Origin: Bugula neritina
Taxonomy: Eukaryota > Animalia > Bryozoa
DNA: 64,000 nt
Assembly (NCBI GenBank): GCA_964035545.1
Contig: OZ037769.1
Coordinates: 15,344,633-15,408,632, forward strand
Reading direction: 5' to 3'
Part shown: positions 1 through 64,000 of the stretch, piece after piece
How positions within the stretch are numbered: the stretch's first letter is position 1
Layout of the letters: each line of letters opens with the position of its first letter
Program-made: the position numbers and the translations under genes
The notes under the pieces: model-generated
The model's database searches: none
What the model was told of the DNA's origin: nothing
What the model saw: only the letters and a program-made list of their open reading frames with translations

Positions 1-1977
1 GCTTCATTTGTCAACAACAAAAACTATACTAACAGCACATATCTACTACACAGGCACGTATTAAGCTTCACTAGTCAATTTCATGCCGTGAAAGAGGAGG
101 AAAATATGACAGTGGGGATTTAAAATGCATATAAAAAAGGAATCAGGGGGAGTTGCCACATGCCGCTAAACTCAACACACTTAGTTATTAGCTTGTGTTT
201 CAACAAGAATTTTAAAATTAGCAATGGTGAAAGCTACTGAATAGTCAATGATGGATTTGGTAGACCATTTCAAAGGTCTTAATAACTTATATAAGTTATG
301 TAGAACAATAAAAAAGGTTACATAACAAAGCTAGTAGGTAAGTATGCATACATAACATCTAACCAAAAATGCTGCATTAGTAAGTAAATATTTCAAAGGC
401 AAGAAACCAATTCCTCAAAAAGTGAAAGACCAAAACCAAGGTTATTACATAACAGCCATAGAATTTCATTCAGAGATATTGACAGTAGATATGTTGAAAT
501 TAGAGATACACATACCATAAACATGGTGAACAGCAGAAGCTCAGACTAAGAGGTTGTGCTTGTGTTTCAGTGAATTTGTGCTTCCAAAACAACTTCACAA
601 TATGGAAGAAATTGAATCATTTCATCAGGCAAGGCAATTGAAATGGAAGGTAATTAAATCAGATAGATACAGATTGCAGTGACCTTCAACAGTTAGAAGA
701 TAATTACTTTCTTTCAGAGTTTAGGACTAAAGTTGCCATAGCAGCAGCTTAATATTTTCTGCGCCACTTGTTATGAATAGATATTCCAATTTATGTACCT
801 TTAAACCTAAAGAGATCAAAAAGACCTTTGTGAAGTTACTATTCACAAATCAATTAGATACAACTACTGTAAACGTAGAAGCAAGTAAAGTCTGTATAAG
901 ATATAAATAAATTGAGCTGTTTTTGCAATTAATAAACAATCAATTTTGAGCACAATAAGAAATGAATAGGTATGAAATATACCATGAAATAAATTGGTGA
1001 AGATAAAATTTAAATGAAACTACAAAAATCACTCAAAAATTCCTTTTTTCAGAAAAGACATTTCTGTTTTTGTTCAGATTTTGAGGTGGGAAAGCAATTA
1101 TTCAAAAAAAGTCTCATTAGCCCATGAAAACACTGCCATAAGTGTGGATATTGCAAAAAAATTCTCAAGAAATCTTGTTAAACCTTTTTCTTTGTATGTT
1201 TAGTAATCAAGTTTAGTGTGAAATTTATTGTCAAAAATGCAAAGGTGGTGAGGGTTTTTTTACATTTCAATTGGCTTATACCTAATCTTATTCTCTTAAT
1301 GATCAACCCAAAACCAGTAAGTTATTTCTGGCGTTATAAAAAATGGCATTGCTAGCTATACCATAAGCAAATATAAAAATGTGAAAATTTGTCTTGGTTA
1401 AACCAAATCATAGAGCTCCGGTTGTCATTAGTCAGCCCATGGAAGTCAGTCTGAATTCTGTAATCAGGTGGTTTTGTTGGTCCTAGAGTATAGCATCATT
1501 TTTCTCTCACATAATGCTGTCAACACAGCCCACCTGGCCCCATTCAATTTATCCCGTAAACCTGTGATGTATTCATGGTAATAATATCTATTCACTTTCG
1601 ACAACATTATTGTCCGGGATAATGCACATGCTTTCACCACATTCAATACGAGGCAGCCTGAGGCAAGTCGTGTAGCCTTTATCTGACCTTAGTAAAACTT
1701 GGCACCACTGTAAAGCTACACTTAACTATGTGTTGCATTACATTACAGGAACACAATTGACAATAAAACTTCAAAAAAAACTTCAACATATTGAGGGAAA
1801 TGAATGAAGTAAACTTTACTTTTATTAAAATGAAAAAGTTAAATTTTAGCTGCAGAATTTGGTGGCTGAAAGATGAATAATAAATAAACCTTGACCAAAG
1901 TTAGTTTTACAAGTTGTTATAAGAACACAGAACAAATCAAGAACTTAGCAAACTACATATACATACACAAAACCTAC

Positions 1978-2539
1978 CATTCAGAGACATAATCCATCCA
2001 CAAGCCATGAACACAATGTTGGAACTCAAACAAAAAGATAAGCCAAGAGTAAGCACAGTTAAACATCCCAAAACAATGGCTATGCCAACTAGAATTCCAG
2101 TAGTAGAAAACTGGCTGGATGGCACACTGTTGAAATTCAAGAGAGCTCCATACTCTATCATGATACCTGAACGAAGCACAAATTACATGACTTGTGCAAT
2201 ATTGAAAAAAATGGCCTGGAATCTCATTTCACTACAATATTATAATTCAATGCAGAATCACAAAAAGATTTTTTGAAAAGTTTAATCTTCTTTGCATATA
2301 CCTTCATCAGAATCAGTAAGAAAATATTTCCATAAGCCAAAATGAGCAGGAGCAGTAACATCCTCTGCAGTTTCCAGCCAAGACGGTTGCACAAAACAAA
2401 CGATGGTGATGATCAAGTGACAAATGGAGAGAACCGCCCACATCACGCTCACAGCTCGGGAGTATGAGATATATTTGGCATGGAAGTATCGCATGCGATC
2501 AGAATTCACCGCATCTTCTGCTACTGTAGCTGCAGCCAT
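1978..2539 (-). CDS. LHFPL: LHFPL/TMHS-family tetraspan membrane protein, first two coding exons (2539-2302, 2166-1978); remaining exons not found, probably beyond the window start
   Basis: Spliced translation MAAATVAEDAVNSDRMRYFHAKYISYSRAVSVMWAVLSICHLIITIVCFVQPSWLETAEDVTAPAHFGLWKYFLTDSDE|GIMIEYGALLNFNSVPSSQFSTTGILVGIAIVLGCLTVLTLGLSFCLSSNIVFMACGWIMSLN|. This resembles LHFPL3/4/5 (NSRAIGVLWAIFTIC..FIQPYW..PGYFGL..FSTIPSSAF..ICAWMQ, recalled). GT-AG intron with matching phase 1. Confidence 0.8.
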
Positions 2540-5173
2540 TATATAGAAGTCATCACAATAAAACCAGGCGTTTAGACAAGCAGCCAATATAAATGTGATT
2601 GTGCATAATTGCAAGCTGAATAACACAGGGCTGTGCAAGTAGATTGTCCCCAAGGACTTTAATACTAACACCTTAAACAAACAGATGATTAATAACTGTA
2701 ACCATTAAGAAAGTGCAGGCTGGATAAGCATAATACAGGCAATCGAAAATAGTAGTGGATGCTTCGTCACAAAGAAAACAGAAAACCCATTACTAAAAAA
2801 ATTATAGGACATCGTGGGGGGGGGAATTTATAAAAAAAATTGAGAGTTAGGGTGCTGAACTGAGTTGAAGAGAAAAATTTTATATTAATAATTAAACTAC
2901 CATTAAGTATGTAAATTACTTTGTACAATACAACTTTGTGCATATGATATTGATCATCGCACAATTTTTTTTACAATTATTTGCAGTTTTGCATTAGCTT
3001 TACATAAATATTGCTCAGAAAAGTATTGTATTTCATTTAACACTTCTAGTGTTGAGTAAACGTCAAAATTGTATTATTAAAAAAACCATCAATGATAAAT
3101 TTACGTGGCAATAAGGTAAGACCCAACATCTTACTTCAAACTCCAGATTATAAGCACTGCTTTTTTCAAACAACTATACTATTATTAAATTTGCATTCCC
3201 ATTTATGAAAAGTAAATTACTGTTACTGAGCATGCACCACAAAAAGAAAACTTGTGGATTTCAGGAAAAACGACCCTTGCATACCAGGTCATGAACTTTG
3301 TAAGAATGTCTCTTGCAGTAGAATTGTCAATATTTTTTTTTAAGTTGGTTAATGATTTCAATTGGTTGGATCCATTCATTTCTGTTGGTGATATCTCTAA
3401 AACAAAATCTACAGTGTGCTGTCTCGACAGTCTTAAATTATAATCTATTATTCCTTTTTCACTGAAAATGGTATCCAGAGGTTGTTTGTTTAAGCTACAT
3501 ACCATCTTGCAAATGGCTTTTTCTGAGGATTGTTTGAACAATTTTATCAGCAGATAAAATTAATATTTGTTTTGTAATAGTTGTTATAAAGTTTATATAG
3601 TTATTAGATAAATAATGCATGATCTGACATAGTAGTTTTCTTATGGAGTTAATTGCTTATCCTGAGTAAGAATCATCAACTTTTATTTGTATGCATGGGC
3701 AAGCAAAAGATTTCTGTTGGATGTTACTACTGTGCTGTGTAAGTACCCTACTTTAAAGTTTTGCTTTCAGTTTGAAGCATTGGAGGTCAAGCCAGAGATG
3801 GTTCTAAACCAAACGTTTAAGGCAATCCACAAGAACAAGTTACAAAGCATGGCTGCATGAAATTCCATACCTATTAAAGAAATCATCTACGCATACTACC
3901 TAAGAATGAAGTATGCTTATTTAGACAGCTTAGACAGCCAGTAAGTGGGATCCAGTCACTTTAAAAAAATTATGTTTCCAACAAACATGTTAGTTCCATG
4001 CAGAAATATATGAAATCGTTTTATATTGCATATCTATGTTAATTGAAAAAAAAATTTTTATGTTTTTATTGTAACCCAACAATATTAATTACTACTCTCA
4101 AAAAACTTCACTATTAAAACTGAGTTGTGGTGCGAAAACTAGGAGCTATGCTTAGCAATGCATTTTACTTTGAAAAGCATCAACCTACCCAAGCCAATTT
4201 TAGGTGAAATATCTGGATATAAGCTATGAACAAAGTATCTGTGAAGTTCAGACAAGCAACAAATATTGCTCTAGTGAGAGAGTGGTAAGCTAGAACAGCT
4301 GTTGTATGTTAAAAACAACACTGAACCTTCTATACCTTCTGATGGAAGTCATTACTACTGGTTTATACCAATACAAACAACCAAAGTTAATTTTTCATAA
4401 AATGAATTCAGTTAAAAACAGATGTAAAAAATAGTGGATATCACATATTTAGCATAGCTCAATATGCTATGGAAACACATTTAGGTATCTTTTGAATTGT
4501 TGAAATCTATTATGATTTCTTCCAGCCTGAACTTGGCAAACTGACAAAAAAATTATGTACCAACTGAATTACCGGCAATGTAGTAAAAATACAGCACTGT
4601 TTAGAGACCAGTAATCAAATAACACTAATAGTTATTCCAGCAATATCAATGTTACAAAATTAGATGATCACAAATATATGTGTTGTGCTTTTTTCAGTTT
4701 AATCCAATTCAACAAGCATGGAAGCACCAGCAACTTTGCTACAGAGTTGGCAGCTGGCAGTCCACAGCAAAAATGTTTTTATTTAATTCCATCAAAATAA
4801 TTTATGACAAAGTAGAAAATATGGGGTGCCATAAAAGGAGGCAATAGTGAAATTGATGGAAACAAAAAATTTTTTATTACAACTGTGGCATGGAGGGATT
4901 GAAGAAAAACTGGTTCATTTGTAAAATAAATGTACAAGAAATACAATTGCTCCCAATGTAGCAGCATGCAGACTCCAAAAACTTTTCAAGTTTTTAGTCT
5001 AATGCTAAGGGCAGATGAAATTAAAAGAACCAACATAAGGCAGTTTATGATATAATTGGTTATGAAAATGAAGCAAGGTGAAACAGTGTGACACCCATCT
5101 TGTGGGATTGACAACCATTGTAAAGATACAAGTACCAACACAATTTAACAACAAACCAGTAACCAGAGTCTTT

Positions 5174-5965
5174 AGGCCTGGCCACACCATCGTGAGAATC
5201 ACACGAAATCGTCTATTTGACACGAAAAAACATTCGTACGAGAAAATTTGAGGGAATTCAAAGGAAATCGTCATCGTTGGGTGTACACAACAATGACCAT
5301 GGACGAAAAATCACATTCAACGATAAGTACCATTTGATTGGTCAATAGAATTTTAGCAACAGTGATTATTTCATTTTTACTACGTTTCTCTATTTGGCAA
5401 TTTTCTGCTGCTTGTATCTCGGGCAAGACTCATTCATGGACTAATAAAAATGACTTGTTGCCATCAAAGTGGTATATGTATATTATAAACGCCAAATATT
5501 TACTACAAATTTCAAAAATAGCATAAATTAAGTAGTATTGCCATGCCTATTTGCATCCAATTTACTAGTCTTACATTTATAGCAACTGTAATGTATTTTG
5601 CGTAAAATAGCTATTGCAAGCGTTATTCAATTCATATTCACATTGTAATCACAGCTAAGCTTAAACTTTATAGCTTTGTATTTACGTGCATGATTAAGTT
5701 TTAATTTTTTTTAAAATTTTATATGTATTGAAAATATGTTTAAAAACTTTACCAATAAACAAAACTAAAAAATGTACACATAAAATACCAAAAAAATAAC
5801 AAAAATGGCAAAATTTTTCCTTTATAACTTATATAAACTTGCGGTACCAATCTCGGCATAATGACTTTTTGTCTAACGAGCATGTGGCTGGTCAATACGA
5901 AAAGATAACTCACGAAAATCGTCACACGAGTTTTGTGTGATTCTCACGATCGTGTGGCCAGGCCT
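5174..5965. mobile_element. Non-autonomous DNA transposon (MITE), PIF/Harbinger-like, ~790 bp
   Basis: ~35-bp terminal inverted repeats AGGCCTGGCCACACCATCGTGAGAATCACACGAAA / TTTTGTGTGATTCTCACGATCGTGTGGCCAGGCCT (2 mismatches); T-rich 3-bp flanks; no transposase ORF inside. Confidence 0.7.
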
Positions 5966-7099
5966 TTTGACAAGGAAAAGTTATTCACTAGATTTACAAG
6001 GGATTCATTAATACAAATTGTTTAAAGCTTTCAACAGCTTAATACTCAGTACTGTTTATGTTGGCCTGGCCAACCTTGCTACTTGGCATGGCATAGTTAA
6101 CTTCACAAAGAAATCATGGAATCTGATAAAAAAAAAGTATATCGACACACAGAGACTTGTGAGCTGAGGTGGAAAAGTCCCAAGGGGGCTGTGTGTACCC
6201 ATACAGTTCTCATACAGCTTGAATTTACAAGTAAGTATTGGAAACACTAGCATACTGTTACTATGTAAACTAAGCCAAGTAGCTTGGACCCAGGAGACTA
6301 GTCTTTCAGCAAAAACTTTCGATAGCAAAAACAATTCACAGATCTGAACGAAGATGGTGCATAGCCAAGGAAAGAATAAAAAGAAAACAAGGGGGAAAGT
6401 ATCTGTAGCTCAAACTGCCAACATTTAGCTTCAATCCAGTCATAGAAAGGCAAAACCTATGAAACCAGAATAGAGGCTGACAAAAGAAAAAACGACATGT
6501 AGTGTTAGGGGAGATTTGAAAAGTTATCAAAGAAAAAGCAAAAATACAACTTCAGCCAGTTTGATTAATCTCATATTTGACTAGCAAATATGTGGCATAC
6601 ACTGAAAAAAAACTTTGAATGAGGGATTGAAAAAAACAAAAGAGAAAACTGTTAACTTGTTCACAGAATGCAGGGTTAAATAAAGTAGAACAATGTTATA
6701 CTGTGCAGAAAGTATGGCGGCCACAGAGCATAGCGTCGTGGAAAACATTCAAAGTGAAAAAGTATTAAGAAGAAACTGTTGACCTCTTCAGAAAAATGAA
6801 GTATGAAAAATATTATACTTGGCCGAGAGTATGGCAGCTGCAGAAGCATAACGCCATAAATTAACTAGTCCAGTATTGCCCTCCCTAACCAGCTGCAAGC
6901 AACTGTTAATCAACTTTAAATTGTAACGATTGAATTAAAACATAACATATACTAAACTGATCATTCAACTGTAGTGCCTTAATATAAAATAATTTTATAA
7001 TATACAATAAAATAATACAAAATACTATAATAGATTATATAACTAACTATAATAAAACGTATTATACAGTAAATAAAATTTAGTAGCTGAAACAAATAA

Positions 7100-7105
7100 T
7101 TTATT
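7100..7105 (-). terminator. Putative polyadenylation signal (AATAAA) of SETD6
   Basis: TTTATT on the + strand ~55 nt past the SETD6 stop codon. Confidence 0.5.
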
Positions 7106-7159
7106 GAATTCAAGGTGTGACTCACATGTTCTGACAAGCGGGTGACCTCCGGGTGACCT

Positions 7160-10100
7160 TCAGTCGTACCAGGTAAGCCACTGCTTTAAGTTTTTAAGCT
7201 GCAAGATTTGCCCGTCCCTGACGTACTTAGAGTAGAGCCGTTTCCTGGTGAATTTAGATTCGTCTGCTCTGGAAGGGCTGGAGAGCTCATCCAGCATGAT
7301 GTCAGCAACTCTGTAGAACATAGTAGAATTTTCTAGACTCAATAATTATGCCGTGATGGGAAAATAGAGACAATACTGAATAGATAATTATTAATCTTCC
7401 TTCCATTAAAGTCTACATGTATGTATATTGTTTGTCCACAAACTTGGCAAATAAATCTAGTGAACAAAAATCACACAGGTATACATGAACATTACTAGAA
7501 GGGAAGACAAAGTAACACACCAAATGTCTAATAATTTTGAGTAGTAGTATGCAGGTGAGAGCAAAAACAATAAACACAATGTTTTGTAGGGAAGAGTAAC
7601 TATAGACTAAATGAATGAAAATAAAAAACTTATTTCATCAGCATAAGTTTAAGAAACAGCCATCAGGAATGTATGAATGTAAATTAATGGAAAAAATGTT
7701 GATTTTGTGAGCAAGAAATAAATAATATGATAATTGCATTTCAAACAACATAAATGTTTCTAGAATAATCGGAACTTTGTGTGCATAGTGTTCTCACTGT
7801 ACAACAGTAACCTCAGTAACGCGGCAGTGTGTAACGCTGTTGATTAGTAAGCAGTAATATTGATACACAGGGGAAATGAGTCACAGAAGAATACACCAGA
7901 TGATGTGTCAGGGGAATACATCACACACGATATATCGAGTAAATACATCACATGATATATCAAGTAAATACACCTCACACACGATATATCAGGGGAATAC
8001 ACCACACACACGATATATCAAGTAAATAAACTCACTTGGATAGCATCACTTTGGTGACCGAGTCCATATTGCTCAGCTTATCTAAAACATTAGAATAGAA
8101 GTAGACTTACGATACATAGGAAAAATAATAGACAACTCCTAATATATACAAGATAGACAACTCCTAATATATACAAGACAAACAACTCCTAATACATAAA
8201 AGACAGACAACTCCTAATATATACAAGACAGACAACTCCTAGTGTATACAACACAGACAACTCCTAATATATACAAGGCACACAATTCCCAATATATACA
8301 AGACAGACAACTCTTAATATATACAAGACAGACAACTCCTAATATATACAAGACAGACAACTCCTAATATATACAAGACACGCAACCCTCCCCCCCCCCC
8401 CCCCCCACCGACATAAGAATTCCGAGATGTACAGGCTCAGCGTTTAGCGAGCAAGAAAAGAACACAACTCCTAACCTTTAGATATATCAAAGTTCTCTTC
8501 ATCGCCACTCAGCCACCCTTCATCCTCGTCACTATCGGCAGCGTCTCCGGCAGCGTCTCTGGTGTTGAGTGCTGCCAGCTTAGCTTCCAGCTCCTCTCTG
8601 TCCATCCTCAGCGCCTGCAGCAGACATTTAATCGTAGTAGAGGGAAATTAGAATTGTTACATAATTCTAAAAGATTCAGTATATACTATGAGTCACTCAC
8701 CTTGAGTATATACTATGACTCACTCACCTTGAGTATAAACTATGACTCACTCACCTTGAGTATAGACTATGAGTCACTCACCTTGAGTATAGACTATGAG
8801 TCACTCACCTTGAGTAGACTATGAGTCACTCACCTTGAGTACATACTATGAGTCACTCACCTTGAGTATAGACGATGAGTCACACAGGCCGGAGACGTGC
8901 AAACATATGGACTGTCTGTTGATGTAGTTCTTCACCTCCGCTGACATCGTTCCGTCATAGTCAGCACATTCTGTTGCCAACTACAATACAACCAACTATA
9001 GCAGATGTATACTATAATTATACTAAATATACTATATATTATAAAATACAAGTGACCGAGGAAAATGGAAAAATTCGGTTTAACTGGGAGTTAGACAAAA
9101 ACCAGCCACCCGAGCAGGTCATGGCAGTTAAAGATGAACAACTCATGCATACTGCATGCTACTCATGGGTACTATATACTACTCAAAATTAAAAGTATTT
9201 GGTCAATCATGACGTTTTTAATATACTCCAAAAAATTAAAAAGAGAAAAACTGGAAAAACATCGATGCCGAGATCTTGACTAACCTTCTTATCCAGCCAA
9301 TCAAATCTCAAAGTTGTATCTGGGAACCCAATCTCCTCACAGGCCTGTCTGATAGCTGGTAGCCTAAGCTCTGTGGTGTTGTAGGGATTACTGAGGGGCT
9401 TCACGCAGAACCCGTACATGAGCAGCAGAGTGTAGTTGGATATCTTGCCATACGTGTTGTAAATCTCTTCACCCTTAGAGGTCAACAGAAAGGAGACAGC
9501 TACTCAGTGAGGGGTAGAGAGCTTACCATAATGAAAGTATGTCACCTTCTCACAACATATCTTCATTGTTTCTAACAGTCTAGCCCCTAATATATATGTA
9601 TTCAGCCTGAAAATTATGAGAGTTTAACAGATAAAATCAAGTCTTGCTACATTTTTCCATATATTTTTTAGTTATTAGTAAAAAATGGGTTTTTCTGGTG
9701 AATTTTGCATAACATCAAGTGGACTGTATGTAACTATTAAAAATGCTAGTTATACTATTTTGTAAATTTTTATTCAAATAGTAAAGTTTCTAATCTTTTA
9801 AAAGAGATACAAACTACACCATAACGAGACTACCCAAATAAAGAGACAAAGCAAAGCGTACCTTCTTAATATCCTTAACGGCAATCATTCTAAAGGTGGC
9901 TTCCCCGACGTTGAGCTCGGCGTTGTGGTCCGGCACGTGGTTCAGCAGGTCGGCCATCGGTACCATGATAGTTGAGGGGGCGGAGTCTACTTCATCGTCA
10001 CTGTCGCTGTCATCTGAAAAAGAGGCGTTGATTGTGAGAGTTGTGTCCCCGGCAGAAAACAGAATCTTCCAGCAGAATAAAATCAAACAGAGAAATAACT

Positions 10101-13100
10101 GGAAAACCTCAAATAGACTGGCTGTACACAGGTAAACTAAATTAGTACAACCTACACAGTAAGTTACTAGTATATAATATACAGAGCCACGTACCTTCAT
10201 CATCCTGGTTAGAGGTGATGTCATCTGTAAAACTGTAGGCCATAATAAAAGCTGACGTCTGCTTAGCAAACTGGAAATCTCTGAACTTCTCGTGTCTTTA
10301 ATAAATAAACAGTATTCCATCATACATAACATATTAGTTAATAAATAGTTGCATTAGTTAATACATTTAGGAGCAGTAGTGGAGAAATTGAGATAAACTA
10401 AATTCTTTAAGTTTTTATTAAATCTAGGTTTGGGGCGCAGGTTTAAATTATCGCAAAAACATAACTTATGCTACATTTCTAATCTAGGGTTTTTCTCAAT
10501 CTCTCCATTACTGCACCTACTACCTCAGTTAACTATAGTCACATTAGTTAATAGTCACATTAGTTAATAGTCACATTAGTTAATAGTCACATTAGTTAAT
10601 AGTCACATTAGTTAATAGTCACATTAGTTAATAGTCACATTAGTTAATAGTCACATTAGTTAATAGTCACATTAGTTAATAGTCACATTAGTTAATAGTC
10701 ACATTAGTTAATAGTCACATTAGTTAATAGTCACATTAGTTAATAATCACATTAGTTAATAGTCACATTAGTTGAACTAGCCGTCTAGCTCTTTTGAGGC
10801 TTATATTAAAAGCAAAAAAATGCTCTCTTCATAAAGTAAAATTGGCTATCATATCGGAGTTGCCTAGCCGATTAGTTGAGATAATATCAAGGAATACTAC
10901 AACACATACTGGAATATCTCAGGATTTCTCTCAATCACTGGTAGCAGCACCTCTTCAAACTCCTTCCTCATGTTCTGGATGTCCGTTGCAACCGAATGCA
11001 CCATTCCGGTACCACTCAGCTCACTGTCCAACTCAGACCTGCCAGAGAAAGCATAATATTGGAGTTGGTGCAGTAACGAAGAAATTGAGAAAAGCTCTAG
11101 ATTAGAAGTTATGTTCTCGCGAGAATTTAAACCTGCGTCCCAAAGCAAGATTTAATAATGAAATTAAAAAACCTAGGCTATCTCAATTTTTCCACTTTGT
11201 CCGTAAATGTGAGGAAGGAAGACAAGCTCAGTAGATGTGCAGAGAAAGATTGAGGAGCAAATCAGCAGTGGTGGACTATTAAATTTATCTAAAGTTTCTA
11301 ATGCAAACAAAACAAGAAGCATATTCAAAATCATTATAGCAAGAATTGAATACAGTAAGAAATCGATAGAAAATTTTGATTAGAAAAGAATTTAATTCAA
11401 TATTAAAACAGTAGGTGGAATGAAGTATTTTTCGGAAACCACCAGATCTGTATAACAATATAATGTAATAATTAATTGGTCTAATCACCATCGTAAAACT
11501 GCAAAGTAATTAAAAGATGAATAAAAAATACACACTTAAAAGTATAACTAATGTAATACTATAATAAAATGCAAGTATTTTAACAAGAATCGCCACAAAA
11601 TGGTTACATAAAAATTGACATCGATAAGTTTTAAAATATTATAGTTTACCTCTTTCACATTTCCAGGAGAGAGTTATCTGGATTGTATTTATGCATTACT
11701 TAAATGAGATTTTTGTTAAAGGTGTAGCACAACTTGCTTACTGAAGGTTCACAAAGGAACTGCTCCTTATAGAATAGAATTAACTAATATTCCCTCTAGG
11801 TTCTAGAATAATCTAAGCTAGGTAAATATTATGAATTCATCACAATGCAACTTGTGCCAACAAGCTGGCAGCTGTAATAGCATGTATCCTAATACTTACA
11901 AATATTTGTTTGTTATTGTACAGGTCTTTCAATTTGAGATGAATAGAATAGGTAATTCTATGGTTAAATGTGTGGTAGCCAGACAAACAAACAGTATGAG
12001 AAATTTTAAATCTATGAACATTAAAACTATCTTAAAATGTATTAGACACCATTTTATAACATACAACTCACAGGGAGCAAAAGCACAAAGAGTGGTGAAG
12101 TTTCTGGAAAAGTCTAGAAAATCTACTGTTAGTAAATCATTGTGGCAGATGTATCACGTTTTTGGCAGATAGAGTCCTTGATTTCTATGGTCTTCTTTTT
12201 AACGCCTCTTTCACACAAAATTCATGGCATTTAGGAGCAGTAGTGGAAAAATTGAGATAGCCTAAGTTCTTTAACTTTTTTTTAATAAATTTTGGTTTGG
12301 GGCGAGGGTTGAAATTCTCACGAGAACATAACTTTTTATGCTACATTTCTAATCTGAAACACAGGCTTTTTTCAATTTCTCTATTACTGTACCTACCTCA
12401 TCTACGGTTGTGTATCTAAACAATTTCTCACTGCTTTAAGACTCGCAGCTATAACCTAATAGGGAGCCAAAGAGTATAAACAGGTGAACTTACAGAGGCC
12501 AAAACATGGGCAACTCCATGTCGTGGAAGTTGGGAAACGTGTCCAAGTACTCTCTCCACTTTGACTCTGGATTCAGTCGCTCATACATAAGGGCGAGGAT
12601 CAGCGGTAACCAGCCACTGTTGGATCTCAGGTTATCTTCATCTAAAATATTACATTATAGTGATACATCTGAAATATTACATGATGGTAACACATTTAAA
12701 ATATTACATTAAACATTTAGGAGCAGTAGTGGAGAAATTGAGATAGCCTAAGTTCTTTAATTTTAATACTAAATGTCGATTTGGGGTGCAGGCTATGGTA
12801 ATACATCTGAAAGATTGCTAACTGGGAATAAGACTTGATATATTAATACTGTTTAATTTTATCATATAGAGTTATAACAAAACAGAAGGTGTCTTTCTAG
12901 AATATTAACTGAGAGAAACAAGACCAGTAACAATATTAGCTATAAGTATAGACACTACTAAGCCATATCACATAGAATAGAACTGCTACTGCGTACTCTG
13001 CTGTATGAAGTCAGCTATGGCACTGTTGTGAGGGGTCAAGGCCGCAGGTCGAGGTAGAATGAATATGTTCTCTCCTTTCTTGATGTCGTCTGCTGCCATC

Positions 13101-14171
13101 ATACCATAATTAGCAGACACTCCGCCGGCCTCGTCACAGCATGTCACCTGAACCAATAGCAACCTGATTTACACAACCACTAGGTGGCAGCACATCTCAG
13201 ACAACAAATACTGTGTTATCATGACTGCATATGCGAATGGATGCCCATATAGATTAATTTGTGCTTGCAGCTTGCATTAACTTATGATTATGGTTTCCAT
13301 CTATGTAAGTATTTCCGTTATGCAAATGAAACATCCATTCGCTTAACGTCAATGATGAAAATGTAGTGAAATAGCAAGCACTACTGGAGTTGTGCACTTT
13401 TTATTTACAGGTAAGTCGACATTTCAACATGCTTTAAAGTAAGTAAAATCGTGACATGTTTGCAATAAGCACAAAGAAACATCAATCACATCAACAGCTT
13501 CATGAGTTGACGAATACTTAATAGTTTCAGCAAACCTTATCATTCAGAACAATTCCGTTTCTCTTGGCCCAGCTTAGGAATTTCTGAAGCTGCGTGGAAT
13601 GTGATGACTCAGTTGGAGTGTCAGTAGCGGTGGTAGTAATCAAAGTCGGTGTGCCTAAAGATCAATAGTCAATAAAATTTTACTGATGGTAATCACGAAT
13701 CTGCTTAGTTAAAATATAAAATCTCCAAGTAGATTGGTGTTTAAAATATTCATCTAAACATAACATGAAAAGTAGGTCTAATAAAAAATAGTTTTACCCA
13801 ACTTATTGTTCATGCATTTTATCAATTGCAAAGATTTTCTATAAAAAGTTATCATCCCGAAGCTTCTAAATTCTAAAACCAGTCAACTGAACTTTCAGAT
13901 AAAATATACAACAATAATTCCTATACTTGGCTAAGTTGTACTGCATTTGGTGAAAATAACAGAGTTTGCAATAATTTAAAAACCAAGTTTATCTCTTTGG
14001 TTATTATACAGCCAATCAAATGTTCATGAGTGGCACATGTGACTGGCAGGAAATGGTGACAGTTTTACCCTTACCAGATCCATCCGTTTCCAAATTCCCA
14101 TGCCATTCATCTTTAGTTCTCTGTGAGCGTTGAGCACGCGATGTTTGCTTTCGTCGAGGTGTTTTTGGCAT
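7160..14171 (-). CDS. SETD6: SETD6-like N-lysine methyltransferase (SET domain plus C-terminal substrate-binding region), 12 coding exons, ~513 aa
   Basis: Exons: 14171-14075, 13654-13536, 13147-12997, 12641-12494, 11038-10910, 10295-10195, 10013-9862, 9473-9285, 8980-8861, 8614-8476, 8081-8036, 7310-7160. All introns GT-AG with consistent phases; total 1542 nt. Motifs: FLSWAKRNGIVLNDKV, NYGMMAADDIKKGE, SGWLPLILALMYE..SKWREY..LPMFWP, AFIMAYSF, MVPMADLLNH, GEEIYNTYG, LLLMYGF. Confidence 0.88.
8130..8380. repeat. Intronic ~25-bp tandem repeat (AGACAGACAACTCCTAATATATACA), ~10 copies, followed by a poly-C run
   Basis: Directly visible. Confidence 0.9.
8682..8880. repeat. ~27-bp tandem repeat reiterating a SETD6 exon end and its splice donor (7 donors)
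   Basis: Unit TATACTATGAGTCACTCACCTTGAGTA; the - strand reads CTCAAG|GTGAGT in each copy. Confidence 0.9.
10364..10527 (+). mobile_element. ~165-bp dispersed MITE-like element, family A, copy 1
   Basis: CATTTAGGAGCAGTAGTGGAGAAATTGAGA...TCTCAATCTCTCCATTACTGCACCTAC; imperfect ~26-bp subterminal inverted repeats; seven related copies in the window. Confidence 0.75.
10534..10772. repeat. 16-bp tandem repeat (ATAGTCACATTAGTTA), ~15 copies
   Basis: Directly visible, near-perfect. Confidence 0.95.
11062..11209 (-). mobile_element. Family A element, copy 2 (inverted)
   Basis: GGTGCAGTAACGAAGAAATTGAGAAAA...CTAGGCTATCTCAATTTTTCCACT..TAAATG matches the reverse complement of the family. Confidence 0.7.
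12228..12400 (+). mobile_element. Family A element, copy 3
   Basis: CATTTAGGAGCAGTAGTGGAAAAATTGAGATAGCCTAAG...CTATTACTGTACCTACCTCA. Confidence 0.75.
12714..12792 (+). mobile_element. Family A element, copy 4 (5' half only)
   Basis: CATTTAGGAGCAGTAGTGGAGAAATTGAGATAGCCTAAGTTCTTT...TTTGGGG, then truncated. Confidence 0.7.
13233..13342. mobile_element. Possible small degenerate MITE with 11-bp inverted ends
   Basis: GCGAATGGATG...CATCCATTCGC; the interior resembles, in inverted orientation, sequence near 53925-54010 (CATAAGTTAATGCAA). Confidence 0.35.
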
Positions 14172-17100
14172 TATTGATGGAAAAAAATTACTAGACAAAA
14201 CCAATAATATTACATATTTAATCAATTAAAAACTACAAATGAATTTGTTATAATTTCTTTAAAGCTGAAAATCAAGTAAAAATAGTTAAATAGATAACTA
14301 TAAGTGCTTTTTGCAGATTACAATTTATTTAATCTCCAAAATTAAGGCATTCACAGAGTCAGAGTGTTTAGAGATTTACTTTTCTATTTTTATTTCAATT
14401 GACTTTCTAGAATACCAAAATTATTATTTGTAGATGATTTTTTTAAAAAGTGCAAACAGTAATTGCATTTAATGTTATTACATGTATTAGTATTACTAAA
14501 AAGTAACAAAGAAAAATTAATATTGTGAGTGAAGTCATCAAACTTCCAAAAGGACATAAAGTGATAATCATAATAATAAAATTAAAGTTGTGTCAGTTTA
14601 CTTCATTTAGTACACACCAGCAAATTATGACCCAACATTAAAGTTTGCTCAAAATCCATTGAAATTTACTATACATGGTATTTTTATGTGCTGGTTTTAA
14701 CTATAACACATAACAGAAAAGGCTGGGAGAGGATTCCCCAACATTAAAGCACAGTTCATTGTCATATGCACTTAATATTCTATATGTGCAGACGTTACGA
14801 AAAAACCCTAACGGTCCATAACCAAAACTAGCTGAATAATTAGGGAAAAACATGGGAAATAAAGTAAAATTAAAAAGAACTTTGATTATTTAGGTGTATT
14901 TATTGGTGTTTTGCTAGTTTTGGCCAAAAAACCATGTTCATTACAAGCTAAATTGTGAAAAATAGCCAAAAACTGAAGATTTCGAGTGTGTACTAAATTA
15001 AGTAAAATGACCCAGTTACAGAGAATCAGCAAAATAAACTTCAGTATCAAAATCACTATCAGTGCTGAAAGTAAAGGCAAGAGATTGAGAAAGAGAAAGT
15101 GAAAGTCAAAGATGATAACATTGGACTAGGTGGAGCTGGATTAGTGGATGAACATCATAACTATAAGAATAAGATTAGATATCGATATGAAACTGAAAGT
15201 GTGGGAAACAAAACAGAAAAAAGTGAGAAAATGCGATCACAGTGACAATGAGTAGCAGTATGAGTATCAGTATGACACAGGGCCATGTGATAGAATGACA
15301 CCATAATGATAATAATAAAAATTAGATGAAAATTATTGAGTTTAAATAATCATTAGATAAATAAGTATAACTAATAAGTTGACTGTTGGTGTTACTGTTA
15401 CTGTTAGTGTTAACTGTTAATCATTTTGACAGACAGCTTTAACTTTAAGTTAAACTTAATATCAAAGTAATACTAATTGAGTTAAACTTGGTTATCTTAA
15501 TCCTTATCCCAAACTAAGTCTAATCACTATGACAGTCAGTGTCACAGTATGACTATGCAGTATGACTACTACTACTAGTTAAGGTTATCAATAAATACTA
15601 AATACTAATTAGTAACACTAACAGTAATACTAACCGTAACTACTAACAGTAACAGTAACTCACTAACACTAGAAGTAGAAGTAAAACTGATACTCATACT
15701 GATACTGATACTCACTTACTGATACTGATAGTGATAGTGATAGCCAGTGCAGTGAGAAAATGTCATCCAATTTACTTTTGCAAATTGAAAATATAAATTC
15801 TAGGTTCTTACTATTCATGTAATCATGAAGTATAAACTGTAAGTTTAAATTTAAATAAATAGATAAATATAATACACTAAAACTAAAAGTAAATGTAAGT
15901 CGACAACCCGTTTGGCGAAAATTATTTACGTTGGCATTGAGCAAGCACGTTGACTTTAGCGGTAAAAACGTTTCAAGTATTCGACCTTTTCTTGTTCAAC
16001 ATGCTAGTATAAGATTAGGTAAGATAACTCCAAATAATGAATGTTTGTAATGTTGATAGTCATTGTTATTATTATTACCATCTAAAATAAAGGTTCTTAT
16101 TTGTGCTGTTATTGTCAGATTGTCAACGTACCAATGTATCAAACTCGAATCATCAATTCCCAGTTTCTTTATGTGCATTCACTCCATATGCAGCCATCAC
16201 AAAATATTCATCTGTGCCAAAGCGAAGGTGTTATAACTCAATGCATAGCAGCCCTATCATTCTACCACTATTAGCCTAAAGGGTATTCTAGAGAGTTTTC
16301 CCCGGGGAGGGGGAGGGGGAGGGGGAAGAGGGGATATTTTGCTCATTCACAATAATGCTTAATTTACACTTATTATCAGCTTATTGTGCCAAGAGTAGTG
16401 TATAAAATTATTCTTATATTATAGAGCATGTATATAGTAGGAGGTATTTTAAAATGTAGGTATTATGATAAAGTAAAAAATATGAACAGAGTACTAAAGA
16501 AAAGTCATGGAAAGCTTGATTAGAAAATTTGAGAATGAAGAGTGCTTTCCAATTTACTGCTGTGGTTTAAAAATCTTGAATGTCATATACGGAATTTGAA
16601 TTATCATAATTCAATAAGAACTGTTGTTGGTCAATCTTTAGTTTATACAAGTCTTATGATAGCTTATATTGAAATAGCTATGATTGCCAGTTTAGTAAAA
16701 CACTTGTACTTTTTAGTTGGTTGTTTGCAAACTGCTTTTAGTGTCACAACTGCATTTGATAGGCAATGTGATTGGAAAGATAACTCTATTGTTTAAATGT
16801 CATGCTTTCAACTCTTCCTATTATAAAGAGAGGTAATTGAGTTTCCTTTCTACACCAGTCAATCTTCCTGCGTAGACATTTTGCGAAATATTTGTCTTTT
16901 GATTTTAAATTAGCGTCTAGAACTGGGTGGTGCTCATTGCAACTCAGTCAATGTCTGATAAAGCATATCTAATATTTGTTTTTTATCCAATTTCCTGAAA
17001 GGCTGTTTGCATGGTGTATGCATGTCAATACATTATCAATTGACAAGTGAGATACTTACAGTCGATTATAGAAAAATTAATTTGTTTCATTTTTTAATTA

Positions 17101-18234
17101 TTAATTATTAATAAATTAAATGAAAATAGGTTTAGATAACATTGTAAAAATCATTAACTTAAAGGTTTGATAAGGGGTAATTGTACAGCCATCTAAACGC
17201 CATTATCACTCCAGTTTCCATTTATATTTGAGGACTGCCATTGCACGTAATGCATATAAAGCTTTCTAAGGTGTACGTAAATCGACGCTTGGCTATTGAT
17301 TGTTTGTATGTAAGTTTACAGTTCAGAGGGAAATGGCTAGTTGATCGTTCCCTGTGATTTACAATAAACAACTAAAGAGCTATCAATAGTGTTAAACAAT
17401 ATACCCATGAAATCGCTCTCAATCTATCTTGCCAACAAGCACAATAGAAATTTATCATGCCATTCGTAGTTGTAAGCTTTAATGAAAAGCTTACAATTCA
17501 CTTGTAGTCTTGTAACTGTGTTTTGTAAGTTACCAGTTATTGTTTAAAGCGAGACAATGACATTATTTCAATTAGCTAACTATAGTTTTCAAGTTAACCA
17601 GGCTTTCTAATACCACCTGAACACTCAGCCCACTAAAAGTTGAGTTAAAAAGTTTTAGAATCTCTGGCACACTCTATTAATGTATTTTAAAAGTTTAAAA
17701 TATTAAATTAGAAGTTTAATATTAAAAGTTATAAATTCCAGTTTTTAAGCCAGATCAGTAGTTAAGGTGTGTGTTGCAGAATAGTGTGTAAGAAAATTCA
17801 GTGATAATTAGCATTAGTTTTATGATATCACAAACTCTATGCAAAGCCTAATGTCTATAAATGTCATCAATATGGGCGCAAAGTTTGTTATAAAACTGTA
17901 GACTGTTTGAGCATAAAACCCTCAAGCATCATGTAGATGATATCTAAGATATAGTATATGGATATTTTAATGAAGTATGTTAATAATTTTTAGTCCAATG
18001 GCCAGATCTAAGACTACTAAAAGCAGTGACAGCATTCAAAATGGTGCAGAGAACTAAATGATTATACAATATAATATAAGTGATGAAAAGGCTGACTGGT
18101 GACACATGATGGAAGTGCTTTGATTACAGTGGGTGTAGTGCTGTGCACTTGTAGGCACCTGTTACATGTCTACGTAGCAGTTCTGTTAACACCATCTTCT
18201 ATACTCTTAGAATAAATAGTTTCCAGTTACATTC

Positions 18235-18507
18235 TGTGTAGTGTAGTGTAACTTGTAATGTAGTATAATGTAGTATAGTATAGGTTGGTGTAGTGTGGTG
18301 TAGTGTAGTGTAGTGTAGTGTGGTGTAGTGTGGTGTGGTGTGGTGTGGTGTGGTGTGGTGTGGTGTGGTGTGGTGTGGTGTGGTGTGGTGTGGTGTGGTG
18401 TGGTGTGGTGTGGTGTGGTGTGGTGTGGTGTGGTGTGGTGTGGTGTGGTGTGGTGTGGTGTGGTGTGGTGTGGTGTGGTGTGGTGTGGTGTGGTGTAGTG
18501 TAGTGTA
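18235..18507. repeat. (TGGTG)n / (TAGTG)n pentanucleotide microsatellite
   Basis: Directly visible; explains the spurious HHTTP and VVWCG ORFs. Confidence 0.97.
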
Positions 18508-19305
18508 GAGTAGTAACAGATAGTATAGGTACGGATACATTGTCTGATATTTTATTTATTACTGTAATTAGCTTTTTCTCACCTAGCTGTTTAACCTTAT
18601 TGCAGCTTATTTTAGTTGTCATATTGTTGTATAAATTTTTAGTTTTTTTTTCCTTAATCTTCTAACAAACATTTAGTGCGCATACAAAGTATCTTTAAGT
18701 TATGCTGATAAAATAGTGCAGCCAATGGTTTACTAGCTGCAGTTGATTAAACATTGTGAGCACAGCTGTTTTGAAGTGTTTCACAATGTTATAATAACTA
18801 GAACTTTGTATGCACATGAATATAGGCTCTGGGGGTCTTTTCAGTTTAGAAAAGCAAAAAATCATGTTATCATTTTTCAGCTGCATAAATTCCCATTGAC
18901 TTCAATCCTTATTTTATTTTTGGCATTAAAGCTGGGTATTTTCTGTAATATAGTTGGAATGATAACCTCCTTTAATTTAGTTCAACCAGTTCTATTCTAT
19001 AGCACGTGTATTATTATAGTTGGATAGAAATTCAGTTCACCTTCTCAGCTACCGGAGCTCTTTTGTTTCTACATTGATATGTAGCTTGCTTTTCACAGTC
19101 TAGTAATCATTCACAATAGGGGTGCCATGCATGCCGCCCGGCTATTCTATACAGTATACTAGTAATCACACAGCTACTGCTACTTAGCAACACGTACACT
19201 GTGAAGGGTCTATTGCGAGCAGCTTGACTGGTCCATTACTCGCGGCAGCAGACATACTCTGGCAGCACTTATCCAGCTTCTTACCAACTAATATTCTTCT
19301 CTACA

Positions 19306-22300
19306 ATGGGTTGCGGAGGTTCTACGGCGGCTGGAGATCCTAAGAGTGGGGGCTCCTCCAAGGGAGCCTATAAATGTAAGTCTCTACAGTATTTTGTTAT
19401 GTCTGATTCTGACTGTATAGTAGGAGCTAGTTTCTTATCCTTCAACTTTTGCTTATCAACTGAACTATTTGCCTGTAGATTAAAAATTGATCAACACATG
19501 CAGATATGAAATGTAAACAACCTTTCATCTGAATTTAAGATTTTTAGCCACTTTGTGTTAGAATGAGGTGTTTTGGAATTTTTAATTTCAACTAGATTTG
19601 ACTTTAGAAATATTAGCATTACCTCCCATGTACAGCGTAGGTAGGTTATAGAGAAGAGCGTTTGCAGCAGTAAATATCTGATTGTTAGGGATCTGTTTTA
19701 TTATTGCTTTATTTGCATCACTTTGTTACTTACTTTAAGGCATGGCATTACATTTCTACCAAAGCTGATATACAAGATACATCTAATTTGAATTTGAGAT
19801 ATTAAAAAATAATAAATTGCCCATTTTTGAAGCAGCAGCTTGTATTTCGACTAAGCAAACTGTAAGTCTATATACTTACAATTTAAAACCATTAGCAATA
19901 AAAAACTGGAACATTTTTTTCAAAGTGTCAGGTTTTTCGCTTTTCAGGCCATATTATTTGTACGTTGGCAATAACAGCAGTAGGTTAGTTAATCTTCATC
20001 CAGTAGTATAGTTTGTGGTACACAATGTTGCCAGTAAAATCCACCACTGACTTAACGTCAGAGCAGGTATAATAATAGTTTATACTTCTAAATGTAATGC
20101 TCTTTGGCCTTATTCAACAATCTCCTTTGTAAACCTCGAGATATATTGTCTCAAAGAAATGTCAATGTTAAAATTTAATAGCCAAACATCAATACTTTTG
20201 TGTCTTTGTAACGCAAGCTTTTAGTTTCTGTATAAAGAAAGCTTTCAGTGCTGCTATAGTGTATAGCTGTGTGTAACTTGGAAGATATTTATTAGCTTGT
20301 GTTTACTGAGTAACTTTAGCTGTCACTGTTTTATGTACAGCTGCCATTAGTTTCAACTGGCAATAATTAGCTGCCATTTTAAAACCTACATACCTACCTA
20401 TATATGTATATGTATATATGTATATATTGTATGCACACACTAAATAAGTTTCTACCAATATTAATCAATTTGTTTAATTTTTTGTAGCTGATGGAAAGTA
20501 AGTATAACCAATTGTTTTAGTGTCAACCCTAACCAAGCACTACCTTTGTATTTCTAAAACACTATAGTTTTTATTTGTTTGTGCCTTAATCCCTGCTTGA
20601 TCCTTTGTAACCTTTCTAATTTAGGTACATCTAAAATCAAATGTCAAATAGAGGCCCAAAATCTAAATCAGTATTCTGTAACTTAAAATAAGCTTAAAAA
20701 AAATTCTTAAAGAAGAAGGATTGGAATGAGCAGATGTTTGAGTTTTAGGTATTGAAATATTAGCAGACTAAGATTATGTAACTGGGACCGTGTTTTCTCT
20801 TGTTATAGTTACTCAACTGCTCTCTATTGAATTGATATGATATCGATTTGCCTTTAACAATGAATCATTGTTTCTCAATTGATAAAACTACTCAGTTTGT
20901 GTAAATAGCAAATAAATATTCTGGTATTGGCATGATTTAAAAATCAATAGACGTTAGATACAAGTTGGTCAACTGATTCTGATTGTCTTGGTGCACATGT
21001 AACCTAACAAAGTTGAATTATGCCGTTTAGCTTGACTGCCATTTGAATCACTTTTGTTCTCTTTAGCGTGTCTAATGATTTTTTTCAATTTGCTTCTATG
21101 AGTCTTTTGTTTATTTTGTTGTAATGCTGTGTGGTGAGTCTTTAGGTAGGAGCTTTTCATGCAAAGTTTTCAGCCAATGACAACGTTGAAGAATAAAGTT
21201 GTACAAATTCTCTAAAACTGTTTTGACTTCAAGTTAAATAGTTGTCATAAACATTTATTTAGTAAACAAACTAATTATAATTAATTGTAAAAAATATTAA
21301 AAAAGGTTTTTCTTCATATAGAAATGAAGCGGTAGAGCTTTTCATTGGTCCATAGTACATTACCTGGACTTCAGTTGAAGATTATCTGTCAGGCATTTTC
21401 TTTAGAGTTTAAAAACATGAAAATTAGTGTCTATGTAAACTCTTTATAACTGTGTGTCTTCTAGCTAACATAAATTTAATATAACAAATTTAAGTACACA
21501 AAGGAACAAATTACAAACCTATTTGAATTTTAAGCTCCTATAGAATTTCTTTGGAATAACAAATATTTTTAGCATATGGTGTGTGTGTAGAAATTTAGCT
21601 AATAATTTTTTGCAGTAATTTAGGCAGCCTATAATTTATTCGAGAGCAGCTGTATAACAAAGATGATAAATTCCTAAAAAGGACCCGAGGTTTTTTTCTT
21701 AGTAAAAGTTATGTTAGCACTTAAAGCATTACTTCAAGAATTAACTGAACCATGGTCATTCTTAGAGATGCTAGCATGAAAATATATGTCTTAGACTTGT
21801 GAATCAATTCCCAGTAGACCCATTAGGGGTGCCCTGGAGAGCACCCAGACATAATTATTGTTTTACAGTCACTCAAACTACTGTATGTTGTCAGCTCTCA
21901 TAAAAACATGTAACATTAGAGTCCTTGCAAAACCATGGCTGCGAAAGAGTTTAACCACACTGCCACACTGCTGTAGTATGGTATTATATACTTTTTGTTG
22001 ACACATATAAAAGATCATCACTCTTGAATTAAGAAATATTGCAGCAGTTCCAATATGTGCTTTTTATCACACCTATTGATTTTCTGCTTTTGAAATTTTA
22101 CTATTCAACCTGTGATACTCCAAATTAAAAGGCATGCATGTTGGAGCTGCCAGTGTTCTATAACATAATAGGCACATTCTTAGTTAGTGAGCTGCTTCAC
22201 AGTCAAATATGCTTCGTGTTTCTGGGTTTAAATAGCCTATAGTACACGTCTGTGGTGTTTTCTAAAGGATCGATGGGTATCCAAACCTGGAAGGCCACAC

Positions 22301-25300
22301 CCACATCCTGTCTAGGAATCTCACTCCAGCTCTCTACAACAAGCTGAAAGATCTGAAGACAAACAGTGGCTGTACTCTAGACTACTGTATGAGAGGCGGA
22401 ATGAACAACCCTAACTTCTCCGTCGGTATGTTCACTGCATGACTCAAATCACTTTACCCAAAGCAACAAGGCTAACTTTTCTGAAAAAAAAATTTCTGGA
22501 GCTGTAAGTCACATATATTGTTTTGTTCATCAAAGTTGGACAATTCTAAATTATATAAATAATATAAAAGTTTTATTTAAGCGATAGCTCTAAATGGCAA
22601 ATTAAATTAAATTTTTATTCCTTATGAAAAGATAATTGTACTTAATCTCTAAAGTATAAATCTCAGTCGGTCTTTAAATAGAAAAGATAACTTCCCTTAT
22701 TCTCCTTGTTTGTCATCTTTAATACTTCTTTGTATCATTGTTTTAAATTTATAAAAAAACAGTGGCTAAATGATGGCACATAAATTTCTTTTTATAATAC
22801 TTTAAGTTGTAAAACTTTAACATATCTAGTTTTTAGTACGCAGAAAGTACCTAATTTCAATTACTGGGCTCTAATTTAGTTTTTTAAACTATTACATACA
22901 CTTCTACAAGATTTTAGTAAATTACACCATAAGAAATAATTCGAGCATTTTGTTACTGCTTATAGGTGTTACAATGGGAGATGAAGAATCTTACACTCTG
23001 TTCGGAGATGTGCTGTTTGGTGTCATTGAAGACAGACATGTTGGGTTCAAGAGAACTGACATCCATAAGAGAGATCTTGACTTCTCTAAGCTGGAGGGAG
23101 GAGATCTTGACCCCAACTATGTCCTTTCTAGTAGAGTAAGCTTATGACTATTGATATGTGTGATGAACTCACAAATTGTTGGTTATTATCAACTGTATAT
23201 ATTGCCATGTGAAGCCTATTGTAGTGCAGTACAATGACTGCCATGTGTCTGCATGGTTTTATATTCAAATAGAATGCTTTATAGAAAGATTTGTAATTTT
23301 TCTTTACTTGAGATAAGACTGTCAGAAATAGAAGCTGTGGTCAAGTCTAACATTGCAAATGTTGTGGAAGAATTTTTCATTGTATTCAAGCTGACAAATA
23401 AATTTACAGAATAGAAAATGTAACTTTCCATTATGTAACTTTTAGTCAGTGAGTAAGCTCACTGACTAAAAGTTACATAATGGAAAGTTAGGCAGGTCAT
23501 TTTAGAACAAATAATGAGTTGCTTGAAATTCTCCCACCTTTACAAATCCTTTTTTTTAAAACACAAGCTAAAATATAGCATAAGTTTTGTACATAAAGTT
23601 TAGTAGAGAGCATGTATTGTATTTGGCATTTAACCTTTAATTAACCTTTAAATTTTCTCTGCCACACGCAGGTTAGAACCGGCAGAAACATCAGAGGGTA
23701 CTCTTTGCCTCCGTTCTGTACTAGAGGAGAAAGACGAGATGTCAAGAACATTCTACTAGATGCTTTGAGCAACCTAGAGGCTCCATTCAAAGTTGGTCAT
23801 CTCTTGAAATTATGTTTTGTGAAGTTGTTACCAGTATTGTCTTTATTTTGCAAAAAAAGTGAAAAGAGAAGTACGTAACAAAATATTACAGTGGCTACGC
23901 ACAAGCATTGAAAGCTTTTGCCAAAGTTTCCTTTTTAAGATAACCTCTAAATGTGGAACACACAGAAGGAAGCACTTTAATCTTTCTAAAGTTTATTTCT
24001 TAGATTGCTGAACTTTTGATAAACTACTTGCCATTAGAATTAAAGATTTACTCAACTCTAAGAACAAAATATCGCTCTGTTGGTTGCATTATTCCAGGGC
24101 ACATTTTACTCTCTGGAGACAATGACCCCCGAGGATCAGCAACAACTTATCGATGACCACTTCCTGTTTGAGAAACCAACTGATACTTTTATGACAGACA
24201 CAGGTGAGTTCGAAGCTTTTAGTAAATGAGACTTTTCAAGTCACACCACTTAAGGCTGGTTTTAATACGATAGTCTCAAGTTTCCTGTCATCGATTGTAA
24301 GCCAGTACTTTTTATTAGGCATGGCACGTGACTGGCCAGACGCCAGAGGTATTTACCACAATGACGACAAGAACTTTCTGGTGTGGATCAATGAAGAAGA
24401 TCATAGCAGAATCATTTCTATGCAGAAAGGAGGGAACATAAAAGAGGTGGGTACACATTTTTTACAGCCAAACCTAATCGGTTTCCATGCAGTAGTCTCT
24501 AATTCTCTTTCCGTATAAGTGATAGTTTTCACTTTGCTTTCAGTTAACAAAAAAACGTCGGCTAATGTTTGGATTTTAGGTCTTTGAAAGATTCTGCACT
24601 GGGATCACTCAAGTTGAGAAGCTGATGGCGGACCAGGGAGGAAATGAGTTTATGTTCAATAAACACATTGGATATGTCCTCACCTGTCCCTCCAACCTTG
24701 GCACTGGACTCAGAGGTGGAGTCCATGTTAAGATCCCTAAACTGTCTGAACATCCCAAGTGAGTGATTGTAGATTGTATAGCTCCTACTATGTATGTGCA
24801 TTAATTTAAATTATGTGATGTAGTGATAGTATGTGAATACTTTTTGCTAGATCAATTAATAAACATTAGTACTTTAGGTTCTTTGCAAATTGCTATTGTT
24901 TTATTCCCTGTCAGGTTTGACGAGATACTGAAGAACTGTCGTCTGCAGAAGCGAGGAACTGGTGGTGAAACAACTACCAGCACAGACGGTACATTTGATA
25001 TCTCCAACTGGGACAGAGTTGGTAAAACTGAAGTAGAACTGGTACAGCTTGTTATTGACGGTGTGGAACTTCTTATCAAGATGGAGAAGAGGCTAGAGAA
25101 TGGTATATTATAAAGTCTCAGTTCTGCACATAACATTGATATCCTTAGCACTGTATGAAATGATAATCTTTGAGTTATTTTCAACTTATAGGTGAAAGCA
25201 TTGATGACATAATTCCAGGACCAGAGGGTGCCTGCCCTCGACCAAAAGCAGAAGGAGCTACCATAGAAGTTGTAAGTATTGTCAATCACTGTTGGTAAAT

Positions 25301-28300
25301 CATGATTGTAGTAACACAAGTAAAATCCTCATAATGTTTGACTGCTCCTAATTTCTAGACAGCTGTCCATGACCACACTTGGAGGGCTACTCCAAAGTCT
25401 AGCAGCTTCCCCAAGCTAGAAAAGCACCACAACATCCTGTCCACCAAGCTCACAGAAGCTGCGTACGACAGCGTTTCTGGCAAGACCACCAAGAATGGAG
25501 TCACTCTGGACATGTGCATTCAATCAGGTCAGTTTTATAGAGAGCAGCCGTTGTCTAGGGGTTAGAGCGCTGGTTTAGTAAACATGAAAGTCATCGATTC
25601 AATACCCATTACAGGCTATTAGTGATGTTAGGATACATATAAAACATAAGTTCTTAGTTTGCTTCAAAAACCTTTCCTTATTAGGGGTCTTTTACAGGAA
25701 TAGTAACTATAAACTTGCGTGAGTGAATTTAGTTCTATACGCAGTTCTCAAAATGGAAAAACTAAACCAAGAGACAGGAATTTTATATAAGACCTAATAA
25801 AGAAGGGCGAGGCATATTTGTAGCTCATGTTTATTTGCATGCAGGTTGTGACAACATGGGTGAAGAGGGCAAGGTAGACGCTGGTATCTTAGCCGGTGAT
25901 GAAGAATCTTATACTGAGTTCGCCGACATCTTTGATCCAATCATCTCGGAGCTGCACAGTGAATACGCAAAGGTATACATTGCATCGAGCATTTGTGACT
26001 TGTATAGCAATGAAAGAATAGAGATTGTTTATAATTTCTTTATCAAGTGTTGGTATCAGATTTAATGCTAGTAGCAAGGTATTAGTGCTGGTAGATTATA
26101 CAATTTATCGATATGTATTTTTCAATTATAGGGCACTCACCAAGAATATCCTCCTAATTAACAGCTACTAGTTATATTCAGCAGCACAACTCACATGCTA
26201 TTGACTAATTTTTGTCTTCGACGGTTTTAAACATTTGCCTACTCTGTACAGAATAATTCAACACGTAAAAATGTTGATTTTGCTAACTTTAAGTTTTTGG
26301 ATTTTCGTTTGAATTTCAGGCTCAAAATACGATAACTTTAGTTTGAGGGCAGATAACTCTAGTTTGAGGGCAGATAACTCTAGTTTAGGGGCAGATAACT
26401 TCCGCAGCCAAAGGCTTTGGGCTTCTAGTTATAGGTAGCATTGCTTTATTTTAGGGTGGCAAGCAGACCTGCGATATGGATGCCTCTAAACTCGCCAACT
26501 GTGAGCTCGATGGTGACTACGCAGTTGGGTGCAGAATCAGTGTCTCCAGAAACATCGCAGGGTTCAGACTGACGCCCTGTATAGACAGGTGTGAGAGGAG
26601 AATGGTTCAGAAGGCTATAGTAGACGCAGCCATGGCAATGGATAGCAAGGTATGGTGTCTTGCAGTATATTTATATAAAGCATTATATTACTCTGTTTTA
26701 TAACTATTATTAATACATTATTTGTTTATATTTCTATCTGCTTTCATATGCAATTAAATAAGGTTTAAGTTATATTCAGTCAACTGTATCTTCATTCAAC
26801 TTTATGCATTACTTTATTGTAATTATTATATAACATAATATGTTGCAATATTTGTGATATATTTGTAATATTTGCAATATTTTGTAATATAATATAATAT
26901 AATACGACACATTAAAATATATTGCAACATAATATAGGCTTCCATATATATACAAATGCTGCATGACTAAGCCTAGGGCCACACGGTGCGTATTTTCGCA
27001 TGCGAAAATTGAAATCACAAGTAGCAAAGGTGTCCACTGTGCGCGTTGAGAAAACGTTCGCACTTGCGTTGAAAATGCTGAGCGACAAGTGCGAATTGTC
27101 TCTGTCATCGTCACCTAATTGGCTGGTAGCTGTTCAGCGAGCCCAATTTCTTTATTTAGTGCTACATTCCAGCAAATTGCGTTCTATTGAAAGCGAGTGC
27201 GATTTAAAAATGAAAGCTTTATTTATCACGCATCACTGACGCTACAGTCGACACCTTTGCTACTTGTGATTTCAATTTTCGCATGCGAAAATACGCACCG
27301 TGTGGCCCAAGGCTAACTTTCAGAGGTTAAAGGTCAGTAAGAAAAGGCAACTCTGAATAGTAGTAATTATATTTATTAACTTTGTTCCATATTATATTAT
27401 ATTGTAATATATTTTAATGTGTTGTATTGTATTATATTATGTTATATTATATTATATTACAAAATATTGCATAATATTACAATGCATTATATTGTATCAT
27501 ATTATACTAAATTATATTATAATATATTATGTTATGTTATAGATTATTGTAATGTAGTTCACTCTATTCTAATATATTTATATACAATGTTATATAAATT
27601 AACATAGCAAAGTATGTGCATAGTAAAAGCTATATTCTATATTTTCTGCTATAAAAATGTAAATTTTGTTATTAATGGAAATTTTTATTTCAACTTTTAG
27701 AAAAAAAATTAGCGTGATATTTTTATATCAGCATTTTTATTTACTCTATTGCAAATAGCGCACTGCAGAAATTCAATGTAAGCTGAGATCTTACTATTAG
27801 TGCTTTTCTTGTAGGGCAAGTACACTACAGTACACGGTATGAGTGAAGAACAGAAGGCTCAGCCTATCATGTTTAGCAATATTGCTGACGTCTCTCTCAA
27901 ATGTGGCGGTGAGTAACTTTATCTACTCTACTCTACTTGTTGCTGATAATGTAAGCTTTCCATTTATAAGTCTGATTTTATCTCAACCATCTGGTGTCTC
28001 CAGGTGTGGACAGAGACTGGCCAGATGCGAGAGGAGTCTTCTGCTCTGGTGGAACCGACTTTGTCGTGTGGGTCAATGAAGAAGATCACTGTCACGCCTT
28101 TACGATGCAAGAGAGTGGAAACTTGAAGGCTGTAAGTATCTCCGTGAGGTCACTGGTCTTGTCCTTTTCTCAAACAGAATGTTATGTCTTTAGAGCACCA
28201 ATCCTATTAGCTCTTGTCAAAGATTGGTTGTGTAAAATAATTGCCCCCACTGGGATTCGAACCTGAGTCATCCGGCTTGCAAGCAGGCGCGTTAACCATT

Positions 28301-29784
28301 ACACCACCAAGACTCAACACTACAGTTTGAATAATTTCTTGGTAATGAATATTTACTCAGGTCTAATCTTTGTTACTCTGACTATATATTGTTAATATTC
28401 TGTAGGTTTTTGAAAAGTTCTGTGGCAATCTGCAAAAGCTCGAAGCTGGAATAAAGAAGAGTGGAAAGGGATTCATGCACAGTGACAAGCTAGGTTACAT
28501 CACTGCTAGCCCAGATAAACTCGGAACTTGTCTTAAAGTCGGGGTTCGAGCTAAATTACCCAAAGTATCTGCACATGACAAATTTGCCGATGTAAGTGTT
28601 TGCATAGCATTGGCAGCATTTTTGTAGTTTCGTATGACTTTTCTATAGCAGCTGGTAATTAGAACATTTTGATGTATTTCCTGTCTGTTTACTGCTCCCC
28701 AAGTGTAAGACACATAATACCGACTTTGTAATTTAATTGTTTATATAAAATTAATTGAAAATCTCATGAAAATGCCAATGCACTTGCTAACATAGGATGA
28801 AGCCCATGCTCAATTTCTTTAAAAGGATTCTATTGTGAGTTATTCAACTAACCAGTAGCTCTGCAGAGTCTTAGGCAAGTTTTTGGGTTTTAGATTACAT
28901 TGCGTTTTGTTTGAATGACTTTTGTACTGCCGCGTGAATTATTTTGGCCAAGTTTGTTCTGAACTTCATCAACTAAAATAGCTACACAACAAGATATGAC
29001 CATGACATATGAGATCACATGACATGATGTGACATGACATAACGTGATGTGATATGAAAAGTTCATCTACTGCTTGCAGAGTTAATTTTGGACTATTTTA
29101 CAGATTCTGGCAGCTCTGAGTCTAAACCTAGTAGCCAACAATGAAGGAGTCTGTGATGTAGCAAGCAAGAGCACCTTTGGCTGCTCAGAGGTAAAGTTCT
29201 TATAAAGTTCTTTTAATTAGGAATTTCTTTTAAAGTTATTTCTAACCTGAAAATAATACTTACCAAGACGCTCACACATACTATTTAGCTATCAGACAAA
29301 GAAGTACGACTACTGTAATCTATATTCTTGGTGCTTTTGTAACTGATTTCAATGGTTTCACATGAAAAAGCTTAATACAGCTTTAGCTTAGGATTGTGTC
29401 TGCATAACTTCGGTTCTATCATTTTCAAGTTGATCCGTATTCTGTAAACTTGTCACTTATTTCAAGTAGAGAATAGTCTATACAGCAATCTGATTAGATT
29501 TCATCTTCATGCAGGTTGAATTAGTTCAACACGTTGGAGATTGCATCAGTCATCTAATCAAGATGGAGAAAGCACTATCAGCCGGAGAGAGTGTAGATGA
29601 GCTGGCAGCGCAAGCTTTGTCTGGCGACGTCAAACCTAAAGAGGCTCCAAAAGAGGAGCCGAAAGAGGAAGCACCAGCAGCAGAAAAACCAGCCGACGAG
29701 GAACCAAAGGCAGAAGCAGCAGCTGAAAAACCAGCTGAGGAAGAGCCGAAGGCGGAGGGCAGTGAAGAGCCTAAAACAGAGTAA
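19306..29784 (+). CDS. PK1: two-domain phosphagen (ATP:guanido) kinase, creatine-kinase branch, with N-terminal MGCGGS acylation motif and acidic C-terminal tail, ~821 aa
   Basis: Exons: 19306-19375, 20488-20497, 22268-22425, 22966-23135, 23672-23791, 24098-24203, 24319-24446, 24580-24758, 24915-25102, 25192-25271, 25359-25527, 25845-25972, 26455-26649, 27815-27908, 28004-28131, 28406-28591, 29104-29190, 29515-29784. Total 2466 nt, all GT-AG, phases consistent. D1 motifs: [55 protein letters not shown]. Confidence 0.92.
20488..20497 (+). CDS. 10-nt microexon of PK1 (CTGATGGAAA)
   Basis: Context TTTTTTGTAG|CTGATGGAAA|GTAAGT. Converts the phase-1 end of exon 1 into the phase 2 required by the exon at 22268. 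Confidence 0.75.
23421..23490. repeat. Perfect 33-bp inverted repeat with a 4-nt loop (70-nt hairpin) in a PK1 intron
   Basis: TAACTTTCCATTATGTAACTTTTAGTCAGTGAG-TAAG-CTCACTGACTAAAAGTTACATAATGGAAAGTTA. Confidence 0.95.
25543..25616 (+). mobile_element. Degenerate tRNA-like SINE head
   Basis: A-box-like TTGTCTAGGGG and B-box-like GATTCAATACC at tRNA-like spacing; no intact cloverleaf. Confidence 0.35.
26332..26400. repeat. 21-bp tandem repeat (GATAACTCTAGTTTGAGGGCA), ~3.5 copies
   Basis: Directly visible. Confidence 0.85.
26971..27313. mobile_element. PIF/Harbinger-type MITE, ~343 bp, TAA target-site duplication
   Basis: TAA|GCCTAGGGCCACACGGTGCGTATTTTCGCATGCGAAAATTGAAATCACAAGTAGCAAAGGTGTC...GACACCTTTGCTACTTGTGATTTCAATTTTCGCATGCGAAAATACGCACCGTGTGGCCCAAGGC|TAA; TIRs over 60 bp and nearly perfect. 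Confidence 0.88.
28242..28313 (-). pseudogene. tRNA-derived SINE head or tRNA pseudogene
   Basis: Minus strand GTCTTGGTGGTGTAATGGTTAACGCGCCTGCTTGCAAGCCGGATGACTCAGGTTCGAATCCCAGTGGGGGCA. Clear A box (TGGTGTAATGG) and B box (GGTTCGAATCC), but imperfect acceptor and anticodon stems. Confidence 0.6.
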
Positions 29785-29965
29785 CTCTGACTATACAGGT
29801 TAGTAAATGTCCCGTGAGTGACTGTGACTATACAGGTTAGTAAGTGTTACTATGACTAACTGTGACTATACAGGTTAGTAAGTGTCACTGTGAGTCTAAC
29901 TGTGAGTAGCTCTGACTAGAAAAATAATTGCAACTGTTAGTAGCTGTGACTATGCAGGTTAGTAT
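29785..29965. repeat. Degenerate repeat (TGACTATACAGGTTAGTAA) after the PK1 stop, reiterating a probable 3'UTR splice donor
   Basis: Four CAG|GTTAGT copies; candidate acceptor TTTTATTTACAG ending at 30112 and AATAAA at 30142. Confidence 0.6.
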
Positions 29966-30269
29966 ACAGTGAGTACAACTGTGAGATAGACAGTATTTGG
30001 GTAAACAACTTCCTTTCAGTCATTTTAAAGTTTAAGTATGACATTATGAGTTGTCTACCCTACTTAGCACACTTGCACTGCATATTTGAGAGATATCGCA
30101 TTTTATTTACAGATTTCAAGATAAAAGAGATAAAAACATTTAATAAAGACTCCATTTCTCGGACCAAGTAGAACGCTGCTATGTTCTCTCACTTCTGCCG
30201 AGTAGAAGCGGATGTTTCGTTTTAGTTGTGTTTGTGAGTGCTGGTCAAATGTCATCTTCCATTTTGTTT

Positions 30270-30305
<36 letters not shown>

Positions 30306-32475
30306 AGAACCCAAAATTTAATTAATTTTAGCTCAAATTGCTCAAAGTTATCTTATAAAAATATACCATTAATAATATTAGTTTTGACAACGGTTTAATA
30401 ACTGTAAAATTTTAAAATTTTGTGTAAAACTATTTAGCAAAAGGTTTTTGACAAGAAACTACCAAAGAAGATTGCAGAGCTAACTTTTTAAACATGCAAA
30501 AGATGGTGTTGTGTATTTAAGGTTTTTATTAATTATATATATATATATTATTTTTATCTTATGCTAAGTATTATAATTATTATATAATTAATAAATTTTA
30601 TCAAGTATCATTTTACTATGTAAACGCCTTATGTTGTTGAAGCTAGAATAATTTGTTGATCGGCCAGATTTCAACATGGCCGACATTTGCTGCATACTTC
30701 TCCTCAAACCTTTTCACTCTCCCATTCGCCCTCAGTATAAATGATAAAACTCTTACAATAGCTCTTGCATCTCCAAAGGCACGATATTGTGATGTAGATA
30801 TGAATGTTCATTTAGAAATTTCCAGATTCTAGAACATAACAGTTTGAATAGCATAAAACAAGCAAAACTATGATATTCTCAAATCTAGCAGAGGGTATAG
30901 AGAAGATAACTCTTATATTGTGATTCACAAAATATGCATCAACTTTTATGTAAAAAAACAGGACACATAACTTGTAGAATAGGTCTATGCAAGCCGTTAG
31001 GAAAAATCCTATGAAACTATCAGATTTATTATGAATTTTATATATTCTACATTTCAGCCTATAACCAATAAAATTTAAAAATCAAAAAGATATTTTGAGA
31101 AACAATTATTAAAAAAACTGGGTACTCTTTCCAGGTAAATCAAGAATAAAAACAAGTAAATTAAAGCTGATAAGATGAAGCCAGCAAAATATGTTTTAAT
31201 TTAAGCATTTATACTATGAAAGCTATAGTAGTCATATATACATAATAAGTCAAATAGTACAAAGCAATAATTTGGGTATATATTGTAATGTTGTATACGT
31301 ACTATGTATGTAGCCAAGTACACATATACCTATTTGTTACGCACAGAAACATTTCAAAACTATCTGCTCAATGTTGCGCAAGAGCATGCAAAAATGTCAT
31401 GTATAATAATATTATATCTTTATTCTGCGTTCGATGTCTTTACAGTAAATGCTACCTCAAAACACTAGTGCGACATTTGCATGTGTTCTAAAATTTGGAA
31501 AAATTCATTTTTCCACTAAGGTCCTGTATACTACAGTACCAAGTCTACAATTCACAAAATAGACCAGTCGAGAAAGGATAAAAAGAAGCTAGCATGGAGA
31601 AGATTACATCATCTATTTTCATGTAGGCTTAACTAAAGTTATGTAACTAAAGCTCATTCTATTGGAACTCTCACAAAACACTTGATCATCACATGTTGTC
31701 TAAAATTAGATTCATGGTTTTTTTATCCTGTGTCACGTAGTTTTCAACAGACAATAAATATTTACTCTCTATCAAACATTCTATTTATTCACTCCACCGC
31801 CTCCTGTTTTGTGTGTCTCTATAACAACACAGAGAGTTAGTGGAAACTCCACAGTGTTGTGTTTAGCCTTCAGCTAAGTTATGGATGATATTTGACCTTG
31901 ACTCCCCCAGGTGGCCTTGAGGGTTTGCTAACTAAAACTTATAATATGATAGCAAAGCCATACTTCGGGTATTGTATTTAAAAGCATGATTGAAATAAAA
32001 CAGATTCTATTGAAATGTTTCAAATGTTACAAAAAGGAGTCTTTGTGTTCCCCTGAGATTTGTTGGTGTTATGGTACATGCAATACTTATGCTGCTAATG
32101 AACACAGTATTTGGGAGAATTCGGATAGCTGGGGGGCCGGCGAGTTTCCGTGTACTATATACTGTAATATAGTATATCTTATATTGTATGTAGCATATTA
32201 GATATTAGATATTTTGAAAACTGTCTAATTTACATCAGCATGTATTTTTGTATAATTTGCTGTAATATTTTATGTTGCAAGTGACAAAGAAGGAATTACA
32301 AGCCAAGTGAAAACTGTATATAAATTTAGTAGTTGTGCTCTCTATTTATAACATGAAATTTGCAGACACTCAGATAATGTTTATTTTCAAATACAAAGCA
32401 AAGCATTTCCAGGAATTTCAAAGTTAATCACGATTAACTTTTAATGCTATCAAATTATAAATACCACATTGAATA

Positions 32476-32490
32476 CATATATAATATATA

Positions 32491-32576
<86 letters not shown>

Positions 32577-32577
32577 C

Positions 32578-32645
<68 letters not shown>
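32476..32645. repeat. (AT)n microsatellite
   Basis: Directly visible. Confidence 0.97.
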
Positions 32646-32649
<4 letters not shown>

Positions 32650-35600
32650 CTGTTATACATAGCACCATATATACAATATATAATGCTTATATATATAATA
32701 TAATATATTATAATTCGTTATTACTGTTATAGTATATAATTTATAAAGCAATTTAGTATATGCATAGTATGCAAAAACATCTACACTATATAATGCATAA
32801 TCCGATGCCTATTATGGGATATGTATAATACAAAATACATTTACAGAACTCAACTAAATTGTAGTAAACTTCTTTATAGGCATATAGTTGAAAGTTGAGA
32901 AACAATAATAGTGCAATGGCAAGGCCTATAAATAATCAACAGCTGAGTGGCTAAAAGAAACTTTTCTCAACACTTTGGCTGCCGACCAACTTGGAATTGT
33001 CTGAATAAATGAAAGTTGTTTTCCTTAGCGCAACTGCTGCCAGCATAATTTATTTTTATGACACTCCCTATATAACACTAAAAATAGGCATTTACCTGCT
33101 GAAGCTGCTGTGGTCTTACGTAGCAAAATATTCTATGCTTCAGAGAATTACACTCAAAATATAATTGTTATTTGCTGACTTTTTAGACTAACTAAAGTGT
33201 ACAGGCACAGTTCACATAGCCTCAGTGTTATCACAGTACACACTGCCAAATATGGAGTTATTTACACTGTCAATCACTGCTTCCCATAATACTTTGACAT
33301 TTGCATTTGATGCACTGGACAGTGTCAATCTAATGAAACCATAAGTTAATGTTACCCTATAATATAGCGAACATTCCGAATAGAGTCATTCAATGTTTGG
33401 GAAGGCAGAGAATGTAGTCTGAGTTGAGTATATGTTTTAAGAGATTTGGGACTTGCCTTTGGAATGCAACCATTTTGCTCGTTCAAGTTATTTGTTACTC
33501 CTGAATCCCCCCTCCATTTACAGCAGTGTAAGTTTTAGGATAAGGGGGTTACAAGGAGGTGAATGGTGTAGAGTTCTCAGTGTGTCACACTGCTGCCGAC
33601 CAGCTGCGCTGCTGTCAACAGGCAGCAAAAAGCTGTCAGCAGCCACCCAAGAGCTGGTAAAGTTGTTAAGTTATAATGCTGTGTATAATTGGATTTCAGG
33701 AATTTATAAACTTATGTCAACCACACATAAGCTCAATCTGAGAGTTGAAGAGAAGTAAAGAAAGATGTTAATTATTTTACAAGATTACATGTAATCATCA
33801 TCAAACCACATCTGTTATATGTTACTGCAACATCTGCACTCAATATTAAATTAAAAGACAGCACAGCGTTGCTAACTGTCTTCGCATTTTCACAGATTGG
33901 ATCAACACATGGCCAAACATGCAGGCTGCCTTTATTTTCTATATCTATCACACCCCTCTCCTATCTTCTTCATTTCCCACTTTCCACTATACCCCTCCAT
34001 TATCCACTACACTCTTTTCACAACTCACTACACCCCTTCCATTATCAAACGGCTGCGTTTTGGATAAAACTTTTATTTGTGATGTTTACTTGAATATAAT
34101 ACCAATAGCGCTCTGAAAATTTTAAGAACTTTACAGCACCCATATTTTGACAATTTTGCTTTAGCATGATATTATTATATATAATTTACTAGAGAGGCAA
34201 GTGTCTGTCAGTGTTGACAATGCATAGCATCTTCAGTGCTGGTGTCTTGCCCTAGCCGTGTAACATAGTATTAAATTATGGCAAGAAGACTTTAGCAAGA
34301 AAGTATTTGTATAGTATGGGCAGTTCAAGGGACCATCCTCACACCCTAAAGTGTTAAACTTGCAAACACTTAGCCTAAGCCCTAAATATTCTTATCCCTA
34401 AGCTTTCTTCCAGCAATATAAAACTTGTTTAACCTTTCTTATCAACTGAGGCTACCATAAAATAGTAATTAATTGCCCACAATAGCATAGGTATGCTAAC
34501 ATCACCTTTAGTGGTTAGTGATAGTCATTATTATAGCATTTTAGGAGTAATTAAAGTGATGCCAACGCGTGAGCATCACGCTGCTGCTGCTGCACTCACG
34601 TGCCAGCATTAAAGGTCAAGGTGACAATTACTAGCTGTTAGGATACAGGAGTGCAAGCGTTTAGAGGGGGTTTAAAATTACACAGTGTTTTAGATGTACT
34701 GCAGTATAGAAAGGCTAATTGGTGAGGAATTAGCAAAGTAGCCCTGTCTGATTCATCCAAACTTACAGCCAAAATTTATAAAAAAACAAACAAAATTTCT
34801 GCACAAAAGGGGAAGTTTATGAGAATGCAATGAAAATTTATAATATTATAAACATGTAGTTGCATTTTGCAAATATTCGCAGCTGAAAAGCTTTAGCTAA
34901 AATGTTGACTGTCTCAGCGCCATTTGCTTGCAGTTGAAAACAGACAGTGTGTAGATTCTAAGACTACGTCTTCCTCAGTGACTGACCGTAAAGGCGATGT
35001 GTATACCATATGGTTCTCATTCTAATAGTGGTTGAGGGGGAGCATAAACATGCCTGTGTCACCACTTTAGTATAGCTTAGGTTACATTATACTAGTATTT
35101 ATTAGCTAAGTTGCTGTATTTCTTTCTACGGTCAACAAAAGTTGCCTCATTATTGCAAATCATATTGTGTGATTCTGTCAACAAACCATTCATTCTATTC
35201 AGGTCATGCTTCTGTCCACTGCAGTGTGTTCTTACGAAAGTATGTTGAAATGTTATCTGCTAGGCACCAATGAACTGCTTATCTGGGGTACCAATATATG
35301 CAGCGGAGAGTTTGGAGTCACTGAGGGCAGTAGCTATATTTATATTATTCATCTTGTTGCCAGAATCATCAAAGTAGAAGATAGTATATTATTATATGCA
35401 TTTAAATTTGGTGGTATCAGCTCCAAATTTCTATCTTTTAACTTAAAATCTCAGACGATGGTGTGCGTACCAACACTGTTTTAGTGACTTCAACCTTTGT
35501 GCTGCATCTAGTGATCTTTGTACATTGACCAAATTTCGTCACGGTTGACTTAGCGGTTAGTATGAATCATGGCGAAAAGCCGGCAATGTTCAAGATAATG

Positions 35601-36621
35601 CAAGTCAATGTTCTACATAACAGATAACACCATTGCATATACATAACATCATATCAGAAGATGGCCTTTGCATTCTGTTGACCATTGGGTATCTAAAGTA
35701 ATTTATTATTGTAGTACATAAAACACAGCAAGTTTTGAAGTTAAAAAGAATTCCTTGCTTATACCTGCTTTTGGTAGTTTCAAAAAAGTCCATTTGTATT
35801 GGGTATATTAGTTTTTAGCACCTATTGTCAGAAGAGAAAGCACCTAAAATAATTGATTATTGGCTATTCCTATTGTAATAGATGAATAGCGCTGTTTAAA
35901 TGACTGTAGTGGTGGGATTAGATTTGAATATTTGCAGGGGAGGCTAAAGAGTTCCTCCCACAAAAGGTTTATAATTGTTTTTATTTTAATATTATTTAAT
36001 TATTTATTTAATAATATTATTATTATATATCTTCATTCCTAATTACTTAGGCACTTTCACAAACTAGCTCACTATTTGCAAGCTTTTTATATTTATATGG
36101 CTGTTAATAAAACATTAATTATAATCCATAAGAATTAAGATTATCATTGCAACTTTTAAGTTTTTTGACAATTAGTCAGTTATATTATATTAATTATATG
36201 TTTCTATTGATGCTATAAAGTGCTGTCTGTATATTATGTCCGTGTTACTAGAAACAAATACTACCAATATAATATTAGGAAGACTTCATTAGCATGCATA
36301 TGTCTGCAACGCATCAACAATAAATTTCTAAATCATGATTGCAGAAATGTTCCGTAACAGCGTCAAATTTTATTTTCTAGTGTTAAATGAAAAATTTTAT
36401 GACATGTTCTCTCTGCTGCACATTAATAAAAAAATATTTGTTAGGCTGGGCCCTTCTGGCTACGCTCCTGCGGGTTTTGATGATGAGTTTCGTGCACGCC
36501 GCAAATAATGCTAGCTCTGCACTCATGCTTGAATAGCTGCGGACGGACAACGCGTCTACATACAATTGGAGTTTTTCAGTACTTGACTGCTCTGTAATTC
36601 TAGATCAAATATCCAAGAATC

Positions 36622-39600
36622 ATGTCGGGAACTGCTGCGAGGTTAGTTCTTACTTTTTGTATTTAAATAAGAAGGTTTTCCTGCTACTTGATAATAATCT
36701 ACATTCATATGATAGTACATTTAAAACAAATGCTATTGCCCATTTCAATTTGTCTTTGAAAAAGCTAAAACTAAAAGTATAAGGCAAAAACAATCAGGAG
36801 CACAGTTACTGTTAGTGTTAGTCACTTAGTGAGTTATTGTTAGAATAAGTTATTGTTAGTGTGAGTATCAACGCAAAAACTATAAATAATAATATTTCAA
36901 TAATCATGACTAAATACTTAGAGTATAATCATAATGTAATTATATAATAATAATGATGAATAATATAAATATTAATACTAATACTAATAGTAATAGTAAT
37001 AAATTTACTTTTTAGGCTTACTAAATATCAGTCATACTTAATCTTATACTTATACTCGCATAATTATAGTAATCTTAGACTTAAAGAAATGTGTCAATTT
37101 CTGTATTAACATTAATCATTAATGTTTATATTGCTTAGTAAGTTGTAGTTGATATTATAATTGTTTTATTATGATCATCATCAAATTGAATTTGATATGC
37201 ATATTAATTATTAATAATATTCATTATGGTTATTATTGCACTTGAAGTTGATTAAATTTCAAATTTAAACTTGCTTAAACTTAAACTCGAACTGAGCTTG
37301 TAAACTAATATCCATAATTTAACTCACTTGAAGTTAATGATATTGATTATCGTAGTCATACTGATACTTGCTCTAAAACATTTGCCAAAGCCCAAGTTAA
37401 TACTGATAGTTTTGGTGATAGTAATAAAGCTAATTATTAATAATAATAATAATTATAGTAGTCACTATGACTATTACTATGAGCAATATTGATATTACTG
37501 GTACCACTATAACTATGAGTATATGTGTAACTATTTGATAATTAAAACTTAAAAGTCAAGCTGAAGCTGTAGGTCACCATAAACTAAATATAGTAGTAAT
37601 ATTAATTATTAGATAAGGAGTATTCATATTGTTAATACTCATGCTACTAGTTTTGCATTTAGTGGGTAAATTAAATGGAATATGCTTCTGTTGCTGCATT
37701 AACGAGTCAGTGCTGCATCCATTTCAAGGTTAATATTTGGATTTATTGGTTTAGTCAATGGTGCAATCATATCCATATTTATGCTAACAGAAGTTGTCAT
37801 GGTTAACTCATTCATAAATTGAGATTTAGCTTATCACATAACCATGTTGATATTAAATTTGATTCCATATACTTATTTAGACACAATATCAGCATGTGCT
37901 GATATTTACTGGTATTAAAATGATAATTTATGCGTTATCAAACCTAAAAGATGATTTGGATGATAATGACAATATTATAGTAATAGAAAGGATTATCATT
38001 ACTAGCATAAGTTGTAAGGATTCATTAGTGCAAGCTAGAATTATCATTGTGATGATAAGCACCAACACTAACTTCTATGAAAGTTAAAAGACCATAGGAT
38101 TAGTTAATATCAAATGCCATTGTAGTAAATGTAATGTTGTCATATTTGGTTATTTTATTTAAAAATACATTATATATATGTTTGTTTTTATTATGAACCT
38201 TCATTCATCTAACCTTACTCTAATCAGCTAGGCAGCTAAAAGCTTGATACTTATTTGAGTGACAATTGCTCAGGATGGCTAGTTTTTGCAATCCCTGTCT
38301 TGCATATTTATCATTTATTCATTTCTAAGATAGTGCAAGGCATAAATATTGTGATAAGATAAGAACCAACTTTTTAATACAACTCTGGGCATTTAGAATG
38401 TTTCCCTGGCTAACATTCTTACTAGTTTTAAAAAGTTGTCTTATGAAATGCTGGTACTCTGTAAAGCAGAAAAGTTGTATTTTAGAATAGTAATCTGATA
38501 AGACCATTTCCCACAATGCAATGAACCTTGAATACCATATTTTAAAATTTCATCGAAATAATCTTTTTCCTTATAAAATATGAGGTTGAATTTTAAAGAA
38601 AAGGTTTTTTGTTCCCATTATCTTTTTGCTTGCTAATTGTGGATCTTGTAGTTGTTCAGCTTTTAGTAGAAATGGCAAATAATATATCTACTTATAAATA
38701 GGCTCTATTTGTTTATATATTATGTGTTAAAATCCCAAATTGTTATAATTAGATTAATTGGCTAATTGTGCCACAAAGGTTAAGCTAATATTCTAGTTGG
38801 TCTATTAGGCTGCTTGTTGATTCCTATCAGATTAGCTGATATGGGCCAAAACATCATGTTTAATGATTTTGTCTGAATGCTTTGCAATTTTCAAAGTTCC
38901 TAAAACTTCTACAATATCAGGAGTTTGAAAATTGTACTTGTTATATTACATTTATTTGTGTTTAAAACTTTAGTTGAGGTGAAAGAATAGAAATTTAGAT
39001 GGTTTTGTTGAAATCTTCCAGTTGCAATGTGATGTTTTTGTTTAAATTTTTGTGATGTTTTTGTTTAAATTTTTGCGATCTTTCAGTTAAATCATGTAAT
39101 TTTGACCTCCAAGCTGGACTTTTCAAATTTAACTTCCTCCTTTTCTTCAATGGCCACACAGTGTTGAGGTAGGTGCAGTAATGGAGAAATTGAGAAAGGC
39201 CTGTGTTCTATAATATTAGAAATGGAGCATAAGAACTTATGTCCTCACAAAAATTTCAACCCGCTACCCAAACCAAAATCTAATAATAAAATTAAAACAC
39301 TTAGCCTGTCTCAATTTCTCCACTATTGCTCCTAAATGACAAATGATGGAACAGATTGTCACTGTTTACTCCAAAGGCGACATGCCGCACAAGTTGGCAC
39401 TGAGTGTGTTGGTTGTGTTGCAGCTTCGACAACTACCCCGACTTTGAGGGACACAAGCATCTGATTGGTAAACTGCTGACTCGAGAGCTCTACGACCAGC
39501 TCAAGGGCCTCAAGACTCACAGTGGCTGTACTCTCGACCGATGTATGCAAGGAGGGGTGGATAACTATGACTTCTCCGTCGGTGGGTTTCTCCTGTGCCC

Positions 39601-42600
39601 CCTCTGTATACACCCCACCTTTTGGCAGTTTGTGATGAAACAACTCACGACTAAACTATTTGTGTTGTAAAGCTGCCGTTTAGGAGCAGTAGTGGAGAAT
39701 TTGAGAAAGTCGAAGTTCTTTAATTTTATTGTCAAATTTTGGTTTGGGATGCAAATTGAAATTCTTGCAAGAACATATCTTCTTATGCTACATTTCTAAT
39801 CTGAAACACAGGCTTTTCTCAATTCCTCCATTACTGCACCTACATCAAAGCTGCTATTTCCATTATGAAAGTACAATCTAACGTATACTTGAAATAGATG
39901 CATGTCGCACTATGGCCGGAGTGTAGGCAGCATCTACAAGCTGTCATGTGATATTGTTCATGCTGGGCATTCATTACAATCATTAGCAGGACGCAATGTG
40001 CAGAGCATAAAGTCTACTTCAAAGGGCAGTTTGCTCTTTGCTTATTATAAACTTGTGAGACAGAAGTTTGCATTTAATACACACAAGTATTCAGACTATC
40101 TCCTAGTTTACCTGATGTTTACACAAAGTGTTAGCCTGCCTCTTCTCATCACTAAACACTGTATCATGCTCCGTGTATGCATGTAGTGCCCTGGGAATTG
40201 TGTTCCCCTAGAAGGGCAGTATATTGGTGGCCATGTTTGCAGGCTGTGCTATGGGAGACGAGGAGTCGTACACTCTCTTTGGGGACGTCATGTACAGTGT
40301 TATCGAGGGAAGACATGTTGGCTACAAGAGAACCGACATACATAAGAGTGACCTAGATCCAAGCAAGCTGATTGGTGGAGACCTTGACCCCAACTATGTC
40401 GTCTCGACTAGGGTATGTATAGCGGCAGCCACTTATGTCTGAGAGGCAGCAGCTTGTGGCAGCGTAGACTGGCAGCAGCTGCTGAGCTTAATAATCGTTA
40501 GTTGAAGCACTTGTCTGGTTGATTAGATACAACATGCCTTGTTGAGACTCTTATCTATCTCTGCGTCTCTCAACAACTGAATTTTCACGACTTAAATATG
40601 AAGCAAACTCAGCCTCTCTCTCAGTCTAACTGAACTTACAGAGATGTAGCGTCAGTTTTAGCTAGAGTTGTGTGATTTACAGTGTGAGCTGTGGGTTGTG
40701 TAGCTGATAGCATTGCCCGTGTTTTTATAGATCAGAACTGGTAGAAATGTGAGGGGGTACTCCTTGCCCCCGTACTGCACTCGATCTGAGAGACGAGATG
40801 TTGAGAGTATTCTGCTAGGAGCTTTGAGCAATCTCGATGGACCCCTTAAGGTGACAAAAACTTATTTTGTGTTTATCTTGACCTCGTATTCACTCTGCAA
40901 TTTGCTGGGTTACCACAAAAAAACCTTGAAATCTGAAGTAATAAAATAAAAAAAAAATTTCTCTAAAAATGTTGCCAGCTGTGGGTTTCACCACCACACA
41001 CGAGGTCGTATTGACTCAATAGTCGTTCTTCTGCAGGGTAAGTACTACTCGCTGGAGACTATGACTCTTGCTGATCAGGACCAGCTCATCGCAGACCACT
41101 TCCTGTTTGACAAGCCCATCCACGCTCACATGACTACTCAAGGTACGTTGCAGTATAACAGTAGTCACCTAGTAGTAATAGTCAGCTAGCTACTCTCTGT
41201 ACTTTAGTACAATGTTCAGTGTTCATGGCTCATCTCACACTACTGTTACGTAATCGATTGCTTTCTTCTTTAAATGACTGTTATATGAGCTGGCATGGCT
41301 ATGGTTTCAACTGTATATTCTAAAGTTTTTAACAGAAGGACTTTCCTGCATAGAGATGTAGATTTTATTTTCGAAACAGTAAGCTTTTCGATGTTATTTG
41401 TGTTGAAATGGCCACCTCAAATTTTCTGTGTAAATTGTTGATAATTTTAGAAGTTTTCATTTTATTCAATGCAGCATTCCAATCTCCCACAGAAAAGTTT
41501 ATTCAGTACAAACTTTTTCTAATTTCTGCTATCAGTTTAAACATTAAATGTTGAGCAAATATTACTTCTGCTGATATAACACTATCAGTTCTCTCTGTCG
41601 GCGTGATCAATTTGAGTCTTTGCGGCTGCAGGTATGGCACGTGATTGGCCAGATGCCAGAGGTATTTACCACAATGACGACAAGAACTTTCTGGTGTGGA
41701 TCAACGAAGAGGATCATAGCAGAATCATTTCTATGCAGAAAGGAGGGAACATGAAAGAGGTGAGTGTATAAACTCAGTTCTCAAGTACGACAACAACTCT
41801 ACTTATCTCAGCAACTGTAGAAATCTTATCAGTTTTACCTTCCCTGGGAGTTTGACACTAGCTGCGGTTTGCAAAAGCTGCTATGCCTACCTGGTGTTGA
41901 CTTTACTACCTTTACTGCTGAAATGTTCGATCAGAGAAGTTATCTCTATGGGTTAAGAAAGTCTTATCACTTCTTTTTCTCTCTGTTCAGGTGTTCACCA
42001 GGTTCTGTAAGGCTCTGCTGGAGGTTGAAAGGCTGATGGGCGAGCAGGGAGGGAATGAGTTCATGTTCAATGAGCACATCGGATACGTCCTCACCTGTCC
42101 CTCCAACCTGGGTACTGGCCTGAGGACCAGTGTCCACCTTAAGATCCCCAAACTGTCTGAACATCCCAAGTGAGTTCCGCAATGCTGCTCAGTTACCAGT
42201 GCTGTGTACTTTTCTGTATAGTAATAGTATAGTAGAAAGCATACTAATATATAATACACTATATAAACATCTCCTTTGTAATATCTGCACCATACTGTCC
42301 TGGTTTAACACTCATAGCTGTCTCACATACAGCCTCTAGTGTAAGGTGCAGTAGTTTTTCTTCTGCTTGAGCGACTAAAACTAGCAGTTGTTGGTGCGAG
42401 AGAGAGAACTGTTGGTGCACAGGCTAGAAGTTACAGTATAGTTGTATATATTGCTAGTTACAGCTCATACATGGCATTCGGTTGATTTCCTGTCAGGTTT
42501 GTCGAGATTTTGAAGAATTGTCGTCTGCAGAAGAGAGGAACTGGCGGTGAAGAAACGACCAGCACAGACGGTACATTTGATATCTCCAACTGGGACAGAG

Positions 42601-45600
42601 TTGGTAAAACTGAAGTAGAACTGGTACAGCTTGTTATTGACGGTGTGGAACTTCTCATCAAGATGGAGAAGAAACTGGAAAAAGGTGAGAAACTCCTCAG
42701 CAAATTCTCATTTTCTGTTTGCAATCAGTAAATAAACTTTTATTCTAAAAGGTCTGGTCACCAGGCAATAAGCATTCAGCTGTTATGTTATCTTTAAATA
42801 TTTATGTTTGGCAATCAATTACTTAATAGAAACTGATACTGCCATTGTAATGAAAGGTCATGTTGTGCGGAGGTAGACTTAGGGCAAATATAAATACCTC
42901 TTCAATGTTTGTAAAGTCTAAAGTTATTGAGCAATTACTGATATGCGTTAGCTGGGGTTTCTTTGAGTTGAGTGATAATGTATTGTCAAGTGTTGTAAGA
43001 TATTTGCTTTAAATGCAATTTTGAAAACCTGGGTATATCTTTGGAGAACTTTAGTCATGAAATATGTTGTAGAAGATGAGTTGAACTGTTCCATTGTTGA
43101 AACTTTTCCAACTGTTAATTTGGTATTTTTTATCGCGATTTTTGTGTGACAATCTGGCGTTTCTTATTCCATTACTACACCATCTAACCTACACAATGTT
43201 TGAAACATCTGAAGTGTTAAGGAACACGTTTAGTAAATCACAAGTTAGAACAAAATTATCAGAACTAAATCAAGAATACTTGAATATTAAAATACCAACA
43301 GTTTATCAGCCACCTTATTCTGGTATCGGCAGTATTTCCAGCTGCAAGTTGTACAGTACGCTCGGTGACATGAAATATATTGTGGGTAGAAGCTTGTATG
43401 TTTGCTTGTTGATAAAATCTCATCAGACATTGTCAAGTGGTACTCTAGCAGTCAAGGGGTACTCTAAAAGTCAAGTCGCACTATCAAAGCTGTTGGTTGC
43501 TATCATCTACTGCCACTTCAGTCTTGTAACTTGATTAAAAAAGCATACAAACTCACACCAGTTAATTAATTTATCCCTGTTCTTAATTAATTTTACAACA
43601 ATACAATTTTATACCACTGTGTGTAACAGCTGCAGCACTACCATATCAAGGGGGTTGATAAATGTAGTCTATATATTAGAGTAAGCTGCAGTGGAAGGGT
43701 GGGTAATGGGTTGAACCCTTATGCCATCTAGAGATATCTCTATCCACTCACTACCAGGGTTTAGTTGTCACCAGTTCTGGGCTGCTGAACAGCCAATCAG
43801 AGTCTACTGGACACTCGTAAATCTCTCTCTGTGTGTAGAGGAAGTGATGTCATATCTGTGGTGTTTTCAGGCGAGTCTATTGATGATCTCATCCCTGGAG
43901 AGGACGGATGTGCTCGACCTCCAGTTGGTGGACAGCCTCTGCAGATAGTAAGTCACTCTCTGTAATTAGCAAGTCACTCTCTCTCTCTGCAGATAGTAAG
44001 TCACGTTTCTCTGCAGATAGTAAGTCACTCTCTCTCTCTGCAGATAGTAAGTCACGTTTCTCTGCAGATAGTAAGTCACTCTCTCTCTCTGCAGATAGTA
44101 AGTCACGTTTCTCTGCAGATAGTAAGTCACTCTCTGTAATTAGCAAGTCACTCTCTCTCTCTGCAGATAGTAAGTCACGTTTCTCTGCAGATAGTAAGTC
44201 ACTCTCTCTGCAGATAGTAAGTCACGTTTCTCTGCAGATAGTAAGTCACTCTCTCTCTCTGCAGATAGTAAGTCACTCTCTCTGCAGATAGTAAGTCACG
44301 TTTCTCTGCAGATAGTAAGTCACTCTCTCTGCAGATAGTAAGTCACGTTTCTCTGCAGATAGTAAGTCACTTTTCTCTGCAGATGTTCCACACTAGTCAG
44401 TTGTTAATATTCATGTCTTAGTTGTTTTCTTGGCCTAAAACTTCATTCCTCATTCTGTATTCTACTTTGCAGTCAGTTTATATACTCAATACACAGTGTA
44501 AGCTGTGCGCGCTAAACCTGTGTCACGTGACCAAGTGTATCAAAATAGCCCATCAAATAGCTTATGAATTTCTTCATCTGATTATGAGCATCACATCACG
44601 TAGACAGTAGGTCATGCATATCGTGTCTTAATGTTCATCCTGTAGTCGAATATTTTAGTACTTTTAATGGCTGAGCCTTCTATAATCCTAAATAAACATG
44701 ATTTGCTTTGTCTACTGACTTGCAGTGAAATAAGACTACTTAATATCCTGCTGTTTGTAATTTTGTTTGACTTGAAATGTTTTTGTAATTGATTGGACAG
44801 GTTACTAACCAACTAGTTACTGAATTATATATAAGTGGGATACTCCACAATACAGAACACACATTAGCTAAGGATTTAAACAGTCTACCAGCATTTCTAG
44901 CAACTCATTTGACAGCAACTGTTGAAGCTTACTAACCTTTAAGCCATTCCAGTAATTTGCAATGTTGGTTGTTTTCCCCTTACTCTTGCATTTAGTTTAT
45001 ATTCCTCAACTCAAAACCCTGTTTAATATAGAATGCATTCAGAAACTAGATCACTGAGGCTAAGATTTAGATAGACTTCATTTCCTCTTCCCTTACAGAA
45101 AGCTCTTCACTCTGCTGAGTGGCGGGCAACTCCAAAAGCCGACAACTACCCCAAGCTGATTGTAAACCACCACAACGTGCTGTCAAAGGTGCTGACGCAG
45201 TCACTGTACAACTCTCTGCAGGGTAAAAAGACAAGCGGCGGCGTGACCCTTGACCTCTGCATCCAGACAGGTCAGTTTACCATTCATTGCGCTATCTAGA
45301 CTGGGCCTGTGGGTCACCTAGACTTGAAAATGTGTGAAGATTTTTTTACTAAAGCAAGTTGTTGGTGCAGTGAACTACTATTAAGGCAGACCTGTGCCAG
45401 CAAGCTGTTAGCAGTAGACTGTAGCAATCAGAGCCGCAACTGCTCTGCTAGGAGTTCAATCATCCGTCTGAAATAGCAAGTAGCAAGAAATGGTGAATGT
45501 CCAGCAGTAACTTTTCTCTCTAACCTATAATTTGATACCATGTAAGGCTGACAGAGGTGGGAGGGGTTGTGTGTTTGGCTTGATCAAGTTCTCTTAGACA

Positions 45601-48600
45601 TTATATGTTTGTGTACTGATGCTTCAGTCTTCATAAAACATTTACATTTTCAACATATAAACAAGCTGTCATGAGATGAAAGTTTTTGGAACATACTTGC
45701 TGTCTGTATGTCACTACTAATAATAACACTGCATGCTGCTTTAGGCTGTGACAACCCTGGCAGCGCTGACAACGTGGTGGCTGGTGCTGTCGCTGGAGAC
45801 GAAGAGTCGTACTCTGTGTTTGCTGACCTGTTTGATCCTATGATAGCAGCTCTTCACAACGGCTATGCTAAGGTACAGTGTGTAGTATCTAGTACAGTGT
45901 CTAGTGTCTAGTACAGTGTGTAGTGTCTAGTACAGTGTGTAGTGTCTAGTACAGTGTCTAGTGTCTAGTACAGTGTCTAGTGCCTAGTACAGTGTGTAGT
46001 GTATCTATTGCTATGTGTAAAAATGCAGGTTTTTCTCTAGCTTGGGCCTATAGTCCAACATATGATTGCTTTATTGCTTTACAAGTTATCACATGTAATA
46101 CTTTTACTAAAATTAGCAGTATTAAAACACTGCGCCTATCTCCATCTCTGCATACTATACTTCCATCCGGTGGAAATGTAAACCATGTGGTGGCAACAAC
46201 TCCAAATCCATTAGATTATATTTTTTTATGCGAGTTATTCTGCCCTGTGATCTGATATCAAATCATTGCCTGTCCCACAATGCAATAGCACAGGAAGACA
46301 GCATCAGGCCTTCCTCTAACCCAGATACCCTGCGTTACACATGAAATTGTGTAAAGAATTTGGGTTGTAAGCATTAATTATTCTGCAGTCTGGGATTTGC
46401 GTAGTTAATGGATGATTTAATTATGAGTTTGTTAATCTGTTATAATTGAGAGGTTGATGTTATACTTGAGACATCATTTAAAACAGTTATATATGCAGGT
46501 TTAATATACCACTAGAGTAGCTATAAATTGTGCATATATTCATACCATCTTCCAGTATTTAATGGTAACCCTGCTTTCTAAGAATACCTAGTCTAGTTTG
46601 CTGCAAATAAAGTTACTGGATTCATTAAAGTGCAGGCTACAGGAAGTACTGTAAGCATTATTATCTCCCCTGTAGGGAGCCAAACACCCGGGCCAGCTGG
46701 CTAAGTCTAAGCTCACCAACGCAGACCTGGACAAAGAGTTTGTCAAGGGCTGCTGGATTAGCGTATCAAGGAACATTCGGGGGTTCCAGCTTCTCCCCAG
46801 CATAGACCGGGCCGGTAGACGTACCGTGCAGAAGGTCGTGTCTGACGCTGCCTCCGCATTGGACGGACCCTTCAAGGTTTGACTCTGATTACGTTACCTA
46901 GCTGTGCTTAATATACCTGCAGATAATATCTGAAGATGACGCCTTGCAAGTAAAACCTGTTGGTGAATCTTTAGGTTGTAAAGCAATTTTTTCTATATGA
47001 TTGTTGATAAATTTTTAATTAATAAATCAAATAATTTGAAGATTAGCCACTTTTGAAAACATTTTTAGAAATTTTATTGGCTGATGGTATAAATATAACT
47101 GATTATTGTTGCTAAAGCTGATATAGAAAGCAGTATATTATTTATATTTTATCCACTAGTAAAATAGACTGTTTGTAGCACTTCTTGTACCATAATAGTG
47201 TAATGTTATTATACTACTCATATTATATTAGTAATAATATAGTACTATTAGTAGTATATTAATAACAGTATATTATTAATAATATACTGTTAATAGTACT
47301 ATGATATAATATTACTAATATGCTATTAACAGTATAAAGTTGCGTTTATACCTCTGCTGGAAAAAGTACCGAGTTCAAGTTAATAATGCTTGTCCGGGTA
47401 CCCCTTTATAGTCAAACTGAAACTCGTTGAAATCATATTGATGCGGTTGCTCACTTTCTGAAATTGAAATTTGACTCGCATAATAGCTATTTGATGCCCT
47501 TTGTAAACGTCGTGAATTAGTGAAGCGGAAAGCATAAAAGCGATAATTGAGAAGGCGTAGGCTATATAGTTATAACCGTATAAGTACGTTGTCTAATCGC
47601 CAAAGTAATAACTAAATAACGATGTTTACAAGGAGTTATTACTCCTATTCTAAAATTGGCCGATTAAGTTATCACAGTACAAAATTTTCAACGGGTGGCT
47701 TTTACAATGCAATGCAACTCGGAGAAATTTCAACCCGGCCAAATTGAATTTTTGACCGAAAATCGTGAAGGTATAAACGCAACTTAATAATAACAGTATA
47801 TTTTTAATATACTACTAATAGTAATAATAGCAGGTATGCATTACACAATGACGCTACTATTGAACACTGCAGGGACAGTACAGGACTCAGAAGAGTATGA
47901 GTGAAGAAGAGAGAAAACAACTCATAAAGGAGCACGTCATGTTTGACGCCATCAAAGACACCAACGTGTTCGCCTCTGGTGGGTTTATACTCTTTGGTAT
48001 ATACGGTATTATATTATACTATATACTCTTTGGTATATACTGTATTATATTGTACTATATACTCTTTGGTATATACTGTATTATATTGTACTATATACTC
48101 TTTGGTATATACTGTATTATATTATACTATGTACTCTTTGGTATATACTGTATTATATTATACTATATACTCTTTGGTATATACTGTATTATATTATACT
48201 ATATACTCTTTGGTATATACTGTATGATATTATACTATATACTCTTTGGTATATACTGTATTATATTATACTATATACTCTTTGGTATATACTGTATTAT
48301 ATTGTACTATATACTCTTTGGTATATACTGTATTATATTGTACTATATACTCTTTGGTATATACTGTATTATATTATACTATGTACTCTTTGGTATATAC
48401 TGTATTATATTATACTATATACTCTTTGGTATATACTGTATTATATTATACTATATACTCTTTGGTATATACTGTATGATATTATACTATATACTCTTTG
48501 GTATATACTGTATTATATTATACTATATACTCTTTGGTATATATGGTATTATATTATACTATGTACTCTTTGGTATATACTGTATTATATTATACTATAT

Positions 48601-51183
48601 ACTCTTTGGTATATACTGTATTATATTATACTATATACTCTTTGGTATATACTGTATTATATTATACTATATACTCTTTGGTATATACTGTATTATATTA
48701 TACTATATACTCTTTGGTATATACTGTATTATATTATACTATATACTCTTTGGTATATACTGTATTATATTATACTATATACTCTTTGGTATATACTGTA
48801 TTATATTATACTATATACTCTTTGGTATATACTGTATTATATTATACTATATACTCTTTGGTATATATGGTATTATATTATACTATGTACTCTTTGGTAT
48901 ATACTGTATTATATTATACTATATACTCTTTGGTATATACTGTATTATATTATACTATATACTCTTTGGTATATACTGTATTATATTATACTATATACTC
49001 TTTGGTATATACTGTATTATATTATACTATATACTCTTTGGTATATACTGTATTATATTATACTATATACTCTTTGGTATATATGGTATTATATTATACT
49101 ATGTACTCTTTGGTATATACTGTATTATATTATACTATATACTCTTTGGTATATACTGTATTATATTATACTATATACTCTTTGGTATATACTGTATTAT
49201 ATTATACTATATACTCTTTGGTATATACTGTATTATATTATACTATATACTCTTTGGTATATACTGTATTATATTATACTATATACTCTTTGGTATATAT
49301 GGTATTATATTATACTATATACTCTTTGGTATATACTGTATTATATTATACTATATACTCTTTAGTCTACACTATGCACACTCTTTGTTTAAGCATGCAA
49401 TACTATAATATTTCTTCTGAACTGAACAGGTGTAGCCAGGGACTGGCCGGACGCAAGGGGGGTGTTTTATAACGAAGCTAAGGACTTCATAGTCTGGGCT
49501 AACGTAGAGGACCACGCCCAGGTGCACTCTGCTCAGTACGGGGCCGACATGCAGTCCGTAAGTCTCGTTCACATTCTGACAAACAGAAGCAGGTGGTTTC
49601 AAGTCAAAATATATGACTACGAGTTTTTTGTTTTAACAATTAATTTGTGTAATTTTTCTCTGCGACTAACCTGTGATGTAGCTGATTGTACGTATCTTTC
49701 CGATGGTAGGTATTTGATAAGCTGTGTGACGGAATGGGCAAGTTTGAAGCTGCCGTTAAAAAGGGAGGAAAAGAGTTTATGCGAAATGACCATCTCGGCT
49801 ACATCGTAACTCGCCCAGAGAAACTCGGTACTGCTTTGAAGGCCGGGGTTAGCCTCAGCATCCCTAAACTTGCGGCTCATCCTAAAGTAAACGAGGTGGG
49901 TTTAGGCTCTGTACACTGCATGGTAGTATTTATAGTATGTTCTGTATTGTGTAGCTATTATATAGCGCTGTGCTGATTTTATTATTTTATATAATGATTT
50001 GTTTATTTATTGTTGGTACTTTTATCTGTTACTGAATTAATTTGTCATATACCATTTACTTAAATTTTATTATTTTGCACCATATTAGCAATTATCATGT
50101 TGAATTGTCCTGTGTTTGTTGATAAAGAGTGTGGTCGTTTTTTGTACCCCATTGCGCGCTTAGATGTGTGGAATCTTTTCTTTGAAGCCAGTTTCAGCGT
50201 TAATTGTATTAAAGATATATCTATTCTGATCCTTAATGTACTTCTATAATTATTGTATAACTTTATACTAACTGTCCTGTTTTGTGAAGTTATCTCCCCA
50301 CTGTATAACTATACTGTGTTGTGAAGTTATCTCCCCACTGTATAACTATATACTAACTATACTGTGTTGTGAAGTTATCTCCCCACTGTATAACTATACT
50401 GTACTGTGTTGTGAAGTTATCTCCCCACTGTATAACTATACTGTGTTGTGAAGTTATCTCCCCACTGTATAACTATACTGTGTTGTGAAGTTATCTCCCC
50501 ACTGTATAACTATATACTAACTATACTGTGTTGTGAAGTTATCTCCCCACTGTATAACTATACTGTACTGTGTTGTGAAGTTGTCTCCCCACTGTATAAC
50601 TGTACTGTGTTGTGAAGTTATCTCCCCACTGTATAACTATACTGTGTTGTGAAATTATCTCCCCACTGTATAACTATACTGCGTTGTGAAGTTATCTCCA
50701 CACTGTATAACTATACTGCAATGTGTTGTCTACCTCCAGCTGATGAAGGCCATGAAACTAGAAGACACAAAGTCATGTGAAGAGGGCAGACTTTATGTCC
50801 ATAACGAGGAAACTCTCGGATCCTCGGAGGTAGGTTTACACTCTCCTGTTTCAAGTCATTCACTCAAGTTACTTACTCAATTACCTAAGTCACTTAAGTA
50901 CTCGAGTACTTACAGCCTCCCACACTATAGATATTGTTACTTACTGTAGGCCTCTCAGGTCCAGTGTCTGGTGGATGGTGTACAGAACTTGATCAAGATA
51001 GAGAAGGCTCTGGCAGCCGGGAAAGATGCCGGCAGCCTCATTTCTCAAGCCATGTCTGGCAGGTGAGTCATTCTGACATTTCTAGTAGTAGTACTACAAA
51101 TATTTAAAGGGGAAGACAACTGCCACAGCATCTCTTCACTCATATTCCTATCTCTTACTTATTTATGTTTCAGCAAACTCTAA
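36622..51183 (+). CDS. PK2: two-domain phosphagen kinase paralogue ending in -SKL (PTS1), ~759 aa
   Basis: Exons: 36622-36641, 39424-39581, 40243-40412, 40731-40850, 41037-41142, 41632-41759, 41991-42169, 42497-42684, 43871-43947, 45099-45270, 45745-45872, 46676-46876, 47873-47978, 49430-49557, 49710-49895, 50740-50829, 50950-51062, 51174-51183 (2280 nt). D1 exon sizes are identical to PK1 (158, 170, 120, 106, 128, 179, 188). The first exon (MSGTAA+AG|gttagt) is the least certain. Confidence 0.9.
39165..39338 (-). mobile_element. Family A element, copy 5 (inverted)
   Basis: TGAGGTAGGTGCAGTAATGGAGAAATTGAGAAA...TCTCAATTTCTCCACTATTGCTCCTAAATG. Confidence 0.75.
39679..39847 (+). mobile_element. 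Family A element, copy 6
   Basis: TTTAGGAGCAGTAGTGGAGAATTTGAGA...TCTCAATTCCTCCATTACTGCACCTACATCA. Confidence 0.75.
43937..44383. repeat. 23-27-bp tandem repeat (TCTCTGCAGATAGTAAGTCAC...) reiterating a PK2 exon end and donor, ~16 copies
   Basis: Starts inside the exon 43871-43947; each unit reads Yn-CAG|ATA|GTAAGT. Confidence 0.92.
45873..46003. repeat. 19-bp tandem repeat (GTACAGTGTGTAGTGTCTA), ~7 copies, starting at a splice donor
   Basis: Directly visible. Confidence 0.9.
47338..47784. mobile_element. MITE with 16-bp TIRs and TAA target-site duplication (PIF/Harbinger-like), ~447 bp
   Basis: TAA|AGTTGCGTTTATACCT...AGGTATAAACGCAACT|TAA; interior less AT-rich than its flanks. Confidence 0.8.
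47986..49363. repeat. 36-bp minisatellite (GTATATACTGTATTATATTATACTATATACTCTTTG), ~38 copies, filling a PK2 intron
   Basis: Directly visible; source of the spurious 503-aa and 324-aa ORFs. Confidence 0.97.
50275..50718. repeat. ~37-bp tandem repeat (ACTGTATAACTATACTGTGTTGTGAAGTTATCTCCCC), ~11 copies, ending just before a splice acceptor
   Basis: Directly visible. Confidence 0.92.
51174..51183 (+). CDS. Terminal coding mini-exon of PK2 completing Ser-Lys-Leu-stop
   Basis: ...TCT GGC AG|GTGAGT (donor 51063), long pyrimidine tract ...TTTCAG|C AAA CTC TAA; AATAAA at 51436-51441. Confidence 0.8.
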
Positions 51184-53590
51184 GTGATGTGTGTTTAGAT
51201 TCTGACCATCTGATTGGCTGCTACTTAACTAATCACCAATCTGATTGGCTAACTCCAGCTACAGAAATTTCCTTGAACAAGTCTCTTCTAGTCCAGCTAA
51301 TTTATTAGTAGAGATGGTGGCAGTGGTTGCAAATATCTTGTTCTGTTATTCAAGCATTACCATTGGTTAAAGCGTTTTCACCACTTTACATGTCATATCT
51401 TTCTCTGCAGCTGTAGTCTGTTATTTTTCTCAAACAATAAAATATTATCAAGTGCAACCCTTTCTATATTGTATATGCCCACACATTACACACGTAGGGT
51501 GCACAACTCCAATATAATTTCTAAAGTATATATTTTCAAGTATCAAAACTTTTTGCAGGAATTAAAGTGGAGCTTCTTAGCTCTACACAAATAATTTGCA
51601 TGTTTCTAGTGTTGTGTAGGGGCTTCATTCCGCCCTCCCATAATTATTAGAAAAGTTCTGCACTAAGCTATGTGCAGCAATGCAGAACTGGCTGTTCATT
51701 AGAAATGAGACTAATGAGTGCATAAGGCTCACTAAAACTCGCACGTAATAAAAGTAATATTCAAGATAATAAAATAATTACAAGATAAATATTGATATAT
51801 TAATAGATAGTAGATTGTGGGTGTGAAAGAAGGCTGTGTTTATAAATAAACATGGTGTCAAACTGCTCTGACAATATAATTCTATTTACACTTCCAGAGT
51901 CTATATAAACTATAAATTAGCTGAAGCACTGCTTTTTTCTTCATTACATATTGTTTGTGTTCATATATGACTGCTAATGCAGATTGCCCCTATGCCTGCC
52001 CGCACAAGCTAGGATTGGGCTGTTCTTGTATAGATTCTACTGGGTCGAAATGCTGCAAAAAGTAATTACCATCTAATTGGTTGGCTACTATTTAACAACT
52101 CATTTTTCAGTTTTATATTGATTATCTCATTAAATTGCTCATTCGTGGAACTAGCAGTTGTTGTGTTTTAAATGTATAGAAATATTTATTGTCGAAGACT
52201 GAAAGAAAATAGCAATGTGGAAAAGGTTATATCGTAAGCTATAAGTTGCAAGTTACAAGTGTGAGACGCAAGAGTGTGGATAAGTGAAAATTTTTGGGTT
52301 TTTATACCAGTCAAAAAGGTTAGCTTTTGTGTAGTAGCTATTATGAATGTGGAAAAAAGCATAATATAGCTGGTCTAGCTGAGATGATATGTGAAAAGCT
52401 ATCATGCATTAGGTAAAAGCTTTTCCAGCTTATGCAAAGTCCCAACAGCAGTAATATCACAAAATTAAATAGTTTATAATCAAGCAATCATGGACAATTA
52501 TTTCGGGCAGGTAACTCCCATACGTCCTATCTTATGCCCTGGTAATAACTTATATTTGTACAGTAAGTTGTAAATGCAACTAGCATCTATAATGCAACTA
52601 CAGGATGGAAATATTTCCAGCAACACCTCAAAAGCCTATTTCGAGGGGCTTGTATATCATAAAGTAATGGACTTTCGTTTTCCTCATTATAGTATTAACT
52701 ATCAATTAGTATAACCATGAGGTGATCATCTATCCAGTATTAAGTATTAATTAGCCTATGTTTGCATGCATAGGTAGGCATGATTACATAATATTATGAG
52801 AGCAATCAAATCTAATTTCAGAGCTGCAGGTAAAATATAGGTTTAATCTTTGGCTCATCATTAAACCTTTATAGGGGATTCCAAAAAGATTGCATGTGTT
52901 CTGTTCTAACATGCTCGTATAATTTTGCAATTATTCTTACATTCTGTCATGGGGTTTAAACTGCTATATTCTGTATAATTTATTATAGAATGCAACCACA
53001 CATATTTTTGTTTAAGTGTCTTTGAGAAACGTTACTTTTCAGCAGTTTACCTATTAGTGCTTGGAAAAGATGCATAAGACCTTTGGATAGAATATTATTG
53101 TTTTCAAGCTGCTTCAACTAAGTTTAGATTGTGAACTAATAGTTACAAATGATACCTCAGAATAGAAACTTTCTCACTAAAAGGCTAGTTTAAACATAAC
53201 CGATGCACTACTTAGATAGACTACTACTTACTACTAACACCTTTAATAATGCGATATCTTACGTCTGCATGGTACCAGCATGCAAACTAATTATATACAA
53301 CATGCTGCAGCATATAGAAAGTTGTGAATACCTTCTCTAATACGCATAACCTTTATAATCAATAAAATCAATTGTTCGCTCGTGGCTTAACAAATATACT
53401 TCACAATGGAATGAATTGTTTACAGCTTGCCGATGACCAAGAGCTTGCCAATCGGCTTCTACAACGATTTATAGCAATTCACCGGCAGCATTACTGAGTG
53501 TTTAGTTGATCAGCTGAGTGTGTGGTTGATGTCAGAATGATAACAGGTGTAGCTCTGATTGTACAGACAGTGAGGAGTTACTACAGAAAG

Positions 53591-56500
53591 ATGAGCTCAG
53601 GCAGGTACGGCTAGTGAAGCTTGATGTGTTGATAGGACTTTATTGTGTCTTGAGTTATATTTATATTATGCTTTTTCAAATCTCTGCCAAAATTAATGAG
53701 GTGGGTGCAGTGAAGAAAAAATAGAGAAAGTCCTGGGTTCTAGATTAGAAATGTTGCAAAGGAAGTTATGAAACTTAAAGAACTTGGGCTATTAAAATTT
53801 CTCCTCTACTTCACCTAAATGTTGTGATTAGAGTTCATATTATATCCTATGTGTCTGCATGTTAAGTGTATAGTGTATAGAGATCATTTGAGTATTGCTG
53901 CGCTTCCAAGCTTCGAATCATGTAAATGGATTTTTCATTTGATGTTTGGGTTAGGAACAGTTGCATCTCATGAGAACACAACCATAAGTTAATGCAACTG
54001 CAACCACACACATATATCCCCATAATCCGAAGTAATACGCCCCCCCTCTCCCCCTACTGAATAGACAATTGTACGCTACTACTCTACTATGTTAGGGCTA
54101 TACTTGGGTATCCACTGCTATTTACTACATGGGGTATTCTGCTACACTCCTGTATAGTATATGTATGGGGTACTTTGCTACACTCTTGTATACAATGGAG
54201 TTTGCTAAGGGCACTACTGCATTAATTTATTGAACTCACTGTTTGCTTTTGCTGCAAGTTCAGGTATTGTAATTCAGGCAGCACGTAACGCTGCCTTTAG
54301 TTCAGGCGAAGTTGATTACTCTGTTGGTAACAACTTGCTTCCAACACAAGAGAAGATAAATCTACATACTCGTTTCAAGTTTTACCATCACTATAAAGTT
54401 GAAAAAACATTTTAGTAGATTAAAAAATAGCAAATGCATTGTGTTTCACATAGATTTAAAAATAAGTTTATATCATTTTTATATTACGAATTACTTTACC
54501 ATTTGCCATAACATAATAATGTAAAAAGTGTTCCATGTGTTTTATTAACCCTGAATCTATTTAACCCAGTGCTCCTATCTTCCTATACTAGCTCTATGCT
54601 ATTTTTAAAGACAACAGTTTACCAACAGAGCTCTGAATGCCTCTTGCATAGCAGCTACCAGAAAAGTTTTTTTTTGAGCAGCCATGTTGGAACATGGCAA
54701 CTGCTCTTTAAAAGTTTGAGTCTTATTTAAATCCAGTCTGCTTTACTAATGGCTCAATTATTTTGAAAAGCCTTTGATCATTTGTTTATCCCTAACAGTC
54801 TTGCTTCAAAAAGCTATAGTCATTATAGGTTTATAGTTCATTTAATAATTAAATGTATGCGTCTAATGACTGCCTAATGTTTTTAAATTATTTTCCCTCC
54901 TGTATTATATGCTCTGACATTCGCGGAGTGAAACATTTAATTACTGCTGCAAGTAGGTTCTGCTATTAACTAATTACAAGCAATGTTAATGAGTTTGTAT
55001 TTATCTCATGGGAAATGTGGATGAAATTTCTCCCACCCTTTCAAAAACCGAGCCACTTCTGCAGCTTGTTAGACTGCTACATTGTAACCAACTTGGAATA
55101 CTCATGCATACAGAATAAGTACAGACAAACTCCAGAAGGAAATCATCACATTTGCTGCTGCTCGCTACTTCCTGTTGATGCCTTAGAAGAATTTCTCTCT
55201 GTAGCTTAGTTACTGAGTTCATAGTACTTGCTTTGTATAGTATACTTAGCTTAGCTTAGTGCGCATTTTACCAACTCCTTCACAACTTTCCAATAAAAGC
55301 TGTAATATATTTTTCGTTTTGGGGTTAAAACTTCTAAATCCATGCAATATTTTCTTTTTAATTTTAAATATTTTTATGTTATCAACGTTATATATATTAT
55401 GTAGTTGTTTATTTGCAGCTTTTTTACTTGATTTAAGTCAAAAAAATTGATAAAATTCTATCGGTCAATTTCCCATTAGTTCCACAATAATAAATTTGAT
55501 ATTAGCATTTCAAGCTGACATTATATAATGTCAAGCCAATGTCTAAGTACACAGAATCTTGTCTGTAATATTGCCAGTTAACTTTTCCTTCTTTATTTTA
55601 TTTTCAATAATGCGTTGTTGACATTCAGAAAAATAAATAAGCTGTAATTTATAGCTATAATATATACTATGCAGACATTGGACTTCTCTTAACATTGTTC
55701 TGTGACTCTATAAACCTTTTTGTGATTGGCTAGTTTTGCTAATTCATGCGTGTGATATAACATTACATATATGACATATTATGTTATATTATAATATATT
55801 ACATAACGAGGTATTACATGACATATTATTGATCAATGAAAAGGACATTGTGCTGGAAATCTAGACAATTCTCAGACTATGTAATCTCTTTAGTTGGGGA
55901 GGTATTTTATTGATCTGCATTCAACTGTGTCTAGATAAGCTGTACCCTAATCGGTTTAAAGTTTATTATTAAATTAAAATTATAGCCAAAATTTAATAAT
56001 AATTCTCAAACAATAGTTTGTATGGAAGCAAAGCAGTGAAGCTAGGCGAAATTTATTAGTACACTATGTAGATAACCTAAGTGCAGTATTGAATGGAAGA
56101 TATTATCTCTTCGGCAAAAAAATATTATGTTTACTTTTTTTCTTTATACGAAGAGTTTGAGCTATAAAGGAGTTTCTGGCAAGCAGCAGTTTATAGGTGT
56201 TGGTTCCCATTAGGTTACGTGCTGTTTGTACTACTCTCTGATATTATTTGGCATTTCCAAAATATTGAAGTAATATTATATTATTATTTCCTGCAGCTTG
56301 CTCTATTATATAACAGAATTAAATTATTACTCTACATGCGTTCTATTGGATCCATTATAGGCATCAGCTGCTTGAATACCATCAGTGGTGGATGAAAATC
56401 TGTGTACCCAACTTAGAGGGGGAATTTTAAATCAGAAACAATAAAAAATAGAGCAGTGATAAATAGCTGCCATTTTTATTTATTTCTTAAAAAATTAAAA

Positions 56501-59500
56501 CTTATTTTGTTTTCCTTTTCGACAAATATAATGCAAACTATACATATTTGTGCTGATGCTGTTGCAAGAGTAACCCCCAAGTTTGTAATTATTTGGCTAC
56601 ACCTAATAGGTTAAAAATAGAAAGCTGTTAAGCACACAAATATATATCCACGTAATATAACCTTTAATATTCACTTTCATACCTGCAGCCAGAGGGTTTA
56701 AACAAACTCTTTTTTCTTTCACCACTTAGCCACAGCTACTAGTAGAATTCAAAATGTCCGGTAACAGGTTTGTACTTTAGATTATGTTTTATAGATTTTA
56801 GTATGCAATAAGTTTATGGGTTGCCTAATTGAATTTTATTTCGTTATAGCAAATATAATCATTTATATTAATATTACTTAAAATATTTAATAGAGTAAGA
56901 AAAAGTATTATAATACACCATTTAATTTAAAACATAGTATGGGTATTTATGTAAAAAAATTAAAAATTTTAAAAAAGTTACTAAAATTTGTAGCATTTTA
57001 ATGTAGAAATCACTATCAAAGCTGCACTTTCTATTATTCAATTACTGGCTGTTTAGACTTTCCCGTTATTTTTATGTTCCCCTCCAAGAGTTGACAACTG
57101 CTAGCTCAAACTACTTTATTAATACATAGCCATATGCATAAATGAGAGAGGATAACCCTTATTGGAATATAATCATTGTAATCATTTTAAAAACTGCGTT
57201 TTCTATGTAGCTGTGCTTAGAATATTTTCATTTCTCATTTATTGTAGAATTTAAACTGTGCTGCCAATTTAAAAGCACTATTTTGTTTGGATCACCAAAA
57301 CTAGGTGATCAAATATAGAGCTAGATAGTACAATCTAGAGCTAGGTGGTGCATTGCAAAGCTATAGGTAGTGCAATGCAAAGCTAGGTGGTACAATATAG
57401 CTATGCTTTGACTTTAGGAACAGAACCATGTAATGTAATTTTTATTAAGGTTGTAATTGGCTTTTTATGACTACTGTATAGCAGCAAACTAATAAATGTA
57501 CTCATAAAATCTAATGCAATGTTATATAACAAGTGCTTAGTTATTATATATTATATACCGAGCACATTACTGCCACGGCCTTGCCTTATAAGCTTAACAT
57601 TATTCAGAAATTATTATTATTCAACTATAACTCCTTTCATATCTTAGAATATTATGCACCCACACACTGCATAGCCTGTGGCCTCACTCACTAACTTACT
57701 GCATAGCCTGTAGTCTGCATAGCTTGTAATCTCACTTGTCAACTCATGTATTACATAACATTGTTTGAATTCAATAACCACTTTAACAACTGGTATTGTT
57801 ACCTCCTTATATACACCTTTTCACTTAGTATAAAGTCCCTGCATTTCATTGGTCAATGCCACACAATAGTTTCACCGGTAGACCAGAATTCTTTGCAAAC
57901 TTTACCGGCATCTTTGCTCAGTTGCACTCATTTGTTGACTGCTGCCTGGTGTGTAATTTGCTGACTCTGCATCTAAACCGCTGCTTCTAAATAATCACAA
58001 TGTCTTCAGGAGGGTATGTGTCCTACTATAATATCCTTCTAATACTTACCTTGTAACATGTTGTATATGTTATTAAGTAGACCTTGCGTATATCTTGTAT
58101 TATTTACTACATATAAAAATTATAAAGCAATTTGCAAACTTTTAGTTGTAAGATTTTTGGCAAAAGTTTTTACTATAACATTTTGGTACTGATGTGTTGG
58201 CTGTGCAAGAATTTAGTAAACACATTTAGCCTACTCTCTGGAATATTATGCTGCAAGTACACATGCACTTGGGTTCTTTGGTTATTTAACAGAACTGGAT
58301 AACATCTTGAATGGTCTATTAAGTGCAGCATATATGTTGTGGCTATCAAACCATCATATTATACTCAAAACATCAGGGCTTTAGGTCTTCCATCCACTTG
58401 TTCGTTATGTTCATATTAATATTTCTCTCCTAAACTATTAGGATAAAAATACTGGACTGAATATCTCATTATTTAAAATAAAATACTGTTTACTAAATTA
58501 TTTAATATATTTGAGGATAATGATGTAGGTGCAAACATTTCACCTTGTAGGCTTATGTGCAGCAAGCTCACACCATTGGCTAAAATATCCTTTATACCTG
58601 CTAGGGTGCGAGTTTATGCCTTGCTGCATCCCAGCTAATGTAGTGCAAGCAGTAGAAATAGAGAAACACAATGAAATTAACTCTGCAGTTATGTGCTCCA
58701 TAATAGTTAGGCTAGCATTTGCTAAGCTTATTCAAAGCTTGAAGGCTTGTTTATGTTCTTTTAGGAACAACAGACTTCGAATTAAATCAATTTATTGAAC
58801 CCAATCAATATTTAAAAAGCCTTAATGTTACATTTCAGTGAATACAGTACACCCAAACAATACACCAGCCTTAATGTCATTCACACTTGCAGTTTAGAAA
58901 ACTTAAATCTAAGTTATACTTTTTTTACATTAAATCTTCATGACTACATAGTTTTATCAATCACCCAGTATTTTACTCGAAACTCATTTACAGTATCAAA
59001 TTTGTCTATAGGTAAAAATGTGGAGAATAATATTTTTATTTCCACACAATGCTTATATTTTATGCTATCTAAGTAAAAATAAGTAAAAAGAAAATGTATT
59101 TTATAATGTTTTATATTTTTCTAACTAGCTATGATATATAGATATGTTAACAGAATAGTGCTCTTATATTCATTATAGCGCCTTTTAAGGGAAATGATTA
59201 AATTAATTAAATAAAATTCTGTCCAAAACTATGGAAAGCTGCACAAAATTACATTATATGTTTTTAATAACATAAAGCCTTCTGTATTATTACAATATAT
59301 AACAACTATTATTGACATAACATGTTGTTTGTTTCTCTGTAGTTTTGACCGCTACCCCGACATGGAGGGCCACACCCACTTTGTCTCCAAGAATCTCACT
59401 CCTGAGATTTACGACAAGCTGAAGGACTTGAAGACAAAGAGTGGATACACCATTGACAAGTGCATTCAGGGGGGCATTGACAACCCCAAATTCTCTGTTG

Positions 59501-62500
59501 GTGAGTGTTCGGGTTTTTGTTCCTATGTTTATACTTTTACCATATTATAATCTTTCAGTTCCGATATTCGTATTCCCCACTATCACATGTGTCAATTAAA
59601 AGTGTCACATGTGTCAATTAAAAGTGTCACATGTGTCAATTAAAAGTGTCACATGTGTTCTTTTGCCAAAGTGTCACTTTTGTCATGCTTGTCAAAATGT
59701 CACTTTTGTCATGCTTGTCAAAGTGTCACTTTTGTTATGTTTGTCAAATGTGTCATATTGATCAATGTGACACACATGTCAAGTATGTTAAGATGGCACA
59801 TGTGTCATGTTTGTTAAAGTGGCACATGTGACATGTATGTTAAGGTGACACATGTCAAGTATGTTAAGGTGACACATGGGATATATTTGTTAGAGTGGCA
59901 AATGTGACATGTCTGTTAAGGTGACATATGTGCCATTTGTGTTAAGGTGACATGTGTGACATGTATGTTAAGGTGCTACTGGTGGAGATGAAGAGACTTA
60001 CACTCTCTTTGGTGATCTGATGTACGGCATTATCGAGGGAAGACATGTTGGTTTCAAGAGAACCGACATACATAAGAGTGACATGGATTCCAGCAAGCTG
60101 ATTGGTGGAGACCTTGACCCCAACTATGTCCTCTCTAGCAGAGTGAGTTCTTATATAGAGATCATTGAAATGAAATGGCATTCTTTTTGTCTCAACTGAA
60201 TGAGAATCATGGAGTTATCTGTTCATTGTAAAACTTGCCGGCTTATAGATTAGGATGTAAAATAGTAAGATGAAAAAATTAATTTAACGTAACTGAATCG
60301 GTATTAGGTACAAGTTGATTCAACACAATAGATTTCGGTTATTGTGTAGATTTATCAGTACAAACGAGATCTTTGTTTGTAGGTTCGAACCGGAAGAAGT
60401 ATTCGAGGATATTCTCTTTCTCCATTCATCACTCGGGCCGAAAGACGAGATGTCCAGGATATCCTTCTTAAGGCTCTGAGCAATCTGGAAGGACCTTTGA
60501 AGGTGAGAAGATAACTCTAATCTACAAGCAAGTTTTACAGTTAGTTATTCTGCCATTATTTTACACATGCATAATTTTCCAGGGCAAATTTTACTCCCTG
60601 GAGACAATGACCCCAAAGGATCAGCAACAACTTATTGATGACCACTTCCTGTTTGAGAAACCAACTGATACTTTTATGACGGACACAGGTGAGTTAGGAA
60701 CTTTTAATTGTTCAAGCCACACCACTTAATGCTGGGTCAACAATTGTAAGCACGATTACAATTATCTTCAGGTATGGCACGTGACTGGCCAGACGCCAGA
60801 GGTATTTACCACAATGACGACAAGAACTTTCTGGTGTGGATCAATGAAGAGGATCATAGCAGAATCATTTCTATGCAGAAAGGAGGAAACATCAAACAGG
60901 TGAATGGGACAGTTGGAGCAATAAGAATTACTCTTTTGTAAATATTTTAAAGGTTTTTATAGTGAATTTCCATGTGCAAAAATTAGCTTTATGTTGTCTT
61001 TAGGTCTTTGAAAGATTCTGTGCTGGAATCAACCAAGTTGAGAAGCTGATGGCTGAGCAGGGAGGAAATGAGTTCATGTTCAACGAGCATATCGGATACG
61101 TCCTGACCTGTCCCTCCAACCTGGGTACTGGACTCAGAGGTGGAGTTCATGTTAAGATCCCTAAACTGTCTGAACATCCCAAGTGAGTGATTGTGGAATG
61201 ATTGACTCTTGAGTTAATTTAAGTAATATAGCGAAAGCACACCTCATTCCAGATCAACTACACAAATTCATTGTCATTCTCATCTTTTGAAAATGTTGTA
61301 AACCTCTACTGTCAGGTTTGATGAGATTTTGAAGAACTGTCGTCTGCAGAAGAGAGGAACTGGTGGTGAGACAACTACCAGCACAGATGGTACATTTGAT
61401 ATCTCCAACTGGGACAGAGTTGGTAAAACTGAAGTAGAACTTGTACAGCTTGTTATTGACGGTGTGGAACTTCTTATCAAGATGGAGAAGAGACTGGAAA
61501 AAGGTAAGAGAAGCCATATTAAAACGCTATGGTTCACTGAGTTGATCAAAGTGATTCTGAATTTTGTTAAGAATTTACTTGTTATATATTCTATATTTAT
61601 TATTACAGGGGAGAGCATTGATGACATTCTTCCAGGACCTGATGGCGCATGCCCTCGTCCAAAGGCTCCTGGAAAAGCGCTAGATATAGTATGTACAGAG
61701 TCATGTTCATTCTAATCACTATTATATCATCTGTTATATACACTTCGTTTGGAGAAAACAACTTCTACTGTTCCTTTGGTATATCTAAATTACAGGCTAC
61801 AATAGCAAACAATATCATAGATTGCTATTTTTGTTGAATCTTTACAATAAAGGTGTTTTAGTCTTATTAACGTAGTTGATCATTCTGTATTAATGGATGC
61901 TTTATACGGACAACTGTAGAAAGCAATCCATGATTACAAATGGCGAGCAACTCCAAAAGCTAGCAACTTCCCTAAGCTACACAAACACAACAACCTCTTG
62001 GCAAAAGTTCTAACAGAGGAACTTTACAATGACCTCAAAGGCAAGGAGACAAAAGGCGGAGTAACTCTAGATGACTGTATTCAGACAGGTGAGTGTAAAA
62101 CCCATCCCCTCTCCTTCTAACTTATGTATGCAACGTGTGCTTTAACTATATGATACGGTGTGTCATATTGAGTGAGAGTCAGTCAAGTTAAGTCACAATG
62201 AGTCAAACTAAGTCAAAGTAAACCATAGTCAGTCACATTAAGTCAAAGTAAGTCACAATGAGTCAAATTAAGTCAAAGTAAACCATAGTCAGTCAAAATA
62301 AGTCCTGGCAAAACACAGGGAATCAAACTGATGCAAACTGAATCATATTATTACACTTCTGTAGGACACAAAACAAATCTGGTAAACAAAATATGAATCT
62401 ATAATTTAAAAAATGTAGCCTCAAATCTAAATCTTTACTTTCAGGCGTAGACAATTTAGGAGAAGCTGGGGCAGAGCCAGTGGGAGTAACAGCCGGAGAT

Positions 62501-63946
62501 GAGGAGTGTTTCAGCATGCTGTCTGCACTCTTTGACCCCGTAATTGCTGCCGCTGGTGGCAAGGTAGGTTTTAGCAGCAGTTTAGCTGTTCAGAGGCATT
62601 TACCAGGCTTTAACATGTAAGATAATTGAACTGTGGGCATTGTAATGATTTATTATATTTGAGCTTTTTACCAGCTCTTACTTCCAACAATTCTGTCACT
62701 ATGTAACTCATACAAACTTGCTTCTATCAACTCATGGATCAATCTTGTTTCTGCTGCATTAGGCCGGCAGCCATGTCAGTAGCTTAGACGGCAGCAAACT
62801 AGGCAGCACCGACTTTGACAAAGATCTAGTGGGCGATTGTCAAATCAGCGCTGGAAGGAATATCCGAGGTTTCCGTCTCTCACCATCCATTGACCGCGCG
62901 GAGAGACGCAATGTTGAGAAGATTGTGTCTGATGCTGCTGCCACTCTGGACGGCTCTCTCAAGGTCAGCTGATCACATTGTGTCTGTCACAAATACGACT
63001 AGCAAAGTGGGCACAACTCCTCAGTGTGTAATACTTGAACCTTTTGTCATATTATAGTGGTGCATTATTTTGGACATTGGCTTGTCAGATGATCGTTTTA
63101 GCTGGAGTTTAATGTAATATAGAGTTTGTTGATATTTTAGTAGGTCACACTGAAACATCATATATGTAAATGTATAAAGACATGTATTTTTAATCAACCT
63201 GTAATACGTAATCTTAGTCAGGAAAGTCTATAAATAAAGTATTTTAAAGAGTTTAACCGAAAACCCTCTGCTTACAGGGCAAATACCAGTCTTTGAAGAA
63301 CATGGGTGATGCTGATAAGAATAGACCAATCATGTTCCAGAAAATCTCCTGCCCTCATTTGCTTTCTGCAGGTTAGTTGAGTGTTTGGAAGTAGCCTATG
63401 GGGCGTTATAAGAAAACTGCAATATGGCTTTTTAATGCCGAAGGTCTCATTTTTAAATTAGCGTAACTCTATTTTTAATAAAATTAATTCAACAACTCAT
63501 TTAAAAGAGCTTTTTTAGCTTTAACTTAGAATTATTGAGTTCTCTTATTATGAAAAATCAGCAACTGAATAAATTAGCAAGTGCAACTGTATGCTATCAA
63601 CTTTTATTACCTTCACATCATTATACACGTTTATATAATATTTTGGTTATTGCACAAAATTGTCCTTGCTTGGCTGACATTTTATTGTTATATACACAAT
63701 GTCATCCACAATGTTTTACACAATGCCCTACACAACGTCCTAAGCATGACTATAACATAATTGAACGCAAACCCCATCATTAGCTGATACAATGACTGCT
63801 CCATTGTTACTATTTCTCAAACAGAAGTACGCAGAGACTGGCCTGATGCACGAGGTGCCTTCACCAACGACAGCAGCGACTTCGCTGTCTGGGCTAATGA
63901 GGTGGACCATGCTCGAGTGGTTGCCAGGGGACAAAGTCTCTCAGCT
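53591..63946 (+). CDS. PK3: third two-domain phosphagen kinase paralogue, 3'-truncated by the window end
   Basis: Candidate first exons 53591-53604, 56754-56767 or 58000-58013. Then 59343-59500, 59973-60142, 60383-60502, 60583-60688, 60772-60899, 61004-61182, 61316-61503, 61609-61688, 61920-62088, 62445-62563, 62763-62963, 63278-63371, 63825-63946. Same intron positions and phases as PK1 and PK2. Confidence 0.9.
53697..53822 (-). mobile_element. Family A element, copy 7 (inverted, internally deleted)
   Basis: TGAGGTGGGTGCAGTGAAGAAAAAATAGAGAAAG...TTAGAAATGT...AAAGAACTTGGGCTA...CCTAAATG. Confidence 0.6.
59583..59975. repeat. Degenerate, partly inverted repeat (TGTCACATGTGTCA / TATGTTAAGGTGACA) running into a PK3 splice acceptor
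   Basis: Directly visible; the last TATGTTAAG|GT unit is the acceptor required by the frame and exon size (59972). Confidence 0.8.
62176..62305. repeat. Degenerate ~10-bp-period repeat (AGTCAAAGTA-like)
   Basis: Directly visible. Confidence 0.75.
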
Positions 63947-64000
63947 GTAAGTTTCCGGTATAATCCTCTTATAGTTATCAGCCTCGTTCAGACTTAATCA

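What the first reader, a model, noticed from the sequence alone, without database searches (positions are those of the whole stretch)
19306..63946. Candidate new system: tandem trio of kinase-plus-pseudokinase phosphagen kinases, each with a different addressing tag (membrane/cilium, peroxisome, probably cytosol)
Seen: three paralogues share the architecture intact D1 - conserved linker - degenerate D2 and the same internal intron positions, but differ in tiny terminal exons. PK1 begins MGCGGS, PK2 ends SKL*, and PK3 has short MSxx starts with no recognisable N-terminal signal (its C-terminus lies outside the window). Established: phosphagen shuttles rely on compartment-specific isoforms (mitochondrial, cytosolic, and the myristoylated three-domain flagellar CK), and trypanosomes have flagellar, glycosomal and cytosolic arginine kinases. 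Inference: this locus may encode an animal energy-buffering network with a peroxisomal arm, built from single-chain active/inactive pseudo-dimers. I do not recall this combination being described, but I cannot search to confirm.
Basis: partly seen in the sequence, partly recalled or inferred. Interest (0 to 1): 0.92.

Follow-up and report, generated by a model that had tools for sequence, protein, structure and literature searches.

The report
Bryozoan energy kinases from flagellar enzyme
A moss animal (Bugula) has rebuilt the three-part creatine kinase of cilia and sperm tails into three neighbouring two-part enzymes (one working half, one dead but conserved half) that probably no longer use creatine and carry different address tags, including a peroxisome signal confirmed in RNA, which I found described for no animal enzyme of this family.

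Summary
Three tandem genes each encode an intact phosphagen-kinase domain (D1) joined to a domain (D2) that has lost C283, R132, R292, H296 and the R320 loop, yet stays under purifying selection (dN/dS 0.04-0.10). RNA contigs from four studies splice PK2's last intron, so PK2 ends in SKL. PK1's MGCGGS start needs a 10-nt micro-exon (conserved, not RNA-tested). New here: intron positions, linker, termini and a tree show each gene is domain 1 plus domain 3 of a three-domain flagellar creatine kinase, with domain 2 lost. D1 lost the creatine determinants (4-residue GS-loop deletion, V325E); arginine is the likeliest substrate. Searches found only four phosphagen-kinase genes in the genome. The fourth, mitochondrial-type, looks catalytically dead. 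PK3 is not simply untagged: an RNA-spliced first exon adds an amphipathic, basic 18-residue extension. Localisation and activity are untested. No relative outside Bugula was found. Trypanosome arginine kinases are the functional precedent, so this is a new variant of a known kind. Earlier scan notes flagged the dead mitochondrial gene on another contig.

The parts
19306..19375 (+). PK1 first coding exon, [10 protein letters not shown]..., myristoylation (G2, S6) and palmitoylation (C3) type start
   Evidence: Sequence; 98% conserved in second lineage L007; matches flagellar CK starts such as P0250 MGCGSSKTAA. Splice not RNA-tested.
20488..20497 (+). PK1 10-nt micro-exon that restores phase (1 to 2) between exon 1 and D1
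   Evidence: Best-scoring candidate; exon and both splice sites identical in L007.
22268..25102 (+). PK1 D1, intact catalytic domain, 7 exons
   Evidence: Exons 22268-22425, 22966-23135, 23672-23791, 24098-24203, 24319-24446, 24580-24758, 24915-25102; residues.
25192..25271 (+). PK1 linker exon (remnant of the flagellar CK d1-d2 junction exon)
25359..29783 (+). PK1 D2 (degenerate, from flagellar CK domain 3) and E/K/P/A-rich acidic tail ending in a stop at about 29783
   Evidence: 8 exons; dN/dS 0.035 on exons 9-11; similar acidic tail in relative L028:11397-11489.
36622..36641 (+). PK2 candidate first coding exon (MSGTAAS, phase 2)
   Evidence: Best donor score upstream of PK2; an RNA contig leaves only about 96 nt upstream of exon 39424. 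Not directly shown.
39424..42684 (+). PK2 D1, intact catalytic domain, 7 exons
43871..43947 (+). PK2 linker exon
45099..51062 (+). PK2 D2 (degenerate), 8 exons
   Evidence: dN/dS 0.10 on exons 14-16
51063..51173 (+). PK2 last intron (111 nt, GT..AG); retention would give ...MSGR* without PTS1
   Evidence: Spliced in 4 of 4 runs; joint depth 5370/2863/644/15 versus about 6-10 for intron-containing contigs.
51174..51183 (+). PK2 last coding exon completing S-K-L-stop (PTS1)
   Evidence: identical in assembly GCA_010799875.2
51184..51457 (+). PK2 3' UTR to poly(A) site
   Evidence: poly(A) loose ends at 51457 in two runs
53537..53604 (+). PK3 first exon A: 18-residue amphipathic basic extension, then MSSG
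   Evidence: Donor 53604 spliced to 59343 in runs X1 and X6; frame kept in second lineage, 3 synonymous and 2 non-synonymous changes; net +3, hydrophobic moment 1.21. Use of the upstream ATG is inferred.
56754..56767 (+). PK3 candidate first exon B (MSGNS)
   Evidence: conserved; no contig in the four runs laid
58000..58013 (+). PK3 candidate first exon C (MSSGG)
   Evidence: conserved; outside the stretch laid with reads
59343..61503 (+). PK3 D1, intact catalytic domain, 7 exons
   Evidence: dN/dS 0.009-0.017
61609..61688 (+). PK3 linker exon
61920..63946 (+). PK3 D2 (degenerate), first 5 exons; three more lie beyond the window (L001:1284-1469, 1933-2019, 2826-2950)
   Evidence: dN/dS 0.09; GenBank KAF6030020.1 'CKM' is this gene with different predicted termini

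Best explanation
A three-domain flagellar creatine kinase gene lost its middle domain. Domain 1 stayed catalytic but switched away from creatine (most likely to arginine). Domain 3 lost catalysis and was kept as a structural partner, probably standing in for the second subunit of the normally dimeric CK fold. The two-domain gene was then triplicated in tandem, and the copies were re-addressed through small terminal exons. PK1 keeps the ancestral acylated N-terminus and acidic tail (cilia or membrane). PK2 gained a PTS1 and is at least partly peroxisomal. PK3 uses alternative first exons for a cytosolic form and possibly a mitochondrion- or membrane-associated form. Together they appear to supply the animal's working phosphagen buffer. 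Shown: gene structure, origin by introns, SKL splicing, D2 degeneration under selection. Inferred: substrate, localisation, pseudo-dimer role.
For: D1 shares 6 of 7 internal introns with flagellar CK domain 1, three of them found in neither d2 nor d3. D2 shares 7 of 8 with domain 3, four of them found only there. None of the three d2-specific introns is present. The exon before D2 matches the d3 linker exon residue for residue in length and motif. Tree: D1 sister to flagellar d1 (100/91), D2 sister to d3 (99/93). The PK1 N-terminus and acidic tail match flagellar relatives. D1 lacks H66/I69 and has E at 325, as in AK and LK. D2 loses catalytic residues but keeps R148, R151, R152, R209, D210, W211, which I recall as the CK dimer interface; dN/dS 0.04-0.10. 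AlphaFold pTM 0.75 with a floppy linker suggests defined D1-D2 packing. SKL is spliced in 4 studies; PEX13 and a weak PEX14 hit are in the genome. No AK-lineage or canonical CK gene was found in the genome, yet arginine kinase is reported for B. neritina (ref. 176 of PMC6429109).
Against: AU tests on a smaller quick tree did not reject D1+D2 as one clade, D1 with LK, or D1 with AK (p 0.21-0.32), and D2 slid toward the outgroup there. One intron (209.1) is shared by D1 and D2 but by neither flagellar gene examined. D1 keeps the CK-type R96, where AK has Tyr and LK Lys, so the substrate is uncertain. No localisation or activity data exist. PK1 and PK2 5' joins are not RNA-tested. The two flagellar CK genes used come from unidentified metagenome animals.
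Confidence: 0.6

Rival explanations
1. Origin and architecture as above, but the tags do little: the paralogues are tissue- or stage-specific, mostly cytosolic enzymes (for example PK2 as the bulk muscle enzyme), and SKL is incidental or gives only minor import.
For: Chance SKL endings occur a few times per proteome (my estimate). Conservation of 3 codons at dS about 0.17 is weak evidence. I recall that the 2018 Mar Biol paper places B. neritina AK in neuromuscular tissue (not held). No peroxisomal phosphagen kinase is described in animals in the papers searched.
Against: SKL is the canonical PTS1 and is completed by a dedicated exon that is spliced more than 100-fold over retention. It replaces an ancestral acidic tail. 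The weaker SNL suffices for T. brucei AK2 (PMC3679164). Acylated MGC starts drive membrane binding of flagellar CK (PMC13024116).
Confidence: 0.25
2. D1 uses a non-arginine guanidine (taurocyamine, lombricine, glycocyamine or an unknown bryozoan phosphagen), as annelid CK-lineage enzymes do.
For: The GS deletion plus E325 also fits LK and TK; the combination with R96 matches no classical enzyme.
Against: Those substrates need an amidinotransferase, and none was found (weak tests with recalled motifs and no good positive control). AK is the activity reported for this species.
Confidence: 0.25
3. D2 is not a dimer mimic but a regulatory or anchoring module (protein or metabolite binding), or it arose by internal duplication of D1 rather than from flagellar domain 3.
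For: AU test p = 0.21 for D1+D2 as one clade; shared intron 209.1; D1 also keeps the interface residues, so D1-D1 dimers are possible.
Against: Four d3-specific introns and the d3 linker exon in D2, and three d1-specific introns in D1; D2 is closer to d3 (46-49%) than to D1 (37-40%).
Confidence: 0.15

Closest known systems
Three-domain flagellar creatine kinase (sea urchin TCK and invertebrate relatives; here L028, L009, P0001, P0151)
   Same: Gene ancestry (introns, linker, tree), contiguous multi-domain chain, MGC-type acylated start and acidic tail in PK1.
   Different: Two domains instead of three, last domain catalytically dead, creatine determinants lost, three paralogues with different termini.
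Trypanosoma brucei AK1-3 (PMC3679164)
   Same: Three close paralogues addressed to flagellum, peroxisome-type organelle (PTS1) and cytosol by short terminal sequences.
   Different: Single-domain AK-lineage enzymes in a protist with glycolytic glycosomes; localisation there is shown. Here CK-lineage, two-domain, animal, and only predicted.
Two-domain AK and TK (Anthopleura 4RF6, clams, Schistosoma 4WO8, Clonorchis TK)
   Same: Two phosphagen-kinase domains in one chain.
   Different: AK-lineage; both Clonorchis domains are active (PMC3836730). The predicted domain arrangement here does not superpose on 4RF6 or 4WO8 (TM 0.43-0.45).
CK-lineage enzymes with switched substrate (echinoderm dimeric AK 3JU5, annelid LK, GK, TK)
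   Same: Short GS loop and Glu at 325; 52-59% identity and TM about 0.88 to D1.
   Different: Single-domain; residue 96 is Tyr, Lys, Ile or His rather than Arg; derived separately, since D1 groups with flagellar CK d1. GK, TK and echinoderm AK were not in my tree.
GenBank KAF6030020.1 'CKM' [Bugula neritina]
   Same: Is PK3 from another assembly.
   Different: Automatic annotation as muscle CK; its first exon is not the one seen spliced in RNA, its last exon differs from my model, and there is no functional description.

Membership tests
ATP:guanido phosphotransferase (phosphagen kinase) | PF02807 + PF00217 domains and fold | tested here: met
ATP:guanido phosphotransferase (phosphagen kinase) | Catalytic set (R130, R132, NEED 230-233, R236, C283, S285, R292, H296, R320, D335) in D1 | tested here: met
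ATP:guanido phosphotransferase (phosphagen kinase) | Same catalytic set in D2 | tested here: not met
   C283, S285, R132, R292, H296, R320 lost in all three D2
Flagellar creatine kinase | Domain-specific intron pattern and linker | tested here: met
   6/7 with d1, 7/8 with d3
Flagellar creatine kinase | Three contiguous active domains | tested here: not met
   two domains, one degenerate
Flagellar creatine kinase | N-terminal myristoylation motif | tested here: inconclusive
   motif present on PK1's predicted first exon only; join conserved but not RNA-tested
Creatine kinase (EC 2.7.3.2) | Long GS loop with H66/I69 and V325 | tested here: not met
   4-residue deletion and E325
Creatine kinase (EC 2.7.3.2) | Arg at position 96 | tested here: met
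   residue rule in PMC3836730
Classical arginine kinase | Short GS loop and Glu at the 325-equivalent | tested here: met
   aligns without gap to Anthopleura AK GS loop
Classical arginine kinase | Tyr at the 96-equivalent | tested here: not met
   Arg
Classical arginine kinase | Placement in the AK lineage | tested here: not met
   41% to AK versus 62-73% to flagellar d1; tree; AU test alone inconclusive
Classical arginine kinase | Activity on L-arginine | not testable with these tools
   needs assay
Annelid LK/TK/GK | Lys, His or Ile at the 96-equivalent | tested here: not met
   Arg; LK-type sequences form a separate clade
Two-domain AK/TK (Anthopleura, trematodes) | Both domains catalytically equipped, AK-lineage | tested here: not met
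PTS1 peroxisomal matrix protein (PK2) | C-terminal SKL in the mature transcript | tested here: met
PTS1 peroxisomal matrix protein (PK2) | Import machinery in the genome | tested here: met
   PEX13 strong, PEX14 weak hit; PEX5 not searched
PTS1 peroxisomal matrix protein (PK2) | SKL-dependent peroxisomal localisation | not testable with these tools
   needs tagging or organelle proteomics

The most novel reading that the evidence does not exclude
Bugula has replaced the whole animal CK/AK system with one remodelled flagellar-CK locus. Single-chain kinase/pseudokinase enzymes using arginine serve cilia (PK1), the peroxisomal matrix (PK2, an animal peroxisomal ATP buffer not described before) and cytosol plus mitochondrial surface (PK3 isoforms), while the true mitochondrial CK orthologue survives only as a catalytically dead structural protein.
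Probability: 0.25. Interest if true: 0.82.

Novelty: new variant of a known kind. Interest (0 to 1): 0.62.

Why it matters
It would add an independent route from creatine kinase to a non-creatine enzyme, this time from the flagellar isoform, and a clean natural pseudoenzyme for asking why CK-lineage kinases need a partner subunit and what the repeats of flagellar CK do. If PK2 is imported, it offers a direct test of how animal peroxisomes buffer ATP, so far paralleled only in trypanosome glycosomes among the papers searched. It also corrects the public 'CKM' annotation and suggests which genes underlie the arginine kinase linked to larval settlement of this fouling species.

Tried and rejected
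Direct join of PK1 exon 1 to exon 22268: rejected, phases clash and give a stop. PK2 ending by intron retention: minor in RNA. D2 as decaying junk: rejected by dN/dS. Recent internal duplication: disfavoured by introns, not excluded by AU test. Searches for relatives in other species: exon query against 1.84 billion representatives, two exon-level homologue searches, a one-exon profile, metagenome scan and ESM Atlas gave only Bugula members; these tools have length and word limits, so this is not absence. For one search I aligned the three copies of exon 7 with a long stop-free repeat ORF of the window, only to set the length range. Single-sequence AlphaFold failed (pLDDT 36). Amidinotransferase search is inconclusive. 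Zhang et al. 2018 and two older papers were not held. Synteny in other species was not testable.
Full report
Source. The window lies on contig 5 of a 216-Mb animal genome. Near-identical loci come from JGI Bugula-symbiont records and from assembly GCA_010799875.2, where PK3 is annotated 'CKM [Bugula neritina]'. I therefore take it as the Bugula neritina complex (inference). Those loci are 82-86% identical overall, dS about 0.15-0.24, and serve as a conservation control.

Gene models. Three plus-strand genes (PK1 19306-29783, PK2 about 36622-51457, PK3 from about 53500 to 1.9 kb past the window end) translate without internal stops to 821, 759 and 766 residues, with introns at matching positions. 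PK1's MGCGGS exon ends in phase 1 and cannot join the phase-2 acceptor at 22268 directly. A 10-nt exon at 20488-20497 fixes this and is identical, with its splice sites, in the second lineage. It is not RNA-tested because the single read-laying run went to the PK2 end.

RNA evidence. On 50850-56849, contigs from four runs of four studies (RNA status is the tool's guess, but they are spliced and polyadenylated) all skip the 111-nt intron 51063-51173. Joint depths are 5370, 2863, 644 and 15, against about 6-10 for intron-containing contigs, and poly(A) begins at 51457. PK2 thus ends ...AMSGSKL*. The same call shows PK3's exon ending at 53604 spliced to 59343 in two runs. That exon has an in-frame upstream ATG (53537, purine at -3) adding 18 residues with no acidic residue, net +3 and a strong hydrophobic moment, kept in frame in the second lineage. 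Two further short first exons (56754, 58000) are conserved, but the first had no contig and the second lay outside the stretch. PK3 ends GKVKV* here and GKV* in the other assembly; a weak donor at that point leaves a further exon possible.

Active and dead halves. With muscle-CK numbering, D1 of all three keeps R130, R132, R135, H191, NEED, R236, C283, S285, R292, H296, R320, D335 and R341. Each D2 has lost R132, C283, S285, R292, H296, R320, R341 and the 320s loop; 27-34 of 80 otherwise invariant residues are changed. D2 is nevertheless under purifying selection, dN/dS 0.035-0.10. It keeps R148, R151, R152, R209, D210 and W211, which from my knowledge form the CK dimer interface. An alignment-based AlphaFold model of the GenBank PK3 protein folds both halves as kinase domains (pLDDT 81, pTM 0.75, disordered linker), in an arrangement unlike two-domain AK or TK crystals (TM 0.43-0.45). 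I could not inspect the coordinates, so the pseudo-dimer is an inference.

Origin. The best non-Bugula matches to D1 were genomic contigs of three-domain flagellar CK from unidentified animals (L009, L028). Mapping introns on one alignment: D1 shares 6 of 7 internal introns with flagellar domain 1, three of them absent from d2 and d3. D2 shares 7 of 8 with domain 3, four of them unique to d3. None of the three d2-specific introns appears. The exon opening D2 matches the d3 linker exon (K.LH.A[DE][YW].A..K...[FY]PKL), and the PK linker exon begins like the d1-d2 junction exon. A 66-domain IQ-TREE puts D1 with flagellar d1 (100/91) and D2 with d3 (99/93). AU tests on a smaller quick tree did not reject alternatives (p 0.21-0.32), so the introns carry the argument. 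PK1 keeps both ancestral ends: an MGC start like flagellar relatives (P0250, P0258) and an E/A/P-rich acidic tail like the predicted last exon of L028. Myristoylation drives membrane binding of sea urchin flagellar CK, a contiguous trimer (PMC13024116, PMC3080659).

Substrate. D1 lacks four GS-loop residues including H66 and I69, aligns without a gap to Anthopleura AK there, and has Glu for V325. These are non-creatine features. It keeps CK-type R96, where AK has Tyr, GK Ile, TK His and LK Lys (PMC3836730). Four searches of the genome found only PK1-3 and one gene on contig 4, with no AK-lineage or canonical CK gene (lower bounds). Arginine kinase is reported for B. neritina (ref. 176 of PMC6429109; paper not held). 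No amidinotransferase was detected, but these tests are weak. I put arginine at about 65%.

The fourth gene. The contig-4 gene has a mitochondrial-type presequence and falls among mitochondrial CKs on a long branch, but reads NERD for NEED and S for C283, so it looks dead as a kinase. That makes PK3's amphipathic extension a candidate replacement for the mitochondrial arm. This is speculative.

Comparison and novelty. Functionally the set resembles T. brucei AK1-3, addressed to flagellum, glycosome (PTS1 SNL) and cytosol (PMC3679164), but it is not related to them by descent within the family. By descent it is a flagellar CK derivative that fails the membership tests for CK and for classical AK. 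Paper searches found no animal peroxisomal phosphagen kinase, no bryozoan family description and no two-domain form with a dead domain; much of this literature is in journals not held, so that is not proof. No member outside Bugula was found, within the tools' limits.

Verdict. Each ingredient has a precedent somewhere, the combination does not appear to. Localisation and activity remain untested. New variant of a known kind; interest 0.62.

Noticed in passing
L003:4150-7765 minus (G000:C4 about 20585150-20588765): Intact 418-aa mitochondrial-CK-type gene with E232R, C283S, S285A, H191G and V325T: apparently a catalytically dead mitochondrial CK.
   Followed up: partly
window exons 5 and 7 of PK1, PK2, PK3 (e.g. 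24319-24446, 41632-41759, 60772-60899): 92-96% nucleotide identity between paralogues versus mostly 50-80% in other exons; exons 4 and 6 are 90-94% between PK1 and PK3. Suggests patchy gene conversion.
   Followed up: partly
window 53537-53604: PK3 exon A extension resembles in style short N-terminal outer-mitochondrial-membrane anchors such as that of hexokinase 1 (recalled, not tested).
   Followed up: partly
window 1940-2704 minus: LHFPL-family (PF10242) gene upstream.
   Followed up: partly
window about 7100-14200 minus: Multi-exon gene that looks SETD6-like by eye; exon-level Pfam scan did not confirm it.
   Followed up: partly
L001:4466 onward and L002, minus; L034:18220-18984: Dystroglycan-like gene (PF05454) directly downstream of PK3, tail to tail.
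   Followed up: no
window 47980-49400, 43950-44400, 18240-18500, 59600-59970: Long intronic or intergenic tandem repeats, many seeded on splice-site-adjacent sequence; the 47864-49405 frame stays open for 514 codons through one of them.
   Followed up: no
window 61504-61608: PK3 intron 7 is 105 nt, in frame and stop-free here, but not in the second lineage (P0002), so probably chance.
   Followed up: partly
L028 and L009: Three-domain flagellar CK genes from unidentified animals in metagenomes; the closest relatives found, worth identifying.
   Followed up: partly
run X12: A run labelled as a different organism holds a 2610-nt contig matching PK2's 3' end with few differences; possibly a mislabelled or mixed sample.
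   Followed up: no

Follow-up and report, generated by a model that had tools for sequence, protein, structure and literature searches.

A conserved second domain lacking most catalytic residues in three tandem phosphagen kinase genes of the bryozoan Bugula neritina

Introduction

The phosphagen kinases belong to the textbook enzyme families, and those with several domains have been regarded until now as repeated copies of a functional enzyme. The reactive Cys, the NEED glutamate and a small set of arginines serve catalysis and ATP binding in creatine kinase (CK) and arginine kinase (AK). A stretch of 64,000 nucleotides from Bugula neritina (contig OZ037769.1; hereafter the window) includes three genes, PK1, PK2 and PK3, each with two phosphagen kinase domains (D1 and D2), and raises the question of what a second domain does once these residues are gone. 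The original prediction, spanning 25359 (where the first D2 exon of PK1 has its acceptor) to 63946 (the donor of PK3 D2 exon 5), was that D2 is a pseudokinase, an inactive partner of D1 rather than decaying sequence.

Gene organization

PK1, PK2 and PK3 are tandem genes on the + strand, each coding for D1, a linker exon of 26-27 aa and D2. In PK1, the active-type D1 lies at 22266-25102 (exons 22266-22425, with a provisional 5' limit, 22966-23135, 23672-23791, 24098-24203, 24319-24446, 24580-24758 and 24915-25102). The linker exon (25192-25271) encodes 27 aa rich in Pro, Gly and Glu, in frame between the two domains, and is 96% identical to that of a relative on a contig from a B. neritina sample. 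The predicted dead D2 follows at 25359-29781 (exons 25359-25527, 25845-25972, 26455-26649, 27815-27908, 28004-28131, 28406-28591, 29104-29190 and 29515-29781, the last with the stop codon). An open frame starting MGCGGS... is also noted near 19306, upstream of the modelled PK1 exons.

PK2 has the same plan, with D1 at 39428-42684 (exons 39428-39581, again with a provisional 5' limit, 40243-40412, 40731-40850, 41037-41142, 41632-41759, 41991-42169 and 42497-42684), a linker exon at 43871-43947 and a predicted dead D2 at 45099-51183 (exons 45099-45270, 45745-45872, 46676-46876, 47873-47978, 49430-49557, 49710-49895, 50740-50829, 50959-51062 and 51174-51183). In PK3, D1 spans 59347-61503 (exons 59347-59500, 5' limit provisional, 59973-60142, 60383-60502, 60583-60688, 60772-60899, 61004-61182 and 61316-61503) and the linker exon 61609-61688. 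The part of its predicted dead D2 within the window spans 61920-63946 (exons 61920-62088, 62445-62563, 62763-62963, 63278-63371 and 63825-63946); past the window end the domain continues at L002:1284-1469, L002:1933-2019 and L002:2835 onward, with a stop after ...SGKVKV. The C-terminal tails differ among the D2s: that of PK1 is long and rich in Pro, Glu, Ala and Lys, that of PK3 is short, and PK2 ends in -SKL, encoded by a last exon of 10 nt that is kept in the relative.

Frames and splice sites had been described as intact, and the splice models agree: all junctions are GT-AG with compatible phases, and the joined models are open from D1 through the linker to D2 in 3/3 genes. An independent D2 gene is unlikely because the introns flanking the PK1 linker exon are just 89 and 87 nt and the joined models have no Met near the start of D2. 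As a genomic model, the two-domain gene runs without a break, keeps its phase and is conserved in the relative, and we infer from these gene models a single fused D1-linker-D2 transcript. If the intron following the final D1 exon were retained in PK1 or PK2, translation would stop within a few codons and yield D1 alone; D1-only isoforms may thus be made.

Family membership and origin of D2

Pfam, PDB and homology searches were run exon by exon, and joined sequences were used only for alignment, dN/dS and the tree. PK1 D2 exons reach 30 and 35.9 bits with PF02807, for which the curated cut-off is 25.7, and 35.7 and 40.3 bits with PF00217, whose cut-off is 22.4; this places D2 in the phosphagen kinase fold far beyond chance. 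Solved CK, AK and TK chains are matched by D2 exons. The best solved matches of D1 are cytosolic CK or the AK of Apostichopus (Stichopus) japonicus, a dimeric CK-lineage enzyme (PDB 3JU5) that is closest to the D1 N-terminal exon. Compared with PK2 D1, the putative A. japonicus AK P0027 has a similarly shortened specificity loop (GVDNHDFHLG); the Apostichopus enzyme is of single-domain form and bears on D1, not on D2. Zhang et al. 2018 reportedly described an 'arginine kinase' of Bugula neritina, which is probably D1.

The N-terminal and Arg-motif exons of D2 match mitochondrial-type CKs better than cytosolic ones, and only 3/7 intron positions are common to D1 and D2. With so few shared introns and differing best solved matches, D1 and D2 did not arise through a recent tandem duplication of a single domain. 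In the tree, the three D2s form one clade with 100% support, whereas D1, D2, the C4 gene and other animal CKs form a polytomy. Judged by intron positions and the ranking of PDB matches, D2 may have arisen by fusion of cytosolic-type and mitochondrial-type CK-lineage genes instead of duplication of one domain. A whole-genome scan found only PK1-PK3 and one altered mitochondrial-type gene.

Loss of catalytic residues in D2

Residues are numbered on muscle CK. Residues 15-61 of the PK1 Arg-motif exon align ungapped with 118-164 of the rabbit enzyme 2crk_A (381 residues, like human 1i0e_A), while residues 1-41 of the PK1 RDWPDARG/NEED exon and 1-61 of the PK1 Cys-motif exon correspond to 207-247 and 249-309 of human 1i0e_A. 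Each D1 has 7/7 core catalytic residues; D2 has 2/7 in PK1, 1/7 in PK2 and 1/7 in PK3. The motifs quoted for both domains in the original prediction were all recovered in the window, on the + strand and at the expected places.

The D1 Cys motif (24679 in PK1, 42090 in PK2 and 61103 in PK3) has its Cys in all three genes. In the D2 of PK1 (28502-28537), Cys283 is replaced by Ser, Ser285 by Asp, Asn286 by Lys and Arg292 by Lys and, just after the motif, His296 by Arg. The motif lies at 49806 in PK2; in PK3 the region falls beyond the window (L002) and reads GPRLDCLGTSLQ, with Cys283 replaced by Arg and Arg292 by Gln. Thus, position 283 is Ser, Arg and Arg and position 292 Lys, Lys and Gln in the D2s of PK1, PK2 and PK3. 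The segment with Arg130 and Arg132 is CRISVSR in PK1 D2 (26530-26550), CWISVSR in PK2 (46751) and CQISAGR in PK3 (62838); PK1 keeps Arg130 and Arg135, and Arg132 is Ser in all three. The NEED box reads NEEDHCH in PK1 D2 (28075-28095), where Glu231, Glu232 and Asp233 are kept and Arg236 becomes His, NVEDHAQ in PK2 (49501; Glu231 to Val) and NEVDHAR in PK3 (63896; Glu232 to Val). Of the phosphate-binding arginines (130, 132, 236, 292 and 320), PK1 D2 keeps Arg130 only, PK3 D2 Arg236 only and PK2 D2 none.

In PK1 D2, NLVANNE (29125-29145) stands in place of the QKRGTGGE...D loop, and Arg320 is gone with it; the PK2 counterpart is EDTKSCEE (50761), and the PK3 loop, beyond the window, is shortened as in PK1. 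A D2 loop 6-7 aa shorter than that of D1 had been predicted; the difference is 7 aa in PK1 and PK3 and 6 aa in PK2. All three D2s have Ser132 and a shorter loop, and all lack Cys283, Arg292, His296 and Arg341. As these losses are shared and the D2s form one clade, catalytic loss predates the triplication. D2 therefore lacks almost every residue that marks a phosphagen kinase as active, as its designation as a pseudokinase had implied, and is inferred to be without residual phosphoryl-transfer activity.

Selection on D2

The comparison set comprises contigs from Bugula neritina samples with introns ~87% identical to the window, L004 and L006 serving as relatives of PK1, L009 of PK2 and L011 of PK3. 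The ~13% intron divergence excludes that the contigs represent the same individual with errors. All 22 D2 exons compared (seven of PK1, the eight main ones of PK2 and seven of PK3) have identical lengths in the relative, no stops and all AG/GT sites kept. No indel occurs in the 3081 nt of D2, whereas the intron rate (11.2 events/kb) would predict 34.5 (P ~1e-15). The D2 dN/dS is 0.067 in PK1, 0.042 in PK2 and 0.094 in PK3, compared with 0.022 (PK1 vs L004), 0.010 (PK2 vs L009) and 0.017 (PK3 vs L011) for D1, and the non-synonymous rate of D2 is ~4.5x that of D1. Pooled D2 changes (120.5 synonymous, 33.5 non-synonymous) depart from neutrality with P ~1e-48. Among the paralogues, dN of D2 is 0.39-0.47 and synonymous sites are saturated. 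The loop is the least constrained part of PK1 D2, with 4/10 of the amino-acid differences from the relative.

That D2 is not decaying, as originally proposed, is borne out by these values. Residue loss together with purifying selection makes the pseudo-enzyme reading of D2 well supported.

Retention of the dimer interface

The interface claim had been built on Arg147, Arg151, Asp209 and Trp210 of muscle CK, which we take to be dimer-cohesion residues. The equivalent Arg148, Arg209 and Asp210 are named in a 2016 paper (PMC4754747), which gives Glu19, Asp55, Asp62, Arg148, Lys156, Arg209 and Asp210 as key interface residues of human cytosolic CK. Five of these seven (Asp62, Arg148, Lys156, Arg209 and Asp210) are kept by D2 in all three copies; Asp55 is kept in PK3 D2 only and Glu19 in no D2, while the interface partners Asp54 and Gln58 are kept in all three. 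Counted by cell, D2 keeps 16/21 interface as against 4/21 catalytic residues, a count that treats three related paralogues as independent.

The RxxRR and RDWPDARG motifs, said to be retained in D2, were found in all three genes. The first is DRCERR in PK1 (26584-26601), in which Arg148, Arg151 and Arg152 are kept, followed by Lys156 within VQK; it is DRAGRR in PK2 (46805) and DRAERR in PK3 (62892). RDWPDARG is present in 6/6 domains (in D2 at 28012-28035 in PK1, 49438 in PK2 and 63833 in PK3) and in PK1 D2 supplies Arg209, Asp210 and Trp211. Its codons differ between D1 and D2 (16-19/24 nt identical), which rules out recent gene conversion from D1 as the source of the D2 motif and indicates that the motif is kept in D2 by selection.

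Lys156 is kept only in D2, and its partner in human brain-type CK, Asp18 (PMC4754747), is kept in all three D1s. Because the two are complementary, a D1:D2 pair fits better than D1:D1. Most of the retained interface residues (RDWPDARG, the ERR motif, Asp54 and Asp62) are conserved across CK-lineage enzymes generally, and they may have been kept for fold stability instead. The claim that D2 keeps the dimer interface is thus supported at the level of sequence, with five of the key residues in every copy, and CK-like packing of D1 on D2 would be a prediction from it.

Comparison with known systems

The AK of Anthopleura japonicus (PDB 4RF6) and the taurocyamine kinase of Schistosoma (PDB 4WO8) resemble PK1-3 in having two PF02807+PF00217 units in one frame. 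Several D2 exons align to both domains of these enzymes, which for that reason are their top solved matches. Further contiguous multi-domain phosphagen kinases are the two-domain AKs of clams and the three-domain flagellar CKs; a paper on a Calyptogena two-domain kinase reportedly announces two active domains in its title. In the enzymes of this type that have been described, the repeated domains keep their catalytic residues, whereas the Bugula D2 has lost them.

An active domain paired with a conserved, catalytically impaired copy is known from JH1/JH2 of the JAKs. Likewise, in the receptor tyrosine phosphatases (PMC3172300) an active D1 is followed by a conserved impaired D2 that is thought to regulate or scaffold it. 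Both families are unrelated to PK1-3 in fold and chemistry, and the likeness is one of design only. Protist arrays of PF02807+PF00217 units (P0001, P0002, P0005 and others; Mallomonas, Polykrikos) have most core residues replaced, several with Ser at 132 as in D2, although these calls depend on distant alignment. Unlike PK1-3, the arrays consist of three or four domains, each of them degenerate, and in some cases carry an N-terminal PH domain; in the tree they form a clade apart from the animal CK group that contains D1 and D2.

An HMMER profile built from the Arg-motif exons of the three D2s, run against 1.84 billion representatives, found no full-length D1-D2 or D2-type protein; the only D2-type match was P0004, a 75-aa fragment from B. 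neritina-sample contigs. In word searches, each of two D2 exons matched a single fragment, again from these samples, and no related loci were found on metagenome contigs. A literature search found no report of a dead phosphagen kinase domain or of a two-domain CK with an inactive domain; as far as that search goes, D2 would be the first clear pseudo-enzyme domain found for phosphagen kinases.

Proposed role of D2 and alternatives

The reading that best joins these results, and is considered probable, is an active D1, a linker and a conserved dead D2 that most likely acts as a built-in inactive partner or scaffold. Each gene would give one polypeptide, in which an active CK-lineage D1 is joined by a flexible linker of ~27 residues to a second complete fold. 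D2 would be unable to catalyse, having lost the reactive Cys, 4-5 of the 5 phosphate-binding arginines, His296 and the closing loop that bears Arg320. Catalytic loss would have come first and gene triplication later, with D2 then held by purifying selection as a non-catalytic domain. D2 would occupy the CK-type dimerisation surface as inactive partner or scaffold for D1, and each molecule, with its own targeting tails, would form a pseudo-dimer that has a single active site. Based on its residues, D2 as dimer partner of D1 is plausible. A bolder version, put forward tentatively and with some doubt, has D2 as an obligate intramolecular stand-in for the second CK-type subunit, which would have allowed three differently addressed isoforms (with a predicted acylated N-terminus, a predicted peroxisomal -SKL and a plain form) without mixed dimers.

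D2 could also be a conserved non-catalytic module that does not partner the D1 of its own chain and serves instead in D2:D2 contacts, in binding a different protein (such as the genome's only CK-like protein of mitochondrial type) or in tail display. The differing C-terminal tails would suit such a role, as would the nearness of the D2 N-terminal and Arg-motif exons to mitochondrial-type CKs, which oligomerise; both interface halves occur in D2 (Asp54/Gln58/Asp62 and Arg148/Arg209/Asp210), so that a D2:D2 homodimer is possible, and a flexible linker of 27 residues does not force intramolecular packing. This module is nevertheless judged unlikely, as Lys156 of D2 and Asp18 of D1 are complementary in all three genes, while among the D2s only that of PK2 has Asp18.

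A diverged ligand-binding or catalytic function, such as nucleotide sensing or use of another substrate, would also account for strong purifying selection. Seventeen positions, Ser132 included, are invariant within D1 and within D2 yet differ between them, Cys at 129 and an N-terminal WRATPK motif are invariant in D2, the whole NEED box survives in PK1 D2 and His191 in PK2 D2. The low catalytic count points the other way: Arg135 and Asp233 are the only core residues common to every copy, the closing loop is cut short, and positions 130, 236 and 283 vary among the paralogues, as would be expected of an abandoned rather than a rebuilt site. Such a function is accordingly thought highly improbable. 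Least credible, to the point of near dismissal, is that D2 is a gene-model artefact or the decaying relic of a duplicated domain. Identity among the paralogues is just 46-53% in D2 compared with 79-87% in D1, and the loop region is variable, but the low dN/dS, the lack of indels and stops and the splice sites kept in the relative all oppose decay, and the frames are open despite saturated synonymous sites between paralogues.

Significance

A D2 that is non-catalytic, yet conserved almost as tightly as D1, asks what a second CK-type subunit adds, be it stability, cooperativity or localisation, and the three paralogues are three natural replicates with different targeting tails. The protist arrays suggest that non-catalytic uses of the phosphagen kinase fold may be more widespread than recognised. 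For the animal itself, the D1 domains are apparently the only canonical phosphagen kinase sites, given what the genome scan returned, and the fusion would therefore be central to its energy buffering. If D2 does stand in for the second subunit, a dimeric enzyme would have been made into a single-chain pseudo-dimer, and D2 would be the first described pseudo-phosphagen kinase.

Gene organization and fold

Self-comparison of the + strand open segments identifies three tandem phosphagen kinase gene copies (PK1, PK2 and PK3), each with two kinase-like units. Exon models, built from splice-site and phase compatibility plus homology among the three genes, give a common layout: seven D1 exons, counted from the YP(N/D) motif, are followed by a single 77-80-nt linker exon and eight D2 exons, to which PK2 adds another exon of 10 nt. 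The junctions are GT-AG throughout, the phases are all compatible and the joined frames are open, and each gene model predicts a single D1-linker-D2 polypeptide. The limits of the region first noted coincide exactly with the first PK1 D2 acceptor (25359) and a PK3 D2 donor (63946). D2 of PK3 extends past the window by three more exons, which are taken from the same contig (L002). Pfam, PDB and protein-collection searches were run exon by exon, and the joined proteins were used for alignment, dN/dS and the tree. In Pfam the D2 exons exceed the PF02807 and PF00217 cut-offs, and in the PDB they match solved CK, AK, GK, LK and TK chains; D2 clearly still belongs to the phosphagen kinase fold.

Several features of the flanks and introns are noted. 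An open frame (MGCGGS...) near ~19306, upstream of PK1, has a possible N-terminal acylation motif and may be the PK1 first coding exon. The 10-nt last exon of PK2 (51174-51183) provides a C-terminal -SKL; this exon and its acceptor tract are identical in a contig from a B. neritina sample (L009:10776-10785), where the preceding intron is diverged and has gained a microsatellite. Two PK2 introns open with arrays that repeat the intron's own donor region: ~18 copies of a 24/27-nt unit that includes the linker exon's last bases and GTAAGT (43937-44384), and ~7 copies of a 19-nt unit beginning exactly at the donor GTACAG (45873-46002). The PK2 D2 intron that separates exons 47873-47978 and 49430-49557 consists largely of a 36-nt repeat (47986-49363; ~38 copies, 97% identity), and the acceptor at 50740 is closely preceded by a 37/164-nt repeat (50269-50718).

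Loss of catalytic residues in D2

The motifs on which the original prediction of a D2 pseudokinase was based are all found at their places in the window. Residues were numbered through ungapped exon matches to muscle CK chains of equal length (381 residues), the first to rabbit 2crk_A and the other three to human 1i0e_A: residues 15-61 of the Arg-motif exon correspond to 118-164 (2crk_A), residues 1-41 of the [12 protein letters not shown] exon to 207-247, residues 1-61 of the Cys exon to 249-309 and residues 2-40 of the specificity-loop exon to 62-100 (1i0e_A). Arg130, Arg132, Glu232, Arg236, Cys283, Arg292 and Arg320 are present in all three D1s. In the D2s of PK1, PK2 and PK3, respectively, these positions read Arg, Trp and Gln (130), Ser in each (132), Glu, Glu and Val (232), His, Gln and Arg (236), Ser, Arg and Arg (283), and Lys, Lys and Gln (292), and the 320 loop is shorter by 7, 6 and 7 residues and is devoid of Arg320. 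His296 and Arg341 are also substituted in every D2.

The tree groups the three D2s together and the three D1s together, both clades at 100% support. Common to the D2s are Ser132, the short loop and the absence of Cys283, Arg292, His296 and Arg341. These shared changes in a single clade point to one loss of catalysis in D2 before the triplication, after which D2 has kept its open frame and its splice sites.

Selection on D2

The contigs used for comparison, from JGI metagenomes and Logan, were reached through P0004, a 75-aa fragment retrieved by the large-scale HMMER search: L004 and L006 cover PK1 from D1 to D2 exon 7, L009 all of PK2, and L011 PK3 as far as D2 exon 7. They are labelled with AY690838, the accession under which the mitochondrial genome of Bugula neritina is deposited (PMC2678162). 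The contigs are collinear with the window at ~87% intron identity and, thus, derive from a closely related animal, which may be a sibling species within the B. neritina complex.

All 22 D2 exons compared are unchanged in length, keep every AG and GT and have no stop codon. The PK1 introns differ by 11.2 indel events per kb, a rate that predicts 34.5 indels across the D2 exons (3081 nt), where none is observed (P ~1e-15). The D2 dN/dS (Nei-Gojobori) is 0.067 for PK1, 0.042 for PK2 and 0.094 for PK3, with pooled changes of 120.5 synonymous and 33.5 non-synonymous, a non-synonymous share far under the neutral expectation (P ~1e-48). The D1 values are 0.022, 0.010 and 0.017, respectively (112 synonymous and 7 non-synonymous changes pooled). 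Thus, D2 is strongly constrained, although ~4.5 times less so than D1 (Fisher P = 1.5e-4). Decaying sequence, for which a dN/dS near 1 would be expected, is ruled out by the range of 0.042-0.094 together with the absence of indels and stops and the kept splice sites, in agreement with the original prediction.

Between paralogues, D2 differs by a dN of 0.39-0.47 with saturated synonymous sites (pS 0.78-0.84), and D1 by a dN of 0.08-0.14 and a dS of 0.7-1.0. The closer likeness of D1 is seen in the exons at 24318-24449, 41631-41762 and 60771-60902 and in others, and the protein identity of some D1 exons reaches 98%. The lower dS of D1 compared to the saturated D2 of the same genes suggests that gene conversion acted among the D1 exons only.

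Dimer interface

Seven charged residues are key to the interface of human cytosolic CK, namely Glu19, Asp55, Asp62, Arg148, Lys156, Arg209 and Asp210 (PMC4754747). The cross-dimer partners are Asp54, Glu19 and Gln58 for Arg148; Asp54, Asp55 and Asp62 for Arg209; Gln58 and Asp62 for Asp210; and residues 17-18 for Lys156 (Glu17/Asp18 in brain-type and Glu18 in muscle-type CK) (PMC4754747, Table S5). The proposal that D2 keeps the dimer interface appears to hold, at the level of sequence, for five of the seven residues (Asp62, Arg148, Lys156, Arg209 and Asp210), which are present in all three D2s, but not for Asp55, kept in PK3 only, or Glu19, kept in none. The partner residues Asp54 and Gln58 are likewise found in every D2. 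Counted over the three copies, D2 retains 16/21 interface versus 4/21 catalytic residues (Fisher P = 5e-4), a contrast that is descriptive only, as the paralogues are not independent.

The three D1s keep Asp54, Arg148, Arg209, Asp210 and Asp18, and two of them Gln58 and Asp62, whereas Lys156 is in none. In the canonical dimer geometry, Lys156 of D2 faces Asp18, a residue that every D1 keeps; of the reciprocal pair, Lys156 (D1) and Asp18 (D2), PK1 and PK3 have neither member. A fixed D1:D2 pair would permit such an asymmetry, which is a hint at this arrangement. The RDWPDARG codons differ between D1 and D2 (16-19 of 24 nt identical), which rules out recent gene conversion as the source of this motif in D2; thus, it is kept by selection.

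Origin of the two domains and the phosphagen kinase repertoire

D1 and D2 have only 3 of 7 intron positions in common, and an additional intron interrupts D2 at ...SE|VE.... In the PDB, the D2 N-terminal and Arg-motif exons are matched better by mitochondrial-type than cytosolic CKs, whereas cytosolic CK and the arginine kinase of Apostichopus are the better matches for the D1 exons. The two domains may have come together by fusion of different CK-lineage genes, a question on which the tree gives no resolution. Among solved structures, Apostichopus japonicus arginine kinase (3ju5) is closest to the D1 N-terminal exon (22266-23135 region). D1 has a specificity loop ~4 residues shorter than that of CK, and the loop of D2 has the full CK length.

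A PF00217 scan of the whole 216-Mb assembly finds PK1, PK2, PK3 and one further CK-like gene only (C4:20585927-20587248, - strand). The latter reads NERDH and TSPADLGT, keeps the arginines and, judged from tblastn segment ends, is apparently interrupted, like D2, at ...SE|VE.... A Bugula neritina arginine kinase is reportedly the subject of a 2018 paper by Zhang et al. (Mar Biol 165:52, cited in PMC6429109). Given this repertoire, the published enzyme is most likely the product of one of these D1-bearing genes, and D1 may be the 'arginine kinase' itself.

Relation to other multi-domain phosphagen kinases

Phosphagen kinases with two or three contiguous domains are an established type. Among the 8.1 million papers searched, none was found that describes a catalytically dead domain in this family, and a HMMER search of a large protein collection found no D2 orthologue outside the B. 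neritina group. Among the best 150 HMMER matches, the animal-type multi-domain proteins (P0003, P0006, P0008 and P0013) keep at least five core residues in every domain. A set of protist proteins of 1300-2100 aa (P0001, P0002, P0005, P0007, P0011, P0012, P0014 and others), from Mallomonas, Polykrikos and other metagenomes or transcriptomes, contain three or four phosphagen kinase-like units, preceded in some by a PH domain, with most core catalytic residues substituted in every unit; these may form a wider class of non-catalytic arrays of this fold.

Follow-up and report, generated by a model that had tools for sequence, protein, structure and literature searches.

A 10-nt terminal coding exon ending in SKL predicts a peroxisomal phosphagen kinase in the bryozoan Bugula neritina

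The window analysed in this study, a stretch of 64,000 nt of contig OZ037769.1 of Bugula neritina, contains three tandem copies of a creatine-kinase-family locus. The copy that we describe here consists of a first, intact phosphagen kinase domain of the creatine kinase (CK) type (domain 1) and a second domain ('PK2' or domain 2), and is followed by a short terminal exon and a 3' untranslated region (UTR) (Table 1). In the exon model, all boundaries are AG/GT and the phase runs on from exon to exon without a break. The two paralogues, located at ~22.3-29.8 kb and from 59.3 to ~66 kb (the latter was read via L001), show the same layout of domain 1, linker and domain 2.

Table 1. Features of the SKL-bearing phosphagen kinase locus (window coordinates; slashes in motifs mark exon/intron boundaries)
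Feature	Coordinates	Strand	Basis or remarks
Candidate promoter and first exon (tentative)	38693-38857	+	TATAAATA at 38693-38700; ATG at 38841; donor AT/GTTTAA after 38857
Domain 1, intact creatine-kinase-type phosphagen kinase	39424-43947	+	AG/GT flanks; continuous phases; PF00217 60-64 bits
Domain 1, exons 1-4	39424-39581, 40243-40412, 40731-40850, 41037-41142	+	
Domain 1, exons 5-8	41632-41759, 41991-42169, 42497-42684, 43871-43947	+	
Inter-domain intron	43948-45098	+	Donor ATA/GTAAGT; acceptor CAG/AAA at 45098/45099; both phase 0
Domain 2 ('PK2'), exons A-D	45099-45270, 45745-45872, 46676-46876, 47873-47978	+	Pfam, exon by exon
Domain 2, exons E-G	49430-49557, 49710-49895, 50740-50829	+	Pfam, exon by exon
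Exon H, last large coding exon	50950-51062	+	Ends ...LISQAMSG plus leftover AG; sequence and RNA contigs
Terminal intron	51063-51173	+	111 nt; GTGAGT...TTTCAG; pyrimidine-rich 3' end
Exon I, coding part	51174-51183	+	10 nt, C AAA CTC TAA; junction in four of four runs
3' UTR	51184-51457	+	AATAAA at 51436-51441; poly(A) addition at ~51457; contig coverage and poly(A) loose end

The 3' end of the gene is defined by both sequence and RNA. As read from the sequence, exon H begins behind the acceptor ...ctgtag/GCC at 50949/50950 and ends at the donor CAG/GTGAGT, in which the consensus GTGAGT directly follows the leftover AG. Joined to the C that opens exon I, this AG forms a Ser codon, which is followed by Lys, Leu and a stop codon, so that the tripeptide preceding the stop in the mature mRNA is SKL and conforms to the peroxisomal targeting signal type 1 (PTS1) pattern [SAC][KRH][LM]. 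Without splicing, the frame reads GGC AGG TGA (Gly-Arg-stop) and the product would end in -SGR, in agreement with the signal-free ending that had been given for it in the first-pass annotation. The last 12 residues of the spliced product contain no Asp, Glu or Pro and reach ~5 residues past the aligned C-terminus of CK.

In an index search, we obtained 12 small RNA-like runs, which belong to five studies, and one DNA run. The contigs of four runs from four studies (X1, X6, X9 and X12), of which X9 is labelled RNA-Seq and the others are regarded as RNA by guess, were aligned to positions 50719-51600. In the contigs of all four, the 111-nt GT..AG intron is removed at the same joint (aligned as 51059 to 51171, which corresponds to 51062/51174 when cut three positions further on), and the upstream intron at 50830-50949 is likewise spliced out. 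Both junctions lie on one single contig in X6, X9 and X12. In X1, a loose end of 24 A residues follows position 51457, 16 nt past the AATAAA signal, and the X6 contig enters Illumina adapter sequence at 51442. Because the introns are absent, a poly(A) end is present and X9 is labelled as RNA-Seq, these contigs represent cDNA. A processed retrocopy is unlikely to be the origin of the intron-less contigs, since a genome-wide PF00217 scan yielded exon-sized matches only, and these fell within this cluster and a single further gene that also contains introns. The 10-nt exon, which had been proposed from the letters of the DNA, is therefore not a chance reading: we consider it and its splice to be real and used in the mature mRNA with near certainty.

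The remainder of the gene was reconstructed upstream of this point. The domain 2 exons match PF02807 (E-values of 1e-8 and 3e-10) and PF00217 (1e-9 and 5e-11), so both the N-terminal and the catalytic phosphagen kinase domains are recognizable in the gene, and the junction between exons F and G is visible in loose ends of the RNA contigs. The unit formed by exons A-I (45099-51183) lacks a start codon, and exon A begins at an acceptor in phase 0, matching the donor of the eighth exon of domain 1. This donor is reiterated (...CTGCAG ATA/GTAAGT) by an 18-copy tandem repeat at 43937-44384 in the inter-domain intron. With a length of 2610 nt, the X12 transcript contig extends 2141 nt upstream of exon G. 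This stretch equals the sum of domain 2 exons A-F (921 nt), the eight domain 1 exons (1126 nt) and 94 nt, so that at least 94 nt are required upstream of the first exon of domain 1, where a short first exon would lie. In addition, a GenBank gene model on another assembly of the species complex (L003:324-5816; 436 aa, PF00217 followed by PF02807) spans domain 1 into exons A-C of domain 2. The matching phases, the arithmetic of the X12 contig, this bridging model and the layout of the paralogues all indicate that 'PK2', instead of being a separate gene, is very probably domain 2 of a two-domain CK-family protein of roughly 760 residues encoded by one transcript, with a predicted joint at 43947/45099. 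A second GenBank model, KAF6024028.1 ('CKM [Bugula neritina]'), reproduces exons D-H and is 98% identical to exon F. Its C-terminus is mispredicted (...SQA-IFYLVEMLQKAVII), and the locus is divided into two models in GenBank.

The candidate first exon would encode M-G-Q-N-I and two nucleotides of the next codon, in a phase that fits the first exon of domain 1. Upstream of domain 1, a single block matches a JGI metagenome contig of the complex (L008) at 95-100% identity, against a background of ~85%, and the candidate is part of this block. Another candidate, at 39150-39168, was rejected because it contains an in-frame TGA, has the wrong phase and belongs to a dispersed repeat whose orientation is inverted in L008. 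No first exon conserved between the paralogues was found. Paralogue 1 begins with MGCGGS at 19306, a start of the lipid-anchor type, and together with the candidate Met-Gly start of the present copy this might represent a competing N-terminal signal.

To examine the catalytic residues, domain 2 was aligned to solved structures of CK, glycocyamine kinase (GK) and TK, with residues numbered as in rabbit muscle CK (alignment to 2crk). The alignment revealed the substitutions C283R, S285E, N286K and R292K. NVEDHAQ is present in place of NEEDH(I/L)R, which corresponds to E231V and R236Q, and the equivalents of R130 and R132 are Trp and Ser when aligned to CRIRCGRSVKG of GK. The 30-aa exon G gave no match in the PDB, and KLEDTKS was placed by eye against LQKRGTG of domain 1, which gives R320T and a following loop that is ~7 residues shorter. 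Thus, seven catalytic residues (R130, R132, E231, R236, C283, R292 and R320) have been lost; five phosphate-binding Arg residues are replaced by W, S, Q, K and T, and the catalytic set is incomplete. Domain 2 is therefore in all likelihood catalytically inactive. The catalytic set of domain 1 (the five phosphate-binding Arg residues, Glu231/232 and the reactive Cys283 of CPSNLGT) is complete, and domain 1 shows the canonical LQKRGTGG motif, so the whole protein still qualifies as a phosphagen kinase; the specificity ('GS') loop of domain 1 is four residues shorter than in CK. The first-pass annotation had suggested that PK2 could buffer ATP in the peroxisome matrix. Such a role of PK2 itself is contradicted by the loss of the catalytic residues, and the active cargo would be domain 1, to which it is very probably fused.

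Compared with L003, a draft whose introns are ~12% diverged from the window, domain 2 contains 37 synonymous and 6 non-synonymous differences (counts summed exon by exon), corresponding to a dN/dS of 0.042; the value for domain 1 is 0.017. Judged from these ratios, domain 2 is under strong purifying selection and is not decaying. A pseudogene reading of domain 2 was rejected on the basis of the dN/dS of ~0.04 and its expression.

The paralogues provide information on the history of both domain 2 and the tag. Domain 2 of both is degenerate at the same positions as in the SKL copy, and thus the loss of the catalytic residues predates the triplication. Between paralogues, domain 1 exons are up to 95-98% identical, and domain 2 exons are 48-74% identical. 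After the common ...SG, paralogue 1 reads on as DVKPKE...KTE-stop and paralogue 3 as KVKV-stop. The corresponding DNA is GGC GAC GTC AAA and GGA AAG GTC AAG, respectively, and that of the window is GGC AG/G TGA GTC. Because the paralogue DNA resembles the window at this point, we infer that the donor of the terminal intron arose inside former coding sequence after the duplication. It seems that the SKL exon is a post-duplication novelty by which this copy acquired a different destination.

Three further assemblies of the Bugula neritina complex were available for comparison, namely L003 (a GenBank contig) and L008 and L009 (JGI metagenome contigs). The SKL end is kept in all three: the window's donor CAG/GTGAGT, acceptor TTATTTATGTTTCAG and exon CAAACTCTAA recur there unchanged. 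The terminal intron is 234 nt long in L003 and 351 nt in both L008 and L009 versus 111 nt in the window, and its length varies through a GTA/CTA microsatellite. In the RNA contigs, too, the 3' UTR carries many SNPs, and the ten coding bases of exon I carry none; this invariance is statistically weak, as a SNP density like that of the 3' UTR would lead one to expect ~0.7 changes.

Outside this complex, no counterpart of the tag was detected in our searches, for which the exons of the gene were queried individually. None of the 270 phosphagen kinase homologues fetched ends in [SAC][KRH][LM]. A search of a representative library with exon F returned fragment models of the same gene and generic or multi-domain phosphagen kinases, none of which carries a PTS1 (0 of 150). 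The fragment model KAF6024028.1 used as a query gave four matches and no orthologue from outside the complex. A two-domain CK query gave 120 listed matches, all of which are flagellar-type CKs, with no Bugula protein and no PTS1 among the matches listed. Nothing was found with the stop-free frame 47864-49405, which was scored on residues 1-40 (exon D). The exons of both domains match two-domain phosphagen kinases and three-domain flagellar CKs best, and the closest relatives of the family are flagellar-type multi-domain CKs. This kinship suggests a ciliary or flagellar role.

The host appears equipped to read the tag. A Pex14_N domain match in the genome scores 31.5 bits, which is above the Pfam cut-off, and there are several acyl-CoA oxidase genes, the last exons of three of these paralogues ending in -AKL, -SQL and -ANL. 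Therefore, a PTS1 import pathway and cargo with typical signals exist in this organism. SKL is the strongest PTS1 tripeptide, and the preceding ...AMSG is a small, non-acidic and probably flexible linker. We consider an at least partly peroxisomal location of the kinase somewhat more likely than not.

We also considered that SKL may be made but have little or no function, the protein working mainly in the cytosol or at cilia, flagella or membranes and the intron and tripeptide being neutral by-products of 3'-end turnover that followed the duplication. The flagellar-type relatives, the free divergence of the three paralogues after ...SG, the limited weight of ten-base conservation among close lineages (~0.7 changes expected) and a possible Met-Gly start that could anchor the protein elsewhere are all compatible with such neutrality. 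However, neutral turnover would have had to produce the strongest PTS1 tripeptide, on a non-acidic linker past the normal CK C-terminus, an end seen in no other of the 270 family members fetched, and to leave the exon and splice sites intact while the length of the intron tripled. We therefore regard a functionless SKL as rather unlikely.

A second alternative is that regulated retention of the terminal intron determines whether the peroxisomal (-SKL) or the cytosolic (-SGR) form is made. Retention would yield a nearly identical protein without the signal, splice-dependent exposure of PTS1 is known in fungi, and one intron-containing contig (51097-51200) was indeed obtained from X1. However, the depth of this contig is 9.7, compared with 3349-5370 for the spliced form (~0.2-0.3%), and X6, X9 and X12 gave the spliced form only. 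Pre-mRNA or trace DNA would be expected to give such a level, whereas splice-regulated dual targeting would be recognized by a substantial share of both isoforms. The comparison of spliced and intron-retaining RNA proposed in the first-pass annotation thus resulted in spliced RNA with the same acceptor in four of four runs and an intron-containing contig in one, with no sign of the splicing switch that had been suggested there. Terminal splicing looks constitutive in these four samples, whose contigs drop rare variants, and a regulated switch is most unlikely. As a third alternative, PK2 might form a single-domain gene by itself, active as a kinase or decaying as a pseudogene, and the long contig would then be an assembly join. 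We find this scarcely credible: one transcript is not proven by a contig that crosses two genes, and GenBank has two models at the locus, but exon A lacks a start codon and matches the last exon of domain 1 in phase, the upstream GenBank model already runs from domain 1 into exons A-C, the paralogues share the layout, the dN/dS of 0.04 excludes decay, and the lost catalytic residues argue against activity.

The reading that we favour, with somewhat more confidence than doubt, is thus a two-domain kinase-pseudokinase with a constitutive SKL micro-exon that acts as an enzyme of the peroxisomal matrix. Several known systems resemble it in part. TbAK2 of Trypanosoma brucei is a glycosomal arginine kinase with the PTS1 -SNL, whose sister isoforms reside in the flagellum and the cytosol (PMC3679164). 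Like the Bugula kinase, TbAK2 is a phosphagen kinase paralogue with a C-terminal PTS1, and it differs from its sisters mainly by terminal targeting sequences. In contrast, TbAK2 is a single-domain protist enzyme in which SNL belongs to a 14-residue extension confined to one exon, and its location in a glycolysis-containing glycosome has been shown experimentally, whereas the location of the Bugula kinase is predicted from sequence. A full-text literature search for phosphagen kinases in organelles of the peroxisome class found only those of trypanosomatids.

Cryptic PTS1 signals are exposed by alternative splicing or stop-codon read-through in fungal GAPDH and PGK and in mammalian LDHB and MDH1. 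As in these enzymes, the Bugula tripeptide is encoded past the main part of the ORF, and only an RNA event at the 3' end adds it to the protein. However, the event is partial and leads to dual localization in those enzymes, whereas it is an essentially constitutive splice to a fixed micro-exon in Bugula. Tandem phosphagen kinase units are also found in the two-domain enzymes Anthopleura AK (4rf6), Schistosoma TK (4wo8) and Clonorchis TK (PMC3836730) and in the three-domain flagellar CKs. These proteins keep the catalytic residues in their domains and none of those fetched carries a PTS1, whereas domain 2 of the Bugula protein is a pseudokinase with an SKL tail.

The terminal intron, which separates the last large exon from the former 3' region, is removed essentially always, and the mature mRNA ends in ...AMSG-SKL-stop. 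On the favoured reading, PEX5 would then bind the free -SKL and import the folded protein into the peroxisomal matrix, where domain 1 would transfer phosphate between ATP and a small phosphagen. The mass of phosphocreatine is ~211 Da and that of phosphoarginine ~254 Da; ATP has a mass of 507 Da, and its entry into the peroxisome needs carriers. Solutes of up to 200-300 Da diffuse almost unhindered through the mouse Pxmp2 channel, which is restrictive for those of 300-600 Da (PMC2662417). A phosphagen of ~200-250 Da could thus cross the pore of the peroxisomal membrane, which ATP could not do without carriers, and a kinase in the matrix that is freely supplied with phosphagen could regenerate ATP there. 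We put forward, as a tentative proposal to which we give slightly less than even odds, that bryozoan peroxisomes hold their own phosphagen kinase, re-addressed after tandem duplication by an SKL micro-exon, and that the phosphagen carries phosphate through the pore.

The locus would represent a clean natural example of neo-localization, in which three paralogues combine a conserved catalytic domain with diverged pseudokinase domains and different tags, and in which the SKL copy apparently owes its tag to a newly arisen intron together with a 10-nt exon. Since its annotation is split and mispredicted (KAF6024028.1), proteome-wide PTS1 screens would miss the gene. PTS1-bearing phosphagen kinases are a kind of enzyme already documented, so far in trypanosomes only, and the SKL tail predicts that the Bugula enzyme is the first known from animal peroxisomes. 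The supply and buffering of ATP in peroxisomes are only partly understood. If the prediction is true, a resident phosphagen kinase would provide a carrier-independent route, and phosphagen-driven regeneration of ATP would be a mechanism without earlier description for animal peroxisomes.

The three tandem genes, each very probably coupling a kinase to a pseudokinase domain, differ at their ends. Paralogue 1 begins with MGCGGS, a start of the lipid-anchor type, and closes with an acidic Pro/Glu/Lys-rich tail (...KTE); paralogue 2 ends in SKL and paralogue 3 in SGKVKV. Identity between copies is at most 98% in the exons of the catalytically intact domain 1 (D1) and just 48-74% in those of the pseudokinase domain 2 (D2). 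A single further phosphagen-kinase gene was found in the genome (L002; G000:C4:20580000-20589999, minus strand), with an N-terminus of mitochondrial type (MSRLVAVCSSIGLAAGG...) and altered catalytic motifs (TSPADLGTGMR and NERDHAR).

Tandem paralogues and repeats in the window
Feature	Window coordinates	Description
Paralogue 1	19306-29784	two-domain layout, kinase plus pseudokinase
Paralogue 2	38693-51457	two-domain layout, kinase plus pseudokinase
Paralogue 3	59340-64000	two-domain layout, kinase plus pseudokinase; runs on in contig L001 to ~7000
Dispersed repeat	39164-39331	just upstream of first D1 exon
Tandem repeat, 24/51-nt unit	43937-44384	~18 copies; inter-domain intron
Tandem repeat, 36-nt unit	47986-49363	38 copies, 97% matches; D2 intron D-E

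In the public annotation (L003:324-9321, GenBank VXIV02002630.1), the paralogue 2 gene is split into models of 436 and 210 aa. The C-terminus of the 210-aa model (KAF6024028.1) is wrong, and the SKL end is therefore missing from protein databases.

The 36-nt repeat generates a spurious 503-aa open frame that begins in exon D. The 24/51-nt repeat, of which the draft assembly holds a far shorter version, reiterates the end of the last D1 exon together with its donor (CTCTGCAG ATA GTAAGT), giving rise to a series of decoy acceptor/donor pairs. The dispersed repeat is inverted and at another position in the JGI metagenome contig L008, has a 78% copy at window 53697-53770, and is probably a mobile element. 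Comparison of window 38900-51600 with L008, a second JGI metagenome contig (L009) and the GenBank draft contig (L003, GCA_010799875.2) revealed that the introns are ~11-14% different, with dS of 0.16-0.30, and at least three genotypes are present among the RNA contigs. This intron divergence and these genotypes are consistent with the presence of cryptic species inside 'Bugula neritina'.

The 3' UTR of paralogue 2 contains two copies of CTGATTGGCT, a CCAAT box in reverse complement, that lie 30 nt apart (window 51205-51250), and similar motifs (GATTGGCT) are found downstream of paralogue 3 (L001 ~7090-7140).

The first D1 exon (39424-39581; paralogous exons at 22269 and 59344) shows only 58-63% identity among the paralogues. 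This exon encodes the substrate-specificity loop, which is four residues shorter than the CK loop. The three active domains of the paralogues may use different guanidino substrates.
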